Part shown: piece after piece, positions 1-64,000 of the stretch | How the letters are laid out: each line of letters opens with the position of its first letter | Numbering within the stretch: the stretch's first letter is position 1 | Origin: Escherichia coli | Lineage (GTDB): Bacteria > Pseudomonadota > Gammaproteobacteria > Enterobacterales > Enterobacteriaceae | Length of the DNA stretch: 64,000 nt | Strand: one strand, 5' to 3' | Assembly: GCF_003790525.1 (NCBI RefSeq) | Contig: NZ_CP033635.1 | Made by a program: the position numbers and the translations under genes | Notes under the pieces: model-generated | The model's database searches: none | What the model was told of the DNA's origin: nothing | Seen by the model: only the letters and a program-made list of their open reading frames with translations

Positions 1-422
<422 letters not shown>

Positions 423-429
423 TGTAAAT

Positions 430-495
430 GCCGGATGAAGCGTTTATGCCGCATCCGGTAGTCCTGAATCGTGCGGGGGCAACCCCGCACACATC
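430..495. repeat. REP-like palindromic units downstream of glpK
   Basis: Inverted repeats ccggatg...catccgg and tgcggggg..ccccgca in the glpK-glpX intergenic region. Confidence 0.4.
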
Positions 496-556
496 AATAA
501 TCCCGCCCTTCCCCTGTGCTACACTTCGCGCCATTCCTTACTGCTTAGAGTTTGCT

Positions 557-1567
557 ATGAGACGAGAACTTGCCATCGAATTTTCCCGCGTCACCGAATC
601 TGCGGCGCTGGCTGGCTACAAATGGCTAGGACGCGGCGATAAAAACACCGCGGACGGCGCAGCGGTAAACGCCATGCGTATTATGCTCAACCAGGTCAAC
701 ATTGACGGCACCATCGTTATTGGTGAAGGTGAAATCGACGAAGCACCGATGCTCTACATTGGTGAAAAAGTCGGTACTGGTCGCGGCGACGCGGTAGATA
801 TTGCTGTTGATCCGATTGAAGGCACGCGCATGACGGCGATGGGCCAGGCTAACGCGCTGGCGGTGCTGGCTGTTGGCGATAAAGGCTGCTTCCTCAATGC
901 GCCAGATATGTATATGGAGAAGCTGATCGTCGGACCGGGAGCCAAAGGCACCATTGATCTGAACCTGCCGCTGGCGGATAACCTGCGCAATGTTGCGGCG
1001 GCGCTCGGTAAACCGTTGAGCGAACTGACGGTAACAATTCTGGCTAAACCACGCCACGATGCCGTTATCGCTGAAATGCAGCAACTCGGCGTACGCGTAT
1101 TTGCTATTCCGGACGGCGACGTTGCGGCCTCAATTCTCACCTGTATGCCAGACAGCGAAGTTGACGTGCTGTACGGTATTGGTGGCGCGCCGGAAGGCGT
1201 GGTTTCTGCAGCGGTGATCCGCGCATTAGATGGTGACATGAACGGTCGTCTGCTGGCGCGTCATGACGTCAAAGGCGACAACGAAGAGAATCGTCGCATT
1301 GGCGAGCAGGAGCTGGCACGCTGCAAAGCAATGGGCATCGAAGCCGGTAAAGTATTGCGTCTGGGCGATATGGCGCGCAGCGATAACGTCATCTTCTCTG
1401 CCACCGGTATTACCAAAGGCGATCTGCTGGAAGGCATTAGCCGCAAAGGCAATATCGCGACTACCGAAACGCTGCTGATCCGCGGCAAGTCACGCACTAT
1501 TCGCCGCATTCAGTCCATCCACTATCTGGATCGCAAAGACCCGGAAATGCAGGTGCACATTCTCTGA
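557..1567 (+). CDS. glpX: Fructose-1,6-bisphosphatase class II
   Basis: 336 aa from ATG 557 (MRRELAIEFSRVTESAALAGYKWLGRGDKN...); the ORF-track start at 428 is an upstream extension. Confidence 0.9.
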   Translation: MRRELAIEFSRVTESAALAGYKWLGRGDKNTADGAAVNAMRIMLNQVNIDGTIVIGEGEIDEAPMLYIGEKVGTGRGDAVDIAVDPIEGTRMTAMGQANALAVLAVGDKGCFLNAPDMYMEKLIVGPGAKGTIDLNLPLADNLRNVAAALGKPLSELTVTILAKPRHDAVIAEMQQLGVRVFAIPDGDVAASILTCMPDSEVDVLYGIGGAPEGVVSAAVIRALDGDMNGRLLARHDVKGDNEENRRIGEQELARCKAMGIEAGKVLRLGDMARSDNVIFSATGITKGDLLEGISRKGNIATTETLLIRGKSRTIRRIQSIHYLDRKDPEMQVHIL

Positions 1568-1588
1568 GTGATTTGATCGATTGAGCCT

Positions 1589-1617
1589 TCCAGTCCTTCG
1601 GGACTGGAATTTTTTTG
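1589..1617 (+). terminator. Rho-independent terminator after glpX
   Basis: Hairpin tccagtcc-ttcg-ggactgga followed by a T-run. Confidence 0.7.
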
Positions 1618-1663
1618 TTCGGAGAACGAAGATAAGGCAAGTCAATCAAAACAGGAGAAAAAC

Positions 1664-2410
1664 ATGGCTGATTGGGTAACAGGCAAAGTCACTAAAGTGC
1701 AGAACTGGACCGACGCCCTGTTTAGTCTCACCGTTCACGCCCCCGTGCTTCCGTTTACCGCCGGGCAATTTACCAAGCTTGGCCTTGAAATCGACGGTGA
1801 ACGCGTCCAGCGCGCCTACTCCTATGTTAACTCGCCCGATAATCCCGATCTGGAGTTTTACCTGGTCACCGTCCCCGATGGCAAATTAAGCCCACGATTG
1901 GCGGCACTGAAACCGGGCGATGAAGTGCAGGTGGTTAGCGAAGCAGCTGGCTTCTTTGTTCTGGATGAAGTACCAGATTGCGAAACGCTATGGATGCTGG
2001 CAACCGGTACAGCGATTGGCCCTTATCTATCGATTCTGCAACTGGGTAAAGATTTAGATCGCTTCAAAAATCTGGTCCTGGTTCACGCCGCACGTTATGC
2101 CGCCGACTTAAGCTATTTGCCACTGATGCAAGAACTGGAAAAACGCTACGAAGGCAAACTGCGCATTCAGACGGTGGTCAGTCGGGAAACGGCTGCGGGT
2201 TCGCTCACTGGGCGGATACCGGCGTTAATTGAAAGTGGTGAACTGGAAAGCGCGGTTGGCCTGCCGATGAATAAAGAAACCAGCCATGTGATGCTGTGCG
2301 GCAATCCACAGATGGTGCGCGATACGCAACAGTTGCTGAAAGAGACCCGGCAGATGACGAAACATTTACGTCGCCGACCGGGCCATATGACAGCGGAGCA
2401 TTACTGGTAA
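1664..2410 (+). CDS. fpr: Ferredoxin/flavodoxin-NADP+ reductase
   Basis: 248 aa, MADWVTGKVTKVQNWTDALFSLTVHAPV...; recognised as Fpr. Confidence 0.9.
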   Translation: MADWVTGKVTKVQNWTDALFSLTVHAPVLPFTAGQFTKLGLEIDGERVQRAYSYVNSPDNPDLEFYLVTVPDGKLSPRLAALKPGDEVQVVSEAAGFFVLDEVPDCETLWMLATGTAIGPYLSILQLGKDLDRFKNLVLVHAARYAADLSYLPLMQELEKRYEGKLRIQTVVSRETAAGSLTGRIPALIESGELESAVGLPMNKETSHVMLCGNPQMVRDTQQLLKETRQMTKHLRRRPGHMTAEHYW

Positions 2411-2414
2411 GCGG

Positions 2415-2843
2415 TTACTTATCGATAAACGGCACGATGAGCAAATCCGCACTCAACTTATTGATCATCCCGCGATATGCCGGCATCAAACGGTTGATAA
2501 ATGAGTGGTGATGACCACAGACAAGGAGGTCGCACTGCTCTTTTTGCATAATTTCCAGCAGTGTTTCCGGCATTTCTCCGCGTTCAATACGCAGTTTTGT
2601 CTTCGGCCATTGAATATTTTTCGTCAGTTTATACAGCTTGTTATCCGACTTATTCTTCAACAATTGAAGAATATCTTCTGTTGCAGGGAAGTAGATACCC
2701 GGATACAACTCGCTTAAGCCATCATCAATATGAATTAACGTCAGGTGAGCGTCATTATGTCTGGCGAGCTCCAGGGCTTTATTCACCAGTAAGGCATCTT
2801 CTTCATTCCCGGAAATTGCCACGCCAATGTGTTTATAAGCCAT
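2415..2843 (-). CDS. uspD: Universal stress protein D
   Basis: 142 aa, [42 protein letters not shown]...; Usp fold signature. Confidence 0.85.
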
Positions 2844-2869
2844 GTTTAACTCCTTCTAAAGCAACTCCA

Positions 2870-3169
2870 TCAAGCTAACGAACGCAGTGATAACTCAAAA
2901 ATAATCATCTCGGCCTGGCATGAGAAGGTGAAGGCCGCATCAAGCTCAACTTGCCCTTCCAGATCCTTAATCTTATAGGCTACGCTGGCCCCTTCATCTG
3001 CAGAGGATGCAGCGGCGGCAAGCTCTTTCAGTTTGGTCATAAAGGACTCTGCTTCTTCGCGGGTGGCAAAAAAGCGCGAAAACTTACTGGTACAGTTGTC
3101 GTTATCAATCACCGTACCGATATCAATCGCACATCCTTTAGTACTGCATTTATCTACGACATCTTTCAT
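2870..3169 (-). CDS. yiiS: Conserved small protein YiiS (UPF0381)
   Basis: 99 aa ORF in the conserved position between uspD and yiiR. Confidence 0.8.
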
Positions 3170-3380
3170 AGGGCACCTCTGTATATTCGCCTCTCTGTCG
3201 ATTACGACTTAAGAATAATGCGCCGTTAAAGGAAGAACAAACAAGTAATGATCTTATGGATTACCATTTTTTTTGATATTGCTTAAGGTGAAGAGTTCAG
3301 AAGGATTTTCCGGGCATTGTCACTTGCATCGTGGAAATAACAATCCCGGAAAAAAATAGCAGTAAGAGATATATTAAAGG

Positions 3381-3821
3381 TTAATTACTTGATTTATTGT
3401 CGGCTTTATACTTCACATCCTGGGTATCTTTACCATATTTATTTTCGCCTTGTGTGCCAACAAACGCACCAAGATCGATAAGCATCATCACCAGAATCAA
3501 TGTCGGGACAAAACGCCCCACCGCCCATTGCCAGACACCCGGTAAAATCGCCCAGTTACCCGCCAGCAGCATCCACGCCACAATCATCAGAAATGCCCAT
3601 GCGCCGGAACGCCCGCGATCATGCAAGCGCTTAACGGTTACTGCCGCTGTTGGCCAAAGCAAGCACACAAGGCAAAACGCCGCGGTCTGAATATCGAGTA
3701 AATTTTTACCCGCCAGTGAGAAAAGCACCAGCATGCCTGCGAACCACAGGCCTATCCAAATCCAGAAATCACGGCGTCCAATACGCCCTTTAAATGAGAA
3801 TAACCATTGCTGTATGGTCAT
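3381..3821 (-). CDS. yiiR: Inner membrane protein YiiR (DUF805)
   Basis: 146 aa, several hydrophobic helices (MTIQQWLFSFKGRIGRRDFWIWIGLWFAGMLVLF...). Confidence 0.8.
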   Translation of the reverse strand: MTIQQWLFSFKGRIGRRDFWIWIGLWFAGMLVLFSLAGKNLLDIQTAAFCLVCLLWPTAAVTVKRLHDRGRSGAWAFLMIVAWMLLAGNWAILPGVWQWAVGRFVPTLILVMMLIDLGAFVGTQGENKYGKDTQDVKYKADNKSSN

Positions 3822-3921
3822 GTAAGTTCCTTGATGGTTGTCTTTTCCAGGATTCTACCCTTTTGACAAGGGCGACAGATATCGTTTTAATCGGAGCCAG
3901 TCATAACAAAAGGTACTGTCA

Positions 3922-4521
3922 ATGAAGCCAGGGTGTACGCTGTTTTTTCTCTTATATTCTGCATTAACCGTTACAACAACGGCGCATGCACAAACACCAG
4001 ATACGGCAACGACCGCGCCTTATCTGCTGGCTGGAGCCCCTACTTTCGATCTCTCCATCAGCCAGTTTCGAGAAGACTTTAACAGCCAGAATCCCAGCCT
4101 GCCACTGAACGAATTTCGTGCCATCGACAGCAGTCCCGACAAAGCCAATCTCACTCGTGCTGCCAGTAAAATTAACGAGAACTTGTATGCTTCTACAGCG
4201 CTGGAGCGCGGTACCTTAAAAATCAAAAGCATTCAAATGACCTGGCTACCCATCCAGGGGCCAGAGCAAAAAGCCGCGAAAGCGAAAGCTCAGGAATACA
4301 TGGCAGCGGTGATCCGCACACTCACCCCATTAATGACCAAAACACAAAGCCAGAAAAAACTGCAGTCGCTACTAACGGCGGGGAAAAACAAACGTTATTA
4401 CACCGAGACAGAAGGTGCACTGCGTTATGTTGTCGCGGACAACGGCGAAAAGGGGCTGACCTTCGCTGTTGAACCGATTAAGCTGGCACTATCTGAATCG
4501 CTTGAAGGTTTGAATAAATGA
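3922..4521 (+). CDS. yiiQ: Secreted protein YiiQ (DUF1454)
   Basis: 199 aa with N-terminal signal peptide (MKPGCTLFFLLYSALTVTTTAHA). Confidence 0.8.
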   Translation: MKPGCTLFFLLYSALTVTTTAHAQTPDTATTAPYLLAGAPTFDLSISQFREDFNSQNPSLPLNEFRAIDSSPDKANLTRAASKINENLYASTALERGTLKIKSIQMTWLPIQGPEQKAAKAKAQEYMAAVIRTLTPLMTKTQSQKKLQSLLTAGKNKRYYTETEGALRYVVADNGEKGLTFAVEPIKLALSESLEGLNK

Positions 4522-4628
4522 CAAAAAGCAAAGCCTTTGTGCCGATGAATCTCTATACTGTTTCACAGACCTGCTGCCCTGCGGGGCGGCCATCTTCCTT
4601 TATTCGCTTATAAGCGTGGAGAATTAAA

Positions 4629-5396
4629 ATGCGACATCCTTTAGTGATGGGTAACTGGAAACTGAACGGCAGCCGCCACATGGTTCACGAGCTGGTTTCT
4701 AACCTGCGTAAAGAGCTGGCAGGTGTTGCTGGCTGTGCGGTTGCAATCGCACCACCGGAAATGTACATCGATATGGCGAAGCGCGAAGCTGAAGGCAGCC
4801 ACATCATGCTGGGTGCGCAAAACGTGGACCTGAACCTGTCCGGCGCATTCACCGGTGAAACCTCTGCTGCTATGCTGAAAGACATCGGCGCACAGTACAT
4901 CATCATCGGCCACTCTGAACGTCGTACTTACCACAAAGAGTCTGACGAACTGATCGCGAAAAAATTCGCGGTGCTGAAAGAGCAGGGACTGACTCCGGTT
5001 CTGTGCATCGGTGAAACCGAAGCGGAAAACGAAGCGGGCAAAACTGAAGAAGTTTGTGCACGTCAGATCGACGCGGTACTGAAAACTCAGGGGGCTGCGG
5101 CATTCGAAGGTGCGGTTATCGCTTACGAACCTGTATGGGCAATCGGTACTGGCAAATCTGCAACTCCGGCTCAGGCACAGGCTGTTCACAAATTCATCCG
5201 TGACCACATCGCTAAAGTTGACGCTAACATCGCTGAACAAGTGATCATCCAGTACGGCGGCTCTGTAAACGCGTCTAACGCTGCAGAACTGTTTGCTCAG
5301 CCAGACATCGACGGCGCGCTGGTTGGCGGTGCTTCTCTGAAAGCTGACGCTTTCGCAGTGATCGTTAAAGCTGCAGAAGCGGCTAAACAGGCTTAA
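4629..5396 (+). CDS. tpiA: Triosephosphate isomerase
   Basis: 255 aa, [26 protein letters not shown]...[21 protein letters not shown]; classic TIM motifs. Confidence 0.95.
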
Positions 5397-5405
5397 GTCT
5401 GACAG

Positions 5406-5428
5406 GTGCCGGATTTCATATCCGGCAC
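5406..5428. terminator. Hairpin between convergent tpiA and cdh (likely bidirectional terminator)
   Basis: Perfect inverted repeat gtgccggat-ttca-tatccggcac. Confidence 0.6.
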
Positions 5429-5450
5429 TTACTTTCCTTAACTCCTCGCC

Positions 5451-6206
5451 TTAACGCAAAATCTCACACTGATGATCCTGGATTTCCTCGGCTGAAGCAC
5501 GGTTCAGCGTCAGTAGATTTCGTTGTGTCGCCAGCAATACAAATGAGTTATCACTCTGCCGTACCATTGCCAGCCCGTAGCTTCCCATATGTTCCCGCGC
5601 CTCAGGCACTTCTTCTGCAAGCATCATAAATGGGCTGCGTTGTACCAGTTCGCTTTCCGTTACCCGACGCGCCAGGTACTCATGCCCACGCAAACCACCT
5701 GGCAGTGGCAACCAGCGGCTACTGATGTTCGCCAGATTGTTATCCAGCTGTTCGCGCACATCAGGACGAATACAAGAAATATGAATATGAAAATGGTTTT
5801 GCGTACGCCCGGTGCGAGAGTTGATCGCCAAAGAAACCGCGCGATCGGGAACCGGCTGGCCGTATTTTTTGCTCATAAAATCACGCGCCTGCCAGGCCAA
5901 CCAAAAGAAGTTCGGCGTTGAAGGATCGGTCAACAAAGGACTTTCAGTACCGTTAATACGATACGTTGGCATCAACAGATATTGCAGTGGGCCATTAAGA
6001 TCTTTTAAAACCACGTATCCGGCGTTGGGTTTGACTTCCGCACATGGCGAAGGATTTTGATTTTGCTGCTGATTGGGCAAACATTCCTCAAGGACAATCT
6101 TACGTAATGTATCCGACTCTTCACCGGTTAATTTCCAGTAACCAATACCGGCAGCCACAACGGCGATAACTATCATCACCAAAAAAAGAAGACCCGCTTT
6201 TTTCAT
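5451..6206 (-). CDS. cdh: CDP-diacylglycerol pyrophosphatase
   Basis: 251 aa from [24 protein letters not shown]...; ORF-track start at 6398 is an upstream extension. Confidence 0.85.
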
Positions 6207-6261
6207 CTTTTTTTCCCTGTACCTCAAAGAGATGCAAGGGTAACGCAAAATCGTGACAAAT

Positions 6262-6292
6262 AAAAAACCCGGTCGCGAGAAACCACCGGGTT
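6262..6292 (-). terminator. Rho-independent terminator after sbp
   Basis: Minus-strand hairpin aacccggtggtttctcgcgaccgggtt followed by a T-run. Confidence 0.6.
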
Positions 6293-6312
6293 TGATAATT
6301 ATCCTGGAGAAA

Positions 6313-7302
6313 TCAGCGTTTGCTGATCTGATCGAACGTACCGCCGTTAGCAAAATGCTCTTTTTGCGCTTTCGTCCAGCCGCCGAACTCTTCATCAATG
6401 GTGAATAACTTCAGCTTTGGAAACGCATTTTCGTACTTTTTCGCCACCTCAGCATCGCGCGGACGGTAGTAGTTTTTCGCGGCAATTTCCTGACCTTCTG
6501 GCGAGTAGAGATATTTCAGGTAGGCTTCCGCCACCTCTTTGGTGCCTTTTTTCTCGACCACTTTATCGACCACCGACACGGTTGGCTCTGCGAGGATAGA
6601 CTCACTCGGCGTGACGATTTCGAATTTATCTTTCCCCAGTTCATTCGCTGCCAGCAGAGCTTCGTTTTCCCAGGCGATCAGTACATCGCCAATTCCGCGC
6701 TCGACAAAAGTGTTAGTGGAGCCGCGCGCGCCAGAATCCAGAACTTCGACGTTTTTATACAGTGCCCGAACAAAATCCTGTGCTTTTGCCTGATCGTTGT
6801 TGTTGTGATGCAGCGCGTAGCCCCAGGCAGCCAGGTAGTTCCAGCGCGCGCCACCAGAGCTTTTCGGATTAGGCGTGATCACCGAAACACCCGGTTTAAT
6901 CAGATCGTTCCAGTCATGGATCTGCTTCGGATTGCCCTTACGTACCAGGAAAACAATGGTGGAAGTGTACGGTGCGGAGTTATCCGGCAGACGTTTGATC
7001 CACTCTTTATCAATCCGCCCGCGTTCCGCAATTGCGTCCACGTCATAGGCCAGAGCCAGAGTGACAACATCAGCTTCAATACCATTGATTACCGACGTCG
7101 CTTGTTTGCCTGAACCACCGTGGGACTGACGGATCACCACGTTATCGCCAGTTTGCTGTTTCCAGTGGGCGCTGAATGCCTTGTTGTACTGTTCGTACAA
7201 TTCGCGCGTTGGATCATATGAAACGTTAAGAAGCTGAATATCCTTTGCCATAACGCTGGTTGCCGCCAGCAAAAATGTTAACCCTACGCCCCACTTGTTC
7301 AT
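6313..7302 (-). CDS. sbp: Periplasmic sulfate-binding protein
   Basis: 329 aa with signal peptide ([19 protein letters not shown]). Confidence 0.9.
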
Positions 7303-7439
7303 CGCCCGACTCTCTTATGTTGTGTTGTGATGAGCAAAGCGTGCCAGAAGGTTAACCAAACATTAAAGAATAAAAAAAGATTGGCTATAACTTGCGGGTA
7401 TATGTTGAGGGATTAAAAAGGCGGAAGAAATCCGCCTCA

Positions 7440-7570
7440 TATTGCTGACAAAGTGCGCTTTGTCCATGCCGGATGCGGCGCGAACGCCTTATCCGGCCTA
7501 CAAAAGTTTGCAAATTCAATAAATTGCAGAATTCATGTAGGCCTGATAAGCGAAGCGCATCAGGCATTTT
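7440..7570. repeat. REP/BIME elements between sbp and pfkA
   Basis: Copies of the REP consensus gccggatgcggcgcgaacgccttatccggcctac and the inverted copy gtaggcctgataagcgaagcgcatcaggc. Confidence 0.75.
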
Positions 7571-7621
7571 TGCTTCTGTCATCGGTTTCAGGCTAAAGGA
7601 ATCTGCCTTTTTCCGAAATCA

Positions 7622-8584
7622 TTAATACAGTTTTTTCGCGCAGTCCAGCCAGTCGCCTTTGAACGGACGCTTCATGTTTTCGATAGCGTCGATGATGTCG
7701 TGGTGAACCAGCTGTTCGTTCTGGATACCTACGCAACGACCGCCGTAGCCTGCCAGCAGCAGATCGATAGCGTAAGCGCCCATACGGGAAGCCAGAATAC
7801 GGTCGTAAGGCACCGGAGAACCACCGCGCTGGATGTGGCCCAGCACAGTTGCGCGGGTTTCACGACCGGTTTCTTTCTCGATGAAATGCGCCAGTTCGTC
7901 AACATCACACATATGTTCGGTAATCGCCACGATCGCGTGTTTTTTACCTTTCGCGATACCCGCTTTGATTTCGTTTACCAGGTCTTCACGGCTGAATTCA
8001 ACTTCCGGAACTACAACGAATTCACAGCCACCAGCAATAGCCGCAGCCAACGTCAGATCGCCACAATAACGACCCATCACTTCCACCACGGAAATACGCT
8101 GGTGAGAAGAAGAGGTGTCACGCAGACGGTCGATCGCTTCTACAACGGTGCTCAGCGCAGTGAAGAAACCGATAGTGTAGTCAGTGCCTTTGATGTCGTT
8201 GTCGATAGTGCCCGGCAGGCCGATGCACGGGAAGCCCATTTCGGTCAGACGCATTGCACCCATGTAGGAACCGTCACCGCCGATAACCACCAGCGCATCG
8301 ATCCCACGTTTTTTCAGGTTTTCGATAGCCACGGCGCGGATGTTCTCGTCGCGGAATTCCGGGAAACGCGCAGAACCGAGGAACGTACCGCCACGGTTGA
8401 TCATGTCAGAAACGCTGTAACGGTCTAGCTGTACCATACGGTCTTCATACAGACCCAGATAGCCGTCATAAATGCCCATTACTTCCAGACCTTCTGTCAG
8501 CGCAGAACGAACAACCCCGCGAATTGCGGCGTTCATGCCTGGCGCATCACCGCCGCTTGTCAACACACCGATTTTCTTAATCAT
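7622..8584 (-). CDS. pfkA: 6-phosphofructokinase I
   Basis: 320 aa from [26 protein letters not shown]...; ORF-track start at 8680 is an extension. Confidence 0.95.
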
Positions 8585-8764
8585 GACTACCTCTGAACTT
8601 TGGAATGCAAAATGAAATCTGTTGCCGGAAGTCTTCTTGCACATCGAAGTGATCCAACGAATGTGCAAATAGTATAACAATCACTTCCTGCTGAATTGAT
8701 TCAGGTCAGGCCAAATGGCGGTATTTTATACACAAAATGCGGGTCTGGCTCTCTTTTATACTGA

Positions 8765-9667
8765 TTATGAAAGCATAGACCGTTTACCCTCCCTGGGTAC
8801 GACGGAACAGGGGTCCTGATGGATAATCACATCCGATCCCGGAAAACGCCGTAAAATAGCCTGCTCTACCTGATCCGCCACCATATGTGCCTGAACCAAA
8901 GGCAGAGAGTCTTCCATTTCCAAATGAATCTGAATAAAGCGGGTCGGCCCTGACTGCCGCGTGCGAAGATCGTGAGCGCCGCTAACACCCGGCCAGGAAG
9001 TCACGATATCAATAATTTCTTGCCGTTCTTCATCAGGCAATGCGCGATCCAGTAATGACTGTACCGCCTCATATCCCATGCGTAACGCGCTATATAAAAT
9101 ATAGATGCCGATTCCCAATGCAAACAGAGCATCGGCGCGATGCCAGCCGTACCAGGACAACCCCAGCGCCAGCAGAATTGCGCCGTTCATCATAACATCA
9201 GACTGGTAATGTAGCATATCAGCCCGCACCGCCTGGCTTTGCGTCCGGCGCACCACCCACCGCTGAAACGAGACAAGGATAATCGTACAAATTAGCGCCA
9301 CAATTGTCACGATAACCCCGACGCCTGGATCTGTCATCGGTGTTGGAGATACCAGATGTTGAATACCCGTCAAAAACAGGAATAGTGCCGAACCGGAGAT
9401 AAACATACTTTGCGCCAGCGCCGCGAGGGACTCAGCTTTACCGTGACCAAACGAGTGATTATCGTCGGCAGGTTGCAGGGAATATCGCACCACCAGTAAA
9501 TTCGTCAACGACGCGCCGATATCCACCAGCGAATCCACCAGCGCGGCGAGAATACTCACCGACCCGGTATACCACCATGCAAAAATTTTAATCAGCAATA
9601 GCAGCGAAGCCATCGCCGTCGCAGCAATCGCCGCCCGACTGACCAGCCGTCCATAAGATTGATTCAT
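8765..9667 (-). CDS. fieF: Cation-efflux (Fe/Zn) transporter, CDF family
   Basis: 300 aa from [32 protein letters not shown]...; CDF membrane domain plus C-terminal cytoplasmic domain. Confidence 0.9.
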
Positions 9668-9745
9668 AAATACTCCCGCTATCAACTGACGGTAGTATAA
9701 CGGAAGCAAATCATCTGCAATGCATTAAGCAGCAAGCAAATTGAG

Positions 9746-9792
9746 GATAAAAAAAACCCCCACATCATGTGGGGGAAGACAGGGATGGTGTC
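9746..9792. repeat. attL core (prophage-left copy of the cpxP-terminator repeat)
   Basis: gataaaaaaaacccccacatcatgtgggggaagacagggatggtgtc, identical over 47 bp to 44747..44793. Confidence 0.85.
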
Positions 9793-9840
9793 ACAAAAAA
9801 TCACCTAACCTACTGATATAAATGGATTTATATAAACCAC

Positions 9841-9860
9841 TGTCCACATAGCGTCCACAT
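9841..9860. promoter_or_regulatory. Putative integrase arm-type binding sites (tandem TGTCCACA repeats), left arm
   Basis: tgtccacatagcgtccacat; the same tandem motif recurs at 44646..44664 beside int. TGTCCACA is the reverse complement of the P2 Int arm consensus as recalled. Confidence 0.5.
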
Positions 9861-9891
9861 CGACCATAAATAAAGCCCCTCAACTGAGGGG

Positions 9892-11317
9892 TAATGCCGA
9901 TCAGTTAAGGATCAGTTGACCGATCCAGTGGCTGTGTAAGAATCCGGAAACGCTCACTTGTTTCCGGATTTTTTTATGCACATTGGACAGGCTCTTGATC
10001 TGGTATCCCGTTACGATTCTCTGCGTAACCCACTGACTTCTCTGGGGGATTACCTCGACCCCGAACTCATCTCTCGTTGCCTTGCCGAATCAGGTACTGT
10101 AACGCTACGCAAGCGCCGTCTTCCCCTCGAAATGATGGTCTGGTGTATTGTTGGCATGGCGCTTGAGCGTAAAGAACCTCTTCACCAGATTGTGAATCGC
10201 CTGGACATCATGCTGCCGGGCAATCGCCCCTTCGTTGCCCCCAGTGCCGTTATTCAGGCCCGCCAGCGCCTGGGAAGTGAGGCTGTCCGCCGCGTGTTCA
10301 CGAAAACAGCGCAGCTCTGGCATAACGCCACGCCGCATCCGCACTGGTGCGGCCTGACCCTGCTGGCCATCGATGGTGTGTTCTGGCGCACACCGGATAC
10401 ACCAGAGAACGATGCAGCCTTCCCCCGCCAGACACATGCCGGGAACCCGGCGCTCTACCCGCAGGTCAAAATGGTCTGCCAGATGGAACTGACCAGCCAT
10501 CTGCTGACGGCTGCAGCCTTCGGCACGATGAAGAACAGCGAAAATGAGCTTGCTGAGCAACTTATAGAACAAACCGGCGATAACACTCTGACGTTAATGG
10601 ATAAAGGTTATTACTCACTGGGACTGTTAAATGCCTGGAGCCTGGCGGGAGAACACCGCCACTGGATGATACCTCTCAGAAAGGGAGCGCAATATGAAGA
10701 GATCAGAAAACTGGGTAAAGGCGATCATCTGGTGAAGCTGAAAACCAGCCCGCAGGCACGAAAAAAGTGGCCGGGACTGGGAAATGAAGTGACAGCCCGC
10801 CTGCTGACCGTGACGCGCAAAGGAAAAGTCTGCCATCTGCTGACGTCGATGACGGACGCCATGCGCTTCCCCGGAGGAGAAATGGCGGATCTGTACAGTC
10901 ATCGCTGGGAAATCGAACTGGGATACAGGGAGATAAAACAGACGATGCAACTGAGCAGGCTGACGCTGAGAAGTAAAAAACCGGAGCTTGTGGAGCAAGA
11001 GCTGTGGGGTGTCTTACTGGCTTATAATCTGGTGAGATATCAGATGATTAAAATGGCGGAATATCTGAAAGGTTACTGGCCGAATCAACTGAGTTTCTCA
11101 GAATCATGTGGAATGGTGATGAGAATGCTGATGACATTGCAGGGCGCTTCACCGGGACGTATACCGGAGCTGATGCGCGATCTTGCAAGTATGGGACAAC
11201 TTGTGAAATTACCGACAAGAAGGGAAAGGGCCTTCCCGAGAGTGGTAAAGGAGAGGCCCTGGAAATACCCCACAGCCCCGAAAAAGAGCCAGTCAGTTGC
11301 TTAACTGACTGGCATTA
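9892..11317 (+). mobile_element. IS4 insertion sequence (1426 bp)
   Basis: Terminal inverted repeats taatgccgatcagttaagg / ccttaactgactggcatta (imperfect); flanked by a 13-bp direct duplication ctcaactgagggg at 9879..9891 and 11318..11330; single transposase ORF. Confidence 0.9.
9976..11304 (+). CDS. insG: IS4 transposase (DDE family)
   Basis: 442 aa from ATG 9976 ([40 protein letters not shown]...); ORF-track start at 9958 is a TTG extension. Confidence 0.9.
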
Positions 11318-11342
11318 CTCAACTGAGGGGCTATTTTTGTGA

Positions 11343-11561
11343 TCACATCCACATAATTTGCTGCCCTGACGGCAACGGGTGCGGCCTCACGGCGTGGACT
11401 TCTCCCGGCTTCACGATGTATCTCTGTACCGACTCATAAGTGATGAACGTGGCGCTGCAATTCACGTTCTGGCACTGGTGATAACGCTCTTTTGTCGTGT
11501 CAGTGATATAGCGGCTTGTACGCGCATGTGCGGCATGCTGGCATAAAGGACAATGAAACAT
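11343..11561 (-). CDS. ogr: Late-gene transcription activator Ogr (zinc finger)
   Basis: 72 aa, MFHCPLCQHAAHARTSRYITDTTKERYHQCQNVNCSATF...; four-Cys zinc finger; P2 Ogr length. Confidence 0.9.
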   Translation of the reverse strand: MFHCPLCQHAAHARTSRYITDTTKERYHQCQNVNCSATFITYESVQRYIVKPGEVHAVRPHPLPSGQQIMWM

Positions 11562-11642
11562 CGCGAGCACCTCTTCCGGTTTTGTTGATAGTGCCATTTT
11601 AGTTAAATTATCATTATAAAACAAAAAGATAAACAAAAGACA

Positions 11643-12806
11643 TCACTCATAATCTTCTGTTTCGTACTCCACATCAGAAAGCCTGACCTCAAGCTCTAAG
11701 GACGTCGTGAAGCCGCTATTATTCAGAAAATGTGTCACCTTAGTGACTGTCCAGTCCTGCTCGTCTATGACGCGCTTAAAGCCTGACACTCTGACCGGTG
11801 TTTCCGTGTAAATATCTGCACGACCGGTAGCCAGGATGATGGAGAACTCCGCAACGCCCCGTTGCAGTTTATCCCACTTCGCCTGAGCAGCACGCATGGC
11901 CTGTGCTTTCGTGGCATATACCGTGGTCAGGGCAAAAACGTTGTCAGCCTCACCGGCCATGTATTCACCTTCGCGCGCTTCCGGTACTTTTGGCGCTTTC
12001 TTCTGCGTGACTGGTTTCGCTTTCGGGTGCTCCAGTGCGCGCAGGTGTTTTTCTTTCTTTTTGCGTTTCAGTTTTACCTTCTGCTTTTGCGGCTTCGGGT
12101 CTTTGGTGTGAAGCCACTTTGCCGTTACGCCGGTATAGGCTCCACGGTCAGCAATCGCAAAATGATGACGGTCGCCGTCGCTGCGGGTGATGGTAATCTG
12201 CGGGATTTTTTTACCGCTGGCCGTCACCCCCTGCCCCGCTTTGAGAAACAACAGTTTTCCCATTTTTACCGACACCTCACCGCCGTTGCGTTCAGCAAGG
12301 CGGGTCAGGAATTTTGCATCAGACTCCTGCGACTGGTCGATGTGCGGGATTTTAATTCCGGCCAGTGACGGAGCGACACTGGCTTCCAGCCTGTTACGGG
12401 AGGCTATCGCCTCAACAATCGCACCGAGCGTGGTGTCATGCCAGGAGCCTTCACGGCGGGAATTGAGCGTGCCACGAAAATCTGCACTCCGGGCCCGGAT
12501 GGCGACCACATCCGGCGTGCCCCGGTGTTCTACCTCATCAACGGTGAATTTCCCTTTGCATACCAGGGCAAAACCTTTCCAGCCGATATACACCGTCAGA
12601 ACAGCGCCACGAACCGGCAGTTCGACCTGCCCGTCGGCATCGTTCAGTTCAATATCAAGCTGATCAGCCTCAAAGCCCCGGTTATCCGTCAGGGTCATGC
12701 TCATCAGACGGTCGCTGATATTGCCGGTAATATCCCTGCTGTCGAGCATCAGCATGTAATCCGGCGTCAGCGTACTGCCTGCATCAAATGTCAGCGCATC
12801 CAGCAT
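11643..12806 (-). CDS. D: Tail protein D
   Basis: 387 aa, same length and position as P2 gpD. Confidence 0.85.
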   Translation of the reverse strand: MLDALTFDAGSTLTPDYMLMLDSRDITGNISDRLMSMTLTDNRGFEADQLDIELNDADGQVELPVRGAVLTVYIGWKGFALVCKGKFTVDEVEHRGTPDVVAIRARSADFRGTLNSRREGSWHDTTLGAIVEAIASRNRLEASVAPSLAGIKIPHIDQSQESDAKFLTRLAERNGGEVSVKMGKLLFLKAGQGVTASGKKIPQITITRSDGDRHHFAIADRGAYTGVTAKWLHTKDPKPQKQKVKLKRKKKEKHLRALEHPKAKPVTQKKAPKVPEAREGEYMAGEADNVFALTTVYATKAQAMRAAQAKWDKLQRGVAEFSIILATGRADIYTETPVRVSGFKRVIDEQDWTVTKVTHFLNNSGFTTSLELEVRLSDVEYETEDYE

Positions 12807-13285
12807 TATTCCGCCCCCGTCATCCCCGTGAATCTGGTCGCCAGACTACCGGCCTTACCGATGAGCGACTCCGCCTGTTTACCGATATCGCCATAAAGCG
12901 CGGCCAGTGATTCATCAACGCGGGTGAGCGACAGCGTAAAATCAATTTTTCGGGGTGTGCCGTCTGCAAAGAAAATACTCCCTGTTTCACTCACCTTGCT
13001 GATGACATACATGCCGTAAATCATGCCTGTGCCATCCAGCAACGGCCACGCCCGGCCTTCCTCTGCCATCAGCCTGAGCGTGGTCATCGTCAGCTTGCCG
13101 CCGGTCAGTTCGGGATAAAGCACGCCGGCAAGCGTAATGTTTTCCTCACCCACACCGAGAAACTGAAAGGCATCCCGTTTACCGATACGGGAATTTGACG
13201 GCCAGCGATAATCTGATTCGCGCTGCATGGTCTGGTGTGGCAGCGTCTGGCGCATAAAAACAAACATACCTAACGCGAGCATCAT
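12806..13285 (-). CDS. U: Tail protein U
   Basis: 159 aa, P2 gpU length and position. Confidence 0.85.
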   Translation of the reverse strand: MMLALGMFVFMRQTLPHQTMQRESDYRWPSNSRIGKRDAFQFLGVGEENITLAGVLYPELTGGKLTMTTLRLMAEEGRAWPLLDGTGMIYGMYVISKVSETGSIFFADGTPRKIDFTLSLTRVDESLAALYGDIGKQAESLIGKAGSLATRFTGMTGAE

Positions 13286-13299
13286 TTTTAGTCACCTCC

Positions 13300-15747
13300 T
13301 TAACCGTCATGCATCATGCTGGCACGGGCGCGCACACGTTTATCCCGCTCGTATTTTTCGAGCGCATCCTGTAACTGGCGGTCGAGCTGTGTCCCCGGCG
13401 CAGTACCACCCGTCAGGCTGATGTGATATTCGTTTTTACTCTGGTCCACATAAGAGCGGCCAGCCGGTGCCGTGACCGGCTGATAAGCCTGATAGCCTGC
13501 ATAAGAGCTGGTCGCCGGAATATAACCACCGCTGCCATACGTGGCGGCTTGAGTTCTGGCGGCGGTCTGGTCAAGTGTGTCTGACTCTTTGTTGATAACA
13601 CCGAGTTTTTCCAGTACCCAGTCAATACCGCTGCGCAGTTTGTTGAACGCATTAAGCGGCAGCATCAGCGCGTCAGCCAGTGCCTGCCCGAACATGACCC
13701 CCGTGTCACGGCAACTGTTCAGGGAGTCCTGAGTGGCTTTGACCGGGGCAATCAGGTTTTTAAACCACTGCCACGCGGCCTGTAACTTTTCACCCAGCCA
13801 GTCAAACACCGGCTTAAGTGGCGTGAACAGTTCCCCCACCGGCGCAAATGCCACTTTCAGCCCTTCAACCACACCGCCAAAGAATGCGCTGACAGGCTCC
13901 CAGTATTTACGGATAAGCAACGCCCCGGCGACAATTGCGGCCACCACGGCCACAACCGGCCAGCTAATAACCCCGATGGCGGTCATAACAGCACTGCCAA
14001 CCGTCGTGAAGACTGCCCCCATTGCGCCTGCTGCCGCGATGATGGCATTGATGCCGGTGATAACCGGCCAGGCTACGAGGCCAATGGCACCGATGATGCC
14101 AGTCAGCGCCAGCGCGCCACCGGCAATGATGCCGATGGTTGACGCCAGTGATTTGTTTTTCTGGATCCAGCCGTCGAGTTTTAACACATACTTTGTGGTC
14201 GTCTGCGTGAGCTTACGCAGCGCGCCTTCCTGCTGGTCAAACAGGTCAGTCCCCACTGCCTCATAAGCGGACTGAAACTCTTTAAAGTCACCGCCTAGGT
14301 TGTCCTGCATGATATTTACCAGCTCGGCGGTCTTCCCGTCTGAGGATTTAAACGCAGCGGTCAGTTTGTCCAGCTTTCCGGTTGAGGCGGCAGTCATCAG
14401 CACGGCGGCGGCTGAGCTGGCCTCCTCCCCGAAAATAGTTTTCATGTATTCAGCCTGCTGGGCAGTACCGAGCCGGTTTTTCTCAAAACTGGCCTGCATT
14501 TCTTTCAGAATGGTAAATATTGGCCGGGTGTTTCCCTTGCTGTCTGAGGTTTTCACTCCAAGCTCTTTGAGTGCATCCCATGCTTTTCCCGTCGGTGCCT
14601 GCAGGCGGCTTAACACGGCACGGCTTCCCGTCCCCGCCATTGAGCCTGTGATTTTTGCATCATGCAGCGCCCCGACCATTGCGGCGGTTTCTTCAATGCT
14701 GACACCGGCATTTTTTGCCACAGGTGCGGCATAGGTCAGCGCATCGCTCATGCCGTCAAAATCGGCGGCGGTTTTGTTCATCGTCATGGAGAGAACATCC
14801 CCGATATGAGCGACCTTATCGTTTGAAAGCTGAAAGGCGGATTTCATCCCCATCAACAGGGCGGCGTTTTCTTCCATCGTGCGGCGGTTCGCCAGCGCCA
14901 TATTCAGCGTGACCGGCGTTGCCGCCTGAATGGCATCAACATCCCCACCCGCTTTCGCGATGATTATCTGTGCACCGGCCGCATCATCCGCCGAGGCGGC
15001 GGTATTGTCGCCGAGCTGGCGCGCCTGTTTGCGTAGTGCGGTCATTTCGGCGGAGTCTTTTGCCACTCCGAGCACGGCCAGCAATTCTGAGTTTTTCTGC
15101 GCAAACTCATAACCTGGCATCAGCAACTTAACTCCGGCCATCGTTCCCGCCGCCGCAATCCCCACACCGGCAGCGCCCACTGAGGCCATATTTCCGGCCA
15201 GTTCCTTGCCTGCCTGATAACGCTGTTTTACTGCGTTAAGTTTTGCCTGTTGCGCACTGACACGCGCCAGCGCGTCACGCTGACGGTTAAGCTGTGCGGT
15301 GGTTTCACTGATACGGTTTTTCAGTCCCTGCTCATCATGTGCAAGATTGCGGGTATTAATTCCCACAACGGCCAGTTCCCGCTGCTGGCGTTTAACGGAA
15401 TCCGTCAGGCGGTTATATTTCGCCTGTAAGTCCTCCGCCGCACGCTTCGCGGATTCCAGCACTTTCGCCTGAGCACGTGTCGGACGTTCGGTGTTTTTAA
15501 ACTGTGTGGCAAGGGCTTCGGCCTCCTGCCGTGCCTTTTCAAGTGCATGACCAGTCACGGCGAGCTGTGCACTGGTCTTGCGAAATCCCTCAATACGGGA
15601 TGCCTGACCGTTCAGCTCACGCAGTGATTTTTGTGTTTCCCGGATATCCCCCGACAGCGATTTGCTCGCTGTGCGGATGGATTTAAACGGGCGGGATGCC
15701 TGGTCAACAGCCCTGAGCAATACCTGTAATTTTACATTGTTACTCAT
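13300..15747 (-). CDS. T: Tail tape-measure protein T
   Basis: 815 aa, coiled-coil N-terminus and Gly/Ala-rich hydrophobic repeats; P2 gpT length. Confidence 0.9.
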   Translation of the reverse strand: MSNNVKLQVLLRAVDQASRPFKSIRTASKSLSGDIRETQKSLRELNGQASRIEGFRKTSAQLAVTGHALEKARQEAEALATQFKNTERPTRAQAKVLESAKRAAEDLQAKYNRLTDSVKRQQRELAVVGINTRNLAHDEQGLKNRISETTAQLNRQRDALARVSAQQAKLNAVKQRYQAGKELAGNMASVGAAGVGIAAAGTMAGVKLLMPGYEFAQKNSELLAVLGVAKDSAEMTALRKQARQLGDNTAASADDAAGAQIIIAKAGGDVDAIQAATPVTLNMALANRRTMEENAALLMGMKSAFQLSNDKVAHIGDVLSMTMNKTAADFDGMSDALTYAAPVAKNAGVSIEETAAMVGALHDAKITGSMAGTGSRAVLSRLQAPTGKAWDALKELGVKTSDSKGNTRPIFTILKEMQASFEKNRLGTAQQAEYMKTIFGEEASSAAAVLMTAASTGKLDKLTAAFKSSDGKTAELVNIMQDNLGGDFKEFQSAYEAVGTDLFDQQEGALRKLTQTTTKYVLKLDGWIQKNKSLASTIGIIAGGALALTGIIGAIGLVAWPVITGINAIIAAAGAMGAVFTTVGSAVMTAIGVISWPVVAVVAAIVAGALLIRKYWEPVSAFFGGVVEGLKVAFAPVGELFTPLKPVFDWLGEKLQAAWQWFKNLIAPVKATQDSLNSCRDTGVMFGQALADALMLPLNAFNKLRSGIDWVLEKLGVINKESDTLDQTAARTQAATYGSGGYIPATSSYAGYQAYQPVTAPAGRSYVDQSKNEYHISLTGGTAPGTQLDRQLQDALEKYERDKRVRARASMMHDG

Positions 15748-16167
15748 TCGTGTTTCCGCTTCGCCGGAGCGCCTTTTCGCGCCATGTGATGAGTTCGGTC
15801 AGGCTCATGGGATACAGTTCTGATGGCGGCCAGTGAAATATCACTGCCACATCCGCCATCAGGTCATCGACCGAGAGATTTTTCGGAAACGTCACTGCAC
15901 CGAGTTCGGCGACAAAAAACCGACCACCTTACCGGCCAGCGCCACAAGGTCAGGCAGTTCCAGCGCGGCGACCTCCTGTTCGGTCAGCATCGGTGCCGTC
16001 ATGCGCGGCAGCACTTTAATCAGTGCATCGACTTCGGAGTTCGCGACCGCAGCCAGACTGACACCGCGCAGCGTCCCGGCATTGGGTTTCATCAGCGTGA
16101 CCTGTTCGATAACCTGCTCACCACGCTTGACCGGATTGTCCAGGGTAATCACATTTTCTTTGTTCAT
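15740..16167 (-). CDS. E+E': Tail chaperone E+E-prime, made by programmed -1 frameshift
   Basis: Slippery heptamer T-TTT-TTG on the minus strand (plus-strand 15913..15919) near the end of E; hand translation of the -1 frame runs 57 codons to TAA at 15740..15742, overlapping the T start; total about 142 aa as in P2. Confidence 0.75.
15892..16167 (-). CDS. E: Tail chaperone E
   Basis: 91 aa, ...VVGFLSPNSVQ; P2 gpE length. Confidence 0.9.
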   Translation of the reverse strand: MNKENVITLDNPVKRGEQVIEQVTLMKPNAGTLRGVSLAAVANSEVDALIKVLPRMTAPMLTEQEVAALELPDLVALAGKVVGFLSPNSVQ

Positions 16168-16223
16168 GGTTTTCTCACTTCTGAATCAGGGTTAACCGGT
16201 CAGCCTGGCTGACCGGATGAAAA

Positions 16224-16742
16224 TCACAGGCCGATATTGCGGCGGTGTTGCTCCAGCCGGTCGACGCCGTTCACCTTCTCAATCATGTTGATGGTGTCGA
16301 TTTCGACCAGCTCCTTACCGTCCATCGTCAGCCGGAAATAGGTGCAGACCACGGAGATTTTCGACTCAGTGTCTTCTCCCTGTTTACCCTCGCCAGTGTC
16401 GATTTCTTTCTGACGTCCACGCATGACCACTTCGACGGCCACCGTTTCGCCGGTATCGTCACGCTGGTAAGAGCCTGCAAAACGAATCGGCACAGCATCC
16501 ACACCGGTTGCGGCGTAAAGCTCCCAGATAACCGAATCCGGGAAGCCACCGAGTGACCACTCCATTGACAGCGCATCGTCATCAAGGCCGAGGTCTACCG
16601 GTGCGCTGCCGTTCATCCCCGCACCGCGATAGTTTTCGAGCTTACGGGTCAGTTTTGGCAGCGTGACGGACTTTGCAACGCCCTGATAGCTGTAGCCGTT
16701 CAGAAAGACGTTCATTAACTTGAGTTTGCGCGGCATTGCCAT
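16224..16742 (-). CDS. FII: Tail tube protein FII
   Basis: 172 aa, P2 gpFII length and position. Confidence 0.9.
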   Translation of the reverse strand: MAMPRKLKLMNVFLNGYSYQGVAKSVTLPKLTRKLENYRGAGMNGSAPVDLGLDDDALSMEWSLGGFPDSVIWELYAATGVDAVPIRFAGSYQRDDTGETVAVEVVMRGRQKEIDTGEGKQGEDTESKISVVCTYFRLTMDGKELVEIDTINMIEKVNGVDRLEQHRRNIGL

Positions 16743-16754
16743 CGGTCAGGCTCC

Positions 16755-17945
16755 TTAATTGCTGTTAACCGAGGTGACCAGATTTGCCAGGTATTTATCG
16801 GTAATACGCTGGCGCAGGGTCAGGTTTTCAAGAGGAGGCACCGGGGTATAGTCGTAGTCGATATACAGTTTTCCGGCCTTAAGGGTTTCCGCATCGTTGG
16901 ATTCTTCGCTGAACCAGCAGGTCGCATCCACGATATAGCCGTTTGTTTTCAGCTCACGGAATTTGGCATTGATGCCGTCAACGATGTCGCGAATCAGCGT
17001 TGCGGTGATGGGCTTGTCCACCGCCCACATGTGCGCCTCAGCCATCGTGTCGGCCAGCACCTGCGCGGTGCGGGTGTAGTTTTCAAAGAGGAACAGCGGG
17101 TCATCAGAGCAGGTACGGTTACCCCAGAATCGGAAACCGTCGCGGCGAATCAGCGTAGTGACGCCTGACTCGTTAAGCAGGTCAGCATCGGTGCCGGACT
17201 CCTGCAAATCCCAGAATACAGATGCGCTGATGCCGGTAACACCGTTCACCCCGACATTGGACAGCGTTTTATGCCAGCCCTGCTCCTGGTCGATTCTGGC
17301 ACGCAGACCCAGCGCACGGGCGGTGGCATACGCGGTGGCGGTGGTGCTGGTGACCGTATCCCATGCGAGGAAATCCGGCCAGATGACCATCAGCTCACGC
17401 TGGCTGAAATTCTGGCGGTAGGCTTTCACCTCGGAAATGGTTTTACAGCCCCATGCGCTGATATACCCGAAAGCGCGCAGCTTCTGACAGACTGATGCCA
17501 GTGCAACAGCCACCTCTTTGGTATCCAGCCCCGGCACGCCGAGAATACGCGGTTTAACACCGGTTACCGACTCCGCCGCCAGCAGGGCTTTCAGTCCGGT
17601 GTACTGACCGTTTTCGTCGGTGGTGCCGATGATATTGGAAACGGTCTGCGCAAGTTTCGTTTCCTCGTCGTCGCCGGTGCCGTCTTCCACACGCACGACA
17701 ACGGTGACCGGTTTTGACTGGTCGGCGATGGCCTGCAACGATGCCGCCAGCGTGCCTTTTTTACCGGCCTTTGCAATTGCGCTCTGCACATTGGTAATCA
17801 GCACTGGTTTATTGAGGGGGAAGATTTCCGCATCCGCATCGCTGGCCGTGCAGACCATGCCAACAATGGCGGTGGATACGGTGGAAATGACGCGGGTGCC
17901 GTCGTTAATCTCCAGCACCTGCACGCCGTGATGATAGTCACTCAT
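16755..17945 (-). CDS. FI: Contractile tail sheath protein FI
   Basis: 396 aa, MSDYHHGVQVLEINDGTRVISTVSTAIVGMV...; P2 gpFI length. Confidence 0.9.
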   Translation of the reverse strand: MSDYHHGVQVLEINDGTRVISTVSTAIVGMVCTASDADAEIFPLNKPVLITNVQSAIAKAGKKGTLAASLQAIADQSKPVTVVVRVEDGTGDDEETKLAQTVSNIIGTTDENGQYTGLKALLAAESVTGVKPRILGVPGLDTKEVAVALASVCQKLRAFGYISAWGCKTISEVKAYRQNFSQRELMVIWPDFLAWDTVTSTTATAYATARALGLRARIDQEQGWHKTLSNVGVNGVTGISASVFWDLQESGTDADLLNESGVTTLIRRDGFRFWGNRTCSDDPLFLFENYTRTAQVLADTMAEAHMWAVDKPITATLIRDIVDGINAKFRELKTNGYIVDATCWFSEESNDAETLKAGKLYIDYDYTPVPPLENLTLRQRITDKYLANLVTSVNSN

Positions 17946-18264
17946 CCGTTTAACTCCGTGGTTAATGGGTGCAACTATTTTCTGTTGGGCAGTGCATGAG
18001 ACGCTATTTGACCTGGCTGGTCAGTGGATGAAACAACAGATAAAGAAAAGGCAGGCAATTCGCCCGCCTGTCCTGATTTGTACTCACTCATTTTCCGACT
18101 GACAATTTACATAGCCAAAACGCTATCAAATCTGACAGTCTGCTTTGAGCGAGGAGCAGAGGTTAGTTTTAGTTAACCAAAATGATAAAAAGCAGTAGAA
18201 AAATCCGCTCATTACGTTATGGTTATAAGCCGCACATAATCATCCGAGCCAAATCCTCTTGATT

Positions 18265-19164
18265 TCAAAGAATTAGCACTTGCTCTTCACTAGAAACTAT
18301 GGTTCTGACTTCACGCTCAAATATTGGATCCATTATCATTTTTCTATTTGTTGGAATAGTAAATTTACCGAGTACCATGACAATGCTACTCAACGGAAAT
18401 AATTTTGGAGTAACATTTCCTAATTGAATCGTAGGATATATATTAAAGCCCCCTTTTATCCTCATTGGCGAACCTTCAATGAAGTGTCGATAATTAAATT
18501 TCGCCATAGGGATTCTCGCCACATGCACTTTCATAATTACAGCAACCTGAGCTATTTTTACTTTCTGGAGGTAAGTTGACAATCGTTCTAACTGCGTTGT
18601 TTCATAGAAAAAATCAGACCACGTTACAGTACTTGTTCCAGTAACAATTTTTATGCTGTTTCTCTTGTTGGGGTGAGCTTTTCCATATTCATAGATCTCC
18701 CGTAAGCTATCCATGTTCTTCACATAAGGGGCTTTCCGACCTCTCTTGACATAAACGCGGTCTGTAGTATCAGAAGGTGGATTTGCCTGCATAGCTGCAG
18801 CTTTTCTGCTTAATTTAGAGATATCATCTTCATCGAGTATATGTATACGGAATATATTATTACCTGTGGCAAGCGCACGGCTGATATCATGACTGGAATC
18901 ACTTGCATAAATTGTATTCAATCCTGAAGTTCCATACTGGCATAATTTGTCATGCGTGAAATTTTTTTCCAGTCTAAAGAAGGCGGGGATATGCAAGGTT
19001 TTATTAAAACTCCGACGAATATGGCTTTTGACATACACCAAATGAGCAGAGCAATTTGGGTCAGGACATTTGAGTGGATAGGGATTAACACTATAATTAA
19101 AAGTATTTACATTTACTAAAATCTGATTGTTATCAATAGCCTGAGTTATACGAATACCACTCAT
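18265..19164 (-). CDS. Hypothetical protein at the Z/fun variable locus between G and FI (candidate anti-phage cargo)
   Basis: 299 aa ORF with GGAGG 5 nt upstream of the ATG; AT-rich relative to flanking tail genes; no family recognised by eye (contains CPDPNC). Confidence 0.6.
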   Translation of the reverse strand: MSGIRITQAIDNNQILVNVNTFNYSVNPYPLKCPDPNCSAHLVYVKSHIRRSFNKTLHIPAFFRLEKNFTHDKLCQYGTSGLNTIYASDSSHDISRALATGNNIFRIHILDEDDISKLSRKAAAMQANPPSDTTDRVYVKRGRKAPYVKNMDSLREIYEYGKAHPNKRNSIKIVTGTSTVTWSDFFYETTQLERLSTYLQKVKIAQVAVIMKVHVARIPMAKFNYRHFIEGSPMRIKGGFNIYPTIQLGNVTPKLFPLSSIVMVLGKFTIPTNRKMIMDPIFEREVRTIVSSEEQVLIL

Positions 19165-19379
19165 TACTCCTCCATAAAGATAGGCGCAAGCATTTAGTAA
19201 TAAACCATTAACATGCCGAGATCATACCCGATCATTGAAATGTAAACACTCCCCTAAGACGGCTGCTGGCATAATATTTTATGACATCAGCAATGCCCAC
19301 CTCTGGCACAGAGTGGACTGTCAGATTAGGCTTTACTCTGTGCCATAGATATGTAAGCCCACACTAGAGCTCATACAAC

Positions 19380-19907
19380 TTATTGCGGCATTTCCGGCCA
19401 TTCAGGATTTGCAGGATCCACACGACTGACCAGAACACTATAGCGTTCCCATGCCTCCAGTCGACTACGCTCCTCATCTGTTGCCATATTCAGCCTGACC
19501 GCGCGCTCCAGCGGCAAAATCACGGATTCAGCTTCGGAAAGCAAAGCTGCCTTATGTAATTCCGCCAGTTTCTGCTGTTCGTCTGCCGTATAAATCCGCT
19601 TAATCACGGCACCATCCTTAAACATCCATTTACCTGAGTCGTCAGCACGTCGGTTGGAGGTAATATCAGGAACCTCAACAACGCTAAAACCTTCAGGATT
19701 AAGCGTTGAAGCATCTCTGGTGATAGCGACAATAATATTATTTTCATCGTAAACAATCTTTATTGTGTCTGGCTGAAAGTTCTTCACTTCCTCATACCAG
19801 TTTTTTCCGTCCTCAGAGTAAAGCCAGATAACTCCGTGTTTCTTTGTTAACTCATACTGTTCCAGTGTTTTAGCGTTACCCGCTTTTATGTTCTTTAAGT
19901 GCATCAT
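19380..19907 (-). CDS. G: Tail fibre assembly protein G
   Basis: 175 aa, P2 gpG length and position. Confidence 0.85.
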
Positions 19908-19908
19908 A

Positions 19909-21930
19909 TTAAACGCTCGCTACATTATACCAGGTGCCATTTATATACTTTTGAACGGGTCTGTAATAAACGCCCGCTATATTATCGGCAGAGTTGGACC
20001 CTGTATCCTGAACATTAATACCAGACAATACATGACCTGACGGGCACTGGAAATTCCATGTTTGCCAGTTGTTCACTCCATAATATTGCTGTGACCCAAG
20101 TCGAACATCTTTCACATATCTGGAATCAAAATTGCCATAGTTGCCAGGAATAACTTGCGAGCCACAAAGCCAGTTACCGTTATTATCCATGTACGCCTGA
20201 CCATCGGTGCCATTGGCTGTCCTTGAGTTATTAATCATGTAGATGCCAAATTGCTTGTTCCCCAGTCCACCTATCATGAACTTGCGGTCAGCGTGATTCT
20301 GGCGAAGCAACGCCTGAGCGCTATCAGTGTTAACTATATTTTTCCCAAAGATAGCGTTGTTATCGCGCATCTGAATCCACATACCATTACTGCTGTTAAT
20401 AGCAAAACGGTCTGAAAGCGTCTCCCCTGAAACATTAAGGCCACGCCCCATCGAAACAGCGCCAGTAGCGTTATTAATCCATAATGGCCTTAATCCGTTA
20501 TAAGTCCCCATGTTGTCACCGGAGTTTGTCAACATGAAGTATGTATTTGAACCATCATTACGAATAAAGAATCCGTAATTACCATAAGCAATACGTAGGC
20601 CGTTTGCTGATTTTGATATGACTTCGCCATTTACAATGGCATTGACAAGAACATACAAAGCATCCCATTTAAGATTCATCAGGTCTTTTGTTGTAGTACT
20701 CTGGCGGCTTCTCCATTTGAAATATTCATTGCCGTTATCCCCCGTTTCAAACCACATGAATGAATCAGTGTCACCATCGGCATCATTTTTAAATCCAATC
20801 TTCGCCCAGTCAGTATTTCGAATCCAGGCAAGGATTGAGTCGTTTTCAAAAGTAAGTCCACCGGACAAGGTATCGCCATTTTTTTGCACGGCGTTCCCGG
20901 CTCGGTTTACCGTTTCCTGTAAACCGAGATATTCGATAACGGCGGCAACGGTCGATTTAGCCAGAATATCCCGCCCGACTTTTGTCAGGGTTGCCAAGCT
21001 GGCAACATCATTCCCAATAAAATACGGAAACCTGTCTGCCGCAGTAGCAAGCCCCGCCAGTGCCGTCAGGGTGGCATCTTTCGGTTGCTTACCCGCAAGC
21101 GCATTAGTCATGGTGGTAGCAAAATTCGGGTCATTGCCCAGCGCCGCCGCCAGCTCGTTCAGCGTATTCAGTGCGTCAGGCGACGAGTCTACAAGGGCGG
21201 CAATCGCGGCCATAACGAAAGCCGTGTTTGCGATCTGAGTATTATTCGTTCCCTGTCGCGCAGTTGGCGTCGTTGGCGTTCCGGTCAGTGCAGGGCTGTT
21301 TAATGGCGCTTTCTTGTTCGTTTCATCCATTACCGTCTTAACGGCTTTCGGCGTTGCAGCCAGTGTTTCAGACGTGCTGTTGGTCGCACTGCTTAACTGA
21401 GTAAAACCTTTTGCGGTCAGCGAGGCGTCAGGGTGACGTCGTGACTGTTCATGTTCTGCAATTTTGTCATCAACGTAATCCTGCGTCGCCATCACCGTTG
21501 TGGTGTCGATGGTCAGATCCACTGAGGCTACACTGCTGACGATAATGACCATGCGGCAGGTCTGCGAACGTCCTGAGCCTTCGGCAAGGGCTGGCTTATA
21601 ACTTTCGGCCATGTTCGCCACGGCAATTAACGTTCCCGCATCATCGTACAGGCCAAGCTCACGCATCCAGAAACCGCCCACCTCCGGCGGAATAACCAGC
21701 TCTGCGATAATATAATTACTGTTTCGTTTGTCCTGGCTGATTTTGTTCAGCGCATGTCGCCAGACTTCGTGGATAAGCCCGGTCTGTCCGGCATCCGGGA
21801 CAGGCAATTTACCACCGCCATCCCCGACGGCCATCGTGGTAATGTTGACCTTCCGCCCTCCCGGCGCGGTTGCCGCTGCCAGCTTTGCTGCACCGGCAGT
21901 GGTGATAACGGTTTTGAATTTTGTGCTCAT
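19909..21930 (-). CDS. H: Tail fibre protein H
   Basis: 673 aa (P2 gpH is 669 aa); conserved N-terminal region, Asn/Gly-rich C-terminal receptor-binding part. Confidence 0.85.
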
Positions 21931-21940
21931 TATTCCTCAC

Positions 21941-22471
21941 TTATCCGGGGTAAACCGTAATTACATCGCCGTCATAAGCCACACCACCGGCAAACAGGTA
22001 GCCGGGAATGTCCCGGGTAATGTTCAGACCAATAAGGTGGCGGCTTGCAGGTTTGGCATCAGCAATCAGCCGTTCCATTTCCTGATACATTGCCTCTGTG
22101 ATGCCGCTTTCCAGTACACCAATATCAAGCCGGAAGGTGCCGGGCGGGTCACTGTTTTCCCACCACTCCGTCACGTTGATGAGATAGCCGAGCGGCTCCA
22201 CCACACGCCGGATTGCACCTATTGTGCCTTTATGACAGTGGATGAAATAGGCATCGCGGATAACGGCGCGTTTTGTCGCTTCCGGCCACTTTTCATCCCA
22301 CCTGTCGACCGAAAACGCCCACGCCAGCCACGGCAGCAGATTTGCCGGACAGGTATCCGGGTTCCACAGCTCACGAATACTGACCGGCGTTTTTTCAATT
22401 TCCGCACAGGCTTTTGCGGCGGCGACTTCAAGCGGTGATGAGCCGGTCGGCAGCAGTCGCGAATCACTCAT
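21941..22471 (-). CDS. I: Baseplate protein I
   Basis: 176 aa, P2 gpI length and position. Confidence 0.85.
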   Translation of the reverse strand: MSDSRLLPTGSSPLEVAAAKACAEIEKTPVSIRELWNPDTCPANLLPWLAWAFSVDRWDEKWPEATKRAVIRDAYFIHCHKGTIGAIRRVVEPLGYLINVTEWWENSDPPGTFRLDIGVLESGITEAMYQEMERLIADAKPASRHLIGLNITRDIPGYLFAGGVAYDGDVITVYPG

Positions 22472-23372
22472 CCGAGCCTCCGGTCACGACGCTGTATTCG
22501 GTACAGAAAGACGCCTGCGTATTGTTGAGCACGATGTCGGCCAGCGGTGCAGCCAGTTCGACACGCTGCACGCCTTCCACATGCAAAGCGGCATAAATGG
22601 CAGACAGACGGATGTCGCGCCCCAGCCGGTGCTGTGCCGTGATGTATGCTTCCAGTTTTTTCACGGCGGCCGCGCGGATGGGTTCACTTTCGGGACCAGG
22701 GTAAAGGTAAAGCGTGGCGTTTATCTGGTATTCAACAATGGCGGCAGACTGCACGGTCACGCGGTCGGCCACCGGTCTGACGTCCTCGCCATTCAGGGCG
22801 TTACGCACCACCGCCAGCAGGTCTTTGGATGCGACACCGTTATTCTCACGTGACAGCACAGAGATGGTGACGCAGGCCGGAGACGGACTGGTGACAGAGA
22901 TATCCGCGACACGCCCGTCAGCACTGCGACCATGATACTGATAGGCACCCACCGACCCGGCGACGCTTAAACCTTCAAACGCCTGCTGAATACGCAGACG
23001 ATAATCGGTATCAGATTCCATCACTGCCGGTGTCGGCGGGATGGTCGAATCATCTGCCGGGGTGATAGTCAGACGCGTGGTGTTGTAATTGGCACCAATC
23101 ACATCAAGGTCATTACCGGCGGCACAGGCCAGCATCACCGCCCGTGCGGCCTCATTCACACGCTGACGCCAGATAAGCTCACGATAAGCATTTTCTTCCA
23201 GCAGTTTGACGAGAGGCTCAGATTCCAGTGTCAGGGTACGGGCGACCGCCTCCTGCTGGTCTTCCGGGTAAAGGGAAATCAGTGTCGCCTTGCGTTCGGC
23301 GAGAATGGTTTCAAAGTCCAGCTCCTCGACCACATCCGGTGCGGGTAGCTGGTTCAGGTCGATAATCGGCAT
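22464..23372 (-). CDS. J: Baseplate protein J
   Basis: 302 aa, P2 gpJ length and position. Confidence 0.85.
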   Translation of the reverse strand: MPIIDLNQLPAPDVVEELDFETILAERKATLISLYPEDQQEAVARTLTLESEPLVKLLEENAYRELIWRQRVNEAARAVMLACAAGNDLDVIGANYNTTRLTITPADDSTIPPTPAVMESDTDYRLRIQQAFEGLSVAGSVGAYQYHGRSADGRVADISVTSPSPACVTISVLSRENNGVASKDLLAVVRNALNGEDVRPVADRVTVQSAAIVEYQINATLYLYPGPESEPIRAAAVKKLEAYITAQHRLGRDIRLSAIYAALHVEGVQRVELAAPLADIVLNNTQASFCTEYSVVTGGSDE

Positions 23373-23376
23373 GGTT

Positions 23377-23724
23377 TCAACTCACAGGGATGGTTAACGA
23401 AAGTGGCTGGCCGGTGTCGTTGTGCTGACCGGTTAACGTGACCGTCATTCGCCCGTCAAAACTGCGCGCCGTGGTGACGGATGACAGGGTGACGCGGGGT
23501 TCCCATTTCAGCACTGCCATGTAACAGGCGACCTTAATCTGCAACTCAAGCGCCGGGGTCTGCGGCTGGTCAATCATTGACGCCAGCAACGAGCCGTAAT
23601 CACGACGCATCACCCGTGAGCCGACGGGGGTACGCAGGATATCGCCGATACTCTGGCTGATATGCTCAAGGTCAGTGACAGTCAGGCCATCACTGCGATT
23701 CATTCCGAGATAACGCGCAGTCAT
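23377..23724 (-). CDS. W: Baseplate protein W
   Basis: 115 aa, P2 gpW length and position. Confidence 0.85.
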   Translation of the reverse strand: MTARYLGMNRSDGLTVTDLEHISQSIGDILRTPVGSRVMRRDYGSLLASMIDQPQTPALELQIKVACYMAVLKWEPRVTLSSVTTARSFDGRMTVTLTGQHNDTGQPLSLTIPVS

Positions 23725-24356
23725 AGAGGTCCCCCGGTTGTGCCGCCGCTGTCGCCGGGGTGTTTATGGGTATGCAGTACCTTACCGTTTGATGAGAGCT
23801 CACCGCCGGTGTGTTCAATGTTGCCGCGCATCGTCCCGCCCTTCTGCACTTCCAGCGTGCCGGTAATCAGCCTGTTGGTGCAGACCACCTCCGGTGTGTC
23901 CAGGGTGATGCGGGTTGATGCTTTCACCATGACCACCGGCACCGTGGCAGTAACAGAATCAGAAGCCGTCACGCTGGCCGTTTTAACTCCGCTTACCGTG
24001 AGCGCGCTGGTTTCAGGTTCATACTCAATCACCGCCCCGTCAGGGAAACGGATATGCAGGGCATCCGCCGACGCAGACGGCGCGGGGTTATCGCCGGAAT
24101 AAATCCCCGGCAGAACGAACGCCGTGTCGAGTTCACCACCCACGGCCAGAATCAGCACCTGTTCCCCCACGGAAGGTGCCCACCATGTGCGCGAACGCCC
24201 GGCGCGATGGGTCAGCCACTGAAGCCAGTCGGTGCACATGCCGCCGGTCTGCACACGGCAGCGACCGGCATTAAGGTCGGTTTCGACGATAATGCCGGTG
24301 CGGATCATGTTGCGCAGTGCGCGCGCGAGTTCCTGAATATTTGCGAGAGTGTTCAT
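23721..24356 (-). CDS. V: Baseplate spike protein V
   Basis: 211 aa from MNTLANIQELARALRNMIRTGIIVETDLNAGRCRV...; P2 gpV length. Confidence 0.85.
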   Translation of the reverse strand: MNTLANIQELARALRNMIRTGIIVETDLNAGRCRVQTGGMCTDWLQWLTHRAGRSRTWWAPSVGEQVLILAVGGELDTAFVLPGIYSGDNPAPSASADALHIRFPDGAVIEYEPETSALTVSGVKTASVTASDSVTATVPVVMVKASTRITLDTPEVVCTNRLITGTLEVQKGGTMRGNIEHTGGELSSNGKVLHTHKHPGDSGGTTGGPL

Positions 24357-24439
24357 GCGTGTGAGATTGCACAATATATAAAAGTTATGCTATCTGGATT
24401 CATTTGTAGAACGACCATACAACATTCGAGGAGAGCGTA

Positions 24440-25225
24440 ATGTTCAGTGATAATGTGACTAATGCGTGGTGGTTTATCTCTTTGTATCTATTTTTATTAA
24501 TAGCATTAACATTTGTTACCTTTGGTAAAAGTAATCTTATGAGGTTTATTGCACATCATTTCAATCTTGAGTATTCAGACAGAAAGTTAAAAATGCTCGA
24601 CAAAAAATGGCGCGACATTCAACTATTTAAAATAATTAACGGAATCAATGTATCAGGCATCGAAGATGTGAGAATGATACAGCAGGGGCTGATTGATGGA
24701 AAACTAAAAACATCGTATTTTTTCCTTACTCGCTTCTGGGGTGACATAACAAAACCACCACACATAATTAAAACAACAATTGTAATTCTGGCCAGTATTA
24801 TTTATATTCTCTTCGCATGTTATATACACAATGAACAATCCGCTATAGTAAGGGATGCCATAGGTATACCATATAAAAATATGATGTACTATGTTTATAG
24901 TGACAAAGTTCTTTTATCCTTCAAAAATAAAACGGTTGAATTTAATAAAACTTATAGCCTTGCCGATTGCAAGAGTCTGCAAAACGTATTTATAAAAGAC
25001 ACACTTCCCGAGATCGCCTGCAATAAGCTCTTACAGCTAAACAAGGAGGACTCCGAATGGTTAAGTCAGGAGATTAAAGATAATAACAGCCACAGAAAAA
25101 CATTATTAATAATATCCCTAACCTATTTCATTTCAGGTCTGCTTATATTCCTGTCATATACAAAATTCCTTTACGCCAATAAGAAGGTTTTAGAATACAA
25201 AGCATCAAATAAAAACCACTCATAA
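24440..25225 (+). CDS. Hypothetical membrane protein at the orf30 position, opposite strand to the tail genes
   Basis: 261 aa, very AT-rich, about three predicted TM helices (WWFISLYLFLLIALTFVTF; TIVILASIIYILFACYI; LLIISLTYFISGLLIFLSY). Confidence 0.6.
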   Translation: MFSDNVTNAWWFISLYLFLLIALTFVTFGKSNLMRFIAHHFNLEYSDRKLKMLDKKWRDIQLFKIINGINVSGIEDVRMIQQGLIDGKLKTSYFFLTRFWGDITKPPHIIKTTIVILASIIYILFACYIHNEQSAIVRDAIGIPYKNMMYYVYSDKVLLSFKNKTVEFNKTYSLADCKSLQNVFIKDTLPEIACNKLLQLNKEDSEWLSQEIKDNNSHRKTLLIISLTYFISGLLIFLSYTKFLYANKKVLEYKASNKNHS

Positions 25226-25296
25226 ACCTCTAAATATTGAGCGACCAGCACGGCCGCTCAATGCTTAATTGCGCATCAGCCTCTGCCTTGATAAAA

Positions 25297-25749
25297 CTAA
25301 CGCTCAAGGTGAGCCAGGATAATCTCTTCAATCATCTGCACATCCTCACCGGTAAAGCCGAGCAGAGGACGCGCCGGATAATCAATTTTCTTACCGTCTT
25401 TCCGGTTTTCTTCCGACAGACCGAACTGATGCACACTGGCGATTTTCGGTGACTTCCCGCCGTAAAACTCCATTGATGCCTGTTCCGGGCTGGCGCGGAT
25501 ATGCAAAAAACGACTGGTGATAAGTTTCGCAAACATTTTTCGCTTAACACGACCGGTCTTTTTTCTGGCGCTCTGCTGCTGGCGTGGCGCGTAGGGTGTG
25601 CCGTCCGGAGCTTTCTGTGCCATCACCCGACGCTGCTGACTCTGCCGCAGGCGTTTCGCCAGTTCGGCACTCAGTCGCCGACGCCCTGACGGTGACAGCG
25701 ATTCAATCAGTCCGGTCAGCCGGTCTTCAAAACGCTTAAACTCATTCAT
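25297..25749 (-). CDS. S: Tail completion protein S
   Basis: 150 aa, P2 gpS length and position. Confidence 0.85.
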   Translation of the reverse strand: MNEFKRFEDRLTGLIESLSPSGRRRLSAELAKRLRQSQQRRVMAQKAPDGTPYAPRQQQSARKKTGRVKRKMFAKLITSRFLHIRASPEQASMEFYGGKSPKIASVHQFGLSEENRKDGKKIDYPARPLLGFTGEDVQMIEEIILAHLER

Positions 25750-26209
25750 CCCACTTGCTCACCAGTTCGCCATTGATATACAGCTCCATCGGGCGGGTGA
25801 CCGGCTCCGGCGGCGGAGGTTCCGGGATATTCTTCACATGCAGCGCGCCGTCCACCTCACTGACCAGCGTGCGCTCGGTCAGCATCAGGCTGATACTGAT
25901 ATCAAAGCTGCTGTCATTGTTGATGTCCGCATAAAACGTGAAGCCCTTTTTCTGGCCTGCGTCGGTGGTCATGATGTCGGGCTGATTTTCCCGCAGCCAC
26001 GCCAGCACCGGCACGATGAGCAGGTCAAAATCACCGGTAAAGTCGGTCACAATGACATTGAGCGTGTAACGCTTTTCAAATGACAGCGACCTCGCCAGTG
26101 TGGAGGCAATACTCCCGTTATCCACGAATATCCGCAGCATCTCGGGACTGGTTTTCAGCACCGTGACAGCATCAGTCAGCGCCCTGCGCAGGCTGTCGGG
26201 TTTGAGCAT
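25742..26209 (-). CDS. R: Tail completion protein R
   Basis: 155 aa, P2 gpR length and position. Confidence 0.85.
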   Translation of the reverse strand: MLKPDSLRRALTDAVTVLKTSPEMLRIFVDNGSIASTLARSLSFEKRYTLNVIVTDFTGDFDLLIVPVLAWLRENQPDIMTTDAGQKKGFTFYADINNDSSFDISISLMLTERTLVSEVDGALHVKNIPEPPPPEPVTRPMELYINGELVSKWDE

Positions 26210-26462
26210 CGTTTTCGTCCTGACAGTGTTTAATCATTTTTACCTGGCTGGCACAGCGTGCCAGCGCGTTCTCAAGCTGCCGGATATCAGCACTTAAATC
26301 GCCGTTCGTCTCCGGGTCACTGCCCGGCATCGGGCAAAGGCTCACTTTCGGGCAGGCGTTGTGGACAATCACTGGCGTCGGCGCAGGCCGGGCGCTGGTG
26401 CAACCGGCGCACAGCATCAGGCAGGTCAGCGCCGTACCAGCGGCGAAAATCTTCGTTTTCAT
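26172..26462 (-). CDS. lysC: LysC, Rz1-like outer-membrane lipoprotein spanin, nested out of frame in lysB
   Basis: 96 aa from MKTKIFAAGTALTCLMLCAGCTSARPAPTP...; lipobox LCAGC; embedded in the lysB 3' region. Confidence 0.7.
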   Translation of the reverse strand: MKTKIFAAGTALTCLMLCAGCTSARPAPTPVIVHNACPKVSLCPMPGSDPETNGDLSADIRQLENALARCASQVKMIKHCQDENDAQTRQPAQGAD

Positions 26463-26742
26463 TAAGTAACCTCGTGATGGTTTTCTCGCGCTGTGCTTCA
26501 CGCTTCGCGGCGTTCTCCAGCTCCTGACGCAGTGCCACCTGCGCCAGCTCGTTTTTGTCTGCCCTGGTAAGGGCAACATGAAGCTGATTTTTCAGCATGG
26601 TGATGGTCGTCTGCTGTTCACTGGCGACGTTGTTCGCCCTGTCCAGCGAGGCGCGCAGGCTGGCATTTTTGTGTTTCACCAGAAACAGACCGGCCACCGC
26701 CAGTGATAACAACACGACCAGCACAATCATCAGCTTTGACAT
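26317..26742 (-). CDS. lysB: LysB, Rz-like inner-membrane spanin
   Basis: 141 aa, N-terminal TM helix then coiled-coil periplasmic domain. Confidence 0.8.
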   Translation of the reverse strand: MSKLMIVLVVLLSLAVAGLFLVKHKNASLRASLDRANNVASEQQTTITMLKNQLHVALTRADKNELAQVALRQELENAAKREAQREKTITRLLNENEDFRRWYGADLPDAVRRLHQRPACADASDCPQRLPESEPLPDAGQ

Positions 26743-27155
26743 GGTTCCCGCCCCTCAAAACGCTGACAGCAGGCCGTACGTATCAGCCGGAAGAACACCG
26801 ATGCCACGAGATAAATCAGCGCGGTAAAAATCCACCCGGCAGCGACCAGCGAGATAAACGTCGCCACCATCACTACCAGAGCCACTGACCGCCTGCGCCA
26901 CGGCACCGGCTGCAAAAACAGCGCCGTGACAATCTTCACGGCCAGCGATTCCGGCGGCAGCTCCCGCCCGTAGCGTTCCAGTACATACTCAGTGGCATAC
27001 ACGCCGACACCACCGGCAACCACACAGATAACCGTCGCCAGAATCGCCCAGGCGGCGACAAAACTGACGGCCACGCTCTGCGGGTAAATCAGGGACAGTG
27101 CCAGCATCAGCGCCAGCGACACGTTCAGCATCAGTGAAAGGGATAATTTCTTCAT
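26730..27155 (-). CDS. lysA: LysA, membrane protein of the lysis cassette
   Basis: 141 aa with four hydrophobic segments; P2 LysA length. Confidence 0.8.
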   Translation of the reverse strand: MKKLSLSLMLNVSLALMLALSLIYPQSVAVSFVAAWAILATVICVVAGGVGVYATEYVLERYGRELPPESLAVKIVTALFLQPVPWRRRSVALVVMVATFISLVAAGWIFTALIYLVASVFFRLIRTACCQRFEGREPCQS

Positions 27156-27169
27156 GGTGTTTACTCCGT

Positions 27170-27667
27170 TTAAGCCAGTACGCCGCCAGCGGTACGCCAG
27201 ACGGTGAACAGTTTTTCCAGTGAATGCTCACGCTGACCGTAACCGGCACCCGGCAGGGACGCCCAGATATTGCGACAGCGTGAAATGGCGCGCTCAATGC
27301 GTCCCGCCCGGATGTCATCCAGTGCACCGCGTTCGCGGATCAACTGAATGGCGAGTCTGTCCTGTGACAACGGACTGAAATCAGGCAGGGCAAGCTGTTT
27401 GCGGTAGTGCGGCCAGAACAGGTAAAGCTGCTGATAGCGACCGGAGGCCGTGGATTTTTCACCGCGACGGTTAAACACCTTCGCCGGTCGGCCATGCGCG
27501 AACGGGTGGTCACTGTAGTCGGTGAAAATTTCCGGCTTCCCGTCCAGTCCGGTGACTATCACGTCATAGCCCCGGTTTTTCGTCAGCGGATGATTCGCCG
27601 TCCCTTCGGACACGGCCAGCATGTCGAGAAAGGCGGCGATATTCTGGTGCGTGTTAATTACCGGCAT
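27170..27667 (-). CDS. K: Endolysin (lysozyme-like)
   Basis: 165 aa, MPVINTHQNIAAFLDMLAVSEGTANHPLTKNRGYDVIVTG...; P2 gpK length. Confidence 0.85.
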   Translation of the reverse strand: MPVINTHQNIAAFLDMLAVSEGTANHPLTKNRGYDVIVTGLDGKPEIFTDYSDHPFAHGRPAKVFNRRGEKSTASGRYQQLYLFWPHYRKQLALPDFSPLSQDRLAIQLIRERGALDDIRAGRIERAISRCRNIWASLPGAGYGQREHSLEKLFTVWRTAGGVLA

Positions 27668-27948
27668 TACGGTTTCCCCCTGCCCTTAAAGCGGCGCTGA
27701 ATGGCAATCTCAATCACCTGATAACCGGCGATACCCAGCATGGAGCCGATGCCGCAAACCGCAGGCAGTGACAGGTCAGGAAACTGCACCAGAACAACAC
27801 CGGCAACCATCGAGACAAAACCACCGAGCAACATGCGCCCGATAAACAGACGCGGGGTGATGGGTTCACCACCGGTAAGCACCTTGCCGACAACAATCAG
27901 CACCCCAATCATGAAAAGCGACAGGACGCTTTTTTCTTCTGCTGTCAT
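27667..27948 (-). CDS. Y: Holin
   Basis: 93 aa with TM helices; P2 gpY length and position. Confidence 0.85.
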   Translation of the reverse strand: MTAEEKSVLSLFMIGVLIVVGKVLTGGEPITPRLFIGRMLLGGFVSMVAGVVLVQFPDLSLPAVCGIGSMLGIAGYQVIEIAIQRRFKGRGKP

Positions 27949-27951
27949 GCG

Positions 27952-28155
27952 TTACTCCCACAGATTGACAGTTTCAGCCACGGGCGCGGTCTGAACGTCG
28001 GGCAGTTCGACGGCGGTGCCATGTGGCAGCACCGCACCCAGTTCAGCCAGTCCCGGATTTGCGACGAGCACGGTCTCAACCACGCCCTCAGTGCGCCCGT
28101 AATACCGGACACAAATGGCGTCGAGCGTGTCGCCCTGTAGCGCAAAGGTCTTCAT
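27952..28155 (-). CDS. X: Tail protein X
   Basis: 67 aa from MKTFALQGDTLDAICVRYYGRTEGVVETVL...; P2 gpX length. Confidence 0.85.
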   Translation of the reverse strand: MKTFALQGDTLDAICVRYYGRTEGVVETVLVANPGLAELGAVLPHGTAVELPDVQTAPVAETVNLWE

Positions 28156-28664
28156 CAGATTTGACTCACGATGCAGCGCGGCTTGTCCTGGATACGCGCC
28201 ACCGCCCAGCGCATATCCCGCCACAGTTCATCAATGGTGCTGTCAATGCTGTCAGCCTTCTTGTCACCTTTCGCACTGGCATCCACGCCGCGATAACGCT
28301 CATAAAGCGACGCGGTCGCCATCGCACACACGGCGCGCTCGTAGTAAAAAACTTTGATGCTTTCACCGTCGATGTCGTCCGCCGGGACGTCCGCCAGACG
28401 CGTAAAACCGGCGGCAATTTTCTGTTCGCGGTACTCGTACAGCTCCGCATTCGTCTCCGCCATGCCTGACTTGATGGCCTCACGCAGACGGGCGGGGGCG
28501 ACGGTCTGCTCAAGGCGCATACGTTCCCGGACGCGCTTCGGGTCGATATCGGGAAAAAAGAACGTGTTTTTAATCACCGGCTCGTCGCCTGCCGGTTGCG
28601 GGATGACCACCGTACCCTCACCGGACACGGGAGCCTCCTTTCGCGGAATAATCAGCGTCATCAT
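28155..28664 (-). CDS. L: Capsid completion protein L
   Basis: 169 aa from MMTLIIPRKEAPVSGEGTVV...; P2 gpL length. Confidence 0.8.
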   Translation of the reverse strand: MMTLIIPRKEAPVSGEGTVVIPQPAGDEPVIKNTFFFPDIDPKRVRERMRLEQTVAPARLREAIKSGMAETNAELYEYREQKIAAGFTRLADVPADDIDGESIKVFYYERAVCAMATASLYERYRGVDASAKGDKKADSIDSTIDELWRDMRWAVARIQDKPRCIVSQI

Positions 28665-28763
28665 GACTACCTCTGAAAAGTCGGGCGGTGGACGCCGGTG
28701 CAATGTCAGGTAATTCACCCTCACTGACCGGCGTGCCGCCCTGGCGCGGGGCGCATTCGGTTG

Positions 28764-29507
28764 TTAACTGGCTTTCTTTTTCGGGCGTCCACGTTTTGCC
28801 GGTGTCACGCTCCGGGTCTTACGCGGGGTACGGGTGGCCGCTTTTGGCTGCGGCTCCGGCTTCGGTTTCAGCTCCCGCTCCAGTCGTTCAATCTCTTTTT
28901 TGACGCCTGCCTGACAGTCGAGCTGTGTCGCACGTTGCAGGTGAGCCAGCGCACCGGCGGCATCACCAGCGTCACGCAGAAACAGACCGGTGATTTTGTG
29001 CAGCTTTGCGCGCACTTCATCAGGCATGTCAGCCGTGGCGGTCAGTTCAATGGTCTCCGTCAGCAGGCGGGTATCCACAGACTCACCGGCAGCGTGAGCA
29101 CGCATGGCCGCGAGCGCCACCTCCTCGGTGAACATGTACGGCGGGGGGCGGCGGTGTTTACCCGGCATGGTCAGACCGTACTTCAGGGCATAACGGGCAA
29201 TCTCCAGCGCACCGGCAATATCGCCGGTATCCAGACGCCACAGCATGACCGTCATCAGAATGTCATCCTGTGCACCTTTGCCCTGCTCCAGCACGCCGTT
29301 CACCCACGGCAACCAGAACGGCAGCAGTTCGCGTTTTTTCGCGGCCTTCAGCTCTTTTGAATAAATCGCTTTCAGTGTGCGCTGGTCTGCGGCCAGCTTG
29401 ACCAGCATCTGCTCATAGACAGTTGCATGTCGCAGCGGGGCGGCTTCCCGCTGCGCGGTCATCGCTGCCGAGACCCGCATCATGTGGCGCTGTGCGGGAC
29501 TCGTCAT
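28764..29507 (-). CDS. M: Terminase small (endonuclease) subunit M
   Basis: 247 aa, P2 gpM length and position. Confidence 0.85.
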   Translation of the reverse strand: MTSPAQRHMMRVSAAMTAQREAAPLRHATVYEQMLVKLAADQRTLKAIYSKELKAAKKRELLPFWLPWVNGVLEQGKGAQDDILMTVMLWRLDTGDIAGALEIARYALKYGLTMPGKHRRPPPYMFTEEVALAAMRAHAAGESVDTRLLTETIELTATADMPDEVRAKLHKITGLFLRDAGDAAGALAHLQRATQLDCQAGVKKEIERLERELKPKPEPQPKAATRTPRKTRSVTPAKRGRPKKKAS

Positions 29508-29510
29508 CGG

Positions 29511-30584
29511 TCACGCTCCCGGCTCTGCGGTCGCCCTGGCCGGTGTGGAGAAATCACCGACCTTAATTTTTTCCACCAGACAACCGGCGGCGTAGTCTTC
29601 CACCACGTAATCAATGTTCATTGACTCGTAGTTCTCCACGCGGTCGAGTTTCGGGTTTTCCACAATCACGCGGCGATGGCTGTCATCCATGTAGTAGATG
29701 GACAGGTTTTCCAGCTTCGTGATGAGCATCGCATCCGCCGGGAAGTACGGGACGCGTACCGCTGGCAGGTTGCCGATGCGTTTCTGGCTGATGATGACGT
29801 CAGCGGCCAGCATTTCGCTGTTGTCCTGCTCCTTGTTGACGATGGGAAAATACTTGTCCGCCAGTAGCTGACGTCCCACAATCACCACAAGGTCAGGGTC
29901 TTCCTGATACCACGGCTCAATCAGGTTGTTGGTCGCATCCATCACCAGTGCATCAAGGCTGGCATAATCACCGCCCTTACCCACGCGGATGACCTCAGAG
30001 GTGGTGTGCCCTTCCTCGTCAGTGACCTTGCTCATCACGCGCGCCGGGGCTTCATTGCGGTATTTCTGCAGCCAGCCGACCGCCACATCCTGCAGCATCG
30101 GATTGCTGCTGCGGTCAGAGGTTTCGGCACGCTTCACGCCGTTAAAACCGGCCATGATGAAATCAAGGGACTGGCGTTTGATAATGGCGTTACGGACACG
30201 GAGCTGGAAATCCTGATAACGCGCCCACAGGTCCAGCGTTTTGTAGCGGATATAAAAATCGAAGTTAATCTGGTCGCATTCGTACTTGTTTGACGCCAGC
30301 TTCGAGAAGTCCTTCGGCTGACGCTCGGTGCCACCGGCGGTGTCGGTGGTGCTGGCGATGGAGCCGGTGACACCAATACCAATTTTTTCCCCTTTCATTT
30401 CGCTGACCGGCACAATGTTGATGCGGGTCAGAAAGTCAGAGGACTCCTGCATGGTGTTCATCAGGGTCTGGGTGACCGACGGTTCAACGGTGAATTTTTT
30501 CGACACATCACCGGCGTCGATGCCGTTCAGTTCGGCAACACGGGACAGGTAGGCATTAAATTTAAAGCGGGTTTCCTGGCGCAT
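29511..30584 (-). CDS. N: Major capsid protein N
   Basis: 357 aa, P2 gpN length and position. Confidence 0.9.
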   Translation of the reverse strand: MRQETRFKFNAYLSRVAELNGIDAGDVSKKFTVEPSVTQTLMNTMQESSDFLTRINIVPVSEMKGEKIGIGVTGSIASTTDTAGGTERQPKDFSKLASNKYECDQINFDFYIRYKTLDLWARYQDFQLRVRNAIIKRQSLDFIMAGFNGVKRAETSDRSSNPMLQDVAVGWLQKYRNEAPARVMSKVTDEEGHTTSEVIRVGKGGDYASLDALVMDATNNLIEPWYQEDPDLVVIVGRQLLADKYFPIVNKEQDNSEMLAADVIISQKRIGNLPAVRVPYFPADAMLITKLENLSIYYMDDSHRRVIVENPKLDRVENYESMNIDYVVEDYAAGCLVEKIKVGDFSTPARATAEPGA

Positions 30585-30642
30585 AGTTTTTCCTGAAATT
30601 AAGGGTTAATCGTGAAGGTTTTCCCGGACTGACTGACGCCGG

Positions 30643-31497
30643 TCAGCAGTTCGTCATCAGGGCGTCACCGCCACCGCCGGTGGCTTTGCTGCGGCGCTGC
30701 TGGGTCAGACTTTCGGTGTGGTCGAGACTGTTTTTCAGGCGGGTGAATGCCTGACTGGTTTCATCCGCCCTGTCAGTCACATCCTGCTTAAGTGCGGAAA
30801 AGGCGGTTTCCATCTCAGCAAGGCGCTGCTCAGTGGCGCTCAGTTTTTCCTGCACATGCTCAGCGACAGCGGTCACCGCTTCATGCACGTCATTCAGACG
30901 GGCGTCATCGCTGGCCTGTTTGCGGCCAAAAATGGATTTCACCTTTTCGGTCAGGGCGGTGAACACGGTTTCAGGCAGGTCTTCAAATTCCAGCTCAACG
31001 GGCGTTGCCACTGAAATCAGGTTTTCAGGGCTTAATTTGAAGCGGTTCAGGGGGTTGTGTTTTGCCGTGCGGCAGAATTCCAGATATTCCGTGCCGAGGC
31101 TTGCCGGGTCATCGGTGACGGCCAGACCCACCAGATAACATTTGCCGGTGTTGGCAAAGTTCGGCTGAATTTCCATTGAGGTGTAGACCTTCTGTGCGGC
31201 CTTGTTCATCGCGATAAGGTCATCGGTCGGGGTGATTTTCGCAAACAGCGCCCATTTGCCTTTCAGCGCCGAATCATCGTCAATCTTTTCGGCCTTCAGT
31301 TCGACCACATCGCCATAACGTTTAAAAATGCCGTCAGGCAGGATGCCTCGCAGATGTTCCAGGTTAATACGGCAACCATAGACACGCGGGTCAAAGGTTT
31401 CCGCCATTTCCTGAATATCCTGCGCACTGATGACACGCCCGTCACAGGTGTCACCCTCAACGCCGATACGAAAGAATTTTGAGACTTTTTTTGCCAT
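30643..31497 (-). CDS. O: Capsid scaffolding protein O
   Basis: 284 aa from MAKKVSKFFRIGVEGDTCDGRVISAQDIQEMAETF...; P2 gpO length. Confidence 0.85.
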   Translation of the reverse strand: MAKKVSKFFRIGVEGDTCDGRVISAQDIQEMAETFDPRVYGCRINLEHLRGILPDGIFKRYGDVVELKAEKIDDDSALKGKWALFAKITPTDDLIAMNKAAQKVYTSMEIQPNFANTGKCYLVGLAVTDDPASLGTEYLEFCRTAKHNPLNRFKLSPENLISVATPVELEFEDLPETVFTALTEKVKSIFGRKQASDDARLNDVHEAVTAVAEHVQEKLSATEQRLAEMETAFSALKQDVTDRADETSQAFTRLKNSLDHTESLTQQRRSKATGGGGDALMTNC

Positions 31498-31670
31498 TGT
31501 CAGGAGTCCTGAATAGTGATTAGAGGAGTCACATGTCGGCATCAGTTTCCCGACGATGCGCATCCTCCGCCATCAGTCCCGGATGGCTTATCACTGACAC
31601 AACAGCACCTTAGCGAATCGCGGGGCGCGACTCAGTAGCCTTGCCGTGTATTCATCACGGCGAGGTATTC

Positions 31671-33443
31671 ATGACCATCACCACAGACACCACTCTTTTA
31701 CACGACCCGCGTCGTCAGGCGGCGCTGCTGTACTGGCAGGGGTTTTCCGTGCCGCAGATTGCCGCCATGTTGCAGATGAAACGCCCGACGGTGCAGAGCT
31801 GGAAACAGCGCGACGGCTGGGACAGCGTTGCCCCCATCAGCCGTGTCGAAATGAGTCTGGAAGCGCGGCTGACCCAGCTCATCATCAAACCGCAGAAAAC
31901 CGGCGGTGACTTCAAGGAAATTGACCTGCTGGGACGCCAGATTGAACGACTGGCACGGGTCAACCGCTACAGTCAGACCGGCAACGAGGCAGACCTTAAT
32001 CCGAACATCGCTAACCGCAACAAAGGCGGGCGGCGCAAACCGAAAAAGAATTTTTTCAGCGACGAAGCCATCGAAAAGCTGGAGCAGATTTTCTTTGAGC
32101 AGTCTTTCGACTATCAGTTGCACTGGTATCGCGCCGGGCTTGAGCACCGCATCCGCGATATCCTGAAATCCCGCCAGATTGGCGCAACGTTTTATTTTTC
32201 CCGCGAGGCGCTGCTGCGTGCCCTGAAAACCGGTCATAACCAGATTTTTCTGTCGGCCAGTAAAACGCAGGCGTATGTGTTCCGCGAATACATCATCGCC
32301 TTTGCCCGGCTGGTTGACGTTGACCTGACCGGTGACCCGATTGTCCTGGGCAATAACGGCGCAAAACTGATTTTTCTCGGCACCAACTCCAACACCGCGC
32401 AGAGCCATAACGGCGACCTGTACGTCGACGAGATTTTCTGGATCCCGAATTTTCAGGTACTGCGTAAGGTGGCATCAGGTATGGCCTCACAGAGTCACCT
32501 GCGCTCGACCTATTTCTCCACCCCGTCCACGCTGGCGCACGACGCCTACCCGTTCTGGTCGGGTGAACTGTTTAACCGGGGACGCGCCAGCGCCGCCGAA
32601 CGCGTGGAAATCGACGTCAGTCATAACGCCCTTGCCGGTGGGCTTCTCTGTGCGGACGGCCAGTGGCGGCAGATTGTCACCATTGAGGACGCCCTGAAAG
32701 GCGGCTGCACGCTGTTCGACATTGAGCAGCTCAAACGCGAAAACAGCGCCGACGATTTTAAAAACCTGTTCATGTGTGAATTTGTTGACGACAAGGCGTC
32801 GGTATTCCCGTTCGAGGAGCTGCAACGCTGCATGGTCGACACGCTGGAAGAATGGGAAGACTATGCGCCGTTTGCCGCCAATCCGTTCGGCTCCCGCCCG
32901 GTATGGATTGGTTACGACCCGTCACACCGTGGCGACAGCGCCGGATGCGTGGTGCTGGCACCGCCGGTGGTGGCCGGAGGTAAATTCAGAATACTTGAGC
33001 GTCACCAGTGGAAAGGCATGGACTTTGCCACTCAGGCGGAATCCATCCGCAAACTCACCGAAAAATACAACGTCGAATACATCGGAATTGATGCCACCGG
33101 CCTCGGTGTCGGCGTGTTCCAGCTCGTGCGCTCGTTCTATCCCGCCGCGCGCGATATCCGCTACACGCCGGAAATGAAAACCGCAATGGTGCTCAAGGCA
33201 AAAGACGTCATCCGCCGTGGCTGTCTGGAATATGACGTCAGCGCCACCGACATCACCAGCTCGTTCATGGCTATCCGCAAGACCATGACCAGCAGCGGAC
33301 GCAGCGCCACCTATGAGGCCAGCCGTAGCGAGGAAGCCAGCCACGCCGACCTCGCCTGGGCGACCATGCACGCCCTGTTAAATGAGCCACTCACCGCCGG
33401 TATCAGCACCCCGCTGACATCCACCATTCTGGAGTTTTACTGA
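31671..33443 (+). CDS. P: Terminase large (ATPase) subunit P
   Basis: 590 aa from ATG 31671 (MTITTDTTLLHDPRRQAALLYWQGFSVPQIAAM...); ORF-track start at 31641 is a TTG extension. Confidence 0.85.
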   Translation: MTITTDTTLLHDPRRQAALLYWQGFSVPQIAAMLQMKRPTVQSWKQRDGWDSVAPISRVEMSLEARLTQLIIKPQKTGGDFKEIDLLGRQIERLARVNRYSQTGNEADLNPNIANRNKGGRRKPKKNFFSDEAIEKLEQIFFEQSFDYQLHWYRAGLEHRIRDILKSRQIGATFYFSREALLRALKTGHNQIFLSASKTQAYVFREYIIAFARLVDVDLTGDPIVLGNNGAKLIFLGTNSNTAQSHNGDLYVDEIFWIPNFQVLRKVASGMASQSHLRSTYFSTPSTLAHDAYPFWSGELFNRGRASAAERVEIDVSHNALAGGLLCADGQWRQIVTIEDALKGGCTLFDIEQLKRENSADDFKNLFMCEFVDDKASVFPFEELQRCMVDTLEEWEDYAPFAANPFGSRPVWIGYDPSHRGDSAGCVVLAPPVVAGGKFRILERHQWKGMDFATQAESIRKLTEKYNVEYIGIDATGLGVGVFQLVRSFYPAARDIRYTPEMKTAMVLKAKDVIRRGCLEYDVSATDITSSFMAIRKTMTSSGRSATYEASRSEEASHADLAWATMHALLNEPLTAGISTPLTSTILEFY

Positions 33444-34477
33444 TGAGCAAGAAAAAAGGGAAAACACCGCAACCTGCGGCAAAAAAAATGACCGCCAGCG
33501 CCCCGAAAATGGAGGCATTCACCTTTGGTGAGCCGGTGCCGGTACTCGACCGCCGTGACATTCTGGATTACGTCGAGTGCATCAGTAACGGCAGATGGTA
33601 TGAGCCACCAGTCAGCTTTACCGGTCTGGCAAAAAGCCTGCGTGCTGCCGTGCATCACAGCTCACCGATTTACGTCAAACGTAACATTCTGGCCTCAACG
33701 TTTATCCCACACCCGTGGCTTTCTCAGCAGGATTTCAGCCGCTTTGTGCTGGATTTTCTGGTATTCGGTAATGCGTTTCTGGAAAAGCGTTACAGCACCA
33801 CCGGTAAGGTCATCAGACTGGAAACCTCACCGGCAAAATATACCCGCCGTGGCGTGGAGGAGGATGTTTACTGGTGGGTGCCGTCCTTCAACGAGCCGAC
33901 ACCTTTCGCGCCCGGCTCCGTGTTTCACCTGCTGGAGCCGGATATTAATCAGGAGCTGTACGGTCTGCCGGAATATCTCAGCGCCCTTAACTCTGCCTGG
34001 CTGAATGAGTCGGCCACGCTGTTCCGCCGCAAGTATTACGAAAACGGCGCTCATGCCGGATATATCATGTACGTCACTGATGCCGTGCAGGATCGCAACG
34101 ATATCGAAATGCTTCGCGAAAACATGGTGAAGTCGAAAGGCCGCAACAACTTTAAAAACCTGTTTCTCTATGCCCCGCAGGGGAAAGCTGACGGCATTAA
34201 AATTATCCCGCTCAGTGAAGTGGCAACGAAGGACGATTTTTTTAATATCAAAAAAGCCAGCGCCGCTGACCTGCTGGACGCGCACCGCATCCCCTTTCAG
34301 TTGATGGGCGGCAAGCCGGAGAACGTCGGGTCGCTGGGTGATATTGAGAAAGTAGCAAAGGTCTTTGTCCGCAATGAGCTTATCCCGTTACAGGACAGGA
34401 TCCGCGAGATAAACGGCTGGCTCGGTCAGGAGGTCATCCGATTTAAAAACTACTCACTGGACACTGACAACGGCTGA
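33443..34477 (+). CDS. Q: Portal protein Q
   Basis: 344 aa; start overlaps the P stop (TGATG); P2 gpQ length. Confidence 0.9.
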   Translation: MSKKKGKTPQPAAKKMTASAPKMEAFTFGEPVPVLDRRDILDYVECISNGRWYEPPVSFTGLAKSLRAAVHHSSPIYVKRNILASTFIPHPWLSQQDFSRFVLDFLVFGNAFLEKRYSTTGKVIRLETSPAKYTRRGVEEDVYWWVPSFNEPTPFAPGSVFHLLEPDINQELYGLPEYLSALNSAWLNESATLFRRKYYENGAHAGYIMYVTDAVQDRNDIEMLRENMVKSKGRNNFKNLFLYAPQGKADGIKIIPLSEVATKDDFFNIKKASAADLLDAHRIPFQLMGGKPENVGSLGDIEKVAKVFVRNELIPLQDRIREINGWLGQEVIRFKNYSLDTDNG

Positions 34478-34482
34478 ACATC

Positions 34483-34504
34483 GCCGCCTGCGGGCGGCTT
34501 TTTT
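34483..34504 (+). terminator. Rho-independent terminator after Q
   Basis: Hairpin gccgcctgcgggcggc followed by tttttt. Confidence 0.7.
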
Positions 34505-34646
34505 ACACCCCGTCATCACGCCCTCACACGTTCGCCACTGTACAAAACACCCCGCAGACACACCAACGCCCCGGCAGGCCGACTAAACGCCATCACGACG
34601 CGCTCAGACGCTGAAAAAATAAAATCAGCACCACCGCCAGCGCGCA

Positions 34647-34665
34647 GTGCTTTCCCCGCCTCGCC
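34647..34665 (-). other. cos site (19-nt cohesive end)
   Basis: Reverse complement of gtgctttccccgcctcgcc is GGCGAGGCGGGGAAAGCAC, matching the P2 cohesive-end sequence as recalled; lies between Q and the cargo locus as in P2. Confidence 0.7.
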
Positions 34666-34892
34666 CGCCCGCTTCATGGGTCGGTTTTGATGCAATTCCA
34701 AAAGCCGTCCAAACTCTCTTAGGCTAAATGTCCAACGAGAAAATAGTTCTTTGAATGTGAATGCATTTTAATGCAGAGTTATGCCCAGCATTTTTGTACA
34801 CTTCGATGTATCAAATGCGCTGCAAACGATCAAATATGGATGTTTTATCAAGCATCCCCCAAAAGATATTTACATCATCCCATGAGGTTAAG

Positions 34893-35966
34893 ATGGATAA
34901 CAAAATCGTAGAAATTGAGACAAATAAGCTTGATTTTGACCCTAAAAACCCACGTTTCTTTCGTCTCAATGATGCCAGTAACGCTGCAACAGTCATTGAG
35001 GAAATGTTAGATGACGAAAGTGTCCACGATCTAATGCTATCAATCGGTCAGCAAGGTTACTTTCCTGGAGAACCTTTATTGGCAGTAAAAAGCAATGGAA
35101 ACTACATCGTGGTTGAGGGAAACAGACGCTTAGCTGCTGTAAAGTTGCTCAATGGAGATCTGCTTCCTCCAAAAAGAAAACTTAAAGGTGTGCAAGAAAT
35201 CATTGATGATACTACCAATAAACCTAAGAAGCTTCCCTGCATCATTTATGAAAACCGAGAGGATGTACTGAGATATATCGGTTATCGTCATATAACTGGG
35301 GTCAAAGAATGGGACTCATTATCTAAAGCCAAATACCTTAAAGAGTTATGTGATACTTTTTATTCACATGAGCCTAAAGAGATAGTATTAAAAAATCTGG
35401 CTCGTGAGATTGGGAGTAAACCACATTATGTTGCAACACTTCTCACTGCACTGAACTTATATGAAGTCGCGCATGACCATGAGTTTTTTAATTTACCCAT
35501 GAAGGCTTCTGACGTGGAATTTTCATATATAACCACAGCTTTGGGATATTCAAAAATCACAAACTGGTTAGGTCTACAGGATAAAAAGGATTTTTTAGAC
35601 CCAAATTTAAATGAAGAAAACCTTAAGCGTTTATTCTCTTGGTTTTTTGTGCCTGACCAACAAGGTAGAACCATCATCGGTGAGTCTCGAAGAATAAAAG
35701 ATATTGCAGCAGTGGTTGAGAAACCCGAAGCAATTGAAATTCTCATGAAAAGTTCAAACTTGGATGAAGCATATCTATATACCAGCGGAGAAAGAGAAGC
35801 ATTAGATAAAGCACTAAACGCAGCTAGTGTTAAATTAAGAGTAGTTTGGGATATGCTACTTAAAGCTAAAGAATTAACATTAGAGCATGAAGAGGCTGCA
35901 TCTGAAATTTTTGAGATGTCAAAAAATATTAGAAATCAGATCAGAAGCAAAAGGGAGGATGATTGA
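34893..35966 (+). CDS. ParB/Srx-like N-terminal domain protein (cargo gene 1 at the old/tin position)
   Basis: 357 aa from ATG 34893 (RBS gagg upstream); ParB-box-like motifs LDFDPKNPRF and IVVEGNRRLAAVKLL; AT-rich. Confidence 0.7.
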   Translation: MDNKIVEIETNKLDFDPKNPRFFRLNDASNAATVIEEMLDDESVHDLMLSIGQQGYFPGEPLLAVKSNGNYIVVEGNRRLAAVKLLNGDLLPPKRKLKGVQEIIDDTTNKPKKLPCIIYENREDVLRYIGYRHITGVKEWDSLSKAKYLKELCDTFYSHEPKEIVLKNLAREIGSKPHYVATLLTALNLYEVAHDHEFFNLPMKASDVEFSYITTALGYSKITNWLGLQDKKDFLDPNLNEENLKRLFSWFFVPDQQGRTIIGESRRIKDIAAVVEKPEAIEILMKSSNLDEAYLYTSGEREALDKALNAASVKLRVVWDMLLKAKELTLEHEEAASEIFEMSKNIRNQIRSKREDD

Positions 35967-35970
35967 GATT

Positions 35971-36996
35971 ATGATTACAAATCTTGATTCAATGCCTTCT
36001 AATGAGCCTTATTTATGGGCTGATTATATTGAGATATTGGCCTTAACTAATATCGACAGGTCATTCAGTCGAGGAGACCTATATAGCACACTGCAAGCTC
36101 AACCCGAAGCAGTACTAGCTGAAACAGATGAAGCAGAAGAAGAGGGCGTTTATGATGTTGATGATGAAAATGATACGCCTGTACGCAAGAGAACAAAACG
36201 AAGTGTTAGTCGAGCATATACTGACAGAAAGTGGAGCTATGCGATAGGCTTCATACGACAACGCATTGATTTATTTGGGGATAGTTACCCTTTTACTTTA
36301 TCAGAAGACAACGATACTGTAGAGTTACGTGATATATCAGAAAAGCCACTGGAACATTTAGAAAGACTATATTTAGCTTTACTAATCTGTGCTAACATAA
36401 AATATGTCAACATAATGAGCAGAAGAGAGATAACGCGCAGTTTTGAACTAATTAGTTTACCTATTTTTGAAAGCCTAATGCCTAGCGGTAGCATAATAAA
36501 AGCATGCTGGGCTTCTGGTGGTCAAGCGGCCCCTTACACTGGAACTCTATATAATAAATTTAAGAGTATTGCTTCCGATATCCGTTGCACAGCGAACTTC
36601 AAAGAACGAGATTTCAGTCGAGGAAATAGTGGTGACGGAGGCCTTGACATAATTGCCTGGCATCCAATGGGAGATCAACGAGATGCCATCCCTATTTCTT
36701 TTGTTCAGTGTGGCTGTTCTCAAGAAGAGTGGGAAGCGAAGCAGCTTGAGGCCTCACCTGCGATGCTCTACAGTAAATTCCCCGTAGCTCACCGATGGGC
36801 AACTTATTATTTCTTACCTCAAGATCTACGATGGATAGATGGTGAGTGGGCGCATAAAAATAAGTTAGGCGATGCTATTTTTGTTGATCGCCTAAGATTA
36901 ATCAATTTAACCAGAGCATCTGATAATATTGATCACAGTCAAAATATTAGCTATCTAGATATCATCCTTGATCCTTCCAGCGCGATCGCTGCTTAA
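35971..36996 (+). CDS. Hypothetical protein, possible PD-(D/E)xK-type nuclease (cargo gene 2)
   Basis: 341 aa; starts 4 nt after gene 1 (alternative ATG 35959 overlaps its stop); contains GDGGLDIIAW ... ISFVQCGCSQEEWEAK, resembling an Mrr-type catalytic core but lacking the canonical QCK lysine. Confidence 0.6.
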   Translation: MITNLDSMPSNEPYLWADYIEILALTNIDRSFSRGDLYSTLQAQPEAVLAETDEAEEEGVYDVDDENDTPVRKRTKRSVSRAYTDRKWSYAIGFIRQRIDLFGDSYPFTLSEDNDTVELRDISEKPLEHLERLYLALLICANIKYVNIMSRREITRSFELISLPIFESLMPSGSIIKACWASGGQAAPYTGTLYNKFKSIASDIRCTANFKERDFSRGNSGDGGLDIIAWHPMGDQRDAIPISFVQCGCSQEEWEAKQLEASPAMLYSKFPVAHRWATYYFLPQDLRWIDGEWAHKNKLGDAIFVDRLRLINLTRASDNIDHSQNISYLDIILDPSSAIAA

Positions 36997-37931
36997 TCCC
37001 ATAAATCTGGAAGGTTTCTAGCAACCGCCTCAAACAATGGAGGCGGTACTGCATTACCTACCACAGTATATTTCATATTAATAGAAGCCCGTTCAGTTTC
37101 TGGGAAAATTAAATCCCCAAAACCTTGTAAAATAGCAGCCTCTCGATAGCTAAACCTACGAGCTGGTGCATCCGAAGTAAATTGCCACTTATCAGGTCCC
37201 AATTTTTCTAATGTTGGACTTATTGGATGTAGAGGCATATGTCTAGGATTTGCAACAATTGTTTTAGATATCTGATCCCAATCTTGCCTACGGTTTCGCG
37301 ATAGATAATACCAATGAAAATCGGCGTCATAAAACTCGCCAACAGGCCAAACAGGCATATGCCCAATAGCATCACGAATTGTGGAATATGGTGTCAAACC
37401 ATCACCATGTGTTGGTTTTGGAAATTTGTATGTAATACCGTAGTCCTTTCGTATTCCTACGATAAAGATTCGCTTCCTATCTTGGGATACCCCATAATGG
37501 GACGCATTCAGAATTTGCGAGCTTACTGTATAACCTGCTTCTTCGAAAACTTTGAATTGATCCTTTAATAAATGCTCAAAGTTACGCCTTACCATACCAG
37601 AGACATTCTCTACAATGAATGCTTTTGGCTTAATTTTACTCAAAGCACGGGCAAACTCTAAATATAGTGTATTAATCTTTCTATCTGCCTTCCTTGCCCC
37701 ACCTTGACTAAATCCTTGGCAAGGATAGCATCCGATGAGCAACTCAGCAGAAGGGAACGACTGGAGCCCTGAGATATCGCCCAAAATGTAGTCAGTTTCA
37801 GGATGGTTTTCTAAGTAAACGTCCCTTGCGTAAGGCAAAATATCATTTGCCATAAGCACATTGAAACCTGCGTTCAAAACTCCCGCATCAGAACCACCAC
37901 ATCCAGAAAAAAGTGAAACTACAGTTGGCAT
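36993..37931 (-). CDS. DNA cytosine-5 methyltransferase, HaeIII/HhaI-type small m5C MTase (cargo gene 3)
   Basis: 312 aa with motif I FSGCGG, motif IV PCQGFS, motif VI ENV, motif VIII QDRKR, motif X GNAVPPPL, plus YYLSRNRRQDW resembling the M.HaeIII variable region; convergent with gene 2 (4-bp overlap). Confidence 0.85.
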   Translation of the reverse strand: MPTVVSLFSGCGGSDAGVLNAGFNVLMANDILPYARDVYLENHPETDYILGDISGLQSFPSAELLIGCYPCQGFSQGGARKADRKINTLYLEFARALSKIKPKAFIVENVSGMVRRNFEHLLKDQFKVFEEAGYTVSSQILNASHYGVSQDRKRIFIVGIRKDYGITYKFPKPTHGDGLTPYSTIRDAIGHMPVWPVGEFYDADFHWYYLSRNRRQDWDQISKTIVANPRHMPLHPISPTLEKLGPDKWQFTSDAPARRFSYREAAILQGFGDLIFPETERASINMKYTVVGNAVPPPLFEAVARNLPDLWD

Positions 37932-38173
37932 TGACCCCTCCTAAAAACCGACCGCGTATTATAGCGAAACACCCCGTTGGGAAAAGCTAGATTTTGCCAA
38001 GTCTTGATATTCTCACGTTTTAGTAGTTGTGGCCATCTTTAACGAGAAAAAGATAAAATTGACTTCTCATTAATTTTCAATAGGTTTAATTGTAAGCTCA
38101 AACTAACGCCTCGCGACACTCGTTATTCAACCCCGCCAGCCCTGAAAACAAGTTTCACGACTGGCGGCGTTCT

Positions 38174-38323
38174 CTATCGTCTGCGTTGTGGTGGCGCAAC
38201 TCTGGACTGACCGATATGGTTAAACCGCCCGTAATTATCCCGGACTATTTCGGCACACCCGACCAGCTCATCGGGCGTCAGATTTTCGTTGACCATAATC
38301 CGCTGTAAACGCTGAACAATAGC
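38174..38323 (-). CDS. Small hypothetical ORF downstream of the orf91-position gene
   Basis: About 49 aa from MAIVQRLQRIMVNENLTPDELVGCAEIVRDNYGRF...; start and reality uncertain. Confidence 0.3.
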   Translation of the reverse strand, partial: AIVQRLQRIMVNENLTPDELVGCAEIVRDNYGRFNHIGQSRVAPPQRRR

Positions 38324-38379
38324 CATCAGCTTGATATTTTTAGTTTTATGGTGCGGTATCTCGCCTGGTATTCTGTGCA

Positions 38380-38832
38380 TTATCCAAGCCACCCGTTTTG
38401 CTGTGCACGCTCCATCTGTTCATCTGAATAGTTCCATGCTCCATCCGTGGCAACCATTGCCCCGCCAGACATCCCCGTCTCTGGTTCATACATAACAGCA
38501 AGGCCGAGCTGATGCATAATTTCATGATTAATTCTGAATACCAGGCCACGCTCACTAAGTTCTTTCCAGTTCACAATCTCATATGCGCCTGTATTAAGCA
38601 GCTCAATACTTAGCAAGACATAATCTTCCAGCCAGTCTGACAGGTCAGTAACATCTGTTATCCGGGCTTCAACATTTCGCCCCGTATACACACCCTGCAC
38701 CCATTCATACAAAATCAACGTGTCCCCGCGCTCATAATTACGGTCATTTTTCCGGAACTCTGCACGTTTCTTTCCTTCCAGCACAAGGTCGAAATATTTT
38801 GCGTGCAGCTTTACCTCGTGAATTTTTGCCAT
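38380..38832 (-). CDS. ASCH/DUF3850-like protein at the orf91 position
   Basis: 150 aa from MAKIHEVKLHAKYFDLVLEGKKRAEFRKNDRNYERGDTLILYEW...; start overlaps the A stop by one nucleotide. Confidence 0.6.
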   Translation of the reverse strand: MAKIHEVKLHAKYFDLVLEGKKRAEFRKNDRNYERGDTLILYEWVQGVYTGRNVEARITDVTDLSDWLEDYVLLSIELLNTGAYEIVNWKELSERGLVFRINHEIMHQLGLAVMYEPETGMSGGAMVATDGAWNYSDEQMERAQQNGWLG

Positions 38833-41117
38833 TATGTCCACTCCATTACTGTTGAGAATCCCGGCCACTCATCAGCGACCGGATACGTGAATTTTTTCCC
38901 GTCATAATTTACGGTCGCGCCACGCGCCAGCGCCTCAAGCTCCCATCGCTGCGGCCTGATACCGTTCTGAGCAAGGTCAACGCGGATACGGGTAATTTGC
39001 GTTCGTTCCGACCGGGTCAGTCTGGCCGATGGCGCTATTTCATGTGGTTTTAACGGGCTTCCGTTTCTCTGCTGACGATTTGGTGTTCTCAGTTCGTGTT
39101 TTAATGCACCTCTGAGCGCCCTCACGACCTCTGGCTCATTCCATTCGATAACACCGTCATCAACCAGATTAAGCACGGCTGCGGCATGTTCATAAGGTGT
39201 GGGAGCCGGTAACGAAGTATCACTGCCGGTGAGCTTTCCACAGTTATTGACAGGACTCCGAGGCGCGGCGATGCCGCTTTTTAAAGTCAAAGGCTCAACG
39301 ACCGGAACTTTCGGCACAATGCGCCAGTCCGTCGTTCTGGTGATATGAATATGACGCGCGCCGAGATGCGGCGCGTAAATACCGACCACTCTCTCGACTT
39401 CTTCCTCGTACTCGTTAACGTCACTCGACGGGCTACGGGCAACCCTGACAGTCTGACAATCGCGCGGGACATTTGCCCCACCCTGCGCGCTGATATACAA
39501 CGCAAAATCACCACTGTCTGCGGCAGCGCGAGCAGCCTCGACGCGTTCGTCAAACTCATCAGCAATACTGACGCCGCGAGGTAATTTGCGTAGTTCACGG
39601 TAAGCCCCCATTGTCGGTAGGCCAACCGTTTTAAATTGCGGAATGCGCCACGTTGACGCCCATGCGGTAACAGCCGCGGCAGTGTCTTTCAGCGGCCTGC
39701 CGGTATCGTTATCGAGCTGACCATCCAGTGCATAGCCGTCGATGTTTTTTGAAATGTATTTCGCGATATACCCCGCAGCACCGCCCCGATTAAGGTGTTT
39801 TGCCTGAAAACGGTTTCGCGCGGCTCCTCTTTCGTCGCCATCCTCTTTGAGCGCATAGCGACGCATGATTTCGATAATCTGGTTACGCTGGCGCGAATTA
39901 CAAAAAAGCATCATATGCCAGTGCGGCGTTCCGTCGTGGTGTGGCTCGACGACACGCAAACCGTAGACCTGTAAATCATTATCCTTGAATGCCGTGCGCA
40001 TCAGGCTCCAGATACGGCAGAGATAACGCTGCGCATCCTTTGGATTAAATGCCTCATCGTTCCAGCCGTGATTAAGCTGCACGGTTTTACTTTCGCCTTT
40101 TCCTACCTGACGTGTCGGGTGATACTTTGACGGCGCGGTCAGCGTGATAAACATCCCCACATCACCCTCTGCAGCGGCGTAACGCTCAATACCGGCAATG
40201 GTGTTCATCAGCTCCATCCGGCGAATTTCAGGATTAGAAATACTGCCCATCACCTTACTGATAAGGTCGATGCGCTCGCCGGTTTCCCTGTTTTCAAGGT
40301 CACACGATTTAAGAAATTCCAGATTTGCCTGGCGGCGCGCACGCACATCACGAATGGCATGTTTACTGGCATAAGGTGAACGGTCTTTATTGACCTCCCC
40401 GACAGCAATCAGTAACGCCTCATGCCAGCGCATACGCTGGCCTTTAAGCTGTCTAATCCACCACTCATCGTTAAACAGGCGGGCAATGGCAGAATATGCC
40501 TGCCTCGTGGTCATCTGCCCTTTACGGTATTTTCTCCAGTACAGCGGGGAAATATTGAAAGCACGTGCAGCGCCAGCAACATGACCATACAGGTGAGCCT
40601 GCGCCTCATCCGTAAACAGCGATTCTTTTTCGCCATGGGCATCCACCCAGGCATCGCAGAGTTCCTCATACATCATGAAAAGCTGCGATGAGATACGGGC
40701 GGCAAACTTTTTCAGCTCCTTGTCATTCATTCCCGGCAGGCGCGCATAGTGGTCACGCTCTGCCAGAAACAGCAACGACGCGTCGGTGTTCATTTCATGG
40801 CGCTGATTCACACGCTCAATGCGCGGCCATAAACGACGCTGAAAAGTGGATGTGAGGAAATAAAACCCGTGCACCGGGCTTTTATTGCGCCGGATGTAGT
40901 CATAGCGTGAAGTAAACAGCGAGCGCAAAAAGTAAGGCAGGCGGTTAATCGTGGATAAAACACCTTGCACCTGACGCATCTCATCACGTGTAAGGGGTCT
41001 TTCGCGCCCGACGGCCTCGCGTGGCGCGTTCCATGCATAAGCACCGGTAAACATCTTACCGGTGCCTGCGGCAAATGCTGACGGAGGGACAAAACGCCCG
41101 GAGGCTTTAACGGCCAT
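38832..41117 (-). CDS. A: Replication initiation protein A (rolling-circle nicking endonuclease)
   Basis: 761 aa from MAVKASGRFVPPSAFAAGTGKMF...; P2 gpA length. Confidence 0.85.
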   Translation of the reverse strand: MAVKASGRFVPPSAFAAGTGKMFTGAYAWNAPREAVGRERPLTRDEMRQVQGVLSTINRLPYFLRSLFTSRYDYIRRNKSPVHGFYFLTSTFQRRLWPRIERVNQRHEMNTDASLLFLAERDHYARLPGMNDKELKKFAARISSQLFMMYEELCDAWVDAHGEKESLFTDEAQAHLYGHVAGAARAFNISPLYWRKYRKGQMTTRQAYSAIARLFNDEWWIRQLKGQRMRWHEALLIAVGEVNKDRSPYASKHAIRDVRARRQANLEFLKSCDLENRETGERIDLISKVMGSISNPEIRRMELMNTIAGIERYAAAEGDVGMFITLTAPSKYHPTRQVGKGESKTVQLNHGWNDEAFNPKDAQRYLCRIWSLMRTAFKDNDLQVYGLRVVEPHHDGTPHWHMMLFCNSRQRNQIIEIMRRYALKEDGDERGAARNRFQAKHLNRGGAAGYIAKYISKNIDGYALDGQLDNDTGRPLKDTAAAVTAWASTWRIPQFKTVGLPTMGAYRELRKLPRGVSIADEFDERVEAARAAADSGDFALYISAQGGANVPRDCQTVRVARSPSSDVNEYEEEVERVVGIYAPHLGARHIHITRTTDWRIVPKVPVVEPLTLKSGIAAPRSPVNNCGKLTGSDTSLPAPTPYEHAAAVLNLVDDGVIEWNEPEVVRALRGALKHELRTPNRQQRNGSPLKPHEIAPSARLTRSERTQITRIRVDLAQNGIRPQRWELEALARGATVNYDGKKFTYPVADEWPGFSTVMEWT

Positions 41118-41382
41118 ATGAGCCAAAAGCCTCTGAACAACGCCTGCTGAGTTGCTCAACCTGCGCGTTTAAATCAGCAAAAGACTTTGCGCTTCCGGTC
41201 AGAATATCGTGATGCATCAGGCCGGAAACGAGCTGGCTTAATTTCGGGTAATAACCAACCACCGCCAGCCATTCCTGACCGGCGTTTTTACCGCTTTCAG
41301 CTCTCTTTTTCTCGTGGAGAATAAACTGAAAGCTGTCACTGGTAACGACATAACGTTCGCCAATTTCAATACGAATACTCAT
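41107..41382 (-). CDS. P2 orf83-like small protein
   Basis: 91 aa ORF in the conserved early-operon position, tightly packed with neighbours. Confidence 0.6.
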   Translation of the reverse strand: MSIRIEIGERYVVTSDSFQFILHEKKRAESGKNAGQEWLAVVGYYPKLSQLVSGLMHHDILTGSAKSFADLNAQVEQLSRRCSEAFGSYGR

Positions 41383-41603
41383 GCCGTTCTCCGGTAATGT
41401 TTGTTTTTTGCTTCAAAGACTGACTGACAGGAAACACAACGCGTGGCTGACGGATAAGCCGCACGACGGGCAGCAGGTATTGGCGCGTCACACTCTTCGC
41501 AAACCAGCGCAGAAGCACCGCAATGTTTTACCCTTGCCGCGTTAATCTGGCGCTCCAGTAATTCAGCCTGTTGTTCCTGAATAAAATCTACGTTGTCCGG
41601 CAT
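41379..41603 (-). CDS. TraR/DksA-family zinc-finger protein (P2 orf82-like)
   Basis: 74 aa with four-Cys arrangement CEECDAPIP...CVSCQ. Confidence 0.65.
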   Translation of the reverse strand: MPDNVDFIQEQQAELLERQINAARVKHCGASALVCEECDAPIPAARRAAYPSATRCVSCQSVFEAKNKHYRRTA

Positions 41604-41908
41604 TACCAGTTCCTTTTGTCGTTAAGGTTTTTAAATTCATCAGCGCAATAGCTGGCGATTTCTGTCGTTAATTTCGTCAGTTCATCCACGGAGGAGATTT
41701 GCTTGTGAAACACAGCGCGTTTAACAAGTAAATTGACCACATCAGACAGGAGGTTTAATTCGTTCTGATAAATCGCGATAACAGACTCAGTTATTTCGCG
41801 TTTTTCTTTATCAAGACCAAGTTGAATAAGAGACAAATCGCCATTTTTCATAACGGCGATTTTTAGGGCGTTATTCAGTAATACAACTGAACGAGAACAG
41901 GACATCAA
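41603..41908 (-). CDS. P2 orf81-like small protein
   Basis: 101 aa ORF, positional. Confidence 0.55.
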
Positions 41909-42129
41909 AGCACCTCCCCGCGAGACAATCCGATATTGTGAAATTTTTCCGACTCCTGACTGAGCAGCTCGACTATCTCCACGCGGGATAACTCCGCCTT
42001 TGTGATGTGGCGAATCATGGCGTCAAGATGAGAAGAAAAGCGCGTCGCTGCGTCGGCCTGTGCTTCGGTTCTGGCCTGTTGCAGCAGTAATGCGTATTTA
42101 CCGCACTGATTTTCAGAAACTGTATGCAT
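41905..42129 (-). CDS. P2 orf80-like small protein
   Basis: 74 aa ORF, positional. Confidence 0.5.
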
Positions 42130-42192
42130 GACTTTCTCCAGGCAAAAAGAAGCCCCGCACGATTAAGTGCGTTAAAAACTCTGGTTAATTAC

Positions 42193-42693
42193 TTAATGCA
42201 GATATTGCTCTGGTTTTACCGACGTCAGAATTGTCGGTGCATACTCAAACAGGCTGAATAATTCACGTAATGCACGGAATAAAGCATCACGCCAGTAACA
42301 TGATTCTTCATTAATTCGCCAGTATGGCTGGTTGAATTCTTTTTCAGTCAGTCGTGCGTGCATAAATAAAGTGCGACGCTGACTGACTGTTAAAAAACTA
42401 ATATATGCATACTCACTTGCGCCAACCTGACGGCGTTTTGAGAATGCGCCACGCAATTCATCAATTGCACAAACCAGTCGTTCACGTTCGACGTCGTTCA
42501 TTTCTTCAAAACGCATCGTTGCGTGACGCTGTTTTAACTGTGCATGAAAGCAAACCGTTAGCCGTTCGCGCTCCATCATCTGATTATAATAATCACATGT
42601 ATCCTGCCAGCGAGGGACGGCAAGATGCTTGCCAATTATCCGGCGCATAGCTGCTGGCTGTTTTTCAACGAGATTAAGCGTCATCACTGTCAT
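42193..42693 (-). CDS. B: Replication protein B (helicase loader)
   Basis: 166 aa, P2 gpB length and position. Confidence 0.8.
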   Translation of the reverse strand: MTVMTLNLVEKQPAAMRRIIGKHLAVPRWQDTCDYYNQMMERERLTVCFHAQLKQRHATMRFEEMNDVERERLVCAIDELRGAFSKRRQVGASEYAYISFLTVSQRRTLFMHARLTEKEFNQPYWRINEESCYWRDALFRALRELFSLFEYAPTILTSVKPEQYLH

Positions 42694-42887
42694 TTCCAGC
42701 CCCTCCGGCTTTTCAGAAAGGTCAGAGCCTTTTTTAACGGACTCTGTTTTTTGGTGCGGATAATGATTCCCTTACGCCCCTTACCGTGGGTGATGGTGAA
42801 GTCAATCGCCCTGGGGCTTTCGTTACGCAGTAACTGAGCAATACAACGCGGTTCACTCATAATCACAACCCCATCCACAAAAGCCAT
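42690..42887 (-). CDS. P2 orf78-like small protein
   Basis: 65 aa ORF between cox and B. Confidence 0.5.
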   Translation of the reverse strand: MAFVDGVVIMSEPRCIAQLLRNESPRAIDFTITHGKGRKGIIIRTKKQSPLKKALTFLKSRRGWK

Positions 42888-43135
42888 GCATCACGCTGTT
42901 CAACTGGTCGGTTATAAAACGCCTCTCGTACAGCGCGATTAAACTCTGGAATGAAAACCCACTTCTCACCGACACGAGCGTTCGGCTTACTTGGATCACG
43001 AAGCTCAATAACTGGCAACTTATTCTCTTTTACCATCTTGACTACAGCCGTTTCTGGCTTACCAAGTAACTCTGCAAACTTAACCGTATGTACCGCATCA
43101 ATCGGGTACTGAATCACATAGTCATTGACTTCCAT
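42863..43135 (-). CDS. cox: Cox-like excisionase / early-promoter repressor
   Basis: 90 aa; first gene of the early operon, divergent from C; P2 Cox is about 91 aa. Confidence 0.7.
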   Translation of the reverse strand: MEVNDYVIQYPIDAVHTVKFAELLGKPETAVVKMVKENKLPVIELRDPSKPNARVGEKWVFIPEFNRAVREAFYNRPVEQRDAWLLWMGL

Positions 43136-43287
43136 TGATTAGCCCTTTTTGCTTTCGTGTTACCCTTATTAGATCCAGTCCCTTCTAGGTCGCACCTGTC
43201 CTTTCTAGGGACTGGCTAACACACTCAAAAGGTCACCAATACACAACCTTTTGACGGGAATATAAGTCACCAATAGGTTACTGTCAA
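43136..43287. promoter_or_regulatory. Immunity switch region (divergent C and cox promoters with operator repeats)
   Basis: Intergenic region between divergent C and cox; direct repeats ccagtcccttctagg (43175..43189) and cctgtcctttctaggg (43195..43210). Confidence 0.6.
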
Positions 43288-43581
43288 ATGCAGACATTCG
43301 AAAAACTGAAAGCGATTAGGAAAGCAGAAGGCTTAACACAGGCGAAATTCAGCGAAATTAGCGGGATAGCTCTAGGAACAGTCAAAAATTACGAAAGTGG
43401 GCATAAAGACCCTGGTCTCAGCATCGTTATGCGAGTCACAAATACGCCTTTATTTAAAAAATATACGCTCTGGTTAATGACTGGTGATACGTCACCACAA
43501 GCTGGTCAGATCGCGCCGGCTCTCGCACACATTGGGCAAAAACCAACAGAATCAGACCACTCCGAAAAACAGACTGGTTAA
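43288..43581 (+). CDS. C: Immunity repressor C (HTH)
   Basis: 97 aa, MQTFEKLKAIRKAEGLTQAKFSEISGIALGTVKNYESG...; HTH_XRE-like. Confidence 0.8.
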   Translation: MQTFEKLKAIRKAEGLTQAKFSEISGIALGTVKNYESGHKDPGLSIVMRVTNTPLFKKYTLWLMTGDTSPQAGQIAPALAHIGQKPTESDHSEKQTG

Positions 43582-43650
43582 CACTCTATAAACATTACAT
43601 TTTCACCATTTGTTACCAAGATGGTGAATACAGCGTCAGAGGGCTTTCTT

Positions 43651-44631
43651 ATGTCAATTAAGAAGCTCGATGATGGACGCTATGAAGTGGACATTAGACC
43701 TCGCGGTCGCGACGGAAAACGCATCCGCAGGAAATTTGAAAGAAAAGCTGAGGCTGTAGCATTTGAGCGATACACAATCGCCTACGCCAGCCAGAAAGAA
43801 TGGGCAGGTCAGCGAGCAGATCGCAGAACTTTGAGTGAGTTGCTGAACATCTGGTGGAAATATCACGGGCAAAACCACGAGCATGGAACAAAAGAGTTTA
43901 ATCATCTGCTCAAAACCATCAGCGGCATAGGTGATATACCAGTGAGCCGGATGAGCAAAAGAGCTTTGATGGATTATCGTTCCATGCGACTACGTGATGG
44001 TATCAGTGCCGCAACGATAAACCGTGACATGTACCGATTATCCGGCATGTTCACAAAATTAATTCAATTGGATGAATTTTCCGGGCAACACCCAATTCAC
44101 GGACTGCCGCCACTGGCGGAGGCCAACCCTGAAATGACGTTCCTGGAAAAAGCAGAAATCGAAAAACTGTTAAATGTTTTGGATGGTGATGACTTACTTG
44201 TCGCACTTTTATGTCTGAGCACTGGAGGAAGATGGACGGAAGTTGCCACGCTAAAACCAGCACAGATTACAAATTGCAGGGTTACCTTCCTGAAAACCAA
44301 AAACGGTAAAAAGCGAACCGTGCCGATTTCTGAGGAACTGGAGAAAAAAGTTAAAGAGGAGGCCAGCGCTAAATTATTCAAAGTTGATTATGAGAAGTTT
44401 TGCGGGATTTTACGCAGAGTGAAGCCAGATATACCACCCAATCAGGCAACCCACATCCTGCGGCATACATTCGCAAGCCATTTCATGATGAATGGGGGCA
44501 ATATAATCGCACTGCAACAGATTCTGGGACATGCGAGCATTCAGCAGACGATGGCCTATGCGCACCTTGCGCCTGACTACCTGCAAAATGCCGTCGCGCT
44601 GAATCCTCTAAAAGGCGGAGTGACGTTATAA
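43651..44631 (+). CDS. int: Tyrosine integrase
   Basis: 326 aa from MSIKKLDDGRYEVDIRPRGRDGKRIRRKF...; C-terminal catalytic region ...HILRHTFASHFMMNGGNIIALQQILGHASIQQTMAYAHL; ORF-track start at 43621 is a 10-codon extension. Confidence 0.85.
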   Translation: MSIKKLDDGRYEVDIRPRGRDGKRIRRKFERKAEAVAFERYTIAYASQKEWAGQRADRRTLSELLNIWWKYHGQNHEHGTKEFNHLLKTISGIGDIPVSRMSKRALMDYRSMRLRDGISAATINRDMYRLSGMFTKLIQLDEFSGQHPIHGLPPLAEANPEMTFLEKAEIEKLLNVLDGDDLLVALLCLSTGGRWTEVATLKPAQITNCRVTFLKTKNGKKRTVPISEELEKKVKEEASAKLFKVDYEKFCGILRRVKPDIPPNQATHILRHTFASHFMMNGGNIIALQQILGHASIQQTMAYAHLAPDYLQNAVALNPLKGGVTL

Positions 44632-44645
44632 ATTTCCCTTCTGAG

Positions 44646-44664
44646 TGTCCACATAGTGTCCACA
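44646..44664. promoter_or_regulatory. Putative integrase arm-type binding sites, right arm
   Basis: tgtccacatagtgtccaca, matching the left-arm copy at 9841..9860. Confidence 0.5.
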
Positions 44665-44746
44665 CTCTCAGAACTTTGTAGCCCTTCCAGTCCCTTATAG
44701 GTTTTCTTAAGTTACTGTTTTCTTACGGAAACCGATGTAAGTGATT

Positions 44747-44793
44747 GATAAAAAAAACCCCCACATCATGTGGGGGAAGACAGGGATGGTGTC
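44747..44793. repeat. attR core, identical to attL; carries the cpxP/CpxQ terminator hairpin
   Basis: 47-bp identity with 9746..9792; contains cccccacat-c-atgtggggg next to an A/T run. Confidence 0.85.
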
Positions 44794-44812
44794 TATGGCA
44801 AGGAAAACAGGG
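44750..44812 (-). ncRNA. cpxQ: CpxQ sRNA (processed cpxP 3'UTR) with intrinsic terminator
   Basis: Minus-strand sequence ...uuuuccuugccauagacaccaucccugucuucccccacaugaugugggggUUUUUUUU immediately downstream of the cpxP stop; matches CpxQ as recalled. The 5' end is approximate. Confidence 0.6.
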
Positions 44813-44816
44813 TTTA

Positions 44817-45317
44817 CTACTGGGAACGTGAGTTGCTACTACTCAATAGCTTCAACGATGAACTTTTTTGCCATTGCGTCACGTCGCGCAACTGCTCCAT
44901 TCGTTGTTGATGTTTCTCGTTTAAAACCGCTTGCTGCTCCGGCGTTAACAGGCGATACATTTGGTTGCGGACTTTTGCCATCTCAACCTGACGAGCAATT
45001 TGCTCATTCGCCATTTTTTCTGCCTGTGCGCGCACAGCGTTTTCATCAAAATTTTCTGCGGTGACAAGGCGATGCATTGTCTCCAGTTCGCTAACATTAA
45101 CAGGAGGCTGTTCGTGCCGGGCCTGTTGCATAAGATCTCGCATCTGCTGACGCTGATGTTCGGTTAAACTTATGCCGTCGAACATATGGCTCTGCGTACT
45201 GCGCTGCGTAAGTTCTTCACCCGGATGCCAGTTATCGCCTGAACCGACTTCAGCAGCGTGGCTTAATGAACTGACTGCCAGCGTTGAGGCCATGACGGCA
45301 GCGGTAACTATGCGCAT
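44817..45317 (-). CDS. cpxP: Periplasmic stress adaptor/inhibitor CpxP
   Basis: 166 aa, [34 protein letters not shown]...; LTXXQ motifs. Confidence 0.9.
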
Positions 45318-45396
45318 CATTTGCTCCCAAAATCTTTCTGTCGCGATTCAACGATAGAGAGTTTACGATTCAGGCTGCAAACATGCGTCAGGGGGT

Positions 45397-45411
45397 GTAA
45401 AACAACGTAAA
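45397..45411. promoter_or_regulatory. CpxR box in the divergent cpxP-cpxRA promoter region
   Basis: Perfect GTAAA-N5-GTAAA (gtaaaacaacgtaaa). Confidence 0.7.
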
Positions 45412-45466
45412 GTCATGGATTAGCGACGTCTGATGACGTAATTTCTGCCTCGGAGGTATTTAAACA

Positions 45467-46165
45467 ATGAATAAAATCCTGTTAGTTGATGATGACCGAG
45501 AGCTGACTTCCCTATTAAAGGAGCTGCTCGAGATGGAAGGCTTCAACGTGATTGTTGCCCACGATGGGGAACAGGCGCTTGATCTTCTGGACGACAGCAT
45601 TGATTTACTTTTGCTTGATGTAATGATGCCGAAGAAAAATGGTATCGACACATTAAAAGCACTTCGCCAGACACACCAGACGCCTGTCATTATGTTGACG
45701 GCGCGCGGCAGTGAACTTGATCGCGTTCTCGGCCTTGAGCTGGGCGCAGATGACTATCTCCCGAAACCGTTTAATGATCGTGAGCTGGTGGCACGTATTC
45801 GCGCGATCCTGCGCCGTTCGCACTGGAGCGAGCAACAGCAAAACAACGACAACGGTTCACCGACACTGGAAGTTGATGCCTTAGTGCTGAATCCAGGCCG
45901 TCAGGAAGCCAGCTTCGACGGGCAAACGCTGGAGTTAACCGGCACTGAGTTTACCCTGCTCTATTTGCTGGCACAGCATCTGGGTCAGGTGGTTTCCCGT
46001 GAGCATTTAAGCCAGGAAGTGCTGGGCAAACGCCTGACGCCTTTCGACCGCGCTATTGATATGCACATTTCCAACCTGCGTCGTAAACTGCCGGATCGTA
46101 AAGATGGTCATCCGTGGTTTAAAACCTTGCGTGGTCGCGGCTATCTGATGGTTTCTGCTTCATGA
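45467..46165 (+). CDS. cpxR: Envelope-stress response regulator (OmpR family)
   Basis: 232 aa, MNKILLVDDDRELTSLLKELLEMEGFNV... Confidence 0.95.
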   Translation: MNKILLVDDDRELTSLLKELLEMEGFNVIVAHDGEQALDLLDDSIDLLLLDVMMPKKNGIDTLKALRQTHQTPVIMLTARGSELDRVLGLELGADDYLPKPFNDRELVARIRAILRRSHWSEQQQNNDNGSPTLEVDALVLNPGRQEASFDGQTLELTGTEFTLLYLLAQHLGQVVSREHLSQEVLGKRLTPFDRAIDMHISNLRRKLPDRKDGHPWFKTLRGRGYLMVSAS

Positions 46166-47535
46166 TAGGCAGCTTAACCGCGCGCATCTTCGCCATCTTC
46201 TGGCTGACGCTGGCGCTGGTGTTGATGTTGGTTTTGATGTTACCCAAGCTCGATTCACGCCAGATGACCGAGCTTCTGGATAGCGAACAGCGTCAGGGTC
46301 TGATGATTGAGCAGCATGTCGAAGCGGAGCTGGCGAACGATCCGCCCAACGATTTAATGTGGTGGCGGCGTCTGTTCCGGGCGATTGATAAGTGGGCACC
46401 GCCAGGACAGCGTTTGTTATTGGTGACCACCGAAGGCCGCGTGATCGGCGCTGAACGCAGCGAAATGCAGATCATTCGTAACTTTATTGGTCAGGCCGAT
46501 AACGCCGATCATCCGCAGAAGAAAAAGTATGGCCGCGTGGAACTGGTCGGTCCGTTCTCCGTGCGTGATGGCGAAGATAATTACCAACTTTATCTGATTC
46601 GTCCGGCCAGCAGTTCTCAATCCGATTTCATTAACTTACTGTTTGACCGCCCGCTATTACTGCTGATTGTCACCATGTTGGTCAGTACGCCGCTGCTGTT
46701 GTGGTTGGCCTGGAGTCTGGCAAAACCGGCGCGTAAGCTGAAAAACGCTGCCGATGAAGTTGCCCAGGGAAACTTACGCCAGCACCCGGAACTTGAAGCG
46801 GGGCCACAGGAATTCCTTGCCGCTGGTGCCAGTTTTAACCAGATGGTCACCGCGCTGGAGCGCATGATGACCTCTCAGCAGCGTCTGCTTTCTGATATCT
46901 CTCACGAGCTGCGCACCCCGCTGACGCGTCTGCAACTGGGTACGGCGTTACTGCGCCGTCGTAGCGGTGAAAGCAAAGAACTGGAGCGTATTGAAACCGA
47001 AGCGCAACGTCTGGACAGCATGATTAACGACCTGTTGGTGATGTCACGTAATCAGCAGAAAAACGCACTGGTTAGCGAGACCATCAAAGCCAATCAGTTG
47101 TGGAGTGAAGTGCTGGATAACGCGGCGTTCGAAGCCGAGCAAATGGGCAAGTCGTTGACAGTTAACTTCCCGCCTGGGCCGTGGCCGCTGTACGGCAATC
47201 CGAACGCCCTGGAAAGTGCGCTGGAAAACATTGTTCGTAATGCCCTGCGTTATTCCCATACGAAGATTGAAGTGGGCTTTGCGGTAGATAAAGACGGTAT
47301 CACCATTACGGTGGACGACGATGGTCCTGGTGTTAGCCCGGAAGATCGCGAACAGATTTTCCGTCCGTTCTATCGTACCGATGAAGCACGCGATCGTGAA
47401 TCTGGCGGTACAGGTTTGGGGCTGGCGATTGTTGAAACCGCCATCCAGCAGCACCGTGGCTGGGTTAAAGCGGAAGACAGTCCGCTTGGCGGTTTACGGC
47501 TGGTGATTTGGTTGCCGCTGTATAAGCGGAGTTAA
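46162..47535 (+). CDS. cpxA: Envelope-stress sensor histidine kinase
   Basis: 457 aa; start overlaps cpxR stop; HAMP and HisKA/HATPase motifs (SHELRTPLTRL). Confidence 0.95.
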   Translation: MIGSLTARIFAIFWLTLALVLMLVLMLPKLDSRQMTELLDSEQRQGLMIEQHVEAELANDPPNDLMWWRRLFRAIDKWAPPGQRLLLVTTEGRVIGAERSEMQIIRNFIGQADNADHPQKKKYGRVELVGPFSVRDGEDNYQLYLIRPASSSQSDFINLLFDRPLLLLIVTMLVSTPLLLWLAWSLAKPARKLKNAADEVAQGNLRQHPELEAGPQEFLAAGASFNQMVTALERMMTSQQRLLSDISHELRTPLTRLQLGTALLRRRSGESKELERIETEAQRLDSMINDLLVMSRNQQKNALVSETIKANQLWSEVLDNAAFEAEQMGKSLTVNFPPGPWPLYGNPNALESALENIVRNALRYSHTKIEVGFAVDKDGITITVDDDGPGVSPEDREQIFRPFYRTDEARDRESGGTGLGLAIVETAIQQHRGWVKAEDSPLGGLRLVIWLPLYKRS

Positions 47536-47545
47536 ACTCCGCATT

Positions 47546-47636
47546 GTAGGCAGGATAAGGCGTTTACGCCGCATCCGGCATTTGAGCAGGATGCCTGATG
47601 CGACGCTGATAGCGTCTTATCAGGCCTACACTCCGG
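47546..47636. repeat. REP/BIME elements after cpxA
   Basis: gtaggcaggataaggcgtttacgccgcatccggca and gatgcctgatgcgacgctgatagcgtcttatcaggcctac. Confidence 0.7.
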
Positions 47637-47639
47637 GGG

Positions 47640-48314
47640 TTATTTTCCCCACAACCGGCGGGAAAAATCTTCGATCTTGCCGCTCAGTCGGCGCTTTTGC
47701 ATCGTCCGCGTCCAGCTTTTCGATAACCCGGCGGCGGAGAGTAAACGGTGATACTGATCGTCATCAAACGGCATATGCCATGCGATGGCGGCAGCCTCCT
47801 GCACGGTCACATCACTGACACGGGAAACCAACTCCAGTGGCGCATCAGCAGATACCAACCCTGGTGCAATTACGCTATACAACCACCCCACTTTACCCGT
47901 GTTTTGCATCAACTGCGCTATGTCGCTGATATCAAAATGGTAATTGAGTTTATAGCAAGGCGAGCGCGGCTGGCTGACCTGAATTAATGCCTCTCCCCAG
48001 CGGAAAATATCGCCCATATAAACATTACTTTCCGTCAGACCGTCGGTTGAGAGATTTTCACCAAACGCAGGCGCAACAAACAACTCCGCCTGTTCCGGAA
48101 ATTCCCGCGCCCAGTAGAGATAGTGCTCACGAGGATAATGACAAAGCGCTCTGTCTGGCCCGCCGTGAACCATTTTCTCCGCCTGCTCGTCACCTTCCAG
48201 CCCCAGCTCCGTCAGCATCAACTCACCATCAACCTGGATTTTGGCAATTGCGCTGGGTTTGCCTTCGGGATAAGCCTGAATCTTGCCTGTGTATACATCA
48301 ACCGGATATCGCAT
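47640..48314 (-). CDS. yiiM: MOSC-domain protein YiiM
   Basis: 224 aa from MRYPVDVYTGKIQAYPEGKPSAIAKIQVDG... Confidence 0.85.
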   Translation of the reverse strand: MRYPVDVYTGKIQAYPEGKPSAIAKIQVDGELMLTELGLEGDEQAEKMVHGGPDRALCHYPREHYLYWAREFPEQAELFVAPAFGENLSTDGLTESNVYMGDIFRWGEALIQVSQPRSPCYKLNYHFDISDIAQLMQNTGKVGWLYSVIAPGLVSADAPLELVSRVSDVTVQEAAAIAWHMPFDDDQYHRLLSAAGLSKSWTRTMQKRRLSGKIEDFSRRLWGK

Positions 48315-48462
48315 CTGTTCCCTCTCCACGAGAAATTTCCCCATTAGACCATATTTATTTTATGTCAGGCGTGCTGTTTTCGCGGTATGTATCCAGGCAG
48401 GAGCTCAATAGCAAACCGGACGAACGTTAGTTCATCCGGCTGTGGGGATTAAGGAAGCAGGT

Positions 48463-49446
48463 TTATTTCACCGTACCTAAAATTTCGATTTTCGCCGCTC
48501 TGGCTTTGACTTTACGTGACCAGATAGAGGTAAGAATTGGCACCAGAATCGAAGTCACAATGACCGCCGTCGCTACCAGCGAAGTTGCTGCCGGAGCCAT
48601 CGGTTTAAACGCAGGCACCATTTCTGCAATCAGCACAGGTGTCGCTACCGCGGCCCCTGCGGAACTGGAAGCGGCAATTCCGGCAGTGCCATCGCCACCG
48701 CCAATCAATTTATCAGCGATAATCAACGGAATACCGGTCACGATAATTACTGCCACACCCAACAGGATCCCCAGCAAACCTGTCTGGGCAATTACAGTCA
48801 AATCAATGGTATTGCCCAGCGCGAAGGCAAAGAATGGAATCAGCGTCTGCACCGCTTTGCTGAAAAATTCTCGTAATTCAGGGTCAAGGTTCCCAAGGGC
48901 AAAGCCCACCAGGAACGGTAATACTGCGCCGACGAAAACATGCGGTTCAAACGAGGCAATCCCGGCAGTGCCCAGAATAATCATCGTCATGAGCGGCCCG
49001 GACTCCAATGACATCAACACAAATGCCCCAGCTTCTTCTTTTGTGCCGTACTGCTGCATGATGGAAGCGTAAAGTCCGCCGTTGGTCATATCCATCGCCG
49101 CCACCAGCGCCAGCGTTGAAAGTCCGGCAAAGAATCCAACTTCAACACCATGTTCCGGAATAATGCGCGAGGCAATCGCCGCAACCACCCACGCGACGGC
49201 AATTTTTGTTACCACCAGCGTGCCGGATTTACGCAATACCGTTCCCGTCGCGCTTAATTTTATTGACGCCCCCATGCAAAAAAACCACACCGCCAGAATG
49301 GGCACCGTACCGGTAATCATCCCGTTGGTGAATGATCCAAAATATTTCCCCGCCCCCGGCGAGAAGGTGTGGCACAGTGCGCCAAGGAATAGCGGGACGA
49401 GCATCATCCCCCCCGGGATTTTCTCAATCGAGCGTTTTATCTGCAT
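48463..49446 (-). CDS. kdgT: 2-keto-3-deoxygluconate permease
   Basis: 327 aa from [26 protein letters not shown]...; polytopic membrane protein. Confidence 0.9.
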
Positions 49447-49628
49447 TTCCATCACCTGTCGGCATATTTTTAAGGGCTGATGCGTCATTCCTCAACGGAG
49501 CATCAGTGTTGATGGAAACGAAGATAGACATTCATTTGATCAATAAAAGTGATCAAAACCACACCATTTGAAATACTGTTTTATTTTTATCGGATCATTG
49601 TTTTTATTTTGAAATTGATCACAAAAAA

Positions 49629-49649
49629 ACCACCGCCGTTGGCGATGGT
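49629..49649. terminator. Hairpin terminator downstream of sodA
   Basis: accaccgccgttggcgatggt flanked by an A-run and a T-run. Confidence 0.6.
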
Positions 49650-49705
49650 TCATTTTTTAAGCTGCAATGCGGCGTAAACGCCTCATTGCAGCAGGCAGCA
49701 AATGA

Positions 49706-50326
49706 TTATTTTTTCGCCGCGAAACGTGCCGCTGCTTCGTCCCAGTTCACCACGTTCCAGAACTCTTTGATGTAGTCCGGACGGCGGTTCTGGAATTTCA
49801 GGTAGTAAGCATGTTCCCACACATCCAGGCCCACAATCGGGAAGCCGGAAGCGCCAGAAATAGCTTCACCCATCAGCGGGGAGTCCTGGTTAGCAGTAGA
49901 AACCACCGCCAGTTTATCGCCTTTCAGCACCAGCCATGCCCAGCCGGAACCAAAGCGGGAAGCTGCCGCTTTCTCAAATTCTGCTTTGAAGTTATCAACG
50001 GAGCCGAAGTCACGTTCGATAGCCGCTTTCAGGTCACCCTGTAAGGTGGTGCCTTTTTTCAGACCTTTCCAGAACAGGCTGTGGTTAGCGTGACCGCCAG
50101 CGTTGTTGCGCAGTACGGTTTTCTTGTCTGCTGGCAGCTGGTCCAGTTTGGTGATCAGCTCTTCAACCGGCAGGTTAGCGAATTCTGGCAGGCTTTCCAG
50201 CGCCGCGTTGGCGTTGTTGACGTAGGTCTGATGGTGTTTGGTGTGGTGGATTTCCATGGTCTGCTTATCGAAGTGCGGTTCCAGGGCATCGTAAGCATAC
50301 GGCAGGGATGGCAGGGTATAGCTCAT
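49706..50326 (-). CDS. sodA: Manganese superoxide dismutase
   Basis: 206 aa from [35 protein letters not shown]... Confidence 0.95.
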
Positions 50327-50610
50327 ATTCATCTCCAGTATTGTCGGGCGGCCGATTGTTAATGCCGCGTAAGCAGTTGGTTCATTATAGTTAATTAAAT
50401 GATATTGAAAATGATTATCAATGCCGTACTTTTCGTAAGGGTATGGTTTTGCAGGAAAATGCCCAAGATGTGAAGCAAATCACCCACTTAATGCCGTGAT
50501 TGCCAGTAAATCGGCAGCGGCGGCAACAGGCGAAAGGTTAATCGACAGCACGATTTTTACACTCATCTCGTCGGAGATGTGACGCGACGAAAAATGATGA
50601 GGATAAGAAG

Positions 50611-51645
50611 ATGAGTAACGCGATTACGATGGGGATATTTTGGCATTTGATCGGCGCGGCCAGTGCAGCCTGTTTTTACGCTCCGTTCAAAAAAGTAAAA
50701 AAATGGTCATGGGAAACCATGTGGTCAGTTGGTGGGATTGTTTCGTGGATTATTCTGCCGTGGGCCATCAGCGCCCTGTTACTGCCGAATTTCTGGGCGT
50801 ATTACAGCTCGTTTAGTCTCTCTACGCTGCTGCCTGTTTTTCTGTTCGGCGCTATGTGGGGGATCGGTAATATCAACTACGGCCTGACCATGCGTTATCT
50901 CGGCATGTCGATGGGAATTGGCATCGCCATTGGCATTACGTTGATTGTCGGTACGCTGATGACGCCAATTATCAACGGCAATTTCGATGTTCTGATTAAT
51001 ACCGAAGGCGGACGCATGACGTTGCTCGGCGTTCTGGTGGCGCTGATTGGCGTAGGGATTGTGACTCGCGCCGGGCAGTTGAAAGAGCGCAAGATGGGCA
51101 TTAAAGCCGAAGAGTTCAACCTGAAAAAAGGGCTGGTGCTGGCGGTGATGTGCGGCATTTTCTCTGCCGGGATGTCCTTTGCGATGAACGCCGCAAAACC
51201 GATGCATGAAGCCGCTGCTGCACTGGGCGTCGATCCACTGTATGTCGCTCTGCCAAGCTATGTTGTCATCATGGGAGGCGGCGCGATCATCAACCTCGGT
51301 TTCTGCTTCATTCGTCTGGCAAAAGTGAAGGATTTGTCGCTAAAAGCCGACTTTTCGCTGGCAAAACCGCTAATCATTCACAACGTGTTACTCTCGGCAC
51401 TGGGCGGTTTGATGTGGTATCTGCAATTCTTTTTCTATGCCTGGGGCCACGCCCGCATTCCGGCGCAGTATGACTACATCAGCTGGATGCTGCATATGAG
51501 CTTCTATGTATTGTGCGGCGGTATCGTCGGGCTGGTGCTGAAAGAGTGGAACAATGCAGGCCGCCGTCCGGTAACGGTGTTGAGCCTCGGTTGTGTGGTG
51601 ATTATTGTCGCCGCCAACATCGTCGGCATGGGCATGGCGAATTAA
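50611..51645 (+). CDS. rhaT: L-rhamnose-proton symporter
   Basis: 344 aa, [32 protein letters not shown]... Confidence 0.9.
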
Positions 51646-52490
51646 TCTTTCTGCGAATTGAGATGACGCCACTGGCTGGGCGTCATCCCGGTTTCCCGGG
51701 TAAACACCACCGAAAAATAGTTACTATCTTCAAAGCCACATTCGGTTGAAATATCACTGATTAACAGGCGGCTATGCTGGAGAAGATATTGCGCATGACA
51801 CACTCTGACCTGCCGCAGATATTGATTGATGGTCATTCCAGTCTGCTGGCGAAATTGCTGACGCAAAACGCGCTCACTGCACGATGCCTCATCACAAAAC
51901 TCATCCAGCGCAAAGGGACTTTTCAGGCTGGCCGCCAGCCGGGTAATCAGCTTATCCAGCAACGTTTCGCTGGATGTTGGCGGCAACGAATCGCTGGTGT
52001 AACGATGGCGATTCAGCGACATCACCAACTGCCCGAACAGCAACTCTGCCATTTCGTTAGCAAACGGCACATGCTGACTACTTTCATGCTCAAGCTGACC
52101 GATAATCTGCCGCGCCTGTGCCATCCCCATGCTACCTAAGCGCCAGTGTGGTTGCCCTGCGCTGGCGCTAAATCCCGGAATCGCCCCCTGCCAGTCAAGA
52201 TTCAGCTTCAGCCGCTCCGGGCAATAAATAATATTCTGCAAAACCAGATCGTTAACGGAAGCGTAGGAGTGTTTATCGTCAGCATGAATGTAAAAGAGAT
52301 CGCCACGGGTAATGCGATAAGGGCGATCGTTGAGTACATGCAGACCATTACCGCGCCAGACAATTACCAGCTCACAAAAATCATGTGTATGTTCAGCAAA
52401 GACATCTTGCGGATAACGGTCAGCCACAGCGACTGCCTGCTGGTCGCTGGCAAAAAAATCATCTTTGAGAAGTTTTAACTGATGCGCCAC
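51642..52490 (-). CDS. rhaR: Transcriptional activator RhaR (AraC family)
   Basis: AraC-type HTH C-terminus; start set at GTG 52490 for the 282-aa form; an upstream ATG at 52580 ([10 protein letters not shown]...) would give 312 aa. Confidence 0.8.
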
Positions 52491-52563
52491 CGTGGCTACC
52501 TCGGTCAGAGAACGAAGTTGATTATTCGCAATATGGCGTACAAATACGTTGAGAAGATTCGCG

Positions 52564-53400
52564 TTATTGCAGAAAGCCATCCCGTCCCTGACGAATATCA
52601 CGCGGTGACCAGTTAAACTCTCGGCGAAAAAGCGTCGAAAAGTGGTTACTGTCGCTAAATCCGCAGCGATAGGCGATGTCAGTAACGCTGGCCTCACTGT
52701 GGCGTAGCAGATGTCGGGCCTTCATCAGTCGCAGGCGGTTCAGGTAACGCTGAGGCGTCAGTCCCGTTTGCTGCTTAAGCTGCCGATGTAGCGTACGCAG
52801 CGAAAGAGAAAATTGATCCGCCACGGCATCCCAATTCACCTCATCGGCAAAATGGTCCTCCAGCCAGGCCAGAAGCAAGTTGAGACGTGACGCGCTGTTT
52901 TCCAGGTTCTCCTGCAAACTGCTTTTACGCAGCAAGAGCAGTAATTGCATAAATAAGATCTCGCGACTGGCGGTCGAGGGTAAATCATTTTCCTCTTCCT
53001 GCTGTTCCATCTGTGCAACCAGCTGTCGCACCTGCTGCAACACGCTGTGGTTAACGCGCCAGTGAGACGGATACTGCCCATCCTGCTCTTGTGGCAGCAA
53101 CTGATTCAGCCCGGCGAGAAACTGAAATCGATCCGGCGAGCGATACAGCACATTGGTCAGACACAGATTATCGGTATGTTCATACAGATGCCGATCATGA
53201 TCGCGTACGAAACAGACCGTCCCCCCGGTGATGGTATAGGGCTGCCCATTAAACACATGAATACCCGTGCCATGTTCGACAATCACAATTTCATGAAAAT
53301 CATGATGATGTTCAGGAAAATCCGCCTGCGGGAGCCGGGGTTCTATCGCCACGGACGCGTTACCAGACGGAAAAAAATCCACACTATGTAATACGGTCAT
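52564..53400 (-). CDS. rhaS: Transcriptional activator RhaS (AraC family)
   Basis: 278 aa, [44 protein letters not shown]... Confidence 0.9.
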
Positions 53401-56413
<3,013 letters not shown>

Positions 56414-56462
56414 ACACTGCCGGATGCGGCGCGAGCGCCTTATCCGGCCTACGGGTCGTGCA
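56414..56462. repeat. REP element between rhaA and rhaD
   Basis: tgccggatgcggcgcgagcgccttatccggcctac. Confidence 0.7.
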
Positions 56463-56495
56463 TCCGACAACACCGAATTTACAGGAACACAGAAC

Positions 56496-57320
56496 ATGCA
56501 AAACATTACCCAGTCCTGGTTTGTCCAGGGAATGATCAAAGCCACCACCGACGCCTGGCTGAAAGGCTGGGACGAGCGCAATGGTGGTAACCTGACGCTG
56601 CGCCTGGATGACGCCGATATCGCACCGTATCACGACAACTTTCATGCACAACCGCGCTATATCCCGCTCAGCCAGCCCATGCCTTTACTGGCAAATACAC
56701 CGTTTATTGTCACCGGCTCCGGCAAATTCTTCCGTAACGTCCAGCTTGATCCTGCGGCTAACTTAGGCGTCGTAAAAGTCGACAGCGACGGCGCGGGCTA
56801 CCATATTCTCTGGGGGTTAACCAACGAAGCCGTCCCGACATCCGAACTTCCGGCGCACTTCCTCTCTCATTGCGAACGCATTAAAGCCACCAACGGTAAA
56901 GATCGGGTGATCATGCACTGCCATGCCACCAACCTGATCGCCCTTACCTACGTATTGGAAAACGACACCGCGGTCTTCACTCGCCAGCTTTGGGAAGGCA
57001 GCACCGAGTGTCTGGTAGTGTTCCCGGATGGCGTCGGCATTTTGCCGTGGATGGTGCCCGGCACCGACGAAATCGGCCAGGCGACCGCACAGGAAATGCA
57101 AAAACATTCGCTGGTGTTGTGGCCCTTCCACGGCGTCTTCGGCAGCGGTCCGACACTGGATGAAACATTCGGTTTAATCGACACCGCAGAAAAATCAGCA
57201 CAAGTATTAGTGAAGGTTTATTCGATGGGCGGCATGAAACAGACCATCAGTCGTGAAGAGCTGATAGCACTCGGCCAGCGTTTCGGCGTTACACCACTTG
57301 CCAGTGCGCTGGCGCTGTAA
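56496..57320 (+). CDS. rhaD: Rhamnulose-1-phosphate aldolase
   Basis: 274 aa from ATG 56496 ([33 protein letters not shown]...). Confidence 0.95.
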
Positions 57321-57329
57321 GGAGCAAAT

Positions 57330-57644
57330 ATGATCCGCAAAGCCTTTGTCATGCAGGTTAACCCCGACGCCCACGAAGAGTATCAGCGTCGGCATAATCC
57401 AATCTGGCCGGAACTGGAAGCAGTGTTGAAATCTCACGGTGCGCATAACTACGCCATTTACCTCGACAAAGCGCGTAATCTGCTGTTTGCCACGGTAGAG
57501 ATTGAATCTGAAGAACGGTGGAATGCGGTAGCCAGTACTGATGTTTGCCAACGTTGGTGGAAGTATATGACCGACGTTATGCCAGCTAACCCGGATAACA
57601 GCCCAGTCAGTAGCGAGCTGCAAGAAGTGTTTTACCTGCCTTAA
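57330..57644 (+). CDS. rhaM: L-rhamnose mutarotase
   Basis: 104 aa, [34 protein letters not shown]... Confidence 0.9.
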
Positions 57645-57684
57645 TGAGTTGCGGTGCCGGAAAATATCCAGCACCGCGCCTTCA

Positions 57685-59079
57685 TCAGAAGAAGTATTTA
57701 AAGCGAACGCGTGCGCCGTAACGGTCATCAGTATCATCACCGTGTTTTTTATCACCGTCGCTATCCAGAATGGAGTAATACGTCCCGAGGTAAATATTAA
57801 AGTTCTCCATATCCATCACATTAGCGAACTGATAAGACGCATGAATGGTGTGAATGGTGTACGTCCCTTCATCATCAATCCAGCAGTCGTTATCACAAAC
57901 TACACCGCTGAATTCATCAATCTTATTGTGCGCGTAGATATAACCCAGCTCGAAACGTTTCCACAGCGCGTTAATCCCGGCAGTGAAATCTTTCTCATTA
58001 TTAGCATCTAAATAGGCGGTATTAAGATTAACCACGACGCCATTTTCCGGATCCGTTTTCAGGCCATTCCAGGTCATGCTCATACCATAGCCGGTACGAT
58101 CGGACTGATCGACAAAATTACCCTTGCTATCGGTATAACCATAAGCATTATTTACTACGTTCGCTTCCATCGCTGCGGAAACGGTGAATTCTTCCGTCGG
58201 CGACCAGGCAATTACCGGACGCAGATAAGCAACATTTTTCTGCTGCTCCATATCGCGTCCATGATAATTACCGTCATTATATAAAGATGTTCCGTCTTCA
58301 AGTAACGTGTTTAACTCAAAATACCAGTTATCAAGTTGTTTGCTGACGAGGAAATTACCGCCAGCGTTAGAGCGCCCGCGGCCCTCTTTCATCATATAGA
58401 TATAACCGCTGCCATCGTCATAAAGATCGTTCGCAGTATTACCGGAATGTTCAACAAAGGTATCCTGATTCAGCGGGAACATATCGTAGGCTTCAAAACG
58501 GCCGACTTTGACCTTCCAGTCATTCTCTTTCCCAAAGAAGAATACCGCATCATCGATATTTACTGAACCGTGCATGTCCCCCAGCGGTTGTGCGGAGAAC
58601 CCGGCGAAATAGCCATTATCCAGTTTTCGCATACCATCAAAACCTAACAAAATACGACCATTGAGATTCCACTGTTCATTAGTGGGATCGCTATTCACAT
58701 CAGCGTTGGTCATTGCCAGCAGGCCATGATTACTTTCTGCATCCATATTAAATTCTACGTCGCCGTAGATTTTTAAATCGCCATAACCTGAGAGCAAAAG
58801 ATTAGGTGAGGTGGAGTTTTTCTTTGCAGATTCCGCCGTTGCCTGTCCATTTACCGGCGTATTGCCCTGGGCAGCCTTAATTTCGCGGATCTCAGCGGCT
58901 TGTTGTGTCTGCAGCTGTTTAACCTGGCTCTCTGCTTTTGCTGCCCGCATTTCTGCCGCTTCCAGGCGTTCTTCCAGCAATGCCATGCGTTGTTCCAGCG
59001 TTAAATGCTGTGTTTTTGCCATTCCGGTACTACATGCCAATAATAAACCGATGGCTAAAGATAATGTCGATTTTTTCAT
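57685..59079 (-). CDS. Predicted outer-membrane beta-barrel porin with N-terminal coiled coil (absent from K-12 at this position)
   Basis: 464 aa; signal peptide MKKSTLSLAIGLLLACSTGMA; coiled-coil stretch (EQRMALLEERLEAAEMRAAKAESQVKQLQTQQAAEIREIK); aromatic/Gly-rich body ending ...RFKYFF with C-terminal Phe. Confidence 0.7.
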   Translation of the reverse strand: MKKSTLSLAIGLLLACSTGMAKTQHLTLEQRMALLEERLEAAEMRAAKAESQVKQLQTQQAAEIREIKAAQGNTPVNGQATAESAKKNSTSPNLLLSGYGDLKIYGDVEFNMDAESNHGLLAMTNADVNSDPTNEQWNLNGRILLGFDGMRKLDNGYFAGFSAQPLGDMHGSVNIDDAVFFFGKENDWKVKVGRFEAYDMFPLNQDTFVEHSGNTANDLYDDGSGYIYMMKEGRGRSNAGGNFLVSKQLDNWYFELNTLLEDGTSLYNDGNYHGRDMEQQKNVAYLRPVIAWSPTEEFTVSAAMEANVVNNAYGYTDSKGNFVDQSDRTGYGMSMTWNGLKTDPENGVVVNLNTAYLDANNEKDFTAGINALWKRFELGYIYAHNKIDEFSGVVCDNDCWIDDEGTYTIHTIHASYQFANVMDMENFNIYLGTYYSILDSDGDKKHGDDTDDRYGARVRFKYFF

Positions 59080-59555
59080 TATTTACGTTCCCTGAAATAA
59101 AAGAGACCCTACGCTTTCCAAAAGGAATACGTATATAGAGAAATATAAGGTGTGCACTTTCGAATTTTTAATCCAACTTCAGCAGGCCGATGGATAGTAT
59201 CCCGCTGCATAATATGAGTAAATCCGCTGATTTCCTGGAACGTGAGGAATATAACAATAGTGCCTTTTTTAACCAAATATCGTAAAAAATATTAGATATA
59301 ATTCACGCTGACTCATAAGCCACAAATATAAATAACCTTGCTGCAAAACATGTGCGACAGTTAAACATTCACAACATCATTAAATAATGATTTTTTATTC
59401 ACTGAATTTATTTTTCCCATCAATATGTGCCTTACACCACAAAATTTATCCTTCACTCTGCCTTATATTGTCACGACTTCACGACATATCCGCGCTCATC
59501 ACAAAACCGCCCCGCCGTTACAATTAACTATAATATTTTTTCATGGAGTCCAATA

Positions 59556-60002
59556 ATGGCAGCACTTACTGCAAGCTGTATTGACCTGAATATTCAGGGC
59601 AATGGCGCTTATTCCGTTCTGAAGCAGTTGGCGACAATGGCGTTACAAAACGGTTTTATCACCGACTCACACCAGTTCCTGCAAACCCTGCTGCTGCGCG
59701 AAAAAATGCACTCCACGGGATTTGGTTCCGGCATCGCCGTGCCGCACGGTAAAAGCGCCTGCGTTAAACAACCGTTCGTGTTATTCGCCCGCAAAACGCA
59801 GGCCATTGACTGGCAGGCCAGCGATGGCGAAGACGTCAATTGCTGGATCTGCCTCGGCGTGCCACAAAGTGGCGAAGAGGAACAGGTCAAAATCATCGGC
59901 ACGCTGTGCCGCAAAATTATCCACCAGGATTTTATCAACCAACTGCGACAGGGCGACGCCGACCAGGTACTTGCTTTGTTAAATCAAACCCTCAGCTCAT
60001 AA
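59556..60002 (+). CDS. frvA: PTS fructose-like EIIA component
   Basis: 148 aa from ATG 59556 (MAALTASCIDLNIQGNGAYSVLKQLATMALQNGFITD...); ORF-track start at 59427 is an extension. Confidence 0.85.
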   Translation: MAALTASCIDLNIQGNGAYSVLKQLATMALQNGFITDSHQFLQTLLLREKMHSTGFGSGIAVPHGKSACVKQPFVLFARKTQAIDWQASDGEDVNCWICLGVPQSGEEEQVKIIGTLCRKIIHQDFINQLRQGDADQVLALLNQTLSS

Positions 60003-60012
60003 GGAAGTGGCG

Positions 60013-61464
60013 ATGGAGTCATCCTTACGTATTGTCGCGATCACCAACTGCCCCGCCGGGATCGCTCACACCTACATGGTGGCGGAAGCCCTGGAACAGA
60101 AAGCCCGTTCTCTCGGTCATACCATTAAAGTTGAAACTCAAGGATCAAGCGGCATCGAAAACCGCTTATCCAGCGAAGAGATTGCCGCTGCCGATTACGT
60201 GATTCTCGCTACCGGGCGTGGCCTGAGCGGTGATGATCGCGCGCGATTTGCCGGGAAAAAGGTTTATGAGATTGCCATCTCCCAGGCGCTGAAAAATATC
60301 GACCAGATTTTCAGTGAATTACCGACAAACTCGCAGCTTTTTGCCGCAGATAGCGGCGTGAAGCTCGGCAAACAGGAAGTGCAAAGTGGCAGCGTAATGA
60401 GCCATCTGATGGCGGGTGTTTCTGCGGCGCTGCCGTTTGTCATCGGTGGCGGTATCCTGGTGGCGCTTGCCAACATGCTGGTGCAGTTCGGTTTGCCGTA
60501 TACCGATATGTCGAAAGGCGCGCCGTCGTTTACCTGGGTGGTGGAATCCATCGGTTATCTCGGCTTCACCTTTATGATCCCCATCATGGGCGCTTATATT
60601 GCCTCGTCGATTGCCGATAAACCGGCTTTCGCTCCGGCGTTTCTGGTTTGCTATCTGGCGAATGACAAAGCCCTGCTCGGCACCCAGTCTGGCGCGGGCT
60701 TCCTCGGTGCGGTGGTGCTGGGGCTGGCGATTGGCTATTTCGTCTTCTGGTTCCGTAAAGTGCGCCTTGGCAAAGCATTACAACCGCTGCTCGGTTCCAT
60801 GCTGATCCCGTTCGTTACTCTGCTGGTTTTTGGCGTACTGACTTACTACGTTATCGGACCGGTGATGTCCGACCTCATGGGCGGGTTGCTGCACTTCCTG
60901 AACACCATTCCTCCGTCAATGAAGTTTGCGGCGGCGTTTCTGGTTGGTGCGATGCTGGCATTCGATATGGGCGGCCCCATCAACAAAACCGCCTGGTTCT
61001 TCTGCTTCTCTCTGCTGGAAAAACACATTTACGACTGGTACGCCATCGTCGGCGTTGTCGCGCTGATGCCGCCTGTCGCGGCGGGTCTTGCGACGTTCAT
61101 TGCGCCCAAACTGTTTACTCAACAGGAAAAAGAAGCCGCCAGTAGCGCCATTGTGGTCGGTGCCACGGTCGCGACCGAACCGGCTATTCCTTACGCTCTG
61201 GCGGCACCACTGCCAATGATCACCGCCAATACGCTGGCGGGCGGCATTACCGGCGTGCTGGTGATCGCTTTCGGAATCAAACGACTGGCACCTGGTTTGG
61301 GTATCTTTGACCCGCTGATCGGCCTGATGTCGCCGGTAGGTTCGTTTTACCTGGTGCTGGCGATTGGCCTCGCGCTGAACATTTCATTCATTATCGTCCT
61401 GAAAGGATTATGGTTACGCCGCAAAGCCAAAGCTGCGCAACAGGAGCTTGTCCATGAACATTGA
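60013..61464 (+). CDS. frvB: PTS fructose-like EIIBC component
   Basis: 483 aa from MESSLRIVAITNCPAGIAHTYMVAEALEQ...; polytopic C-terminal domain. Confidence 0.85.
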   Translation: MESSLRIVAITNCPAGIAHTYMVAEALEQKARSLGHTIKVETQGSSGIENRLSSEEIAAADYVILATGRGLSGDDRARFAGKKVYEIAISQALKNIDQIFSELPTNSQLFAADSGVKLGKQEVQSGSVMSHLMAGVSAALPFVIGGGILVALANMLVQFGLPYTDMSKGAPSFTWVVESIGYLGFTFMIPIMGAYIASSIADKPAFAPAFLVCYLANDKALLGTQSGAGFLGAVVLGLAIGYFVFWFRKVRLGKALQPLLGSMLIPFVTLLVFGVLTYYVIGPVMSDLMGGLLHFLNTIPPSMKFAAAFLVGAMLAFDMGGPINKTAWFFCFSLLEKHIYDWYAIVGVVALMPPVAAGLATFIAPKLFTQQEKEAASSAIVVGATVATEPAIPYALAAPLPMITANTLAGGITGVLVIAFGIKRLAPGLGIFDPLIGLMSPVGSFYLVLAIGLALNISFIIVLKGLWLRRKAKAAQQELVHEH

Positions 61465-62524
61465 GTTGCTGCAACAGTTGTGCGAAGCCAGCGCCGTCAG
61501 CGGCGATGAACAGGAAGTTCGCGACATTCTGATAAACACGCTGGAACCTTGCGTTAATGAGATCACCTTTGATGGTCTGGGCAGCTTTGTTGCCCGTAAG
61601 GGGAATAAAGGGCCAAAAGTTGCTGTTGTCGGGCATATGGATGAAGTCGGCTTTATGGTCACCCACATCGACAAGAGCGGTTTTCTGCGTTTTACCACCA
61701 TTGGCGGCTGGTGGAATCAGTCGATGCTCAACCACCGGGTAACCATACGGACACACAAGGGAGTGAAAATCCCTGGTGTAATTGGCTCCGTCGCCCCACA
61801 TGCGTTAACCGAAAAGCAAAAGCAACAACCGCTGTCATTTGATGAGATGTTCATTGATATTGGCGCGAACAGTCGCGAAGAGGTGGAAAAACGCGGCGTG
61901 GAAATTGGCAATTTTATTAGCCCGGAAGCCAATTTTGCCTGCTGGGGCGAAGATAAAGTGGTCGGCAAGGCGTTGGATAACCGCATCGGCTGCGCAATGA
62001 TGGCCGAGCTACTACAGACAGTAAATAACCCCGAAATTACGCTTTATGGCGTTGGCAGTGTGGAAGAAGAAGTTGGGCTACGCGGGGCACAAACCTCGGC
62101 TGAACACATTAAACCGGATGTGGTGATCGTGCTGGATACCGCCGTCGCGGGCGATGTTCCGGGCATTGATAACATTAAATACCCGCTGAAACTGGGCCAG
62201 GGGCCGGGGCTGATGCTGTTTGACAAGCGCTACTTCCCCAACCAGAAACTGGTGGCGGCGTTAAAAAACTGTGCCGCACATAACGATTTACCGCTGCAAT
62301 GTTCCACCATGAAAACCGGAGCGACGGATGGCGGGCGCTACAACGTGATGGGCGGCGGGCGTCCAGTTGTCGCGCTGTGTCTGCCAACGCGTTATCTGCA
62401 CGCCAATAGCGGTATGATTTCAAAAGCCGATTACGATGCTCTGCTCACGTTGATAAGGGATTTTCTGACCACCTTAACCGCGGAGAAAGTCAACGCGTTT
62501 AGCCAGTTCCGTCAGGTGGATTAA
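61454..62524 (+). CDS. frvX: M42-family aminopeptidase/endoglucanase-like protein
   Basis: 356 aa from ATG 61454 (MNIELLQQLCEASAVSGDEQEVRDIL...). Confidence 0.85.
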   Translation: MNIELLQQLCEASAVSGDEQEVRDILINTLEPCVNEITFDGLGSFVARKGNKGPKVAVVGHMDEVGFMVTHIDKSGFLRFTTIGGWWNQSMLNHRVTIRTHKGVKIPGVIGSVAPHALTEKQKQQPLSFDEMFIDIGANSREEVEKRGVEIGNFISPEANFACWGEDKVVGKALDNRIGCAMMAELLQTVNNPEITLYGVGSVEEEVGLRGAQTSAEHIKPDVVIVLDTAVAGDVPGIDNIKYPLKLGQGPGLMLFDKRYFPNQKLVAALKNCAAHNDLPLQCSTMKTGATDGGRYNVMGGGRPVVALCLPTRYLHANSGMISKADYDALLTLIRDFLTTLTAEKVNAFSQFRQVD

Positions 62525-64000
62525 TGCTAAACGAACGCCAGTTAAAGATTGTCGATCTGCTGGAGCAACAGCCACGCACGCCTGGCGAGCTGGCGCAACA
62601 GACTGGCGTTTCCGGCAGGACCATCCTGCGTGATATTGACTATCTCAACTTTACCCTTAACGGCAAAGCCCGCATTTCCGCCAGTGGCAACGCGGGCTAT
62701 CAGCTGGAAATCTTCGAGCGCCGCAGCTTTTTTCAGTTGCTGCAAAAGCACGATAACGACGATCGGCTGCTGGCGCTGTTATTACTGAATACCTTCACTC
62801 CCCGTGCGCAACTCGCCTCGGCGCTTAATTTGCCAGAAACGTGGGTAGCAGAGCGCCTGCCCCGCCTGAAACAGCGCTATGAACGCGGTTTTTGTCTCGC
62901 TAGTCGCCCTGGTTTGGGCCATTTCATTGATGAGACAGAAGAGAAACGCATTATTTTGCTGGCGAATCTTTTACGCAAAGATCCGTTTTTAATTCCGCTG
63001 TCGGGCGTAACACGAGACAATTTTCAACAATTAACCACCGCCTGCGAAAAGCAACGTCGCTGGCCGCTGATGCAAGGCGACTATCTCTCAAGCCTGATTC
63101 TGGCGATTTACGCCCTGCGTAATCAACTGACCGATGAGTGGCCGCAATATCCCGGTGACGAGATAAAACAAATCGTTGAACAGAGCGGCCTGTTTCTTGG
63201 TGATAACGCTGTAAGAACCCTGACAGGTTTGATAGAGAAACAGCATCAGCAAGCGCAGGTAATTTCTGCCGATCATGTGCTGGGGTTGCTGCAAAGGGTG
63301 CCAGGCATCGCGTCATTGAATATTATTGATACGCAGTTGGTTGAGAATATTACCGGGCATTTATTACGTTGCCTTGCCGCACCGGTGTGGATTGCCGAGC
63401 ACCGCCAAAGCAGCATGAATAACCTGAAAGCCGCCTGGCCTGCGGCCTTTGATATGAGTCTGCACTTTATTACGCTACTGCGTGAACAGCTCGATATTCC
63501 CCTTTTCGACAGCGATCTGATCGGTTTGTATTTTGCCTGTGCGCTGGAACGGCATCAAAACGAACGCCAGCCGATCATTTTGCTCTCGGACCAGAACGCG
63601 ATTGCCACCATTAATCAGCTCGCCATTGAGCGCGATGTTTTACATTGTCGGGTGATTATTGCCCGTAGCTTAAGCGAACTTGTTGCCATTCGCGAAGAGA
63701 TTGAGCCGTTATTGATCATTAACAACAGCCATTATTTACTGGATGACGCGGTAAATAATTACATCACCGTAAAAAATATCATTACGGCTGCCGGTATCGA
63801 ACAAATAAAACATTTTCTGGCGACGGCATTTATTCGCCAGCAACCGGAGCGTTTTTTCTCTGCCCCCGGAAGTTTTCATTATTCGAATGTACGCGGTGAA
63901 AGCTGGCAACATATTACCCGGCAAATTTGTGCTCAATTAGTCGCACAACACCATATTACCGCCGATGAAGCGCAACGGATCATCGCCCGCGAAGGCGAAG
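62524..64000 (+). CDS. frvR: Transcriptional regulator FrvR, N-terminal part (3' end outside the window)
   Basis: ATG 62524 overlaps the frvX stop; the frame translated by hand (MLNERQLKIVDLLEQQPRTPGELAQQTGVSGRTILRDID...) stays open to the window end. Not in the ORF track because no stop lies inside the window. Confidence 0.8.
   Translation, partial: MLNERQLKIVDLLEQQPRTPGELAQQTGVSGRTILRDIDYLNFTLNGKARISASGNAGYQLEIFERRSFFQLLQKHDNDDRLLALLLLNTFTPRAQLASALNLPETWVAERLPRLKQRYERGFCLASRPGLGHFIDETEEKRIILLANLLRKDPFLIPLSGVTRDNFQQLTTACEKQRRWPLMQGDYLSSLILAIYALRNQLTDEWPQYPGDEIKQIVEQSGLFLGDNAVRTLTGLIEKQHQQAQVISADHVLGLLQRVPGIASLNIIDTQLVENITGHLLRCLAAPVWIAEHRQSSMNNLKAAWPAAFDMSLHFITLLREQLDIPLFDSDLIGLYFACALERHQNERQPIILLSDQNAIATINQLAIERDVLHCRVIIARSLSELVAIREEIEPLLIINNSHYLLDDAVNNYITVKNIITAAGIEQIKHFLATAFIRQQPERFFSAPGSFHYSNVRGESWQHITRQICAQLVAQHHITADEAQRIIAREGE

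Follow-up and report, generated by a model that had tools for sequence, protein, structure and literature searches.

A stretch of 64,000 nucleotides of E. coli DNA (contig NZ_CP033635.1; here called the window) almost certainly carries an intact Wphi-type Peduovirus prophage. It occupies positions 9746 to 44793 (35,048 bp), between fieF and cpxP, and very likely represents a temperate myovirus (genus Peduovirus) whose genome is intact and which combines the immunity and integration type of Wphi with membership of the species-level lineage of P2_SIAC10. The left and right parts of the prophage were 99.4 to 99.5% identical to the phage record NC_070904, which makes a chance resemblance impossible. 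Over 43 kb, the window differed from the E. coli SMS-3-5 chromosome at 2 bases, and the prophage is an already catalogued, ordinary P2-family element of the SMS-3-5 lineage.

Boundaries and attachment site

A 47-bp sequence, GATAAAAAAAACCCCCACATCATGTGGGGGAAGACAGGGATGGTGTC, is repeated directly and without mismatch at the two ends of the prophage, at 9746 to 9792 and 44747 to 44793, so that the coordinates given in a preliminary description of the window proved exact. One terminator hairpin was scored in both core copies in a terminator scan. When the empty site was rebuilt from the prophage flanks, its sequence agreed with that of unoccupied genomes at 100% identity; of 5426 genomes, 4593 had 80% or more of it in one piece. 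The reconstructed attP aligned to that of Wphi without gaps (489/497), and the two P-arm repeats, GTCCACAT, probably act as Int arm sites, as judged from the annotation of P2 attP. The tyrosine integrase would have inserted the phage at this 47-bp Wphi attB at cpxP/fieF in a chromosome of the SMS-3-5 lineage. The CpxQ small RNA derives from the cpxP 3' UTR (PMC4817254), and the att core of the prophage falls within the CpxQ-producing region. Rfam and tRNA scans gave no match inside the prophage.

Gene map and conserved sites

With 42 P2 proteins as tblastn queries, 39 were found in P2 order, and 35 aligned essentially end to end and ungapped at 84 to 100% identity, whereas int, C, and cox reached only 43 to 51%. 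All 39 non-cargo P2 genes were present with open frames (Table 1); fun(Z), tin, and old were absent, and the match to orf91 was limited to its first 75 residues. Every gene annotated in the SMS-3-5 record translated in the window without internal stops, and PGAP had placed no pseudogene flag in the prophage in that record. The preliminary description had called the element apparently complete, with P2 gene order and intact frames, and these results bear it out: neither tblastn with the P2 proteins nor an ungapped whole-genome comparison with P2_SIAC10 revealed a frameshift or truncation.

The same description had listed cos, the E/E' frameshift site, and the nested spanin, and all were recovered. 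The cos sequence was exact, adjoined the portal gene, and fell where the NC_070904 and Wphi records begin and end. The slippery-site region of E/E', GGTTTTTTG, matched P2 at 61/61 positions, and the -1 frame encoding the 142-aa E+E' fusion was open to 15740; programmed -1 frameshifting that yields both E and E+E' thus appears to be conserved. The pV activator site (24354 to 24434) matched P2 at 77 of 81 positions, and the pF promoter matched P2 poorly and showed no differences from P2_SIAC10. The gene order, cos, ogr together with the late promoters, and the E/E' frameshift site all point to the genus Peduovirus.

Table 1. Features of the prophage, by position in the window
Feature	Position	Strand	Remarks
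att core copy, fieF side	9746-9792		47 bp; P-arm end; same as Wphi attP core
P-arm direct repeats GTCCACAT x2	9840-9861		Inferred Int arm-type sites; conserved in Wphi attP alignment
ogr/F-operon terminator hairpin	9876-9891	-	Remade on att side of IS4 by target duplication (terminator scan)
IS4	9892-11317	+	1426 bp; intact transposase ORF 9958-11304
ogr, late-gene activator	11343-11561	-	72/72 aa identical to P2 Ogr
F operon tail genes	11643-17945	-	97-100% aa identity to P2, full length, ungapped
D	11643-12806	-	F operon
U	12806-13285	-	F operon
T	13300-15747	-	F operon
E+E'	15740-16167	-	Slippery TTTTTTG at 15913-15919; 1 residue differs from P2
E	15892-16167	-	F operon
FII	16224-16742	-	F operon
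FI	16755-17945	-	F operon
Z/fun-position cargo, 299-aa protein, Wphi gp44 type	18265-19164	-	99.7% to Wphi gp44; phrog_7195 (unknown function)
V operon, baseplate and tail-fibre genes	19380-24356	-	G, H, I, J, W, V
G	19380-19907	-	V operon; 90% to P2, 87% to Wphi
H tail fibre	19909-21930	-	100% to SIAC10; 67% to P2 (gapped) and Wphi
I	21941-22471	-	V operon
J	22464-23372	-	V operon
W	23377-23724	-	V operon
V	23721-24356	-	V operon
orf30-position cargo, 261-aa predicted membrane protein	24440-25225	+	84% to P2 orf30; phrog_2407 (unknown function)
O operon: S, R, lysC, lysB, lysA, K, Y, X, L, M, N, O	25297-31497	-	92-100% aa to P2, full length
lysC (nested spanin gene)	26172-26462	-	Spans lysB and R; lipobox LCAGC
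Divergent late promoters pP/pO and activator-binding site	31529-31654		126/126 vs P2 positions 3010-3135
P, large terminase	31671-33443	+	99.8% to P2
Q, portal	33443-34477	+	99.1% to P2
cos, 19-nt cohesive-end sequence	34647-34665	-	Exact match, reverse complement of P2 cosL/cosR
old/tin-position cargo, three genes	34893-37931		cos-proximal
ParB-N-domain protein	34893-35966	+	cos-proximal cargo
Winged-helix and PD-(D/E)xK-fold protein	35959-36996	+	cos-proximal cargo
C5 DNA methyltransferase	36993-37931	-	cos-proximal cargo
68-aa hypothetical protein	38174-38380	-	Additional gene in orf91 region relative to P2
DUF3850/ASCH protein	38380-38832	-	orf91-like N-terminal half
A, rolling-circle replication initiator	38832-41117	-	761 aa, 97.8% to P2
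ori nick region inside A	~39226-39289		64/64 vs P2 across aligned stretch
Early operon: orf83, orf82, orf81, orf80, B, orf78-like, cox	41107-43135	-	Comparison with P2 and relatives
B	42193-42693	-	Early operon
cox	42863-43135	-	Cox 100% to Wphi, 45% to P2
Pe/Pc transcriptional switch, Wphi-type operators	43128-43303		175/176 vs Wphi 24040-24215; 0 differences vs SIAC10
C immunity repressor	43288-43581	+	97-aa HTH protein; 100% to Wphi, 46% to P2
int, integrase	43651-44631	+	99.4% to Wphi, 52% to P2
att core copy, cpxP side	44747-44793		Perfect repeat of 9746-9792; restores cpxP terminator at cpxP 3' UTR end

Relationship to P2_SIAC10, Wphi, P2, and 186

The preliminary description held that only the three cargo positions and the IS4 insertion differ from P2. 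This did not stand, as int/C/cox, the att site, H, G, and the orf91 region differ too. Whole-genome comparison likewise went against a near-P2 reading, with an intergenomic similarity of ~0.76 to P2 (NC_001895; a blastn-based estimate), ~0.94 to Wphi without IS4 (NC_005056; a blastn-based rather than a VIRIDIC estimate, sitting just under the 0.95 species threshold), and 0.994 to P2_SIAC10 without IS4 (0.974 with it). Under the ICTV rule of at least 95% nucleotide identity across the full genome, the prophage would belong to the same species as P2_SIAC10 and would fall outside the species Peduovirus P2; by these values it is nearer to Wphi than to P2.

P2_SIAC10 (NC_070904/OU784549; Rousset et al. 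2022) was obtained as plaques on E. coli C from an uninduced culture supernatant (PMC9122126). Unlike the prophage it is without IS4, and once IS4 and the 13-bp duplication are excised, the two share a length of 33,562 bp and align colinearly at 99.4% identity, 201 substitutions separating them without a single indel. Little or no difference was seen in the att, immunity, cos, cargo, and tail-fibre regions, and the substitutions clustered in three patches, U-T-E-FII, O, and A through B, with 146 synonymous, 45 nonsynonymous, and 10 intergenic differences. This mostly synonymous, three-patch pattern argues for recombination among functional phages rather than decay.

Wphi, from E. coli W, shares with the prophage the 47-bp att core and attP arms, the gp98/gp96/Mth and gp44 cargo, and Int, C, and Cox proteins that are 99 to 100% identical; it differs in H (67%), G (87%), T (91%), and the orf91 region and is without the orf30 gene. 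C, Cox, Int, the operators, and the 47-bp core at cpxP-fieF would assign the prophage to the Wphi immunity and integration group. P2 has the same gene order, 31 proteins that are 92 to 100% identical to those of the prophage, and identical cos, frameshift-site, and pP/pO sequences, whereas its int/C/cox module is only 44 to 52% identical, its integration site and H tip differ, and old, tin, and fun(Z) stand at the cargo positions. The prophage is not "P2 plus cargo"; it is heteroimmune to P2 and uses another attachment site. Phage 186 (Eganvirus) is alike in overall late-gene architecture and has a similar A protein, but its CI, CII, Apl, and LexA-controlled Tum are all without a homolog in the prophage.

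Cargo genes

Cargo was found at three moron positions: an orf30 homolog, a 299-aa protein, and a ParB-N/nuclease-fold/C5 methyltransferase module. The gene for the gp44-type 299-aa protein is low in G+C (0.39), and its product had no Pfam, NCBIfam, PADLOC, or PDB sequence match; the same searches were empty for the orf30-like protein, which matched only a PHROG of unknown function. The nuclease-fold protein gave no significant match in Foldseek against the PDB and none in Pfam, and its family, although outside every Pfam family, has a wide distribution, comprising 776 clusters at 50% identity. The DNA methyltransferase adjoins this protein in a conserved gene neighbourhood, as is characteristic of type II-like restriction-modification, and the cos-proximal cargo looks like a putative restriction-modification-type defence module. 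More tentatively, the ParB-N, winged-helix/PD-(D/E)xK, and C5 methyltransferase proteins may together form an uncharacterised, putative three-component defence system of this type. The arrangement is listed in the P2 hotspot survey of Rousset et al., in which we found no test of it (PMC9122126). Its equation with the "putative plasmid partitioning system" of that survey was considered and rejected, as their Table S5A gives StbA/Plasmid_stab_B for the latter.

IS4 insertion

The inserted element is an ordinary IS4, which in E. coli is 1426 bp long with terminal inverted repeats, a 12- to 14-bp duplication, and one transposase ORF. It measured 1426 bp and carried terminal inverted repeats of 18 to 19 nt (89% complementary over 19-nt arms), a DDE transposase annotated by PGAP as "IS4 family transposase," and a 13-bp target duplication, CTCAACTGAGGGG, at 9879 to 9891 and 11318 to 11330, about one helix turn in length. 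Only its place in a prophage terminator is notable. IS4 lies inside the ogr/F-operon terminator hairpin, separated by 25 nt from the ogr stop codon and by 31 nt from the Int P-arm repeats, and interrupts no gene, Int arm repeat, or att core. The uninterrupted terminator sequence is present in P2_SIAC10, and removal of IS4 with one copy of the duplication restored exact colinearity with NC_070904. Facing ogr, the IS4 end supplies a terminator-like hairpin similar to the displaced terminator.

The target rule of IS4 is AAA-N20-TTT, and at five further loci that were examined IS4 likewise occupied terminator-like hairpins. In Wphi-type prophages, the ogr/F-operon terminator is itself a recurrent target: IS4 has struck it independently three times or more, always at one base and in both orientations. 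Such hits could oversize and immobilise a prophage.

Intactness versus silent defects

The alternative that survives best, although we consider it unlikely, is that the prophage is complete but locked or defective through IS4, either because 35.0 kb exceeds the efficient capacity of the P2 T=7 head or because loss of the native ogr/F-operon terminator disturbs late expression. The prophage would then persist by vertical inheritance only and might still help P4 and carry defence genes. IS4 and its duplication add 1,439 bp, bringing the genome to 35,001 bp. This exceeds P2 by 4.2% and is above every E. coli Peduovirus genome in the sample (29.2 to 33.8 kb, plus one 34.8-kb record), and packaging may therefore be impaired. 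Against this stands a 35.1-kb P2-like record from Klebsiella, with a capsid gene of only 78% identity, and viable P2 insertion mutants of about +4% have been described (P2 sig5, an IS2 insertion). As to late expression, the hairpin at the IS4 end stands in for the lost terminator, and the genes, Int arm repeats, and att cores are undisrupted. IS4 was absent from all phage records compared; the IS4-bearing prophage was full length in 10 genomes, and the 13 carriers of the IS4 junction all had it at a single chromosomal site with near-identical flanks, a pattern consistent with vertical inheritance only. Decay is under way in sister genomes, where an IS3-family element interrupts the Z/fun cargo gene and the stretch from ogr to FI has been deleted.

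Decidedly less probable is a cryptic prophage disabled by an undetected missense or regulatory mutation despite its open frames. There were 22 residues found in none of the viable phages P2_SIAC10, P2, and Wphi (T, 11; U, 3; K, 2; elsewhere, 6), and no sequenced phage was more than 97.5% identical to the U-T-E-FII allele, but the changes were mostly conservative (A to T, V, or S; K and R exchanged; I to V), and the ratio of synonymous to nonsynonymous differences from P2_SIAC10 in T was 58:17. The att, immunity, cos, and late-promoter regions showed no differences from P2_SIAC10, and just two bases were private to the window, one intergenic and outside the terminator stem and one causing S222R at a variable residue of A.

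Lysogeny, induction, and helper role

The preliminary description had also suggested that the element may be inducible, which is misleading in that no Tum or CII homolog and no LexA box were found. A pattern scan detected no CTGT-N8-ACAG box anywhere in the window, and tblastn with 186 Tum, CII, CI, Apl, and Orf97 returned no homologs (best E values for Tum, CII, and CI of 0.04 or worse). P2 has been reported to be without an SOS-inducible phenotype, and 186 requires LexA-controlled Tum (PMC7708051). With neither a Tum homolog nor a LexA box, SOS induction is not expected, and the prophage appears to stand outside the 186-type inducible class. That it is SOS inducible like 186 is most improbable, given a C repressor of Wphi type and the origin of P2_SIAC10 itself from an uninduced supernatant; Rousset et al. 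did recover two further P2-like phages from mitomycin-treated cultures, which does not show induction (PMC9122126).

For an intact Wphi-type prophage, the literature on P2 and Wphi predicts that the C repressor would keep the early promoter Pe off. Since this switch is unlinked to SOS, exit from lysogeny would be only spontaneous or through derepression by a P4-type satellite. Cox and Int would then excise the prophage, A and B would replicate the DNA by rolling circle from the ori within A, Ogr would turn on the four late operons, and the terminase (P and M) would cut at cos. Spontaneous release is plausible on the gene content, and the prophage is, on balance, probably still able to yield infectious particles. 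A helper role for P4-type satellites is likely, as the late genes, ogr, and cox are intact and the promoters are conserved as described above (pP/pO and pV relative to P2, pF relative to P2_SIAC10). Both expectations are drawn from the intactness of the prophage and the viability of P2_SIAC10.

Significance

The genome lineage is published, and the element, a standard Peduovirus prophage of Wphi/P2_SIAC10 type, is not to be treated as a discovery and carries little weight for new biology. Its 35.0-kb size with IS4 is a concrete uncertainty. The practical use of the analysis lies in the exact boundaries, att core, and gene map and in a corrected expectation, namely, that SOS induction should not occur. 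As side leads, it offers cargo resembling restriction-modification, a hot spot for IS4, and an att site in the CpxQ-producing region.

Boundaries and integration site

Over the 43 kb compared, the window differed from E. coli SMS-3-5 (NC_010498.1) at 2 bases. The prophage ends coincide with a perfect 47-bp direct repeat, so that the boundaries assigned in the preliminary description proved exact. The empty site reconstructed from the flanks and one repeat copy showed 100% identity to the cpxP-fieF intergenic regions of genomes in which the site is unoccupied; of the 5426 complete E. coli genomes, 4593 contained at least 80% of this joined sequence in one piece. The flanking repeat and the exact empty-site match therefore identify the 35,048 bp between as a precisely integrated element. 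It occupies the Wphi attB, and the attP rebuilt from both prophage ends aligned gap-free with that of Wphi, matching at 489 of 497 positions, the paired GTCCACAT arm repeats among them.

The terminator that closes the cpxP 3' UTR overlaps the att core, and the cpxP-side sequence is regenerated exactly upon integration. Some phages use the 3' ends of tRNA or tmRNA genes as integration sites, and the arrangement of att and cpxP is similar. The cpxP 3' UTR gives rise to the sRNA CpxQ (PMC4817254). Elsewhere in the window, G+C falls to 0.43-0.47 around a carbohydrate porin gene, a possible accessory insertion.

Features of the window and their positions
Feature	Position	Description
Left flank		glpK to fieF; ordinary core genes
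ES036 (CssrF)	7503-7544	Outside prophage; above Rfam gathering score
Prophage	9746-44793	Between fieF and cpxP
Direct repeat (att core)	9746-9792; 44747-44793	47 bp
IS4 target	9876-9891 / 11318-11345	
IS4	9892-11317	1426 bp, transposase intact; 13-bp flanking duplication CTCAACTGAGGGG
Substitution patch versus P2_SIAC10	12806-16742	U-T-E-FII
Z/fun cargo position	18265-19164	299-aa protein, Wphi gp44 type; GC about 0.39
Substitution patch versus P2_SIAC10	about 31000-31500	O
cos	34647-34665	19-nt P2 sequence, exact
old/tin cargo position	34893-37931	Three genes identical to Wphi gp98, gp96 and Mth
Substitution patch versus P2_SIAC10	40500-42700	Start of A through B
cpxP terminator, end of 3' UTR	44747-44816	Partial copy at 9746-9792
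Hrs1	44750-44822	Sub-threshold Rfam match
naRNA4 (CssrE)	47549-47626	Outside prophage; above Rfam gathering score
Carbohydrate porin gene	57685-59079 (-)	Between frvA and rhaM
Right flank		cpxP, cpxRA, sodA, rha operons, frv; ordinary core genes

Gene content and relationship to P2, Wphi and SIAC10

The P2 gene order and open frames reported earlier were borne out. A tblastn search of the window with the 42 P2 proteins recovered 39 in the order of P2, 35 of them essentially end to end, ungapped and at 84-100% identity, and left only fun(Z), tin and old without a match. Every gene annotated in SMS-3-5 translated cleanly, and PGAP flagged no pseudogenes. The cos site, the E/E' frameshift site and the nested spanin (LysC) claimed in the preliminary description were all found. 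The E/E' slippery region was identical to P2 (61/61), with the -1 frame giving an E+E' product of 142 aa that differs from its P2 counterpart at a single residue, and LysC was nested across lysB and R with its lipobox present. The divergent pP/pO region was also identical to P2 (126/126), as was the ori region inside A across the aligned stretch.

The accompanying claim that only the cargo positions and IS4 differ from P2 did not hold. Int, C and Cox shared 99-100% identity with Wphi but only 44-52% with P2. The Pe/Pc switch matched Wphi at 175 of 176 positions, and the tail fibre H was 67% identical to P2 and to Wphi alike. The reading of the element as P2 with new cargo was rejected on these grounds, together with its Wphi-type attP. 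In a blastn-based estimate, intergenomic similarity was 0.76 for P2, 0.94 for Wphi and 0.994 for NC_070904. All features of Peduovirus that can be read from sequence are present; on the same basis the element falls outside species P2, is borderline for species Wphi and belongs to the SIAC10 lineage.

NC_070904 (OU784549) is P2_SIAC10, a phage that Rousset et al. (PMC9122126) isolated from the supernatant of a natural isolate that had not been induced; it was picked up by its plaques on E. coli C. Without IS4 and one copy of the duplication, the prophage is 33,562 bp, exactly the length of SIAC10, from which it differs by 201 substitutions and no indels. These comprise 146 synonymous, 45 nonsynonymous and 10 intergenic changes, a strong synonymous excess. 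They form three patches, with none in the att, immunity, cos, cargo or tail-fibre regions of this alignment. Such patchiness points to recombination, with blocks of genes exchanged among functional P2-like phages, as judged from the alignment, rather than to decay.

Cargo genes

The orf30 position holds a homologue of P2 orf30 (84% identity). For the protein at the Z/fun position, no family was found beyond one PHROG of no assigned function. At the old/tin position, gp98 has a ParB-N-like N-terminus; among the PADLOC profiles it hits those of PD-Lambda-5_A, over their first ~150 positions, and a portion of the candidate PDC-M38A. Mth is a C5 methyltransferase. The gp96-like protein has a predicted winged-helix/PD-(D/E)xK fold and belongs to a family of 776 clusters at 50% identity for which there is no Pfam model. 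Its conserved motif, GDGGLD...QCxC...K, is similar to the D...QxK motif of Mrr/MspJI-type enzymes; the profile matched MspJI weakly (E = 0.18). The AF2 model is confident (pLDDT 91.6), and Foldseek against the PDB gave no significant match. Homologues of gp98, gp96 and Mth, 25-32% identical, lie side by side in three distant contigs of metagenomic or genomic origin, and a Vsr gene is present in one of these contigs. We read the three genes as a putative restriction-modification-type defence with an accessory ParB-N protein.

This exact protein set is given as a hotspot arrangement by Rousset et al. (Table S5A, PMC9122126), in which we found no functional test of it. Because the genome lineage is published, a twin phage without the IS is available as an isolate with its sequence and the cargo arrangement is catalogued, the prophage is correctly identified but ordinary.

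The IS4 insertion

The ogr and F-operon transcripts end at a rho-independent terminator, and IS4 has inserted into its loop and stem. The insertion point follows the ogr stop codon by 25 nt and clears the Int P-arm repeats by 31 nt, leaving all genes, Int arm repeats and att core sequences uninterrupted. The IS4 end facing ogr carries a hairpin with an 11-bp stem followed by TCTTTTT, and on the att side the native hairpin is regenerated by the duplication. That IS4 causes a packaging or regulatory block seems to us unlikely. The chief cost of the insertion is genome size: the excised genome with IS4 is computed at 35,001 bp, and the E. coli Peduovirus genomes sampled range from 29.2 to 33.8 kb, plus one 34.8-kb record. 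A Klebsiella relative reaches 35.1 kb, but with a capsid gene only 78% identical. Viable insertion mutants of P2 (sig5) are reportedly enlarged by about 4%.

Searches of phage records found IS4 in none of them. Thirteen complete genomes carry this IS4 junction, at a constant chromosomal site, with a full-length prophage in 10. Two (GN03139 and GN03551) have an additional IS3-family element splitting the Z/fun cargo gene, and two have lost the ogr-to-FI segment.

The ogr/F-operon terminator of Wphi-type prophages appears to be a recurrent IS4 target. Three settings have IS4 inserted at one and the same base and flanked by the same 13-bp duplication. Besides the SMS-3-5 group of 13 genomes, these are strain R8, with the same IS4 orientation, a 3.7% diverged ogr-D flank and 8 IS4 differences, and strain 23CRST038, with IS4 inverted and 6 differences; the blast pattern of the latter was also seen in four further genomes. 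At four unrelated loci (finO, matP-ompA, lldP and ldr), IS4 copies also lie within terminator-like hairpins, with 12-14-bp duplications.

Expected release and helper function

A silent missense defect, to which 22 residues present in none of SIAC10, P2 and Wphi (half in the tape-measure protein T) and a closest phage-record match to the tail patch no better than 97.5% might point, seems improbable. Of the two bases private to the window relative to SMS-3-5, one is intergenic, outside the terminator stem, and the other places Arg at residue 222 of A, a variable position occupied by His in both P2 and Wphi, by Ser in SIAC10 and by Gly in 186.

The Wphi-type C/Cox switch, replication genes and ori are intact, as are Ogr, the late-promoter regions, all late genes and cos. 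According to the P2 and Wphi literature, C would repress Pe, Cox would repress Pc, direct excision and activate the P4 late promoter PLL, and the switch would have no SOS link. The window contains no homologue of Tum, CII or 186-type CI and no LexA-type box (CTGT-N8-ACAG), which excludes the 186-type inducible group; low-level spontaneous release, not induction, is therefore expected. We consider that the prophage probably yields infectious particles, and helper competence is rated as distinctly likely: the prophage would be expected to provide a P4-type satellite with late functions.

Follow-up and report, generated by a model that had tools for sequence, protein, structure and literature searches.

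The window, that is, the whole 64-kb stretch of DNA that was analysed, is 100% identical to the chromosome of Escherichia coli SMS-3-5 (NC_010498.1, reverse strand). The locus studied here lies in a P2-like (Peduovirus) prophage of the Wphi type at cpxP-fieF, the site given for the Wphi1 prophage of E. coli W (PMC3032704). In the RefSeq annotation, the prophage is bounded by fieF beside attL and by cpxP beside attR; the P2 gene order of int, C, cox, replication, capsid, tail, D and ogr genes is present within the att repeats, and the SMS-3-5 annotation shows every prophage gene as intact and none as a pseudogene. An IS4 element was originally predicted between attL and ogr, inside the prophage, and the coordinates of the att core and of ogr place it there. 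The features of the locus are as follows:

9746-9792, no strand: attL copy of the 47-bp att core (exact direct repeat with 44747-44793)
9841-9848 and 9852-9859, minus strand: pair of direct Int arm-type repeats on the ogr side, TGTGGACA and TGTGGACG (consensus match)
9879-9891, no strand: left copy of the 13-bp target-site duplication CTCAACTGAGGGG (direct-repeat search)
9892-11317, plus strand: complete IS4, 1426 bp (RefSeq annotation in NC_010498.1 and comparison with K-12)
9892-9909, plus strand: left terminal inverted repeat of IS4, TAATGCCGATCAGTTAAG (inverted-repeat pair with the right end)
9976-11304, plus strand: IS4 transposase gene, 442 amino acids from ATG (NCBIfam, Pfam)
11300-11317, minus strand: right terminal inverted repeat of IS4 (inverted-repeat pair with the left end)
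11318-11330, no strand: right copy of the 13-bp target-site duplication CTCAACTGAGGGG (direct-repeat search)
11343-11561, minus strand: ogr (ogrK in RefSeq), late-gene activator, 72 amino acids (NCBIfam NF007241, 177.6 bits)
44646-44664, minus strand: pair of Int arm-type repeats on the int side (consensus match)
44747-44793, no strand: attR copy of the 47-bp att core, adjoining int and cpxP (exact direct repeat with 9746-9792)

The transposase gene and ogr are convergent. By matching the arms to the consensus of P2-type Int arm sites, tgTGGaCa (PMC3448106), two arm-type repeats were located on each side of the att core, as in P2-like phages. The start of IS4 is 99 bp from the att core and 32 bp beyond the outer arm-type repeat of the ogr side, close to the 100 bp and 30 bp that had been estimated. 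With IS4 the prophage is 35,001 bp long, and without it 33,562 bp; the gain of 1,439 bp, or 4.3%, agrees with the figure of about 4 percent given earlier. A third candidate Int arm site (TGTGGATG, 11346-11353), beyond IS4, is a weak match inside the last codons of ogr; it is probably coincidental and was not counted. The P2 Cox-box consensus TTAAA[G/C]NC[A/C] has no match in either att arm, and the Cox of this phage may read other sequences. One IHF-like match occurs in the int-side arm at 44738-44750. Rfam and tRNA scans returned nothing at or near the insertion.

The RefSeq label of the element in SMS-3-5 is "IS4-like element IS4 family transposase". Its terminal inverted repeats are identical at 16 of 18 positions between left and right. 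The end signature of the IS4 subgroup is -AATR--------WTW, and its members are 1400-1650 bp long (PMC2266710). In the present element, positions 2-5 of the left end read AATG and positions 14-16 read TTA, and the length of 1426 bp, which is also that of the IS4 of K-12, falls within the range. The duplication of exactly 13 bp likewise falls within the 10-13 bp of the subgroup. In RefSeq the transposase starts at a TTG at position 9958, giving 448 amino acids. The protein scores 304 bits against NCBIfam NF033592 (cut-off 115), and in Pfam it matches Nterm_IS4 (3e-33) and DDE_Tnp_1 over the full length of the profile. A YREK motif of the type Y(2)R(3)E(6)K is visible in its translation, and the reading frame has no internal stop codons, so that at the level of domains and motif it is a DDE transposase encoded by a single reading frame with an IS4 N-terminal domain. 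The 1426-bp IS4 of the original prediction is thus real, its exact span being 9892-11317 and its identity to the K-12 element 99.6%. The element is an ordinary, already annotated copy of classical E. coli IS4. Since its reading frame and ends are intact and identical copies occur at many different sites, this complete copy is predicted to be probably active.

The insertion was also described as simple, with an intact 13-bp target duplication. In the 64 kb of the window, CTCAACTGAGGGG occurs just twice, even when one mismatch is allowed (chance expectation 0.03). Both copies abut the ends of IS4 exactly, and the neighbouring bases beyond them differ, so the duplication is exactly 13 bp. Comparison with IS-free relatives, as had been proposed, yielded a clean empty site: the IS-free phage genome NC_070904.1 (33,562 bp, attP / cos-ended form) holds one copy of CTCAACTGAGGGG at 10215-10227, matching both junctions. 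By aligning this genome with the prophage, three gapless pieces of 99.4-100% identity were obtained, and the sole structural difference is IS4 together with one extra copy of the 13 bp. This gapless collinearity indicates that the insertion is simple and that the prophage is otherwise complete. Consequently, both parts of the earlier description stand. A target that is nearly palindromic makes short repeats around it unsurprising, and the flanking repeat might on that ground be a chance product of a palindromic terminator with no footprint of transposition. The probability of this is negligible: the 64 kb contain the exact 13-mer at two places only, each abutting an end of IS4, and it is single-copy both in the IS-free phage and in an IS-free E. 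coli site. Nothing contradicts the identity of the element or its simple insertion. In addition, SMS-3-5 and NC_070904.1 make up a pair of filled and empty sites that is available for testing the effect of the extra DNA or of the split ogr/int terminator.

The sequence into which IS4 inserted is itself structured. In the IS-free phage, the terminator scan found a hairpin, AGCCCCTCAACTGAGGGGCT (phage 10210-10229), with a T-rich tail on both strands. The intact hairpin lies 8 nt downstream of the stop codon of ogr, and on the other strand it lies downstream of int and attP. The transcript of the ogr side folds here with -22 kcal/mol (z = -5.7). The target of the insertion is, by prediction, a two-way intrinsic terminator between ogr and att, and the uninterrupted site reads ATAAAG-CCCCTCAACTGAGGGG-CTATTTTT. 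This identity of the target, and the fact that it is a recurrent IS4 hot spot (see below), were missing from the original prediction. After the insertion, three hairpins are found at the junctions and inside the ends of the element:

9876-9891, minus strand: remaining complete hairpin CCCCTCAACTGAGGGG of the split terminator, with IS4 now between it and ogr (terminator scan)
9938-9973, plus strand: hairpin followed by a run of seven T, in the left end of IS4 just upstream of the transposase ATG (fold, inverted-repeat pair)
11288-11313, minus strand: hairpin with an 11-bp stem followed by TCTTTTTC, inside the right end of IS4 (terminator scan and fold)

The half-hairpin on the ogr side is truncated by IS4, and the ogr transcript now first reaches the right-end hairpin (UCUUUUUC tail), 5 nt inside the element. 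The left-end hairpin folds with -26.6 kcal/mol (z = -6.4); it is supported by this fold and is not listed by the terminator scan of the plus strand. The same scan found no clear plus-strand terminator between the transposase gene and ogr.

By surveying 5,426 complete E. coli genomes, we found that this site has been used repeatedly. IS4 occupies the ogr-terminator site in the orientation of the window in 13 genomes, and in five others it lies in the opposite orientation at these same 13 bp, which are again duplicated; next to fieF the site is uninterrupted in 679 genomes with related prophages. In-place inversion as a source of the opposite-orientation copies was rejected, as it would put GT rather than AC at the centre of the flanking repeats, and all of them show the pattern of simple insertion. 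Four sequence variants of IS4 occupy the site, namely that of the window, the consensus, that of K-12 and, in strain R8, a distinct one. Since gene conversion between IS copies could also place several variants at a single site, at least two independent events, one for each orientation, are secure, and four or more are probable for the one 13-bp target. Repeated independent insertions into a single 13-bp target make the site a hot spot. This bears on the use of IS4 positions as clonal markers, since an identical position need not mean common descent.

The choice of this site agrees with what could be learned of the target preference of IS4. For some elements of the IS4 subgroup, the specificity within the arms of the target has been called "spectacular" (PMC2266710). 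At IS4 insertions we observed a pattern of an A-tract, a C-rich half, a G-rich half and a T-tract, which the ogr site fits closely; intrinsic terminators by their nature have this shape. According to Mayaux et al. in 1984, the IS4 target consensus is reportedly AAA-N20-TTT, and the reconstructed empty site, AAA-GCCCCTCAACTGAGGGGCTA-TTT, fits this rule. A search of the open literature found no paper stating this consensus or the targeting of terminators by IS4. Twelve distinct sites of E. coli and plasmids were read, and nine of them resemble terminator hairpins in our own reading of flanks and folds, where it must be kept in mind that some sites had been chosen for flanks resembling the ogr site, so that this subset is biased towards terminators. 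The nine are ogr, ompA, finO (of F-like plasmids), a second ogr-like gene from a different P2-like prophage, eno, bamD, adhE, lldP (IS4 lying beside the gene) and lpxM/pyk; the K-12 reference copy, bcsG and atoC are outside such hairpins. On the other hand, sites from the IS-only search and from a scan of other species are free of the flank-selection bias. The latter, a search for the left end of IS4 in one genome per species, contributed 16 contig ends of Kosakonia oryziphila and one of Photorhabdus khanii, and with these 17 the flank statistics cover 29 distinct sites. AAA is present at -22 to -14 upstream of the insertion point in 21 of the 29 (background 11%, binomial p = 2e-14). The flanks are C-rich at -14 to -9, and from -4 to -1 every position has G as its commonest base, the preference being strong at -4, -3 and -1. 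These data add support for the choice of terminator-like sites by IS4.

The age of the insertion was assessed from the same genomes. Ten genomes have a prophage that is 99.7-100% identical to that of the window over 23.3 kb, and all of them carry the IS4 insertion; the best IS-free prophages are 99.4% identical. From this it follows that the insertion goes back to the ancestor of a clone that is small and geographically spread. At least seven further complete genomes, whose sources are river water, chicken and humans, have the identical insertion with 100% identical flanks, and two to three more have it at 99.7-99.9%. In our reading, the window copy entered the ancestor of this clone, which includes SMS-3-5, a single time and has been passed on with the prophage. 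SMS-3-5 itself has five copies of IS4, a count that had been called for, and that at its eno terminator is 100% identical to the copy of the window. IS4 was found in 2,686 of the 5,426 genomes, with a median of one copy and roughly 5,500 copies in all, and copies identical to the window variant lie at other sites in many genomes; on these sequences, the variant appears to be currently mobile. In the phage collection, none of the P2-like records has IS4, and the element was found in two lambda-like records only.

The insertion had been called recent, and two observations speak for this: the duplication is perfect, and another IS4 of SMS-3-5 is 100% identical to this one. If recent were taken to mean very recent and private to the strain, the same two observations would have to be weighed against the presence of the insertion, with 100% identical flanks, in those seven or more other genomes and, at 99.7-99.9%, in two to three more, and in all ten of the prophages that are at least 99.7% identical; the differing lengths and sources of the records argue against re-sequenced derivatives of one isolate. 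An insertion private to the strain is therefore very improbable, and the word recent holds only in part, the insertion being common to a clone of ten genomes. At the opposite extreme, IS4 may be ancestral to the phage lineage, the IS-free forms having arisen by precise excision. The element is indeed fixed among prophages that are at least 99.7% identical, and a fixed lineage feature is what the original prediction had named as its refutation; it is absent, however, from the 679 genomes with an uninterrupted site, as compared with 18 that carry IS4, and from all P2-like phage records. Moreover, both orientations and several IS4 variants are seen on different prophage backgrounds, and transposable elements rarely excise so precisely that one 13-bp copy alone is left. 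An ancestral IS4 can hardly be upheld. As far as genome comparison can tell, the insertion is neither strain-private nor a feature of the wider phage lineage, but is fixed in a narrow lineage, and as such it marks the small E. coli clone that includes SMS-3-5.

The data also suggest that IS-bearing prophages are scattered at the tips and are not basal.

The effects of the insertion can be predicted from its position. The inward-facing terminator-like hairpin inside each end of IS4 should stop read-through into the transposase gene, and we infer that these end hairpins should largely replace the split terminator. Transcripts of ogr, and of int in the circular form of the phage, would still be terminated within about 40-90 nt. 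Given terminator-like hairpins just inside both ends of IS4, the termination of ogr is probably little affected, as judged from the predicted folds. All recognisable Int arm-type sites lie between the att core and IS4; with the core and these sites contiguous and IS4 outside them, excision would probably be unaffected. The disturbance of ogr termination or of excision geometry that had been raised as a possibility looks unlikely on these grounds. The predicted main cost of IS4, and a plausible one, may be the cos-to-cos length. At 35.0 kb, the prophage with IS4 is about 1.2 kb above the range of close relatives (29.2-33.8 kb in those with capsid genes at least 97.5% identical); a literature search on the packaging limits of P2 found nothing specific.

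IS3-family and ISEc12 insertions, as well as deletions, occur in related prophages too, so that gradual decay of such prophages is common.

It may be argued that the insertion cripples the prophage, through an over-long genome, through convergent or antisense transcription into ogr, or through loss of the int/ogr terminator, and that it persists as part of a phage tamed by the host. The length of 35,001 bp exceeds that of all listed close relatives sharing its capsid genes, there is no clear plus-strand terminator between the converging transposase and ogr genes, the relatives gather other insertion sequences and deletions, and IS4-bearing P2-like phages are missing from the collection. On the other hand, the prophage genes are annotated as intact and the prophage is gapless against the phage genome, the end hairpins of IS4 could replace the terminator, the excess of 4.3% is small, and more distant P2-like phages of 35.1 kb exist. 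Furthermore, since two lambda-like phage records bear IS4, carriage of an IS is not inherently incompatible with a phage genome. Based on these points, we consider a crippling effect unlikely.

Based on the results presented above, the best explanation overall, to which we assign a probability of roughly 93%, is that IS4 was inserted by simple transposition, with a staggered cut of 13 bp in the target, into the GC-rich hairpin of the two-way terminator between ogr and attP of a P2-like prophage. A broader reading is offered only tentatively, and we would sooner doubt than accept it: IS4 may home to terminators, splitting them and functionally replacing them by terminators of its own ends, so that they would be low-cost sites, and the ogr/int terminator of Wphi-type phages, as a recurrent hot spot, could let IS4 travel in phage particles. 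What was observed directly is the hot spot and the target signal; that the end hairpins are an adaptation for replacing a terminator, and that IS4 spreads on phages, is conjecture. By itself the finding is of small significance: the element belongs to the textbooks, and the public genome already has this copy annotated. The added value lies in explaining the site, a terminator matching the target pattern of IS4 that the element has entered repeatedly, and in providing a clean empty-site reference.

Compared with other Wphi-type prophages at cpxP-fieF (such as Wphi1 of E. coli W, and the phage record NC_070904.1), the prophage of the window has the same chromosomal site and the same gene order, and it aligns with them gaplessly at 99.4-99.5% identity; these relatives are without IS4, whereas the window prophage is 1,439 bp longer. 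The IS4 of K-12 MG1655 (insG; mobile element 4,502,090-4,503,515 of NC_000913.3) and that of the window are both 1426 bp long, with the same terminal repeats and a transposase of 442 amino acids. They differ at 6 of 1426 nucleotides (99.6% identity) and at 3 of 442 amino acids, which are, with the residue of the window first and that of K-12 InsG last, A304G, L326R and Y363H. The duplication is 12 bp in K-12 and 13 bp here, which is the same length class. The K-12 copy, on the other hand, is at another location and its target has no hairpin, whereas the window variant occupies many sites in many genomes.

The other IS4 copies sited in terminators (ompA, finO, eno, bamD, adhE, lpxM/pyk and the other ogr-like gene) are similar to that at ogr in that a duplication of 12-14 bp is centred on a GC-rich hairpin, with an A-run and a T-run around it, directly downstream of a gene. 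Their hairpin sequences differ, however, and only the ogr terminator of the present phage type was observed to be hit in both orientations and on several backgrounds. Structured, palindromic intergenic targets are also used by the REP-targeting elements IS1397, ISKpn1 and ISPpu9 and by ISRm22 (IS4 family), which spare genes (PMC1525189). In contrast to the REP-targeting elements, which use the repeated REP family, IS4 takes unique intrinsic terminators as its targets, and a few of its copies, those in bcsG and atoC, lie inside genes.

The 47-bp att core contains a terminator hairpin in each of its two copies, with the sequence CCCCCACATGATGTGGGGG and a T8 run after it:
9757-9775, minus strand, terminator hairpin in the attL core
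44757-44775, minus strand, terminator hairpin in the attR core
The attR copy lies directly downstream of cpxP, where it would terminate both cpxP and CpxQ, the small RNA from the cpxP 3'-UTR. The presence of this hairpin within the core, and its position at attR, indicate that the phage uses a terminator as its integration target and regenerates it upon integration.

One deleted version of the prophage, in which ogr is fused to a truncated tail-sheath gene, is found in the genomes of both FXCREC180 and JXZ9A32M. The two also have an IS4 variant in common, but the element occupies the shared 13-bp target in one orientation in FXCREC180 and in the reverse orientation in JXZ9A32M. Either IS4 entered this defective background twice, or it was excised and then inserted again. 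In strain 2016C-3878, IS4 is located in the bamD-raiA spacer, directly downstream of bamD, and its 14-bp target duplication contains one mismatch, the copies at the two ends of the element reading CAGTCCTTGAGCTG and CAGCCCTTGAGCTG. The mismatch reflects either a mutation that arose later than the IS4 insertion or a target heteroduplex whose two ends were repaired differently.

IS4 ends were also found under labels other than Escherichia. The left end is present on a 265-bp contig (NZ_BPQU01000128.1) labelled Methylobacterium mesophilicum NBRC 15688, where it is preceded by 45 bp that match the IS4 site of K-12 MG1655 exactly; the contig looks like E. coli K-12 contamination of the assembly. 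In Kosakonia oryziphila REICA_142, at least 16 contigs carry the IS4 left end, with 40 nt identical to the E. coli element; the majority of these ends are close to a contig end, and they mostly adjoin A-tract / GC-rich flanks. Given this number of contigs, IS4 seems to have expanded within this non-Escherichia genome.

Rfam gave two matches, each above the gathering score, in chromosomal intergenic regions that flank the prophage:
7503-7544, ES036 (CssrF)
47549-47626, naRNA4 (CssrE)
Neither match is related to the IS4 insertion. Within the prophage, three regions carry candidate cargo or hypothetical genes:
34893-37931, beside cos, candidate cargo region with a DNA cytosine methyltransferase, a hypothetical protein and a ParB N-terminal-domain protein
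about 18265-19164, hypothetical gene breaking up the tail gene blocks
about 24440-25225, hypothetical gene breaking up the tail gene blocks
The first of these looks like the cargo slot of the prophage, and the genes of all three could be accessory or defence genes.

Prophages of the same family in GN03551/GN03139, D10, EC45 and APEC E19035 contain IS3-family or ISEc12 (IS21-like) insertions in the late-gene region. Among 50,697 phage records, a full IS4 occurs in only two, LR595863.1 (Lambda_4B5) and PV340577.1 (PhiR70_1), both about 48 kb, at 99.2-99.6% identity to the window copy. The former is labelled as Lambda virus, and PhiR70_1 is assumed from its size to be likewise lambda-like.

What the first reader, a model, noticed from the sequence alone, without database searches (positions are those of the whole stretch)
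15740..15919. Programmed -1 frameshift site for tail chaperone E/E-prime
The heptamer T-TTT-TTG sits nine codons before the E stop. I translated the -1 frame by hand: it runs 57 codons to a TAA that overlaps the T start, giving a product of about 142 aa. This is the conserved G/GT-type tail chaperone frameshift and is absent from the ORF track.
Basis: seen in the sequence. Interest (0 to 1): 0.35.

Follow-up and report, generated by a model that had tools for sequence, protein, structure and literature searches.

The report
Known P2 tail-chaperone E/E+E' frameshift

Summary
On the minus strand, gene E (16167..15892, 91 aa) carries an in-phase T TTT TTG at 15919..15913. The -1 frame then runs 57 codons to TAA 15742..15740, inside codons 2-3 of tape-measure gene T, giving a 142-aa fusion. 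The extension matches Pfam PF06528 (1.2e-21) and E matches the tail-chaperone family PF10109. The window is base-for-base identical to phage P2 across the whole signal and E'. The P2 reference record annotates E+E' with a "site of -1 translational frameshift", and the literature describes it (Christie 2002). The window is the P2-like prophage of E. coli SMS-3-5. In 178 of 179 related loci (18 lineages below 60% identity), an in-phase slippery heptamer and an open -1 frame are conserved. Independent initiation and transcriptional slippage are poorly supported. RefSeq's pipeline miscalls E' as a separate 51-aa gene. One possibly new detail: an anti-Shine-Dalgarno-complementary element (AGGUGGUC, 15929..15922) sits just 5' of the heptamer. 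It is conserved beyond the coding constraint in all 13 T-run lineages and absent from the 5 lineages with other heptamers. It may be an unrecognised stimulator, but this is untested.

The parts
15892..16167 (-). Gene E: 91-aa tail assembly chaperone, the zero-frame product
   Evidence: Translation. Pfam PF10109 Phage_TAC_7, E = 2.6e-12. P2 gene E. Called 'phage tail assembly protein' in RefSeq.
15913..15919 (-). Slippery heptamer T TTT TTG, in phase with E codons 83(3rd base)-84-85
   Evidence: Identical to the P2 site. Marked as the frameshift site in the P2 record. Conserved in phase in 178 of 179 related loci.
15740..15913 (-). E' extension: -1 frame, 57 codons plus TAA, starting by re-reading G15913
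   Evidence: Translation. Pfam PF06528 Phage_P2_GpE, E = 1.2e-21, on residues 104-139 of the fusion.
15740..16167 (-). Whole E+E' coding region: 142-aa frameshift fusion, junction ...VVGFL|VAELGAV...
   Evidence: Same structure as the P2 joined CDS 19430..19857.
15922..15931 (-). SD-like element TAAGGTGGTC. AGGUGGUC (15929..15922) can pair 8 bp with the 3' end of 16S rRNA. Candidate 5' stimulator (inferred, untested). Its TAA is also the -1 frame stop that bounds E' on the 5' side.
   Evidence: Duplex dG of -12.3 to -14 kcal/mol; top 0.6% of its locus. Synonymous-recoding rank 0.04. Conserved with T-run heptamers only.
15740..15895 (-). 51-aa GTG ORF that pipelines call as a stand-alone 'GpE family phage tail protein'. 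An annotation artefact, being the 3' part of E'.
   Evidence: No SD upstream of the GTG (dG -1.1, rank 0.82).
13300..15747 (-). Gene T: tape measure protein, 815 aa. Its start overlaps the E' stop by 8 nt (ATGAGTAA).
   Evidence: PF10145, E = 2.4e-45. P2 gene T.
16224..16742 (-). Gene FII: tail tube protein, immediately upstream of E
   Evidence: PF04985, E = 2.3e-60.
16755..17945 (-). Gene FI: tail sheath protein, first gene of the F operon
   Evidence: PF04984, PF17482 and PF22671. P2 FI.
15820..15862 (-). 10-bp hairpin (CTGATGGCGG...CCGCCATCAG) starting 51 nt 3' of the heptamer. Probably a by-product of the LMAD...PPSE coding sequence, not a stimulator.
   Evidence: Fully paired only in close enteric relatives, no compensatory changes, decays in other lineages.

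Best explanation
This is the programmed -1 ribosomal frameshift of the P2-type tail gene operon (FI-FII-E-E'-T-U-D).

Most ribosomes translate E to its TGA stop and make the 91-aa chaperone gpE. A minority slip back one base with tRNA-Phe on UUU in the P site and tRNA-Leu on UUG in the A site. They re-pair on UUU UUU, resume at GUC, and add 57 residues to give the 142-aa gpE+E'. That reading frame terminates just inside the T start.

Both products share the N-terminal chaperone domain; only the fusion carries the E' domain. This fixes a roughly 10:1 ratio of the two tail-assembly chaperones.

By analogy with lambda gpG/gpGT, the shared domain coats the tape measure protein and the E' domain recruits the tube protein. 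That step is inferred, not shown here.

Basis of each step:
- Shown in the sequence: heptamer, phase, open frame, homology and synteny.
- Shown experimentally in P2, on an identical sequence: the frameshift itself and the essentiality of E'.
- Inferred: the binding partners, and any role for the upstream SD-like element.
For: - Sequence anatomy is as described.
- The window is 100% identical to phage P2 from 53 nt 5' of the heptamer to beyond the T start.
- The P2 record annotates E+E' as a joined CDS with '-1 frameshift; essential tail protein'.
- Literature: TTTTTTG gives the 91-aa and 142-aa products (PMC3091744). [quoted passage not shown] Efficiency in P2 and related phages is 2-3 times that of lambda (PMC5009743).
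- Pfam: PF10109 on E and PF06528 on the extension.
- Synteny: the pair lies between the tube and tape measure genes.
- Conservation: 178 of 179 loci have an in-phase X XXY YYZ heptamer plus a -1 ORF of at least 30 codons past the E stop. Among 128 distinct proteins in 18 lineages below 60% identity, 108 use TTTTTTG. Others use TTTTTTC/A/T, G GGA AAG, C CCT TTC or A AAT TTT.
- The base before the heptamer's codons is always T, whatever amino acid that codon encodes: GGT, CTT, ACT, AGT, AAT.
- Phage 186, KL3 and Mana records already annotate the same frameshift.
- Chance is low.
Against: - Nothing in the sequence contradicts this reading.
- No experiment was done on this particular prophage.
- I could not read the primary P2 paper. 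The roughly 10% efficiency is from my recollection of its abstract plus the review's '2-3-fold higher than lambda'.
- UUG is a relatively poor A-site shifter in E. coli, and unstimulated heptamers reach at most about 10 times background (PMC4066793). How P2 reaches its efficiency is therefore not fully explained.
- There is no conserved downstream structure (PMC3091744).
Confidence: 0.95

Rival explanations
1. E' is a separate small gene translated from its own start codon (GTG 15895, overlapping the E stop as GTGA). It would give a free 51-aa protein, as RefSeq/PGAP annotates it.
For: - PGAP calls a 156-nt CDS 'GpE family phage tail protein' in the identical genome.
- That 51-aa sequence is deposited on thousands of contigs.
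- The GTGA stop/start overlap resembles translational coupling.
- The Pfam match (residues 104-139 of the fusion) lies downstream of that GTG.
Against: - There is no SD before the GTG: anti-SD dG is -1.1 kcal/mol, rank 0.82 in the locus.
- In 6 of 18 lineages the first ATG/GTG/TTG in the -1 frame lies downstream of the start of the conserved ADI motif, so a free E' could not carry the conserved domain.
- Candidate start positions are not conserved, whereas the in-phase heptamer is.
- The P2 literature says E' lacks an RBS and is made as an extension of E (P2 record).
- A natural single-ORF E-E' fusion exists in L253.
Confidence: 0.03
2. The frame change happens at the RNA level. RNA polymerase stutters on the T6 run and adds one U, and ordinary translation of the edited mRNA yields E+E' with Phe instead of Leu at residue 85.
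For: - The dominant site is a homopolymeric T6 run, or T7 in some relatives (T7G/T7C in PMC3931495).
- The poor intrinsic shiftiness of UUG leaves room for another contribution.
- A 142-aa 'GFF' version exists in NCBI as RJK13013.1, though it probably reflects a T7 allele or a sequencing error.
Against: - Eleven distinct proteins in 5 lineages use G GGA AAG, C CCT TTC or A AAT TTT. These have no run long enough for polymerase slippage but obey the tandem-tRNA X XXY YYZ rule in phase.
- From general knowledge, six T's is below the run length usually needed for efficient transcriptional slippage in bacteria.
- The anti-SD-complementary element next to the site would act on ribosomes, not on polymerase.
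Confidence: 0.04
3. The overlap is a chance open frame with no biological role.
For: The heptamer on its own is not over-represented in the window: 26 found against 20.4 expected.
Against: - The extension matches Pfam at E = 1.2e-21.
- It is conserved across 18 lineages.
- Only 2% of codon positions in neighbouring genes have such a long -1 frame, and 0.2% have any in-phase heptamer.
- P2 genetics marks E+E' as essential.
Confidence: 0

Closest known systems
Bacteriophage P2 gpE / gpE+E' (Christie et al. 2002, J Bacteriol 184:6522; NC_001895 genes E and E+E')
   Same: The slippery site, the 53 nt upstream of it and the whole E' region are identical in nucleotide sequence. Gene order is the same (FII-E-E'-T) and the products are the same size (91 and 142 aa).
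   Different: Only nine single-base differences, all in the 5' part of E. The element here is an integrated prophage in the E. coli SMS-3-5 chromosome with different cargo genes.
Phage lambda gpG / gpGT tail assembly chaperones (Levin 1993; Xu, Hendrix and Duda 2004, 2013, 2014)
   Same: Two overlapping ORFs between the major tail/tube gene and the tape measure gene. [quoted passage not shown] Some P2-family lineages even use lambda's heptamer G GGA AAG.
   Different: No sequence similarity (PMC3931495) and a different Pfam family. The tail is contractile rather than non-contractile. The heptamer here is T TTT TTG, and efficiency is reported as 2-3 times higher.
E. coli dnaX and IS911/IS3-type -1 frameshift signals with an upstream Shine-Dalgarno stimulator
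   Same: A slippery heptamer preceded by a sequence complementary to the 16S rRNA 3' end.
   Different: The aligned spacing is about 7 nt in the window, against 9-14 nt reported for -1 stimulation. There is no conserved downstream hairpin or pseudoknot. The heptamer ends in UUG rather than AAG. No stimulatory role has been shown.
Phage 186 orf51/orf52 and other Peduoviridae E/E' pairs (KL3 gp18/gp19, Mana tape measure chaperones)
   Same: Homologous proteins, the same heptamer in the same phase, and the same position in the operon.
   Different: 33-76% protein identity to the window's E in the sampled genera. The length of the E tail after the slip site varies from 4 to 24 codons.

Membership tests
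P2-type gpE / gpE+E' tail chaperone pair (Peduoviridae) | The upstream ORF belongs to the E-type tail assembly chaperone family | tested here: met
   PF10109 Phage_TAC_7: E = 2.6e-12, 47 bits against a 25-bit cut-off.
P2-type gpE / gpE+E' tail chaperone pair (Peduoviridae) | The -1 frame extension is homologous to P2 E' | tested here: met
   PF06528 Phage_P2_GpE: E = 1.2e-21, 76 bits against a 23-bit cut-off. 100% nucleotide identity to P2 E'.
P2-type gpE / gpE+E' tail chaperone pair (Peduoviridae) | In-phase slippery heptamer near the 3' end of E, with no -1 frame stop between it and E' | tested here: met
   T TTT TTG at E codons 83(3rd base)-85, followed by 57 open codons.
P2-type gpE / gpE+E' tail chaperone pair (Peduoviridae) | Located between the tail tube gene (FII) and the tape measure gene (T), with E' ending at the T start | tested here: met
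   FII 16742..16224, E 16167..15892, E' to 15740, T from 15747.
P2-type gpE / gpE+E' tail chaperone pair (Peduoviridae) | The fusion protein is actually produced (about 10%) and is essential for tail assembly | not testable with these tools
   Shown for P2 on an identical sequence, according to the P2 record and secondary literature. Not measured for this prophage.
Lambda G/GT-type conserved tail chaperone frameshift (Xu et al. 2004 class) | Two overlapping ORFs between the major tail/tube gene and the tape measure gene, joined by a -1 frameshift | tested here: met
Lambda G/GT-type conserved tail chaperone frameshift (Xu et al. 2004 class) | The short form binds the tape measure, the long form also binds the tube protein, and both are absent from virions | not testable with these tools
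   Described for lambda in PMC5009743. Inferred by analogy for P2.
Lambda G/GT-type conserved tail chaperone frameshift (Xu et al. 2004 class) | Sequence homology to lambda gpG/gpT | not tested
   The literature states there is no amino-acid similarity (PMC3931495), and Pfam places E in a different TAC family. The relationship is therefore functional and positional; common ancestry is not demonstrated.
SD-stimulated -1 frameshift signals (dnaX, IS911 type) | Sequence complementary to the 16S rRNA 3' end upstream of the heptamer | tested here: met
   AGGUGGUC: dG -12.3 to -14 kcal/mol, top 0.6% of its locus. Beyond the coding constraint in 13 of 13 T-run lineages.
SD-stimulated -1 frameshift signals (dnaX, IS911 type) | Spacing of 9-14 nt between the SD and the shift site | tested here: not met
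   Aligned spacing is about 7 nt in the window and in 9 of 13 T-run lineages. It is 12 nt in two Burkholderia lineages and 9 nt in the Pseudomonas lineage. The rule is quoted from PMC5009743.
SD-stimulated -1 frameshift signals (dnaX, IS911 type) | Removing the SD lowers frameshifting; a compensating anti-SD change restores it | not testable with these tools
   Needs reporter assays.

The most novel reading that the evidence does not exclude
The P2-type U UUU UUN frameshift is not stimulator-free, as is usually stated. It may use a conserved 5' stimulator: an anti-Shine-Dalgarno-complementary element (AGGUGGUC in the window, 15929..15922), placed about 7 nt (aligned spacing) before the heptamer. 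That is closer than the 9-14 nt described for dnaX.

The element is kept at synonymous sites in all 13 lineages with T-run heptamers. It is missing from the 5 lineages that use intrinsically better or different heptamers (G GGA AAG, C CCT TTC, A AAT TTT). This pattern suggests it compensates for the poor shiftiness of UUG.
Probability: 0.4. Interest if true: 0.35.

Novelty: already known. Interest (0 to 1): 0.12.

Why it matters
As a finding, it matters little. The E/E+E' frameshift of P2 has been known and tested since 2002, and this prophage carries the identical sequence.

It has practical value for annotation. RefSeq's pipeline splits the fusion into E plus a spurious 51-aa gene. The region is present in 1583 of the 5426 complete E. 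coli genomes searched, so the true 142-aa essential protein is missing from most protein databases.

The side observation could matter more if confirmed. An upstream anti-SD-complementary element co-varies with T-run heptamers. It would help explain how a mediocre slippery sequence reaches a reported efficiency several times that of lambda. It would also extend the known spacing rules for SD-stimulated -1 frameshifting.

Tried and rejected
- **Primary paper.** I tried to read Christie et al. 2002 by DOI and by PMC id. It is not held, so I relied on the P2 GenBank record and on three papers that describe it.
- **First relatives search.** The first scan returned 80 loci that were nearly all 99-100% identical, which was useless for conservation. 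I replaced it with a protein-level spread of phage records and three scans with divergent queries.
- **Downstream stimulator.** The 100 nt 3' of the heptamer fold better than shuffles (z = -3.3). The signal comes from a 10-bp hairpin 51 nt away. It is intact only where the LMAD/PPSE peptide is identical, has no compensatory changes and decays in other lineages. I rejected it as a stimulator, in agreement with PMC3091744.
- **First SD test.** The first synonymous-recoding test gave only a trend. I redid it with better codon usage and 1467 control windows.
- **One script error.** The script failed because its regex matched too early, and the rerun used an arm offset one base out; both were corrected.
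- **Rfam.** No family matched. The two hits are far below threshold and on the wrong strand.
- **PDB.** No sequence relative has a solved structure.
- **Structure prediction.** Not run, because it could not change the verdict.
- **The one locus without a heptamer (L253).** It proved to be a single-ORF E-E' fusion, not a counter-example.
Full report
**1. What is in the sequence**

The genes here lie on the minus strand.

- Gene E runs 16167..15892 and encodes 91 aa ending ...AGKVVGFLSPNSVQ*.
- The heptamer TTTTTTG lies at 15919..15913. The local codons are GGT(83) TTT(84) TTG(85), so it is in the canonical X XXY YYZ phase.
- Re-reading G15913 in the -1 frame gives VAELGAVTFPKNLSVDDLMADVAVIFHWPPSELYPMSLTELITWREKALRRSGNTNE. 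That is 57 codons, followed by TAA at 15742..15740.
- The tape-measure gene T starts at ATG 15747..15745, so the two frames overlap by 8 nt (ATGAGTAA).
- The fusion is 85 + 57 = 142 aa.
- The -1 ORF opens at 15928, which is 37 nt back into E. This is the figure reported for P2 (PMC3931495).

The bare heptamer is common: 26 copies in the window against 20.4 expected. The combination is not. In nine neighbouring late genes, only 2% of codon positions have 57 or more open -1 codons, and 0.2% carry any in-phase heptamer.

**2. Identity**

- E matches Pfam PF10109 (tail assembly chaperones 'E, or 41 or 14').
- The -1 extension matches PF06528 (Phage P2 GpE) at 1.2e-21.
- The flanking genes are the tail sheath, tail tube, tape measure, gpU and gpD.
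- The 701-bp region is 98-99% identical to many Peduovirus genomes.
- It is 100% identical to the chromosome of E. coli SMS-3-5, among other strains. Similar DNA occurs in 1583 of 5426 complete E. coli genomes.
- The window contains that strain's complete P2-like prophage. It lies between cpxP and an IS4 element.
- Aligned to phage P2 (NC_001895), the window is identical from 53 nt upstream of the heptamer to beyond the T start.
It also carries a feature 'site of -1 translational frameshift' directly after the heptamer.
- PMC3091744 states that in P2 the -1 shift occurs at TTTTTTG and produces the 91-aa E and the 142-aa E+E'.
- PMC5009743 says the efficiency in P2 and relatives is 2-3 times that of lambda G-T.
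- I could not obtain the primary paper. My recollection of its abstract is about 10% efficiency, shown with fusion polypeptides and complementation.

**3. Conservation**

I fetched 18 annotated phage loci whose E proteins are 76% down to 32% identical to the window's. They span 18 genera or unclassified groups. Three scans of viral contigs added 163 more.

- Of 179 usable loci, 178 have an in-phase X XXY YYZ heptamer inside the E/-1 overlap and a -1 ORF reaching at least 30 codons beyond the E stop.
- Among 128 distinct proteins the heptamers are: TTTTTTG 108, TTTTTTC 6, TTTTTTA 2, TTTTTTT 1, G GGA AAG 9 (six of these were tallied under the adjacent in-phase A AAG GGC), C CCT TTC 1 and A AAT TTT 1.
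- The extensions share the motif ..V[DE]D.[MIV]AD[IV]A.[IV]FHW.P.......L.EL..WRE.A..RSG.
- The base preceding the slip codons is T, whatever amino acid that codon specifies (GGT, CTT, ACT, AGT, AAT). This is selection on the RNA, not on the protein.
- The single exception, L253, encodes E and E' in one continuous 131-aa ORF.
- Records of phage 186, KL3 and Mana already annotate the frameshift.

**4. Rival readings**

*(a) Independent initiation of E' at GTG 15895.* RefSeq's pipeline annotates it this way. That 51-aa protein is deposited very widely, whereas the fusion is essentially absent from databases. Against this reading:
- The GTG has no SD (dG -1.1 kcal/mol, rank 0.82).
- Start-codon positions are not conserved.
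- In 6 of 18 lineages the first possible start lies downstream of the start of the conserved motif.

*(b) Transcriptional slippage on the T6 run.* This cannot be excluded for T-run sites from sequence alone. However, five lineages use heptamers without a homopolymer run that still obey the tandem-slippage rule.

*(c) Chance.* This is excluded by homology and conservation.

**5. How it works**

- Shown or established: ribosomes with tRNA-Phe (UUU, P site) and tRNA-Leu (UUG, A site) slip back one base and continue at GUC. This yields gpE and gpE+E' from one start codon at a fixed ratio.
- Inferred by analogy with lambda gpG/gpGT (PMC5009743): the shared domain binds the tape measure protein T, and the E' domain recruits the tube protein FII. 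Neither product stays in the virion.

**6. Stimulatory elements**

No Rfam family matches.

Downstream, the only notable structure is a 10-bp hairpin 51 nt away. It tracks the LMAD...PPSE coding sequence, shows no compensatory change and decays in other lineages. This agrees with the published statement that P2-type sites lack downstream structures.

This leaves a small puzzle. In E. coli, UUG is a poorer A-site shifter than UUU or UUC, and unstimulated heptamers exceed background by at most about 10-fold (PMC4066793).

Immediately upstream of the heptamer is TAAGGTGGTC (15931..15922). Its AGGUGGUC can form 8 bp with the 16S rRNA 3' end, with dG of -12 to -14 kcal/mol.

- In 12 of the 19 first loci, this 14-nt window is in the top 5% of anti-SD affinity across its 1.6-kb locus, a background that includes the true ribosome-binding sites.
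- After clustering into 18 lineages below 60% identity, the 13 T-run lineages have a median in-locus rank of 0.008. The 5 lineages with other heptamers have ranks of 0.39-0.67.
- I ran a synonymous-recoding test with locus-specific codon usage. It was calibrated on 1467 control windows (median rank 0.56). The T-run lineages rank 0.001-0.43, with a median of 0.125 (Mann-Whitney p = 1.4e-6). The other lineages rank 0.46-0.90.
- The pairing register is the same in 9 of 13 T-run lineages, with about 7 nt between SD-consensus position 8 and the heptamer. This holds even though different parts of the SD consensus are used (AGGUGGUC, GGAG, UAAGGA, GGAGGUGGUC). Two Burkholderia lineages sit at 12 nt and the Pseudomonas lineage at 9 nt.

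Caveats:
- The lineages are not phylogenetically independent.
- The residues K/E-V-V/I-G are themselves conserved.
- The spacing is shorter than the 9-14 nt reported for -1 stimulation.
- I found no mention of this element in the literature I could search, but the primary paper was not readable.

I treat this as a testable hypothesis with a probability of about 0.4.

**7. Verdict**

The feature is already known and was experimentally established on an identical sequence, so interest is low. The useful by-products are the systematic mis-annotation of E' as a 51-aa gene and the candidate 5' stimulator.

Noticed in passing
window 15740..15895 (-); NC_010498 ECSMS35_RS21900: RefSeq/PGAP annotates E' as an independent 51-aa 'GpE family phage tail protein' rather than as a frameshift fusion. 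That exact 51-aa sequence sits in a cluster of 165 sequences, with individual members on up to about 1000 contigs each. The Leu-85 form of the 142-aa fusion is not in the 15-billion-protein collection at all.
   Followed up: yes
protein RJK13013.1 (P0001), found: A 142-aa 'GFF' version of the fusion (Phe instead of Leu at residue 85) is deposited from 3 contigs. This implies a T7 allele or a one-base sequencing error that fuses E and E' permanently.
   Followed up: no
window 18265..19164 (-): A 299-aa AT-rich ORF (about 38% GC, against about 55% for the phage backbone). It lies between tail-fibre assembly gene G and sheath gene FI, the position of the non-essential fun(Z) gene in P2. It has no Pfam or PADLOC hit and matches only phrog_7195 (unknown function). 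RefSeq calls it 'hypothetical protein'. It is a candidate moron or defence gene.
   Followed up: partly
window 24440..25225 (+): A 261-aa AT-rich ORF (37-41% GC) on the opposite strand, between the virion morphogenesis (S) and baseplate (V) genes. It has no Pfam hit and matches phrog_2407 (unknown function). This is another cargo insertion in the late region.
   Followed up: partly
window 34761..37931: A three-gene cargo block at the position of P2 tin/old, next to the portal gene. It contains a 401-aa protein resembling PADLOC PD-Lambda-5_A / PDC-M38A (RefSeq: ParB N-terminal domain protein), a 369-aa protein of unknown function (phrog_3984), and a C-5 cytosine DNA methyltransferase (PF00145, 1e-61; best PADLOC match DruM). 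Probably a restriction-modification-like or other defence system.
   Followed up: partly
window 9958..11304 (+): An IS4-family transposase (PF13006 + PF01609) directly abuts the ogr end of the prophage. The other end, with the integrase, lies next to cpxP in E. coli SMS-3-5.
   Followed up: partly
L253 692..1087 (+): A distant relative encodes the E and E' domains in one continuous 131-aa ORF, with no heptamer and no frameshift. It lies downstream of what looks like the C-terminal end of a tape-measure-like ORF. It is a natural 'always-fused' variant with a different gene order.
   Followed up: partly
L099, L185-L194 (Mannheimia/Pasteurellaceae-like loci): These P2-family lineages have replaced T TTT TTG with G GGA AAG, the same heptamer as lambda G-T. 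They lack the upstream SD-like element.
   Followed up: partly
window 15905..15910 (-) and the equivalent positions in relatives: The bases just 3' of the heptamer are unusually conserved across genera: nnGCCGAA, nnGACGAA or nnACCGAA, 3-8 nt after the heptamer. This region is translated in two frames, so I could not separate protein constraint (x-A/D-E in E') from RNA constraint.
   Followed up: no
window 15820..15862 (-): A perfect 10-bp inverted repeat (CTGATGGCGG / CCGCCATCAG) inside E' makes the region fold better than shuffles (z = -3.3). It is conserved only where the encoded peptide is identical.
   Followed up: yes

Follow-up and report, generated by a model that had tools for sequence, protein, structure and literature searches.

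The space between the tail genes G and FI of a P2-like prophage of Escherichia coli (GCF_003790525.1, NZ_CP033635.1) holds a real and selected gene, orf44, which forms a mobile cassette of one gene at a site already known as a hotspot for cargo and defence, and whose homologues are repeatedly found beside validated defence systems. Its product, gp44, is a basic protein in which the structural model shows a zinc finger and an OB-fold, without a recognisable catalytic site. We read gp44 as a stand-alone anti-phage protein that benefits the lysogen and that would act by binding, not by catalysis, to block replication, a reading to which we give a probability of roughly 0.4. That orf44 is an anti-phage gene of benefit to the lysogen by whatever mechanism has a somewhat better than even chance. 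The stretch of DNA analysed, called here the window, is 64,000 nucleotides long, and positions are counted from its first letter.

Results

The spacer between G and FI

The prophage is P2-like and intact, running from ogr near 11.4 kb to the integrase gene near 44.6 kb of the window, between fieF and cpxP, with its late genes on the minus strand. Gene G (tail fibre assembly; 19380-19907, minus strand), a 175-aa ORF annotated as gpG in Wphi, HQ103 and RefSeq E. coli, is the last gene of the late V operon and the upstream backbone flank of the cargo site. The downstream backbone flank is FI (tail sheath; 16755-17945, minus strand), a 396-aa ORF annotated as gpFI. The spacer between them, 17946-19379, measures 1434 bp, and its only substantial ORF is found at 18265-19164 on the minus strand and encodes 299 aa. 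A ribosome-binding site read from the sequence, GGAGGAG (19173-19167, minus strand), stands 3 nt upstream of its ATG. The GC content is 0.35-0.42 over about 18050-19250, versus 0.55-0.60 in FI, FII and T, and the ORF itself has 37.0% GC. Gene G and the 3' half of H are likewise GC-poor (0.39-0.47), so that the low-GC tract extends beyond the spacer on the G side. The preliminary description, made from the sequence of the window, had proposed an AT-rich spacer with a single ORF at the position of Z/fun in P2, and both points were borne out: ORF, ribosome-binding site and GC drop were all found, and the flanking genes and the alignment with P2 agree on the location.

In coliphage Wphi, whose G-FI region is 99.8-100% identical to the spacer, the ORF carries the annotation orf44/gp44 (AAN28239.1) without a function; Yersinia phage HQ103 and a 'Peduovirus P2' assembly match the spacer just as closely. 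The RefSeq entry, WP_000014361.1, is a hypothetical protein. The ORF is a real gene, judging from its orthologues at 65-88% identity, which are all about 299 aa long. The leader GCCTAT(C/T)TTTA(T/A)GGAGGA is kept in the orthologues of a lambdoid phage and of Serratia. With dN/dS values of 0.11-0.17 between orthologue pairs, gp44 and its orthologues are, on this measure of sequence change, under purifying selection.

Borders of the cargo cassette

The swapped DNA is narrower than the 17946-19379 of the preliminary description. In blastn against P2, homology ends at 19304 on the G side and restarts at 18164 on the FI side, which leaves a cassette without homology to P2 at 18165-19303 (minus strand), in which orf44 is preceded by a 5' leader of 139 nt and followed by a 3' tail of 100 nt. 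Outside the cassette the spacer consists of conserved P2 backbone, with the inverted-repeat arms, the terminator of the V operon and the promoter pF. On the left, the cargo site is bordered by a G-side inverted-repeat element at 19301-19348, a hairpin with 14-nt arms (19301-19314 and 19335-19348) and with the 12-mer GACTGTCAGATT in its loop at 19316-19327. The right border is an FI-side arm at 18129-18153, with the 12-mer AATCTGACAGTC at 18129-18140; it is adjoined by a small hairpin at 18139-18160, within a right-border element of 18129-18160. The complement of AATCTGACAGTC is found at 19316-19327, and the 25-nt arms 18129-18153 and 19303-19327 are 80% complementary.

The same inverted repeat borders unrelated cargo in five other P2-like phages (P24E6b, P2_AC1, P22H4, L-413C and 569R9), whose cargo ORFs encode 181-259 aa and lie on either strand, so that repeats with the 12-mer core AATCTGACAGTC bracket the G-FI cargo in six P2-like phages in all. 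P2 itself differs from the window at the G-side border. In Yersinia phage P37 the Z/fun site is empty (locus L046, 696-830): terminator, pF and FI come directly after G, and FI begins 133 bp past the G stop. The P37 site shows the ancestral or cargo-free state, and it places the insertion of cargo after the stop codon of G and before the V-operon terminator. As in a Z-region cassette, the orf44 segment lies between G and FI, upstream of pF, and is bounded by conserved left and right repeats. The earlier proposal that this is a variable site that carries anti-phage genes agrees with these five phages and with P37, and also with the literature, in which the site is the 'P2 defence hotspot 2', home of PD-T4 and PD-lambda systems (Vassallo 2022, PMC9519451), and is also described as a hotspot by Egorov and Atkinson (2024 preprint) and by Moura de Sousa (2026). 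The work of Rousset (2022) concerned the other P2 hotspot.

In the window this other hotspot (old/tin), between the portal gene Q and the replication gene A, spans 34761-37931 and holds three genes. The first (34761-35966, plus strand) encodes a ParB-N-domain protein with partial PADLOC matches to PD-Lambda-5_A and PDC-M38A, the second (35887-36996, plus strand) is a 369-aa ORF without a match, and the third (36993-37931, minus strand) encodes a C5 cytosine methyltransferase.

Transcription signals

A Rho-independent terminator, AGGCGGGCGAATTGCCTGCCT then TTTCTTTATC, is found at 18040-18069 on the minus strand (18069-18049 plus a T-run) and is kept in P2. This V-operon terminator comes after the cargo and before pF, and in P37, where the site is empty, it stands immediately behind G. 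The P2 features annotated at 17555-17583 and 17626-17628, aligned with the window, place the pF late promoter region at 17970-18039 (minus strand). Mapped from P2 in this way, the Ogr/activator site lies at about 18039-18014 and the transcription start at about 17972-17970.

Inside the cassette and upstream of orf44 there is a putative sigma-70 promoter-like match (TGGGCA-17-TATTAT, 9/12 positions) at 19299-19271 on the minus strand. The region has 10 such matches, versus 4.4 +/- 2.2 in shuffles, and since they are frequent in AT-rich DNA this one is not diagnostic. There is no strong terminator between G and orf44, and from the position of the operon terminator, downstream of orf44, we infer that the gene is reached by read-through from the late V operon. 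Its expression would probably be two-fold, from its own weak putative promoter in the lysogen and by read-through from the V operon. A search of the spacer for an embedded ncRNA gave no credible Rfam match (best E = 0.88). A 13-nt complementarity (92%) joins orf44 codons 17-21 (19102-19114) to the GTGTTTACATTT block of the 5' leader (19238-19250), a block that is conserved at the locus of the 88% lambdoid orthologue. This pairing could form a translational control stem, or it could be due to chance in AT-rich DNA.

Conservation and predicted structure of gp44

Conservation was scored over an alignment of 140 family members. The residues H71 and C75 are conserved in 100% and C33 and C38 in 97% of these sequences, a pattern that predicts a CCHC zinc site with knuckle spacing. 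R106, Y147, W182, F185 and Q295 are conserved at 92% or more, R50, R64 and S90 are conserved as conservative classes, and the N-terminal motif MSGI(K/R)I or MGIKM is conserved in the family. No Asp/Glu/His catalytic constellation or acidic catalytic motif is conserved across the 140 members. An AlphaFold model built with only 12 close sequences was unusable (pLDDT 47.8) and was superseded by the one from the 140-sequence alignment, which reached a pLDDT of 91.9 and a pTM of 0.85.

In this model gp44 has three parts. Residues 1-80 are predicted to be beta-rich and to hold the zinc ligands. Residues 81-203 form alternating beta strands and alpha helices and carry the conserved R106, Y147, W182 and F185; no structural match was found for this alpha/beta middle when it was searched as part of a longer chain. 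Residues 204-299 are modelled as a beta-barrel, a five-stranded closed OB barrel that matches solved OB domains, most strongly the tRNA anticodon-binding domains. The OB domain is the most variable part, with a mean identity of 16% against 23-29% in the N-terminal modules. The pI is 9.8 for gp44 and 10.2 for the predicted OB domain, and the latter value, as the sole and indirect indication, suggests that the domain may bind single-stranded nucleic acid. Known proteins nearest to gp44 include ssDNA binders that combine an OB-fold with a zinc finger (the MCM N-terminal domain, the MCM10 internal domain, RPA70 DBD-C and the BRCA2 OB domains), and the class IIb aaRS anticodon-binding OB is also among the nearest to its OB domain. 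The preliminary description had assigned no motif to the protein; this now needs correction, since the CCHC ligands form an invariant zinc-binding motif and an OB-fold is predicted.

Distribution of the family

A full-length match (HMM E = 1e-217) places gp44 in PHROG 7195, a family without an annotated function. Among complete E. coli genomes orf44 is present in 116 of 5426 (about 2%), in every case on the chromosome and with at least 99% identity, and the carriers include many human clinical isolates. A scan of IMG/VR gave, besides seven copies of 99-100% identity, one orthologue at 88% and one locus that is truncated, and a GTDB genome scan for related loci found none. The close relatives, with 65-88% identity and a length of about 299 aa, are from Enterobacterales. 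When 1.84 billion cluster representatives were searched with a profile, 152 proteins, mostly of 295-330 aa, had E <= 1e-3, and Foldseek against the AlphaFold DB found members in Gamma-, Beta- and Alphaproteobacteria, Firmicutes, Actinobacteria and Bacteroidota, nearly all of them labelled 'uncharacterized'. Two distant members, P0079 and P0080 (448 and 467 aa), have an extra C-terminal region of about 130-150 residues without a Pfam match, the nature of which might reveal an output or partner domain of the family.

Searches of annotated families gave little. Against PADLOC-DB v2.0.0, gp44 had no match at E <= 1 to any family, including the models for PD-T4, PD-lambda and PD-T7, and among ten distant relatives PADLOC v2 gave a single weak, sub-threshold match, to ThsB1, in one relative; gp44 has neither the TIR fold nor the catalytic Glu of a ThsB-like protein. 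It has no match in NCBIfam or Pfam, none of the 140 family members matched a relevant Pfam family, and a PDB sequence search with gp44 and with the 140-sequence profile gave no usable match. The gp44 sequence is not among the entries listed in the tested or validated tables of DefensePredictor, and in the searchable literature neither a function for gp44/orf44 nor a report of an anti-phage effect was found.

Genomic settings of the homologues

The 88% orthologue (IMGVR_UViG_3300007747_000136, 5700-7010) is located in the nin region of a lambdoid phage, flanked on one side by O/P, a methyltransferase gene and an HNH gene, and by Q on the opposite side. About 100 nt of 5' and of 3' flank are shared by this locus and the window, and an insert of about 100 nt interrupts the leader of the orthologue. 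An orthologue with conserved flanks in a lambdoid phage points to an exchange of the cassette between unrelated phage types.

Several other relatives were found near defence genes. The 74% orthologue, from Serratia fonticola, is in an integrase-bounded island beside a type I HsdR gene. The 71% orthologue, from Morganella, is at the end of a prophage at icd and has a complete retron I-B (RT_I-B, 3e-91; ATPase-Toprim_I-B, 2e-225) about 1 kb away. In a 186/P2-like prophage a 32% homologue comes just after the integrase gene, and an NsnA/PD-T4-2_A-like gene lies two genes away. Near umuDC, a 39% homologue stands immediately behind an AbiTii gene, and a 20% homologue is part of a guaA-adjacent island with TIR, Schlafen/AlbA, SymE, Fic and HamA. 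Altogether, in at least five independent contexts of mobile elements, counted in a small sample, an orf44 homologue was found one to three genes away from a member of a validated defence family. Another distant homologue adjoins a relaxase gene on a conjugative element (L010), and two distant contexts (L028 and L033) had no defence genes among the neighbours. In Morganella morganii (L036-L038, 7977-11370) the retron I-B lies between the integrase gene and the orf44 orthologue at the icd-proximal prophage end, which makes two cargo units in one int-att hotspot. A conserved partner gene was sought and rejected, as the upstream and downstream neighbours are not homologous across the contexts; since they are never homologous to one another, orf44 is a stand-alone single-gene unit.

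The same fieF/cpxP prophage is present in a heavily decayed state in E. coli WCHEC020031 (NZ_CP033401.1, 3297669-3313283). There FI (tail sheath), baseplate gene V, the portal gene and A (replication endonuclease) are truncated, and orf44 and the cargo of the other hotspot, the trio described above, are intact. A truncated-sheath annotation is seen in 17 of the 25 best E. coli matches.

Discussion

The Z/fun swap-site has been described before, both with its inverted repeats and as a defence hotspot of P2. Inverted repeats to the left and right are annotated in the 'proviral Z-region' entries for P2-like prophages of the ECOR strains (Nilsson et al., GenBank AJ512676-AJ512685; seen in AJ512683), so this feature of the window is not new. 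The ECOR cassettes have the same insertion site and the same inverted repeats as the one described here, and they too carry single AT-rich ORFs, called 'putative lysogenic proteins'. Their cargo proteins are, however, unrelated to gp44, as are those of the systems of Vassallo (2022). What is new is the description of this cargo, by which a 'hypothetical' gene of Wphi is placed in a wide unannotated family.

According to our preferred reading the island would be a mobile single-gene cargo cassette (a moron) held in the inverted-repeat-bounded swap-site. Its product would bind a nucleic acid specific to infection, most plausibly ssDNA or a replication or recombination intermediate, or alternatively a complex of such DNA with a phage protein, and this binding, without catalysis, would stop the replication of the superinfecting phage. 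The conserved surface of zinc site, arginines and aromatic residues would grip the nucleic acid, and the variable OB-fold would set the specificity for the target. The nearest analogy, one of function, may be P2 Tin, a single-gene prophage protein which blocks T-even replication via the phage ssDNA-binding protein. Tin could thus be a model for a non-enzymatic, prophage-encoded replication block that needs only one gene. Tin is located in the other P2 hotspot, and as a homologue of gp44 it was rejected (hhalign probability 0.1%).

In other mobile elements homologues often have known defence genes as neighbors, and on this ground orf44 is a candidate anti-phage gene. Its position in the P2 hotspot, its mobility as a single gene, the purifying selection and its preservation in the decayed fieF/cpxP prophage were also counted in favor of this role; nevertheless, all E. 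coli copies are at least 99% identical, and the retention in the decayed prophage could therefore reflect clonal spread. Other observations were counted against it: gp44 has no recognisable effector domain, purely binding-based defence proteins are to our knowledge uncommon, two contexts have no defence genes, and the neighborhood of a relaxase is also typical of anti-defence genes. The preliminary description had suggested a distinct single-gene defence protein. The genomic associations and the stand-alone architecture fit this suggestion, but no defence database recognises gp44, and for this reason the defence role remains that of a candidate. It is doubtful that gp44 is the founder of a multi-phylum, stand-alone immune family (about 150 clusters at 50% identity) without a catalytic domain, whose conserved zinc-finger and alpha/beta module and quickly diversifying OB-fold would recognise and neutralise phage nucleic acid or its SSB complex by binding alone; in that case a one-gene cassette would be carried between P2-like, lambdoid and integrative elements.

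A protein that is defensive could also be cryptically enzymatic or toxic. The conserved N-terminal 200 residues would then make up an effector, such as a divergent metal-independent RNase or DNase, that stays inactive until the variable OB-fold detects phage nucleic acid or SSB, and the result would be abortive infection. A conserved N-terminal module joined to a variable C-terminal one is the usual arrangement of effector plus sensor, the conserved Arg, Tyr, Ser and Gln could serve a metal-independent nuclease, and the match of the OB domain to tRNA anticodon-binding domains is consistent with this idea. Moreover, one relative in the AlphaFold DB carries the submitter label 'CoiA-like'. CoiA combines a zinc finger with a nuclease, and we take the Cys-x4-Cys ... 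aromatic-Arg-Leu ... His-x3-Cys pattern of gp44 to resemble the CxxC...HFxH...C motif of CoiA_N. This resemblance is a lead only: none of the 140 family members matches the CoiA Pfam families at E <= 0.1, and the PD-(D/E)xK catalytic residues are not conserved in the gp44 family. An enzymatic effector seems unlikely.

The position of orf44 on the late-gene strand, upstream of the V-operon terminator, means that it could serve the lytic cycle of the phage itself, and read-through from G, with no strong terminator in between, would suit a late-expressed nucleic-acid-binding accessory or anti-defence factor. Such a protein might shield phage DNA ends or ssDNA, or counter a host nuclease or a retron, and the distant homologue next to a relaxase gene is in keeping with it. 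However, viable phages have the site empty or filled with unrelated genes, so that orf44 is dispensable for growth. The gene is also intact in a prophage that is decayed and non-inducible, and homologues occur in chromosomal islands without phage genes. A benefit to the phage is rather improbable.

We give a similarly low chance to gp44 being a DNA-binding regulator or nucleoid-associated protein of lysogenic conversion, or the product of a cassette without benefit that persists by mobility alone. A basic protein with a zinc finger and without an effector domain would be expected of a regulator, and the two contexts without neighboring defence genes would agree with either version. Against both stand the defence families found one to three genes away in at least five independent mobile-element contexts, and the strong purifying selection argues against a functionless cassette.

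The Z/fun homologue that had been offered as the other option, that is, a relative of the T5-exclusion gene product Fun(Z) (NP_046777.1) blocking T5, is refuted at the sequence level. Fun(Z), which in P2 blocks T5 and confers FUdR sensitivity, is also encoded by a single non-essential cargo gene in the G-FI spacer next to the pF region, but only the locus and the AT-richness speak for a kinship with orf44: the best BLASTP match to gp44 has E = 3.6 over 31 residues, the proteins have 528 and 299 aa, and fun is antisense to the late genes whereas orf44 is on their strand.

The gp44 family is now described by a confident structural model, with a predicted zinc module and OB-fold, and by a short list of invariant residues, and it is placed in at least five different defence-rich cargo sites. 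If gp44 is protective, it would add a defence family missed by PADLOC v2, Pfam and NCBIfam, and it could exemplify an immunity that works without an enzymatic effector.

Follow-up and report, generated by a model that had tools for sequence, protein, structure and literature searches.

The window, by which we mean the whole stretch of 64,000 nucleotides of Escherichia coli DNA that was analysed (contig NZ_CP033635.1), holds a P2-like prophage of the E. coli SMS-3-5 type at about 11.3-44.6 kb. Between its genes V and S lies a gene on the opposite strand, the P2 orf30 allele described here. The features of the locus are as follows; P2 features were mapped onto the window at offset +22799.

23721..24356, minus strand: gene V (baseplate spike), the left flank and first gene of the PV late operon, from the ORF list
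24357..24439, no strand: spacer between V and orf30, from the mapped P2 features
24429..24434, plus strand: Shine-Dalgarno sequence GAGGAG, 5 nt ahead of the orf30 ATG, read from the sequence
24440..25225, plus strand: orf30 coding sequence, 261 aa and stop, ATG start, from the ORF list
25235..25263, no strand: GC-rich hairpin, 10 nt after the orf30 stop
25297..25749, minus strand: gene S (tail completion), the right flank and last gene of the O operon, from the ORF list

The original prediction of a 261-aa ORF antisense to the late genes between V and S is thus confirmed, at 24440..25225 (+). So is its spacer of more than 60 bp on either side: orf30 is separated by 83 bp from the V ATG (65 bp from the extended V ORF) and by 71 bp from S. 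We took the start of V to be the P2-annotated ATG mapped onto the window; the mechanical ORF list runs on to a TTG at 24374. Immediately upstream of R and S are the lysis genes of the window prophage.

The feature is an allele (orthologue) of bacteriophage P2 orf30, and not a new gene. In BLASTP the window protein matches P2 Orf30 (AAD03281.1) over 261/261 residues with 84% amino acid identity (E=4e-167), and the genes are 92.4% identical in nucleotides. The sole significant PHROG match is PHROG 2407 ('unknown function'), with E=3.8e-142 over profile positions 1-261. The protein has the same length, neighbours and orientation as P2 Orf30 and, like members of that family, is encoded between the tail genes S and V of a P2-like phage, on the strand opposite to theirs. 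Where the original prediction had recognized the orf30 position of P2, the comparison goes further and yields the P2 gene itself. The locus is 99.9% identical in nucleotides to that of E. coli SMS-3-5, with which the window is collinear over 41 kb. Being an orthologue of P2 orf30 within the SMS-3-5 P2-like prophage, the object is already known. Window and P2 agree to 97-100% in proteins W, V, S and R (gpV 97%, gpS 99%), whereas their Orf30 proteins differ at 41 of 261 positions, with 16 of these differences within the first 28 residues. Near-identity to P2 orf30 across P2-like phages, which would have spoken against a phage-exclusion role in the original prediction, was not what we found: orf30 alleles differ by up to 24% at the protein level.

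The P2 database record labels orf30 'nonessential', and the gene is non-essential for the phage. The literature searched gives it no function, as the original prediction had stated, and name and accession queries returned only unrelated ORF30s. The literature describes the orf30 locus as a site of horizontally acquired genes, one of the three at which foreign genes occur in P2-like phages, the others being the right-end 'TO' region (the old/tin hotspot) and the Z region.

The GGAG core of the orf30 Shine-Dalgarno sequence is kept in 6/6 aligned alleles. The spacer towards V, 98% conserved among six alleles, presumably contains the PV late promoter and its Ogr activator site (24398-24425, minus strand), which we placed there by transfer from the P2 record. 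A promoter for orf30, if there is any, must overlap this spacer or sit inside V. No sigma-70-like promoter was found on the plus strand upstream of orf30, and likewise nothing convincing at three homologous loci. Downstream, the P2-annotated rho-independent terminator of the O operon maps to 25231-25267, over the GC-rich hairpin. The hairpin folds on both strands, at -16.3 kcal/mol (z -1.9) and -23.4 kcal/mol (z -1.65), and may serve to end transcription from both sides, that of S and that of orf30, which converge here. A simple terminator scan did not call it, and an Rfam search of 23500-26000 gave no RNA family. The gene is a single-gene cassette on the opposite strand, after the O-operon terminator and before the PV promoter.

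For the protein, transmembrane (TM) helices were called from 19-residue Kyte-Doolittle hydropathy windows with a threshold above 2.0. Three peaks (2.1-2.4) appeared, at about residues 10-28, 109-129 and 221-240. An AlphaFold2 model (pLDDT 84.2, pTM 0.72) has helices at 4-28, 109-133 and 202-260 that match these peaks, so that both methods recover the originally predicted count of about three TM helices. Net charges are -1 for the N-terminus, +6 for loop 29-107, 0 for loop 130-219 and +3 for the tail. With three hydrophobic helices and this positive-inside bias, Orf30 is predicted to cross the inner membrane three times, N-terminus outside and C-terminus inside. The resulting segments, all on the plus strand, are as follows.

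24467..24523, plus strand: TM1 (aa 10-28), from hydropathy and charge, the N-terminus predicted outside
24524..24763, plus strand: helical domain of aa 29-108, predicted to be cytoplasmic (net charge +6), from charge, alignment and model
24764..24826, plus strand: TM2 (aa 109-129), from hydropathy and the AlphaFold2 model
24827..25099, plus strand: domain of aa 130-220 with four beta strands and helices, predicted to be periplasmic, from charge, alignment and model
25100..25222, plus strand: TM3 (aa 221-241) and basic cytoplasmic tail (aa 242-261), from hydropathy, alignment and model

The predicted cytoplasmic domain has model helices at 30-40, 48-67 and 74-86 and carries the best-conserved motif of the family, D-x-Q-L-F-[KR]-x-x-N-G-I-N-V ... 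D-A ... G. In the family alignment G68 and G87 are invariant, and G29, Q61 and D76 are conserved at 90% or above. The predicted periplasmic domain appears beta-rich, more variable than the 80-residue cytoplasmic domain, and probably disulfide-bonded: Cys177 is present in 22/25 aligned members and Cys194 is invariant, a conserved pair that suggests a Cys177-Cys194 disulfide. TM3 and the tail form part of a single long helix (202-260) in the model, with K254 nearly invariant.

Across eight alleles, all intact at 261 codons, dN/dS is 0.46 overall. By region it is 0.40 for the predicted cytoplasmic domain, 0.29 for the predicted periplasmic domain and 1.22 for TM1, the segment varying most among alleles. 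The soluble domains are thus under purifying selection, with dN/dS of 0.2-0.4 and pN/pS of 0.26-0.45, and the TM helices evolve almost neutrally. Homologues of 250-270 aa were found down to about 20% identity. Taken together, the intact alleles, the dN/dS and these distant homologues show that orf30 is a real coding gene and not a chance ORF.

The segment was originally described as strongly AT-rich, which it is: GC is 0.32-0.36 across 24350-25250 and 0.54-0.63 in the flanks, and the gene itself has GC 0.327 with GC3 0.35 (V 0.68, S 0.57). GC3 is 0.26-0.40 in every family member checked, whatever its host or divergence. Low GC is therefore a maintained trait and not proof of recent import, and we rejected recent horizontal acquisition as its sufficient cause.

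The family is deep, with length and topology conserved down to about 20% identity, and it keeps to its site. The S-V location and antisense orientation recur in 9 of the 12 lineages with context examined, and members so placed span eight enterobacterial genera as well as metagenomes. Those at 20-34% identity include L003, L016, L012-14 (Yersinia), L015 (Gibbsiella), L028 (Rahnella), L033 (Sodalis), and L032 and L035 (Serratia); an Enterobacter-type phage is among the sources of the relatives in this range at the S-V site, all of which are equally AT-rich. At the loci compared gpV remains 59-84% identical while Orf30 falls to 23-32%. Since relatives at 20-34% identity sit there in the same antisense orientation, the family is an old, fast-evolving resident of the S-V site. 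The original prediction's remark that the gene looks horizontally acquired therefore calls for correction: the locus is a described acquisition site, but such distant relatives, equally AT-rich, are already found at it.

Among E. coli genomes having the S-V junction, 458/1556 (about 29%) carry the gene, and roughly 8% of complete E. coli genomes do. The junction was empty, the two flank matches spanning 177 bp of record, in 24 of 40 sampled rows spread down the match ranking. Phage Wphi likewise has an empty site, where similarity ends at the V ATG on one side and about 8 bp beyond the S stop on the other. Present or absent among close relatives at one site, and deviant in GC (0.33 against 0.54-0.61 in its flanks), orf30 resembles in these two respects a moron, an independent cassette in the late region of a phage. 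Some copies have outlasted their phage, with the late genes around them deleted and the gene itself intact. A Serratia remnant has an intact family member beside a 49-aa stump of S, another prophage remnant holds a tandem pair of 26%-identical paralogues, and E. cloacae has a lone chromosomal copy between yegQ and yegS whose 90% cluster counts 36 members, each seen on dozens of contigs. This survival in decaying prophages means that the gene probably helps the host. Truncated fragments of family members also exist in databases. A scan of species-representative genomes with the P2-clade alignment gave two MAG contigs only, and word-indexed protein searches with family alignments added few members (Dickeya, Rahnella, Serratia).

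The S-V site has other cargo too, among it a different AT-rich membrane protein (in E. coli S10) and, in Gibbsiella, a gene with DUF4062. Two S-V proteins were evaluated as hidden Orf30 relatives and rejected at an hhalign probability of <1%: the 347-aa protein of E. coli S10, and phiCTX orf15, which is on the same strand and soluble.

Searches for a known function were negative within their scope. In PADLOC-DB 2.0 the window protein had no family at E <= 1; of five further family members four had no match, and P0045 had a noise-level HamA match only (E=0.0067). There was no match to any PHROG with annotated function, nothing above noise for the window protein in Pfam and NCBIfam, no match to the Orf30 model in the viral structure library at E <= 0.001, and generic helical matches only in a PDB structural search. 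Foldseek returned many uncharacterised proteins of 250-310 aa (from Pseudomonas, Xanthomonas, Burkholderiales and others) with TM-scores of about 0.45-0.6. Against Pfam DUF6216 (PF19723) the window protein had no match at E <= 10; among 25 family members three matched at E <= 1e-3 (best 1.3e-5) and six at E <= 0.1, P0089 had E=2.1, and P0030 had a precomputed faint match. As DUF6216 is without known function, the link adds no mechanism. A UniRef cluster holding P0089 is labelled SLATT 2TM effector. We rejected this identity, as neither the window protein, P0089 nor any of the 25 aligned members matched Pfam SLATT_1-5 or NCBIfam. Neighbours of S-V members are tail genes only, and SMODS/SLOG-type signal-generating genes were not found beside them. 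A TIR-like gene (CAP12/PCTIR) lies about 820 bp from one chromosomal member, with an ORF in between, in a single lineage. In the text searched, two large experimental screens of P2-like prophage cargo do not mention the orf30 locus, a silence that counts weakly against broad protection from T4, lambda-vir or T7. The recent surveys searched name several P2 defence hotspots but do not list the S-V site with them.

The most plausible role for Orf30 would be superinfection exclusion or abortive infection, as the original prediction suggested. The form that we favour, tentatively and at somewhat less than even confidence, is a self-sufficient inner-membrane protein that would benefit the lysogen, most likely by envelope-level exclusion. 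Orf30 would act alone from the inner membrane of the lysogen, to the good of both host and prophage. Entry of a phage, or of a phage-tail-like or pore-forming bacteriocin, would be blocked at the inner membrane, where one of the invader's components, while crossing, would run into the periplasmic domain of Orf30, its TM helices, or both. Allele variation and stacked paralogues would set specificity. The other three AT-rich, non-essential genes of P2, old, tin and fun(Z), are phage-exclusion genes. The other cargo of the S-V site and the TIR-like neighbour form a context consistent with defence. Several points count against exclusion: the best-conserved part of the protein is predicted to be cytoplasmic, a feature for which a blocker acting purely in the periplasm would have no use; the near-neutral TM helices may just be anchors; and no promoter and no defence, function or structure match was found.

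A bolder extension, which we consider distinctly doubtful, would make the family an unrecognised class of single-gene inner-membrane immunity proteins co-evolving with contractile-tail P2-like phages. Channel formation by an incoming P2-like phage or an R-type tailocin would here be stopped once the variable TM helices and the periplasmic domain had recognised its membrane-inserting tip, tape-measure or ejection proteins. This activity would be anchored or regulated by the conserved cytoplasmic domain, and the range of what is excluded would depend on allelic diversification and tandem stacking. Control of the H-NS type would be preserved by the maintained AT-richness of the gene.

Apart from exclusion at entry, Orf30 might be an abortive-infection effector following RexB-, SLATT- or Cap15-like logic, idle until its conserved cytoplasmic domain senses infection, then oligomerising and depolarising or permeabilising the inner membrane so that the cell dies before the invader has finished its cycle. 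Several membrane passes and a conserved cytoplasmic domain would suit this, as would the SLATT label on the UniRef cluster of P0089 and the TIR-like gene near one chromosomal member. But SLATT is unsupported by Pfam and NCBIfam on any member scanned, the TIR-like gene is about 820 bp off with an ORF intervening, no sensor or signal-generating partner was found at the S-V site, and the lone and remnant copies have no conserved neighbour; we judge such an effector unlikely. A benefit unrelated to phages is somewhat easier to entertain, although still on the improbable side. Orf30 would then be a lysogenic-conversion protein of the envelope that alters host stress signalling, envelope homeostasis, colonisation or serum resistance, for example through binding of a host membrane sensor by its TM helices and cytoplasmic domain. 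In favour of this, the chromosomes of E. cloacae and Serratia retain domesticated copies, lone or in remnants, the family has its conserved cytoplasmic motif, and the weak DUF6216 link together with the Foldseek matches suggests a wider family of cellular membrane proteins. Rapid divergence, presence and absence, and stacked divergent paralogues, however, are seen more typically in conflict genes than in modulators of a housekeeping kind, and a known host-interaction domain was not found.

The position of the gene could also point to the phage's own life cycle, either to a lytic role (lysis timing, protection of the producer's membrane, or DNA ejection) or to orf30 transcription that modulates both the overlapping PV late promoter and O-operon read-through. 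The orf30 start codon is 14 nt beyond the P2-annotated Ogr site and 19 nt beyond the TGT...ACA dyad, the spacer is 98% conserved, orf30 and S converge on a common hairpin, and the lysis genes are close by, upstream of R and S. PV itself, however, accounts for the conserved spacer; most P2-like prophages lack the gene though near-identical in V and S, it is intact where late genes are deleted, and it is annotated as non-essential. We consider such an accessory role quite improbable. Least credible is an absence of any function, the gene being no more than an AT-rich insert, selfish or in decay, that has stayed in place. This would fit the lack of a phenotype in the literature searched, the truncated database fragments and the failure to find a promoter, but it is already disfavoured, to the point of being very improbable, by the 8/8 intact alleles, dN/dS well below 1 in the soluble domains, the length and topology kept down to 20% identity, the confident fold prediction and retention in prophage remnants.

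P2 is a textbook phage, and to our knowledge orf30 is among its very few genes still without a function. Studies of P2-like prophages have fed the discovery of many defence systems. What our analysis adds is the depth of the family, its fidelity to one site, the maintained low GC, domain-wise selection, persistence in remnants, 29% carriage and a confident model. Belonging to a deep family at one site, carried by about 8% of complete E. coli genomes and intact in decayed prophages, orf30 stands out as a clear candidate for a new role in conversion or in defence at the envelope, and its natural alleles and stacked paralogues are ready material for specificity mapping. Should there be no phenotype, orf30 stays an ordinary, already catalogued hypothetical gene.

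Among known systems the closest is P2 Orf30, which has the length of 261 aa, the S-V position and the orientation in common with the window protein; the downstream hairpin of the window is at the place of P2's annotated terminator, and the PV/Ogr spacer is 98% conserved. The P2 genes old, tin and fun(Z) are, like orf30, non-essential single-gene cargo of P2. They are AT-rich and their exclusion targets are described; they are not known to be membrane-embedded, whereas Orf30 is a predicted three-pass membrane protein without a known target. The immunity proteins of pore-forming colicins, with 3-4 TM helices in the inner membrane, are encoded antisense beside the colicin gene and have their specificity in the TM helices. 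The parallel is one of analogy only, and no sequence relation appeared in the Pfam scan. Orf30 is also antisense to killing or lysis genes with TM helices as its fastest-evolving part; unlike them it has two sizeable soluble domains and no toxin partner at the locus. T4 Imm, P22 SieA, HK97 gp15 and lactococcal Sie2009 are small cytoplasmic-membrane proteins of a resident or earlier-infecting phage that act alone and stop genome entry of later phages. PHROG profiles and the viral structure library detected no sequence or structure relation of Orf30 to characterised superinfection-exclusion proteins, and Orf30 is larger, with its most conserved domain predicted to be cytoplasmic, but it has the same single-gene, membrane, prophage-borne layout.

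Measurements on the window agree with the original prediction of a strongly AT-rich gene for a protein with about three transmembrane (TM) helices, lying antisense between V (baseplate spike) and S (tail completion) with more than 60 bp of spacer on each side. The elements of this S-V site are:

24440..25225, + strand: orf30 coding sequence, 261 aa, from the ORF list
5 nt 5′ of the orf30 ATG, + strand: ribosome-binding site GAGGAG, by sequence inspection
23721..24356, - strand: gene V, orf30 neighbour, spacer 83 bp
25297..25749, - strand: gene S, orf30 neighbour, spacer 71 bp
24398-24425: Ogr activator site of the V-operon late promoter PV, mapped from the P2 record
V ATG: PV transcription start, mapped from the P2 record
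25231-25267: O-operon terminator, mapped from the P2 record

GC content is 0.32-0.36 across orf30 and 0.54-0.63 on either side, and GC3 is 0.35 for orf30, 0.68 for V and 0.57 for S. The terminator region folds into a hairpin on both strands, with modest z-scores. A promoter search upstream of orf30 found none recognizable; the spacer is occupied by PV. A second, weaker GC dip (0.39-0.47) at 20000-21000 spans the 3′ portion of the tail-fibre gene as well as the boundary where this gene meets the tail-fibre assembly gene.

The gene is on record as orf30 of phage P2. The 1051-bp orf30 region has 92.4% nucleotide identity to bacteriophage P2 (AF063097), whose record annotates the matching ORF as ‘orf30, nonessential’, so the window gene is a known object and its placement at the P2 orf30 position was right. 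Over their full 261 residues the two Orf30 proteins share 84% identity, while V, W, S and R are 97-100% identical, and PHROG 2407 (unknown function) matches the window protein end to end. The searched literature on P2-like phages likewise enters Orf30 function as ‘unknown’, as had been claimed, and the searched text of recent hotspot and defence surveys names neither the S-V site nor orf30. The E. coli SMS-3-5 chromosome, where the P2-like prophage is flanked by fieF and cpxP, is collinear with the window (83 of 83 sampled 40-mers at a single offset). In coordinates transferred from its annotation, the fieF-side prophage end carries ogrK (11343-11561), directly beside an IS4-family transposase gene (9958-11304).

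Three hydrophobic segments, at about residues 10-28, 109-129 and 221-240, each exceed 2.0 in a 19-residue Kyte-Doolittle scan. Net charges of -1 (N-terminus), +6 (loop 29-107), 0 (loop 130-219) and +3 (tail) predict a topology with the N-terminus out and the C-terminus in. In the family alignment G68, G87, C194 and I212 are invariant and G29, Q61, D76 and K254 are almost so; the motif that stands out most, D-x-Q-L-F-[KR]-x-x-N-G-I-N-V ... D-A ... G, falls in the predicted cytoplasmic loop. Between TM2 and TM3, Cys177 (22 of 25 members) and the invariant Cys194 would fit a periplasmic disulfide. AlphaFold2 with the family alignment (pLDDT 84.2, pTM 0.72) ordered the protein as TM1, a helical cytoplasmic domain, TM2, four beta strands with helices, and a long helix (202-260) that includes TM3.

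Searches with sequence profiles and structure libraries found no resemblance between Orf30 and characterized proteins. The model had no match in a viral structure library, and in AFDB50 it retrieved family members first and then uncharacterized proteobacterial proteins of 250-310 aa (TM-scores 0.45-0.6). Pfam DUF6216 reached E <= 1e-3 in three of the 25 members and had no match to the window protein. One member carries the UniRef label ‘SLATT 2TM effector’; we rejected this identity, which Pfam and NCBIfam do not reproduce.

The family runs deep and is tied to the S-V site. HMMER, run exhaustively against 1.84 billion representative proteins, gave only 40 matches, about 20 of them full-length with 21-34% identity, and named members come from Escherichia, Enterobacter, Yersinia, Gibbsiella, Sodalis, Dickeya, Rahnella and Serratia. 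Genomic context was looked up for twelve lineages, including the window's own clade. The gene lies antisense between V and S of a P2-like prophage in the P2 clade, L003, L016, Yersinia (L012-14), Gibbsiella (L015), Rahnella (L028), Sodalis (L033) and Serratia (L032, L035), and in the compared loci Orf30 is 23-32% identical to that of the window and gpV 59-84%. Two of these copies sit in decayed remnants. One, in Serratia rubidaea (L035 3272-5021), retains ogr, V, an intact 253-aa Orf30-like gene and a 49-aa stump of S, so that the Orf30-like gene has outlived its neighbours; the other, from a metagenomic assembly (L032), holds tandem paralogues (8102-8872 and 9001-9759), 26% identical, between V and S. 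Elsewhere the gene stands alone between yegQ and yegS in Enterobacter cloacae (L027; 36 members in the 90% cluster), a site that in E. coli K-12 holds the ogrK P2 remnant; on short contigs beside dsbA (L009-L011); and in a small chromosomal islet between rplS and aroF (L025).

That AT-rich islet (7530-9777) also has a gene for a 215-aa CAP12/PCTIR TIR-like protein about 820 bp upstream of the Orf30-like gene and a GNAT acetyltransferase gene downstream. One orf30 with 99% identity to the window gene comes from a 9.7-kb contig in a MAG labelled Collinsella sp. (L030); this contig was most likely binned in error and would be coliphage or E. coli DNA.

Occupancy of the site varies. Among 5426 complete E. 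coli genomes the junction was matched in 1556 and a full orf30 in 458; the rest, sampled down the ranking, mostly had an empty junction (177 bp of the record), and a few had diverged flanks or other cargo. Wphi resembles the window as far as the first codon of V on one side and some 8 bp past the S stop on the other, and its entire spacer is different. E. coli S10 (L024 1864-2907) carries, in the same antisense orientation, an unrelated 347-aa protein (GC 0.35, two C-terminal TM helices); Pfam and PADLOC gave nothing for it, and profile comparison did not relate it to the Orf30 family. In Gibbsiella greigii a late-strand gene that separates the Orf30-like gene from S (L015 8877-10214) encodes a 445-aa DUF4062 protein, which had no match in a PADLOC search. 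In phiCTX the site is taken by an ORF for an unrelated soluble protein, also on the late strand. A different ORF is reported at the orf30 site of R18C. In L003 and L012 gpS is only about 47-49% identical to that of the window (gpV about 83%, gpR about 78%), which suggests that two deeply split S allele types adjoin the cargo site.

The view that orf30 looks horizontally acquired stood in one respect: the searched literature counts three foreign-gene sites in P2-like phages, namely the orf30 site, the TO region and the Z region. The low GC, however, is no sign of recent import. Every examined member has GC 0.32-0.38 and GC3 0.26-0.40 against flanks of 0.45-0.58 GC, so AT-richness is a property maintained by the family. 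It may reflect H-NS-type silencing or expression control, among other possible causes. At the Z/fun position the window encodes a 299-aa hypothetical protein (18265-19164, - strand) between the tail sheath and tail-fibre assembly genes, and Yersinia prophages (L012/L014 2161-3412) have a cupin-like gene and a PAS/GerE (LuxR-type) regulator, both missing from the otherwise near-identical L013. Cargo at the old/tin hotspot of the window prophage (TO; 34893-37931) comprises a ParB-N-terminal-domain protein, an overlapping hypothetical and an opposite-strand DNA cytosine methyltransferase.

Selection was evaluated with eight alleles (the window, four coliphages, two phages isolated on Yersinia pestis, and one further E. 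coli prophage), all intact at 261 codons. Mean dN/dS was 0.46 for orf30, 0.13 for V and 0.08 for S, and within orf30 it was 1.22 for the N-terminus with TM1, 0.40 for the cytoplasmic loop, 0.59 for TM2, 0.29 for the periplasmic domain, 0.84 for TM3 and 0.21 for the cytoplasmic tail. Pooled pN/pS was 0.9-1.2 in TM segments and 0.26-0.45 in soluble parts, a contrast significant in only one of four pairs (Fisher p=0.02). By these ratios the soluble domains are clearly under constraint, which argues that the protein is functional; that it has no function is barely credible. The TM helices may serve as loose anchors, or they may carry the specificity.

What this analysis adds is a family-level picture of Orf30. 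It forms a cassette of one gene, dispensable to the phage, for a membrane protein. This gene has long resided at the S-V junction, is subject to purifying selection, survives prophage decay, occurs alone in chromosomes and can stack as divergent paralogues. Together these properties point to a gene that would act without a partner and be useful to the lysogen or the host, in a setting that resembles conflict, with fast divergence, gain and loss.

Our tentative choice of activity is exclusion at the cell envelope, where Orf30 would keep out incoming phages, or tail-like or pore-forming bacteriocins. The original suggestion, superinfection exclusion or abortive infection, is a reasonable one. 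Several observations count against it: the lack of a PADLOC match among defence models, the silence on this locus in the searched text of functional screens of P2-like prophage cargo, the missing recognizable promoter in a spacer filled by PV, and a cytoplasmic domain that is the best-conserved part of the protein. A conversion factor unrelated to phages is rather unlikely, an abortive-infection pore somewhat more doubtful still, and a role in the phage life cycle or in transcription improbable. The prior for exclusion is raised by the company orf30 keeps in P2: the phage has three other dispensable AT-rich genes, old, tin and fun(Z), and each of them is an exclusion gene.
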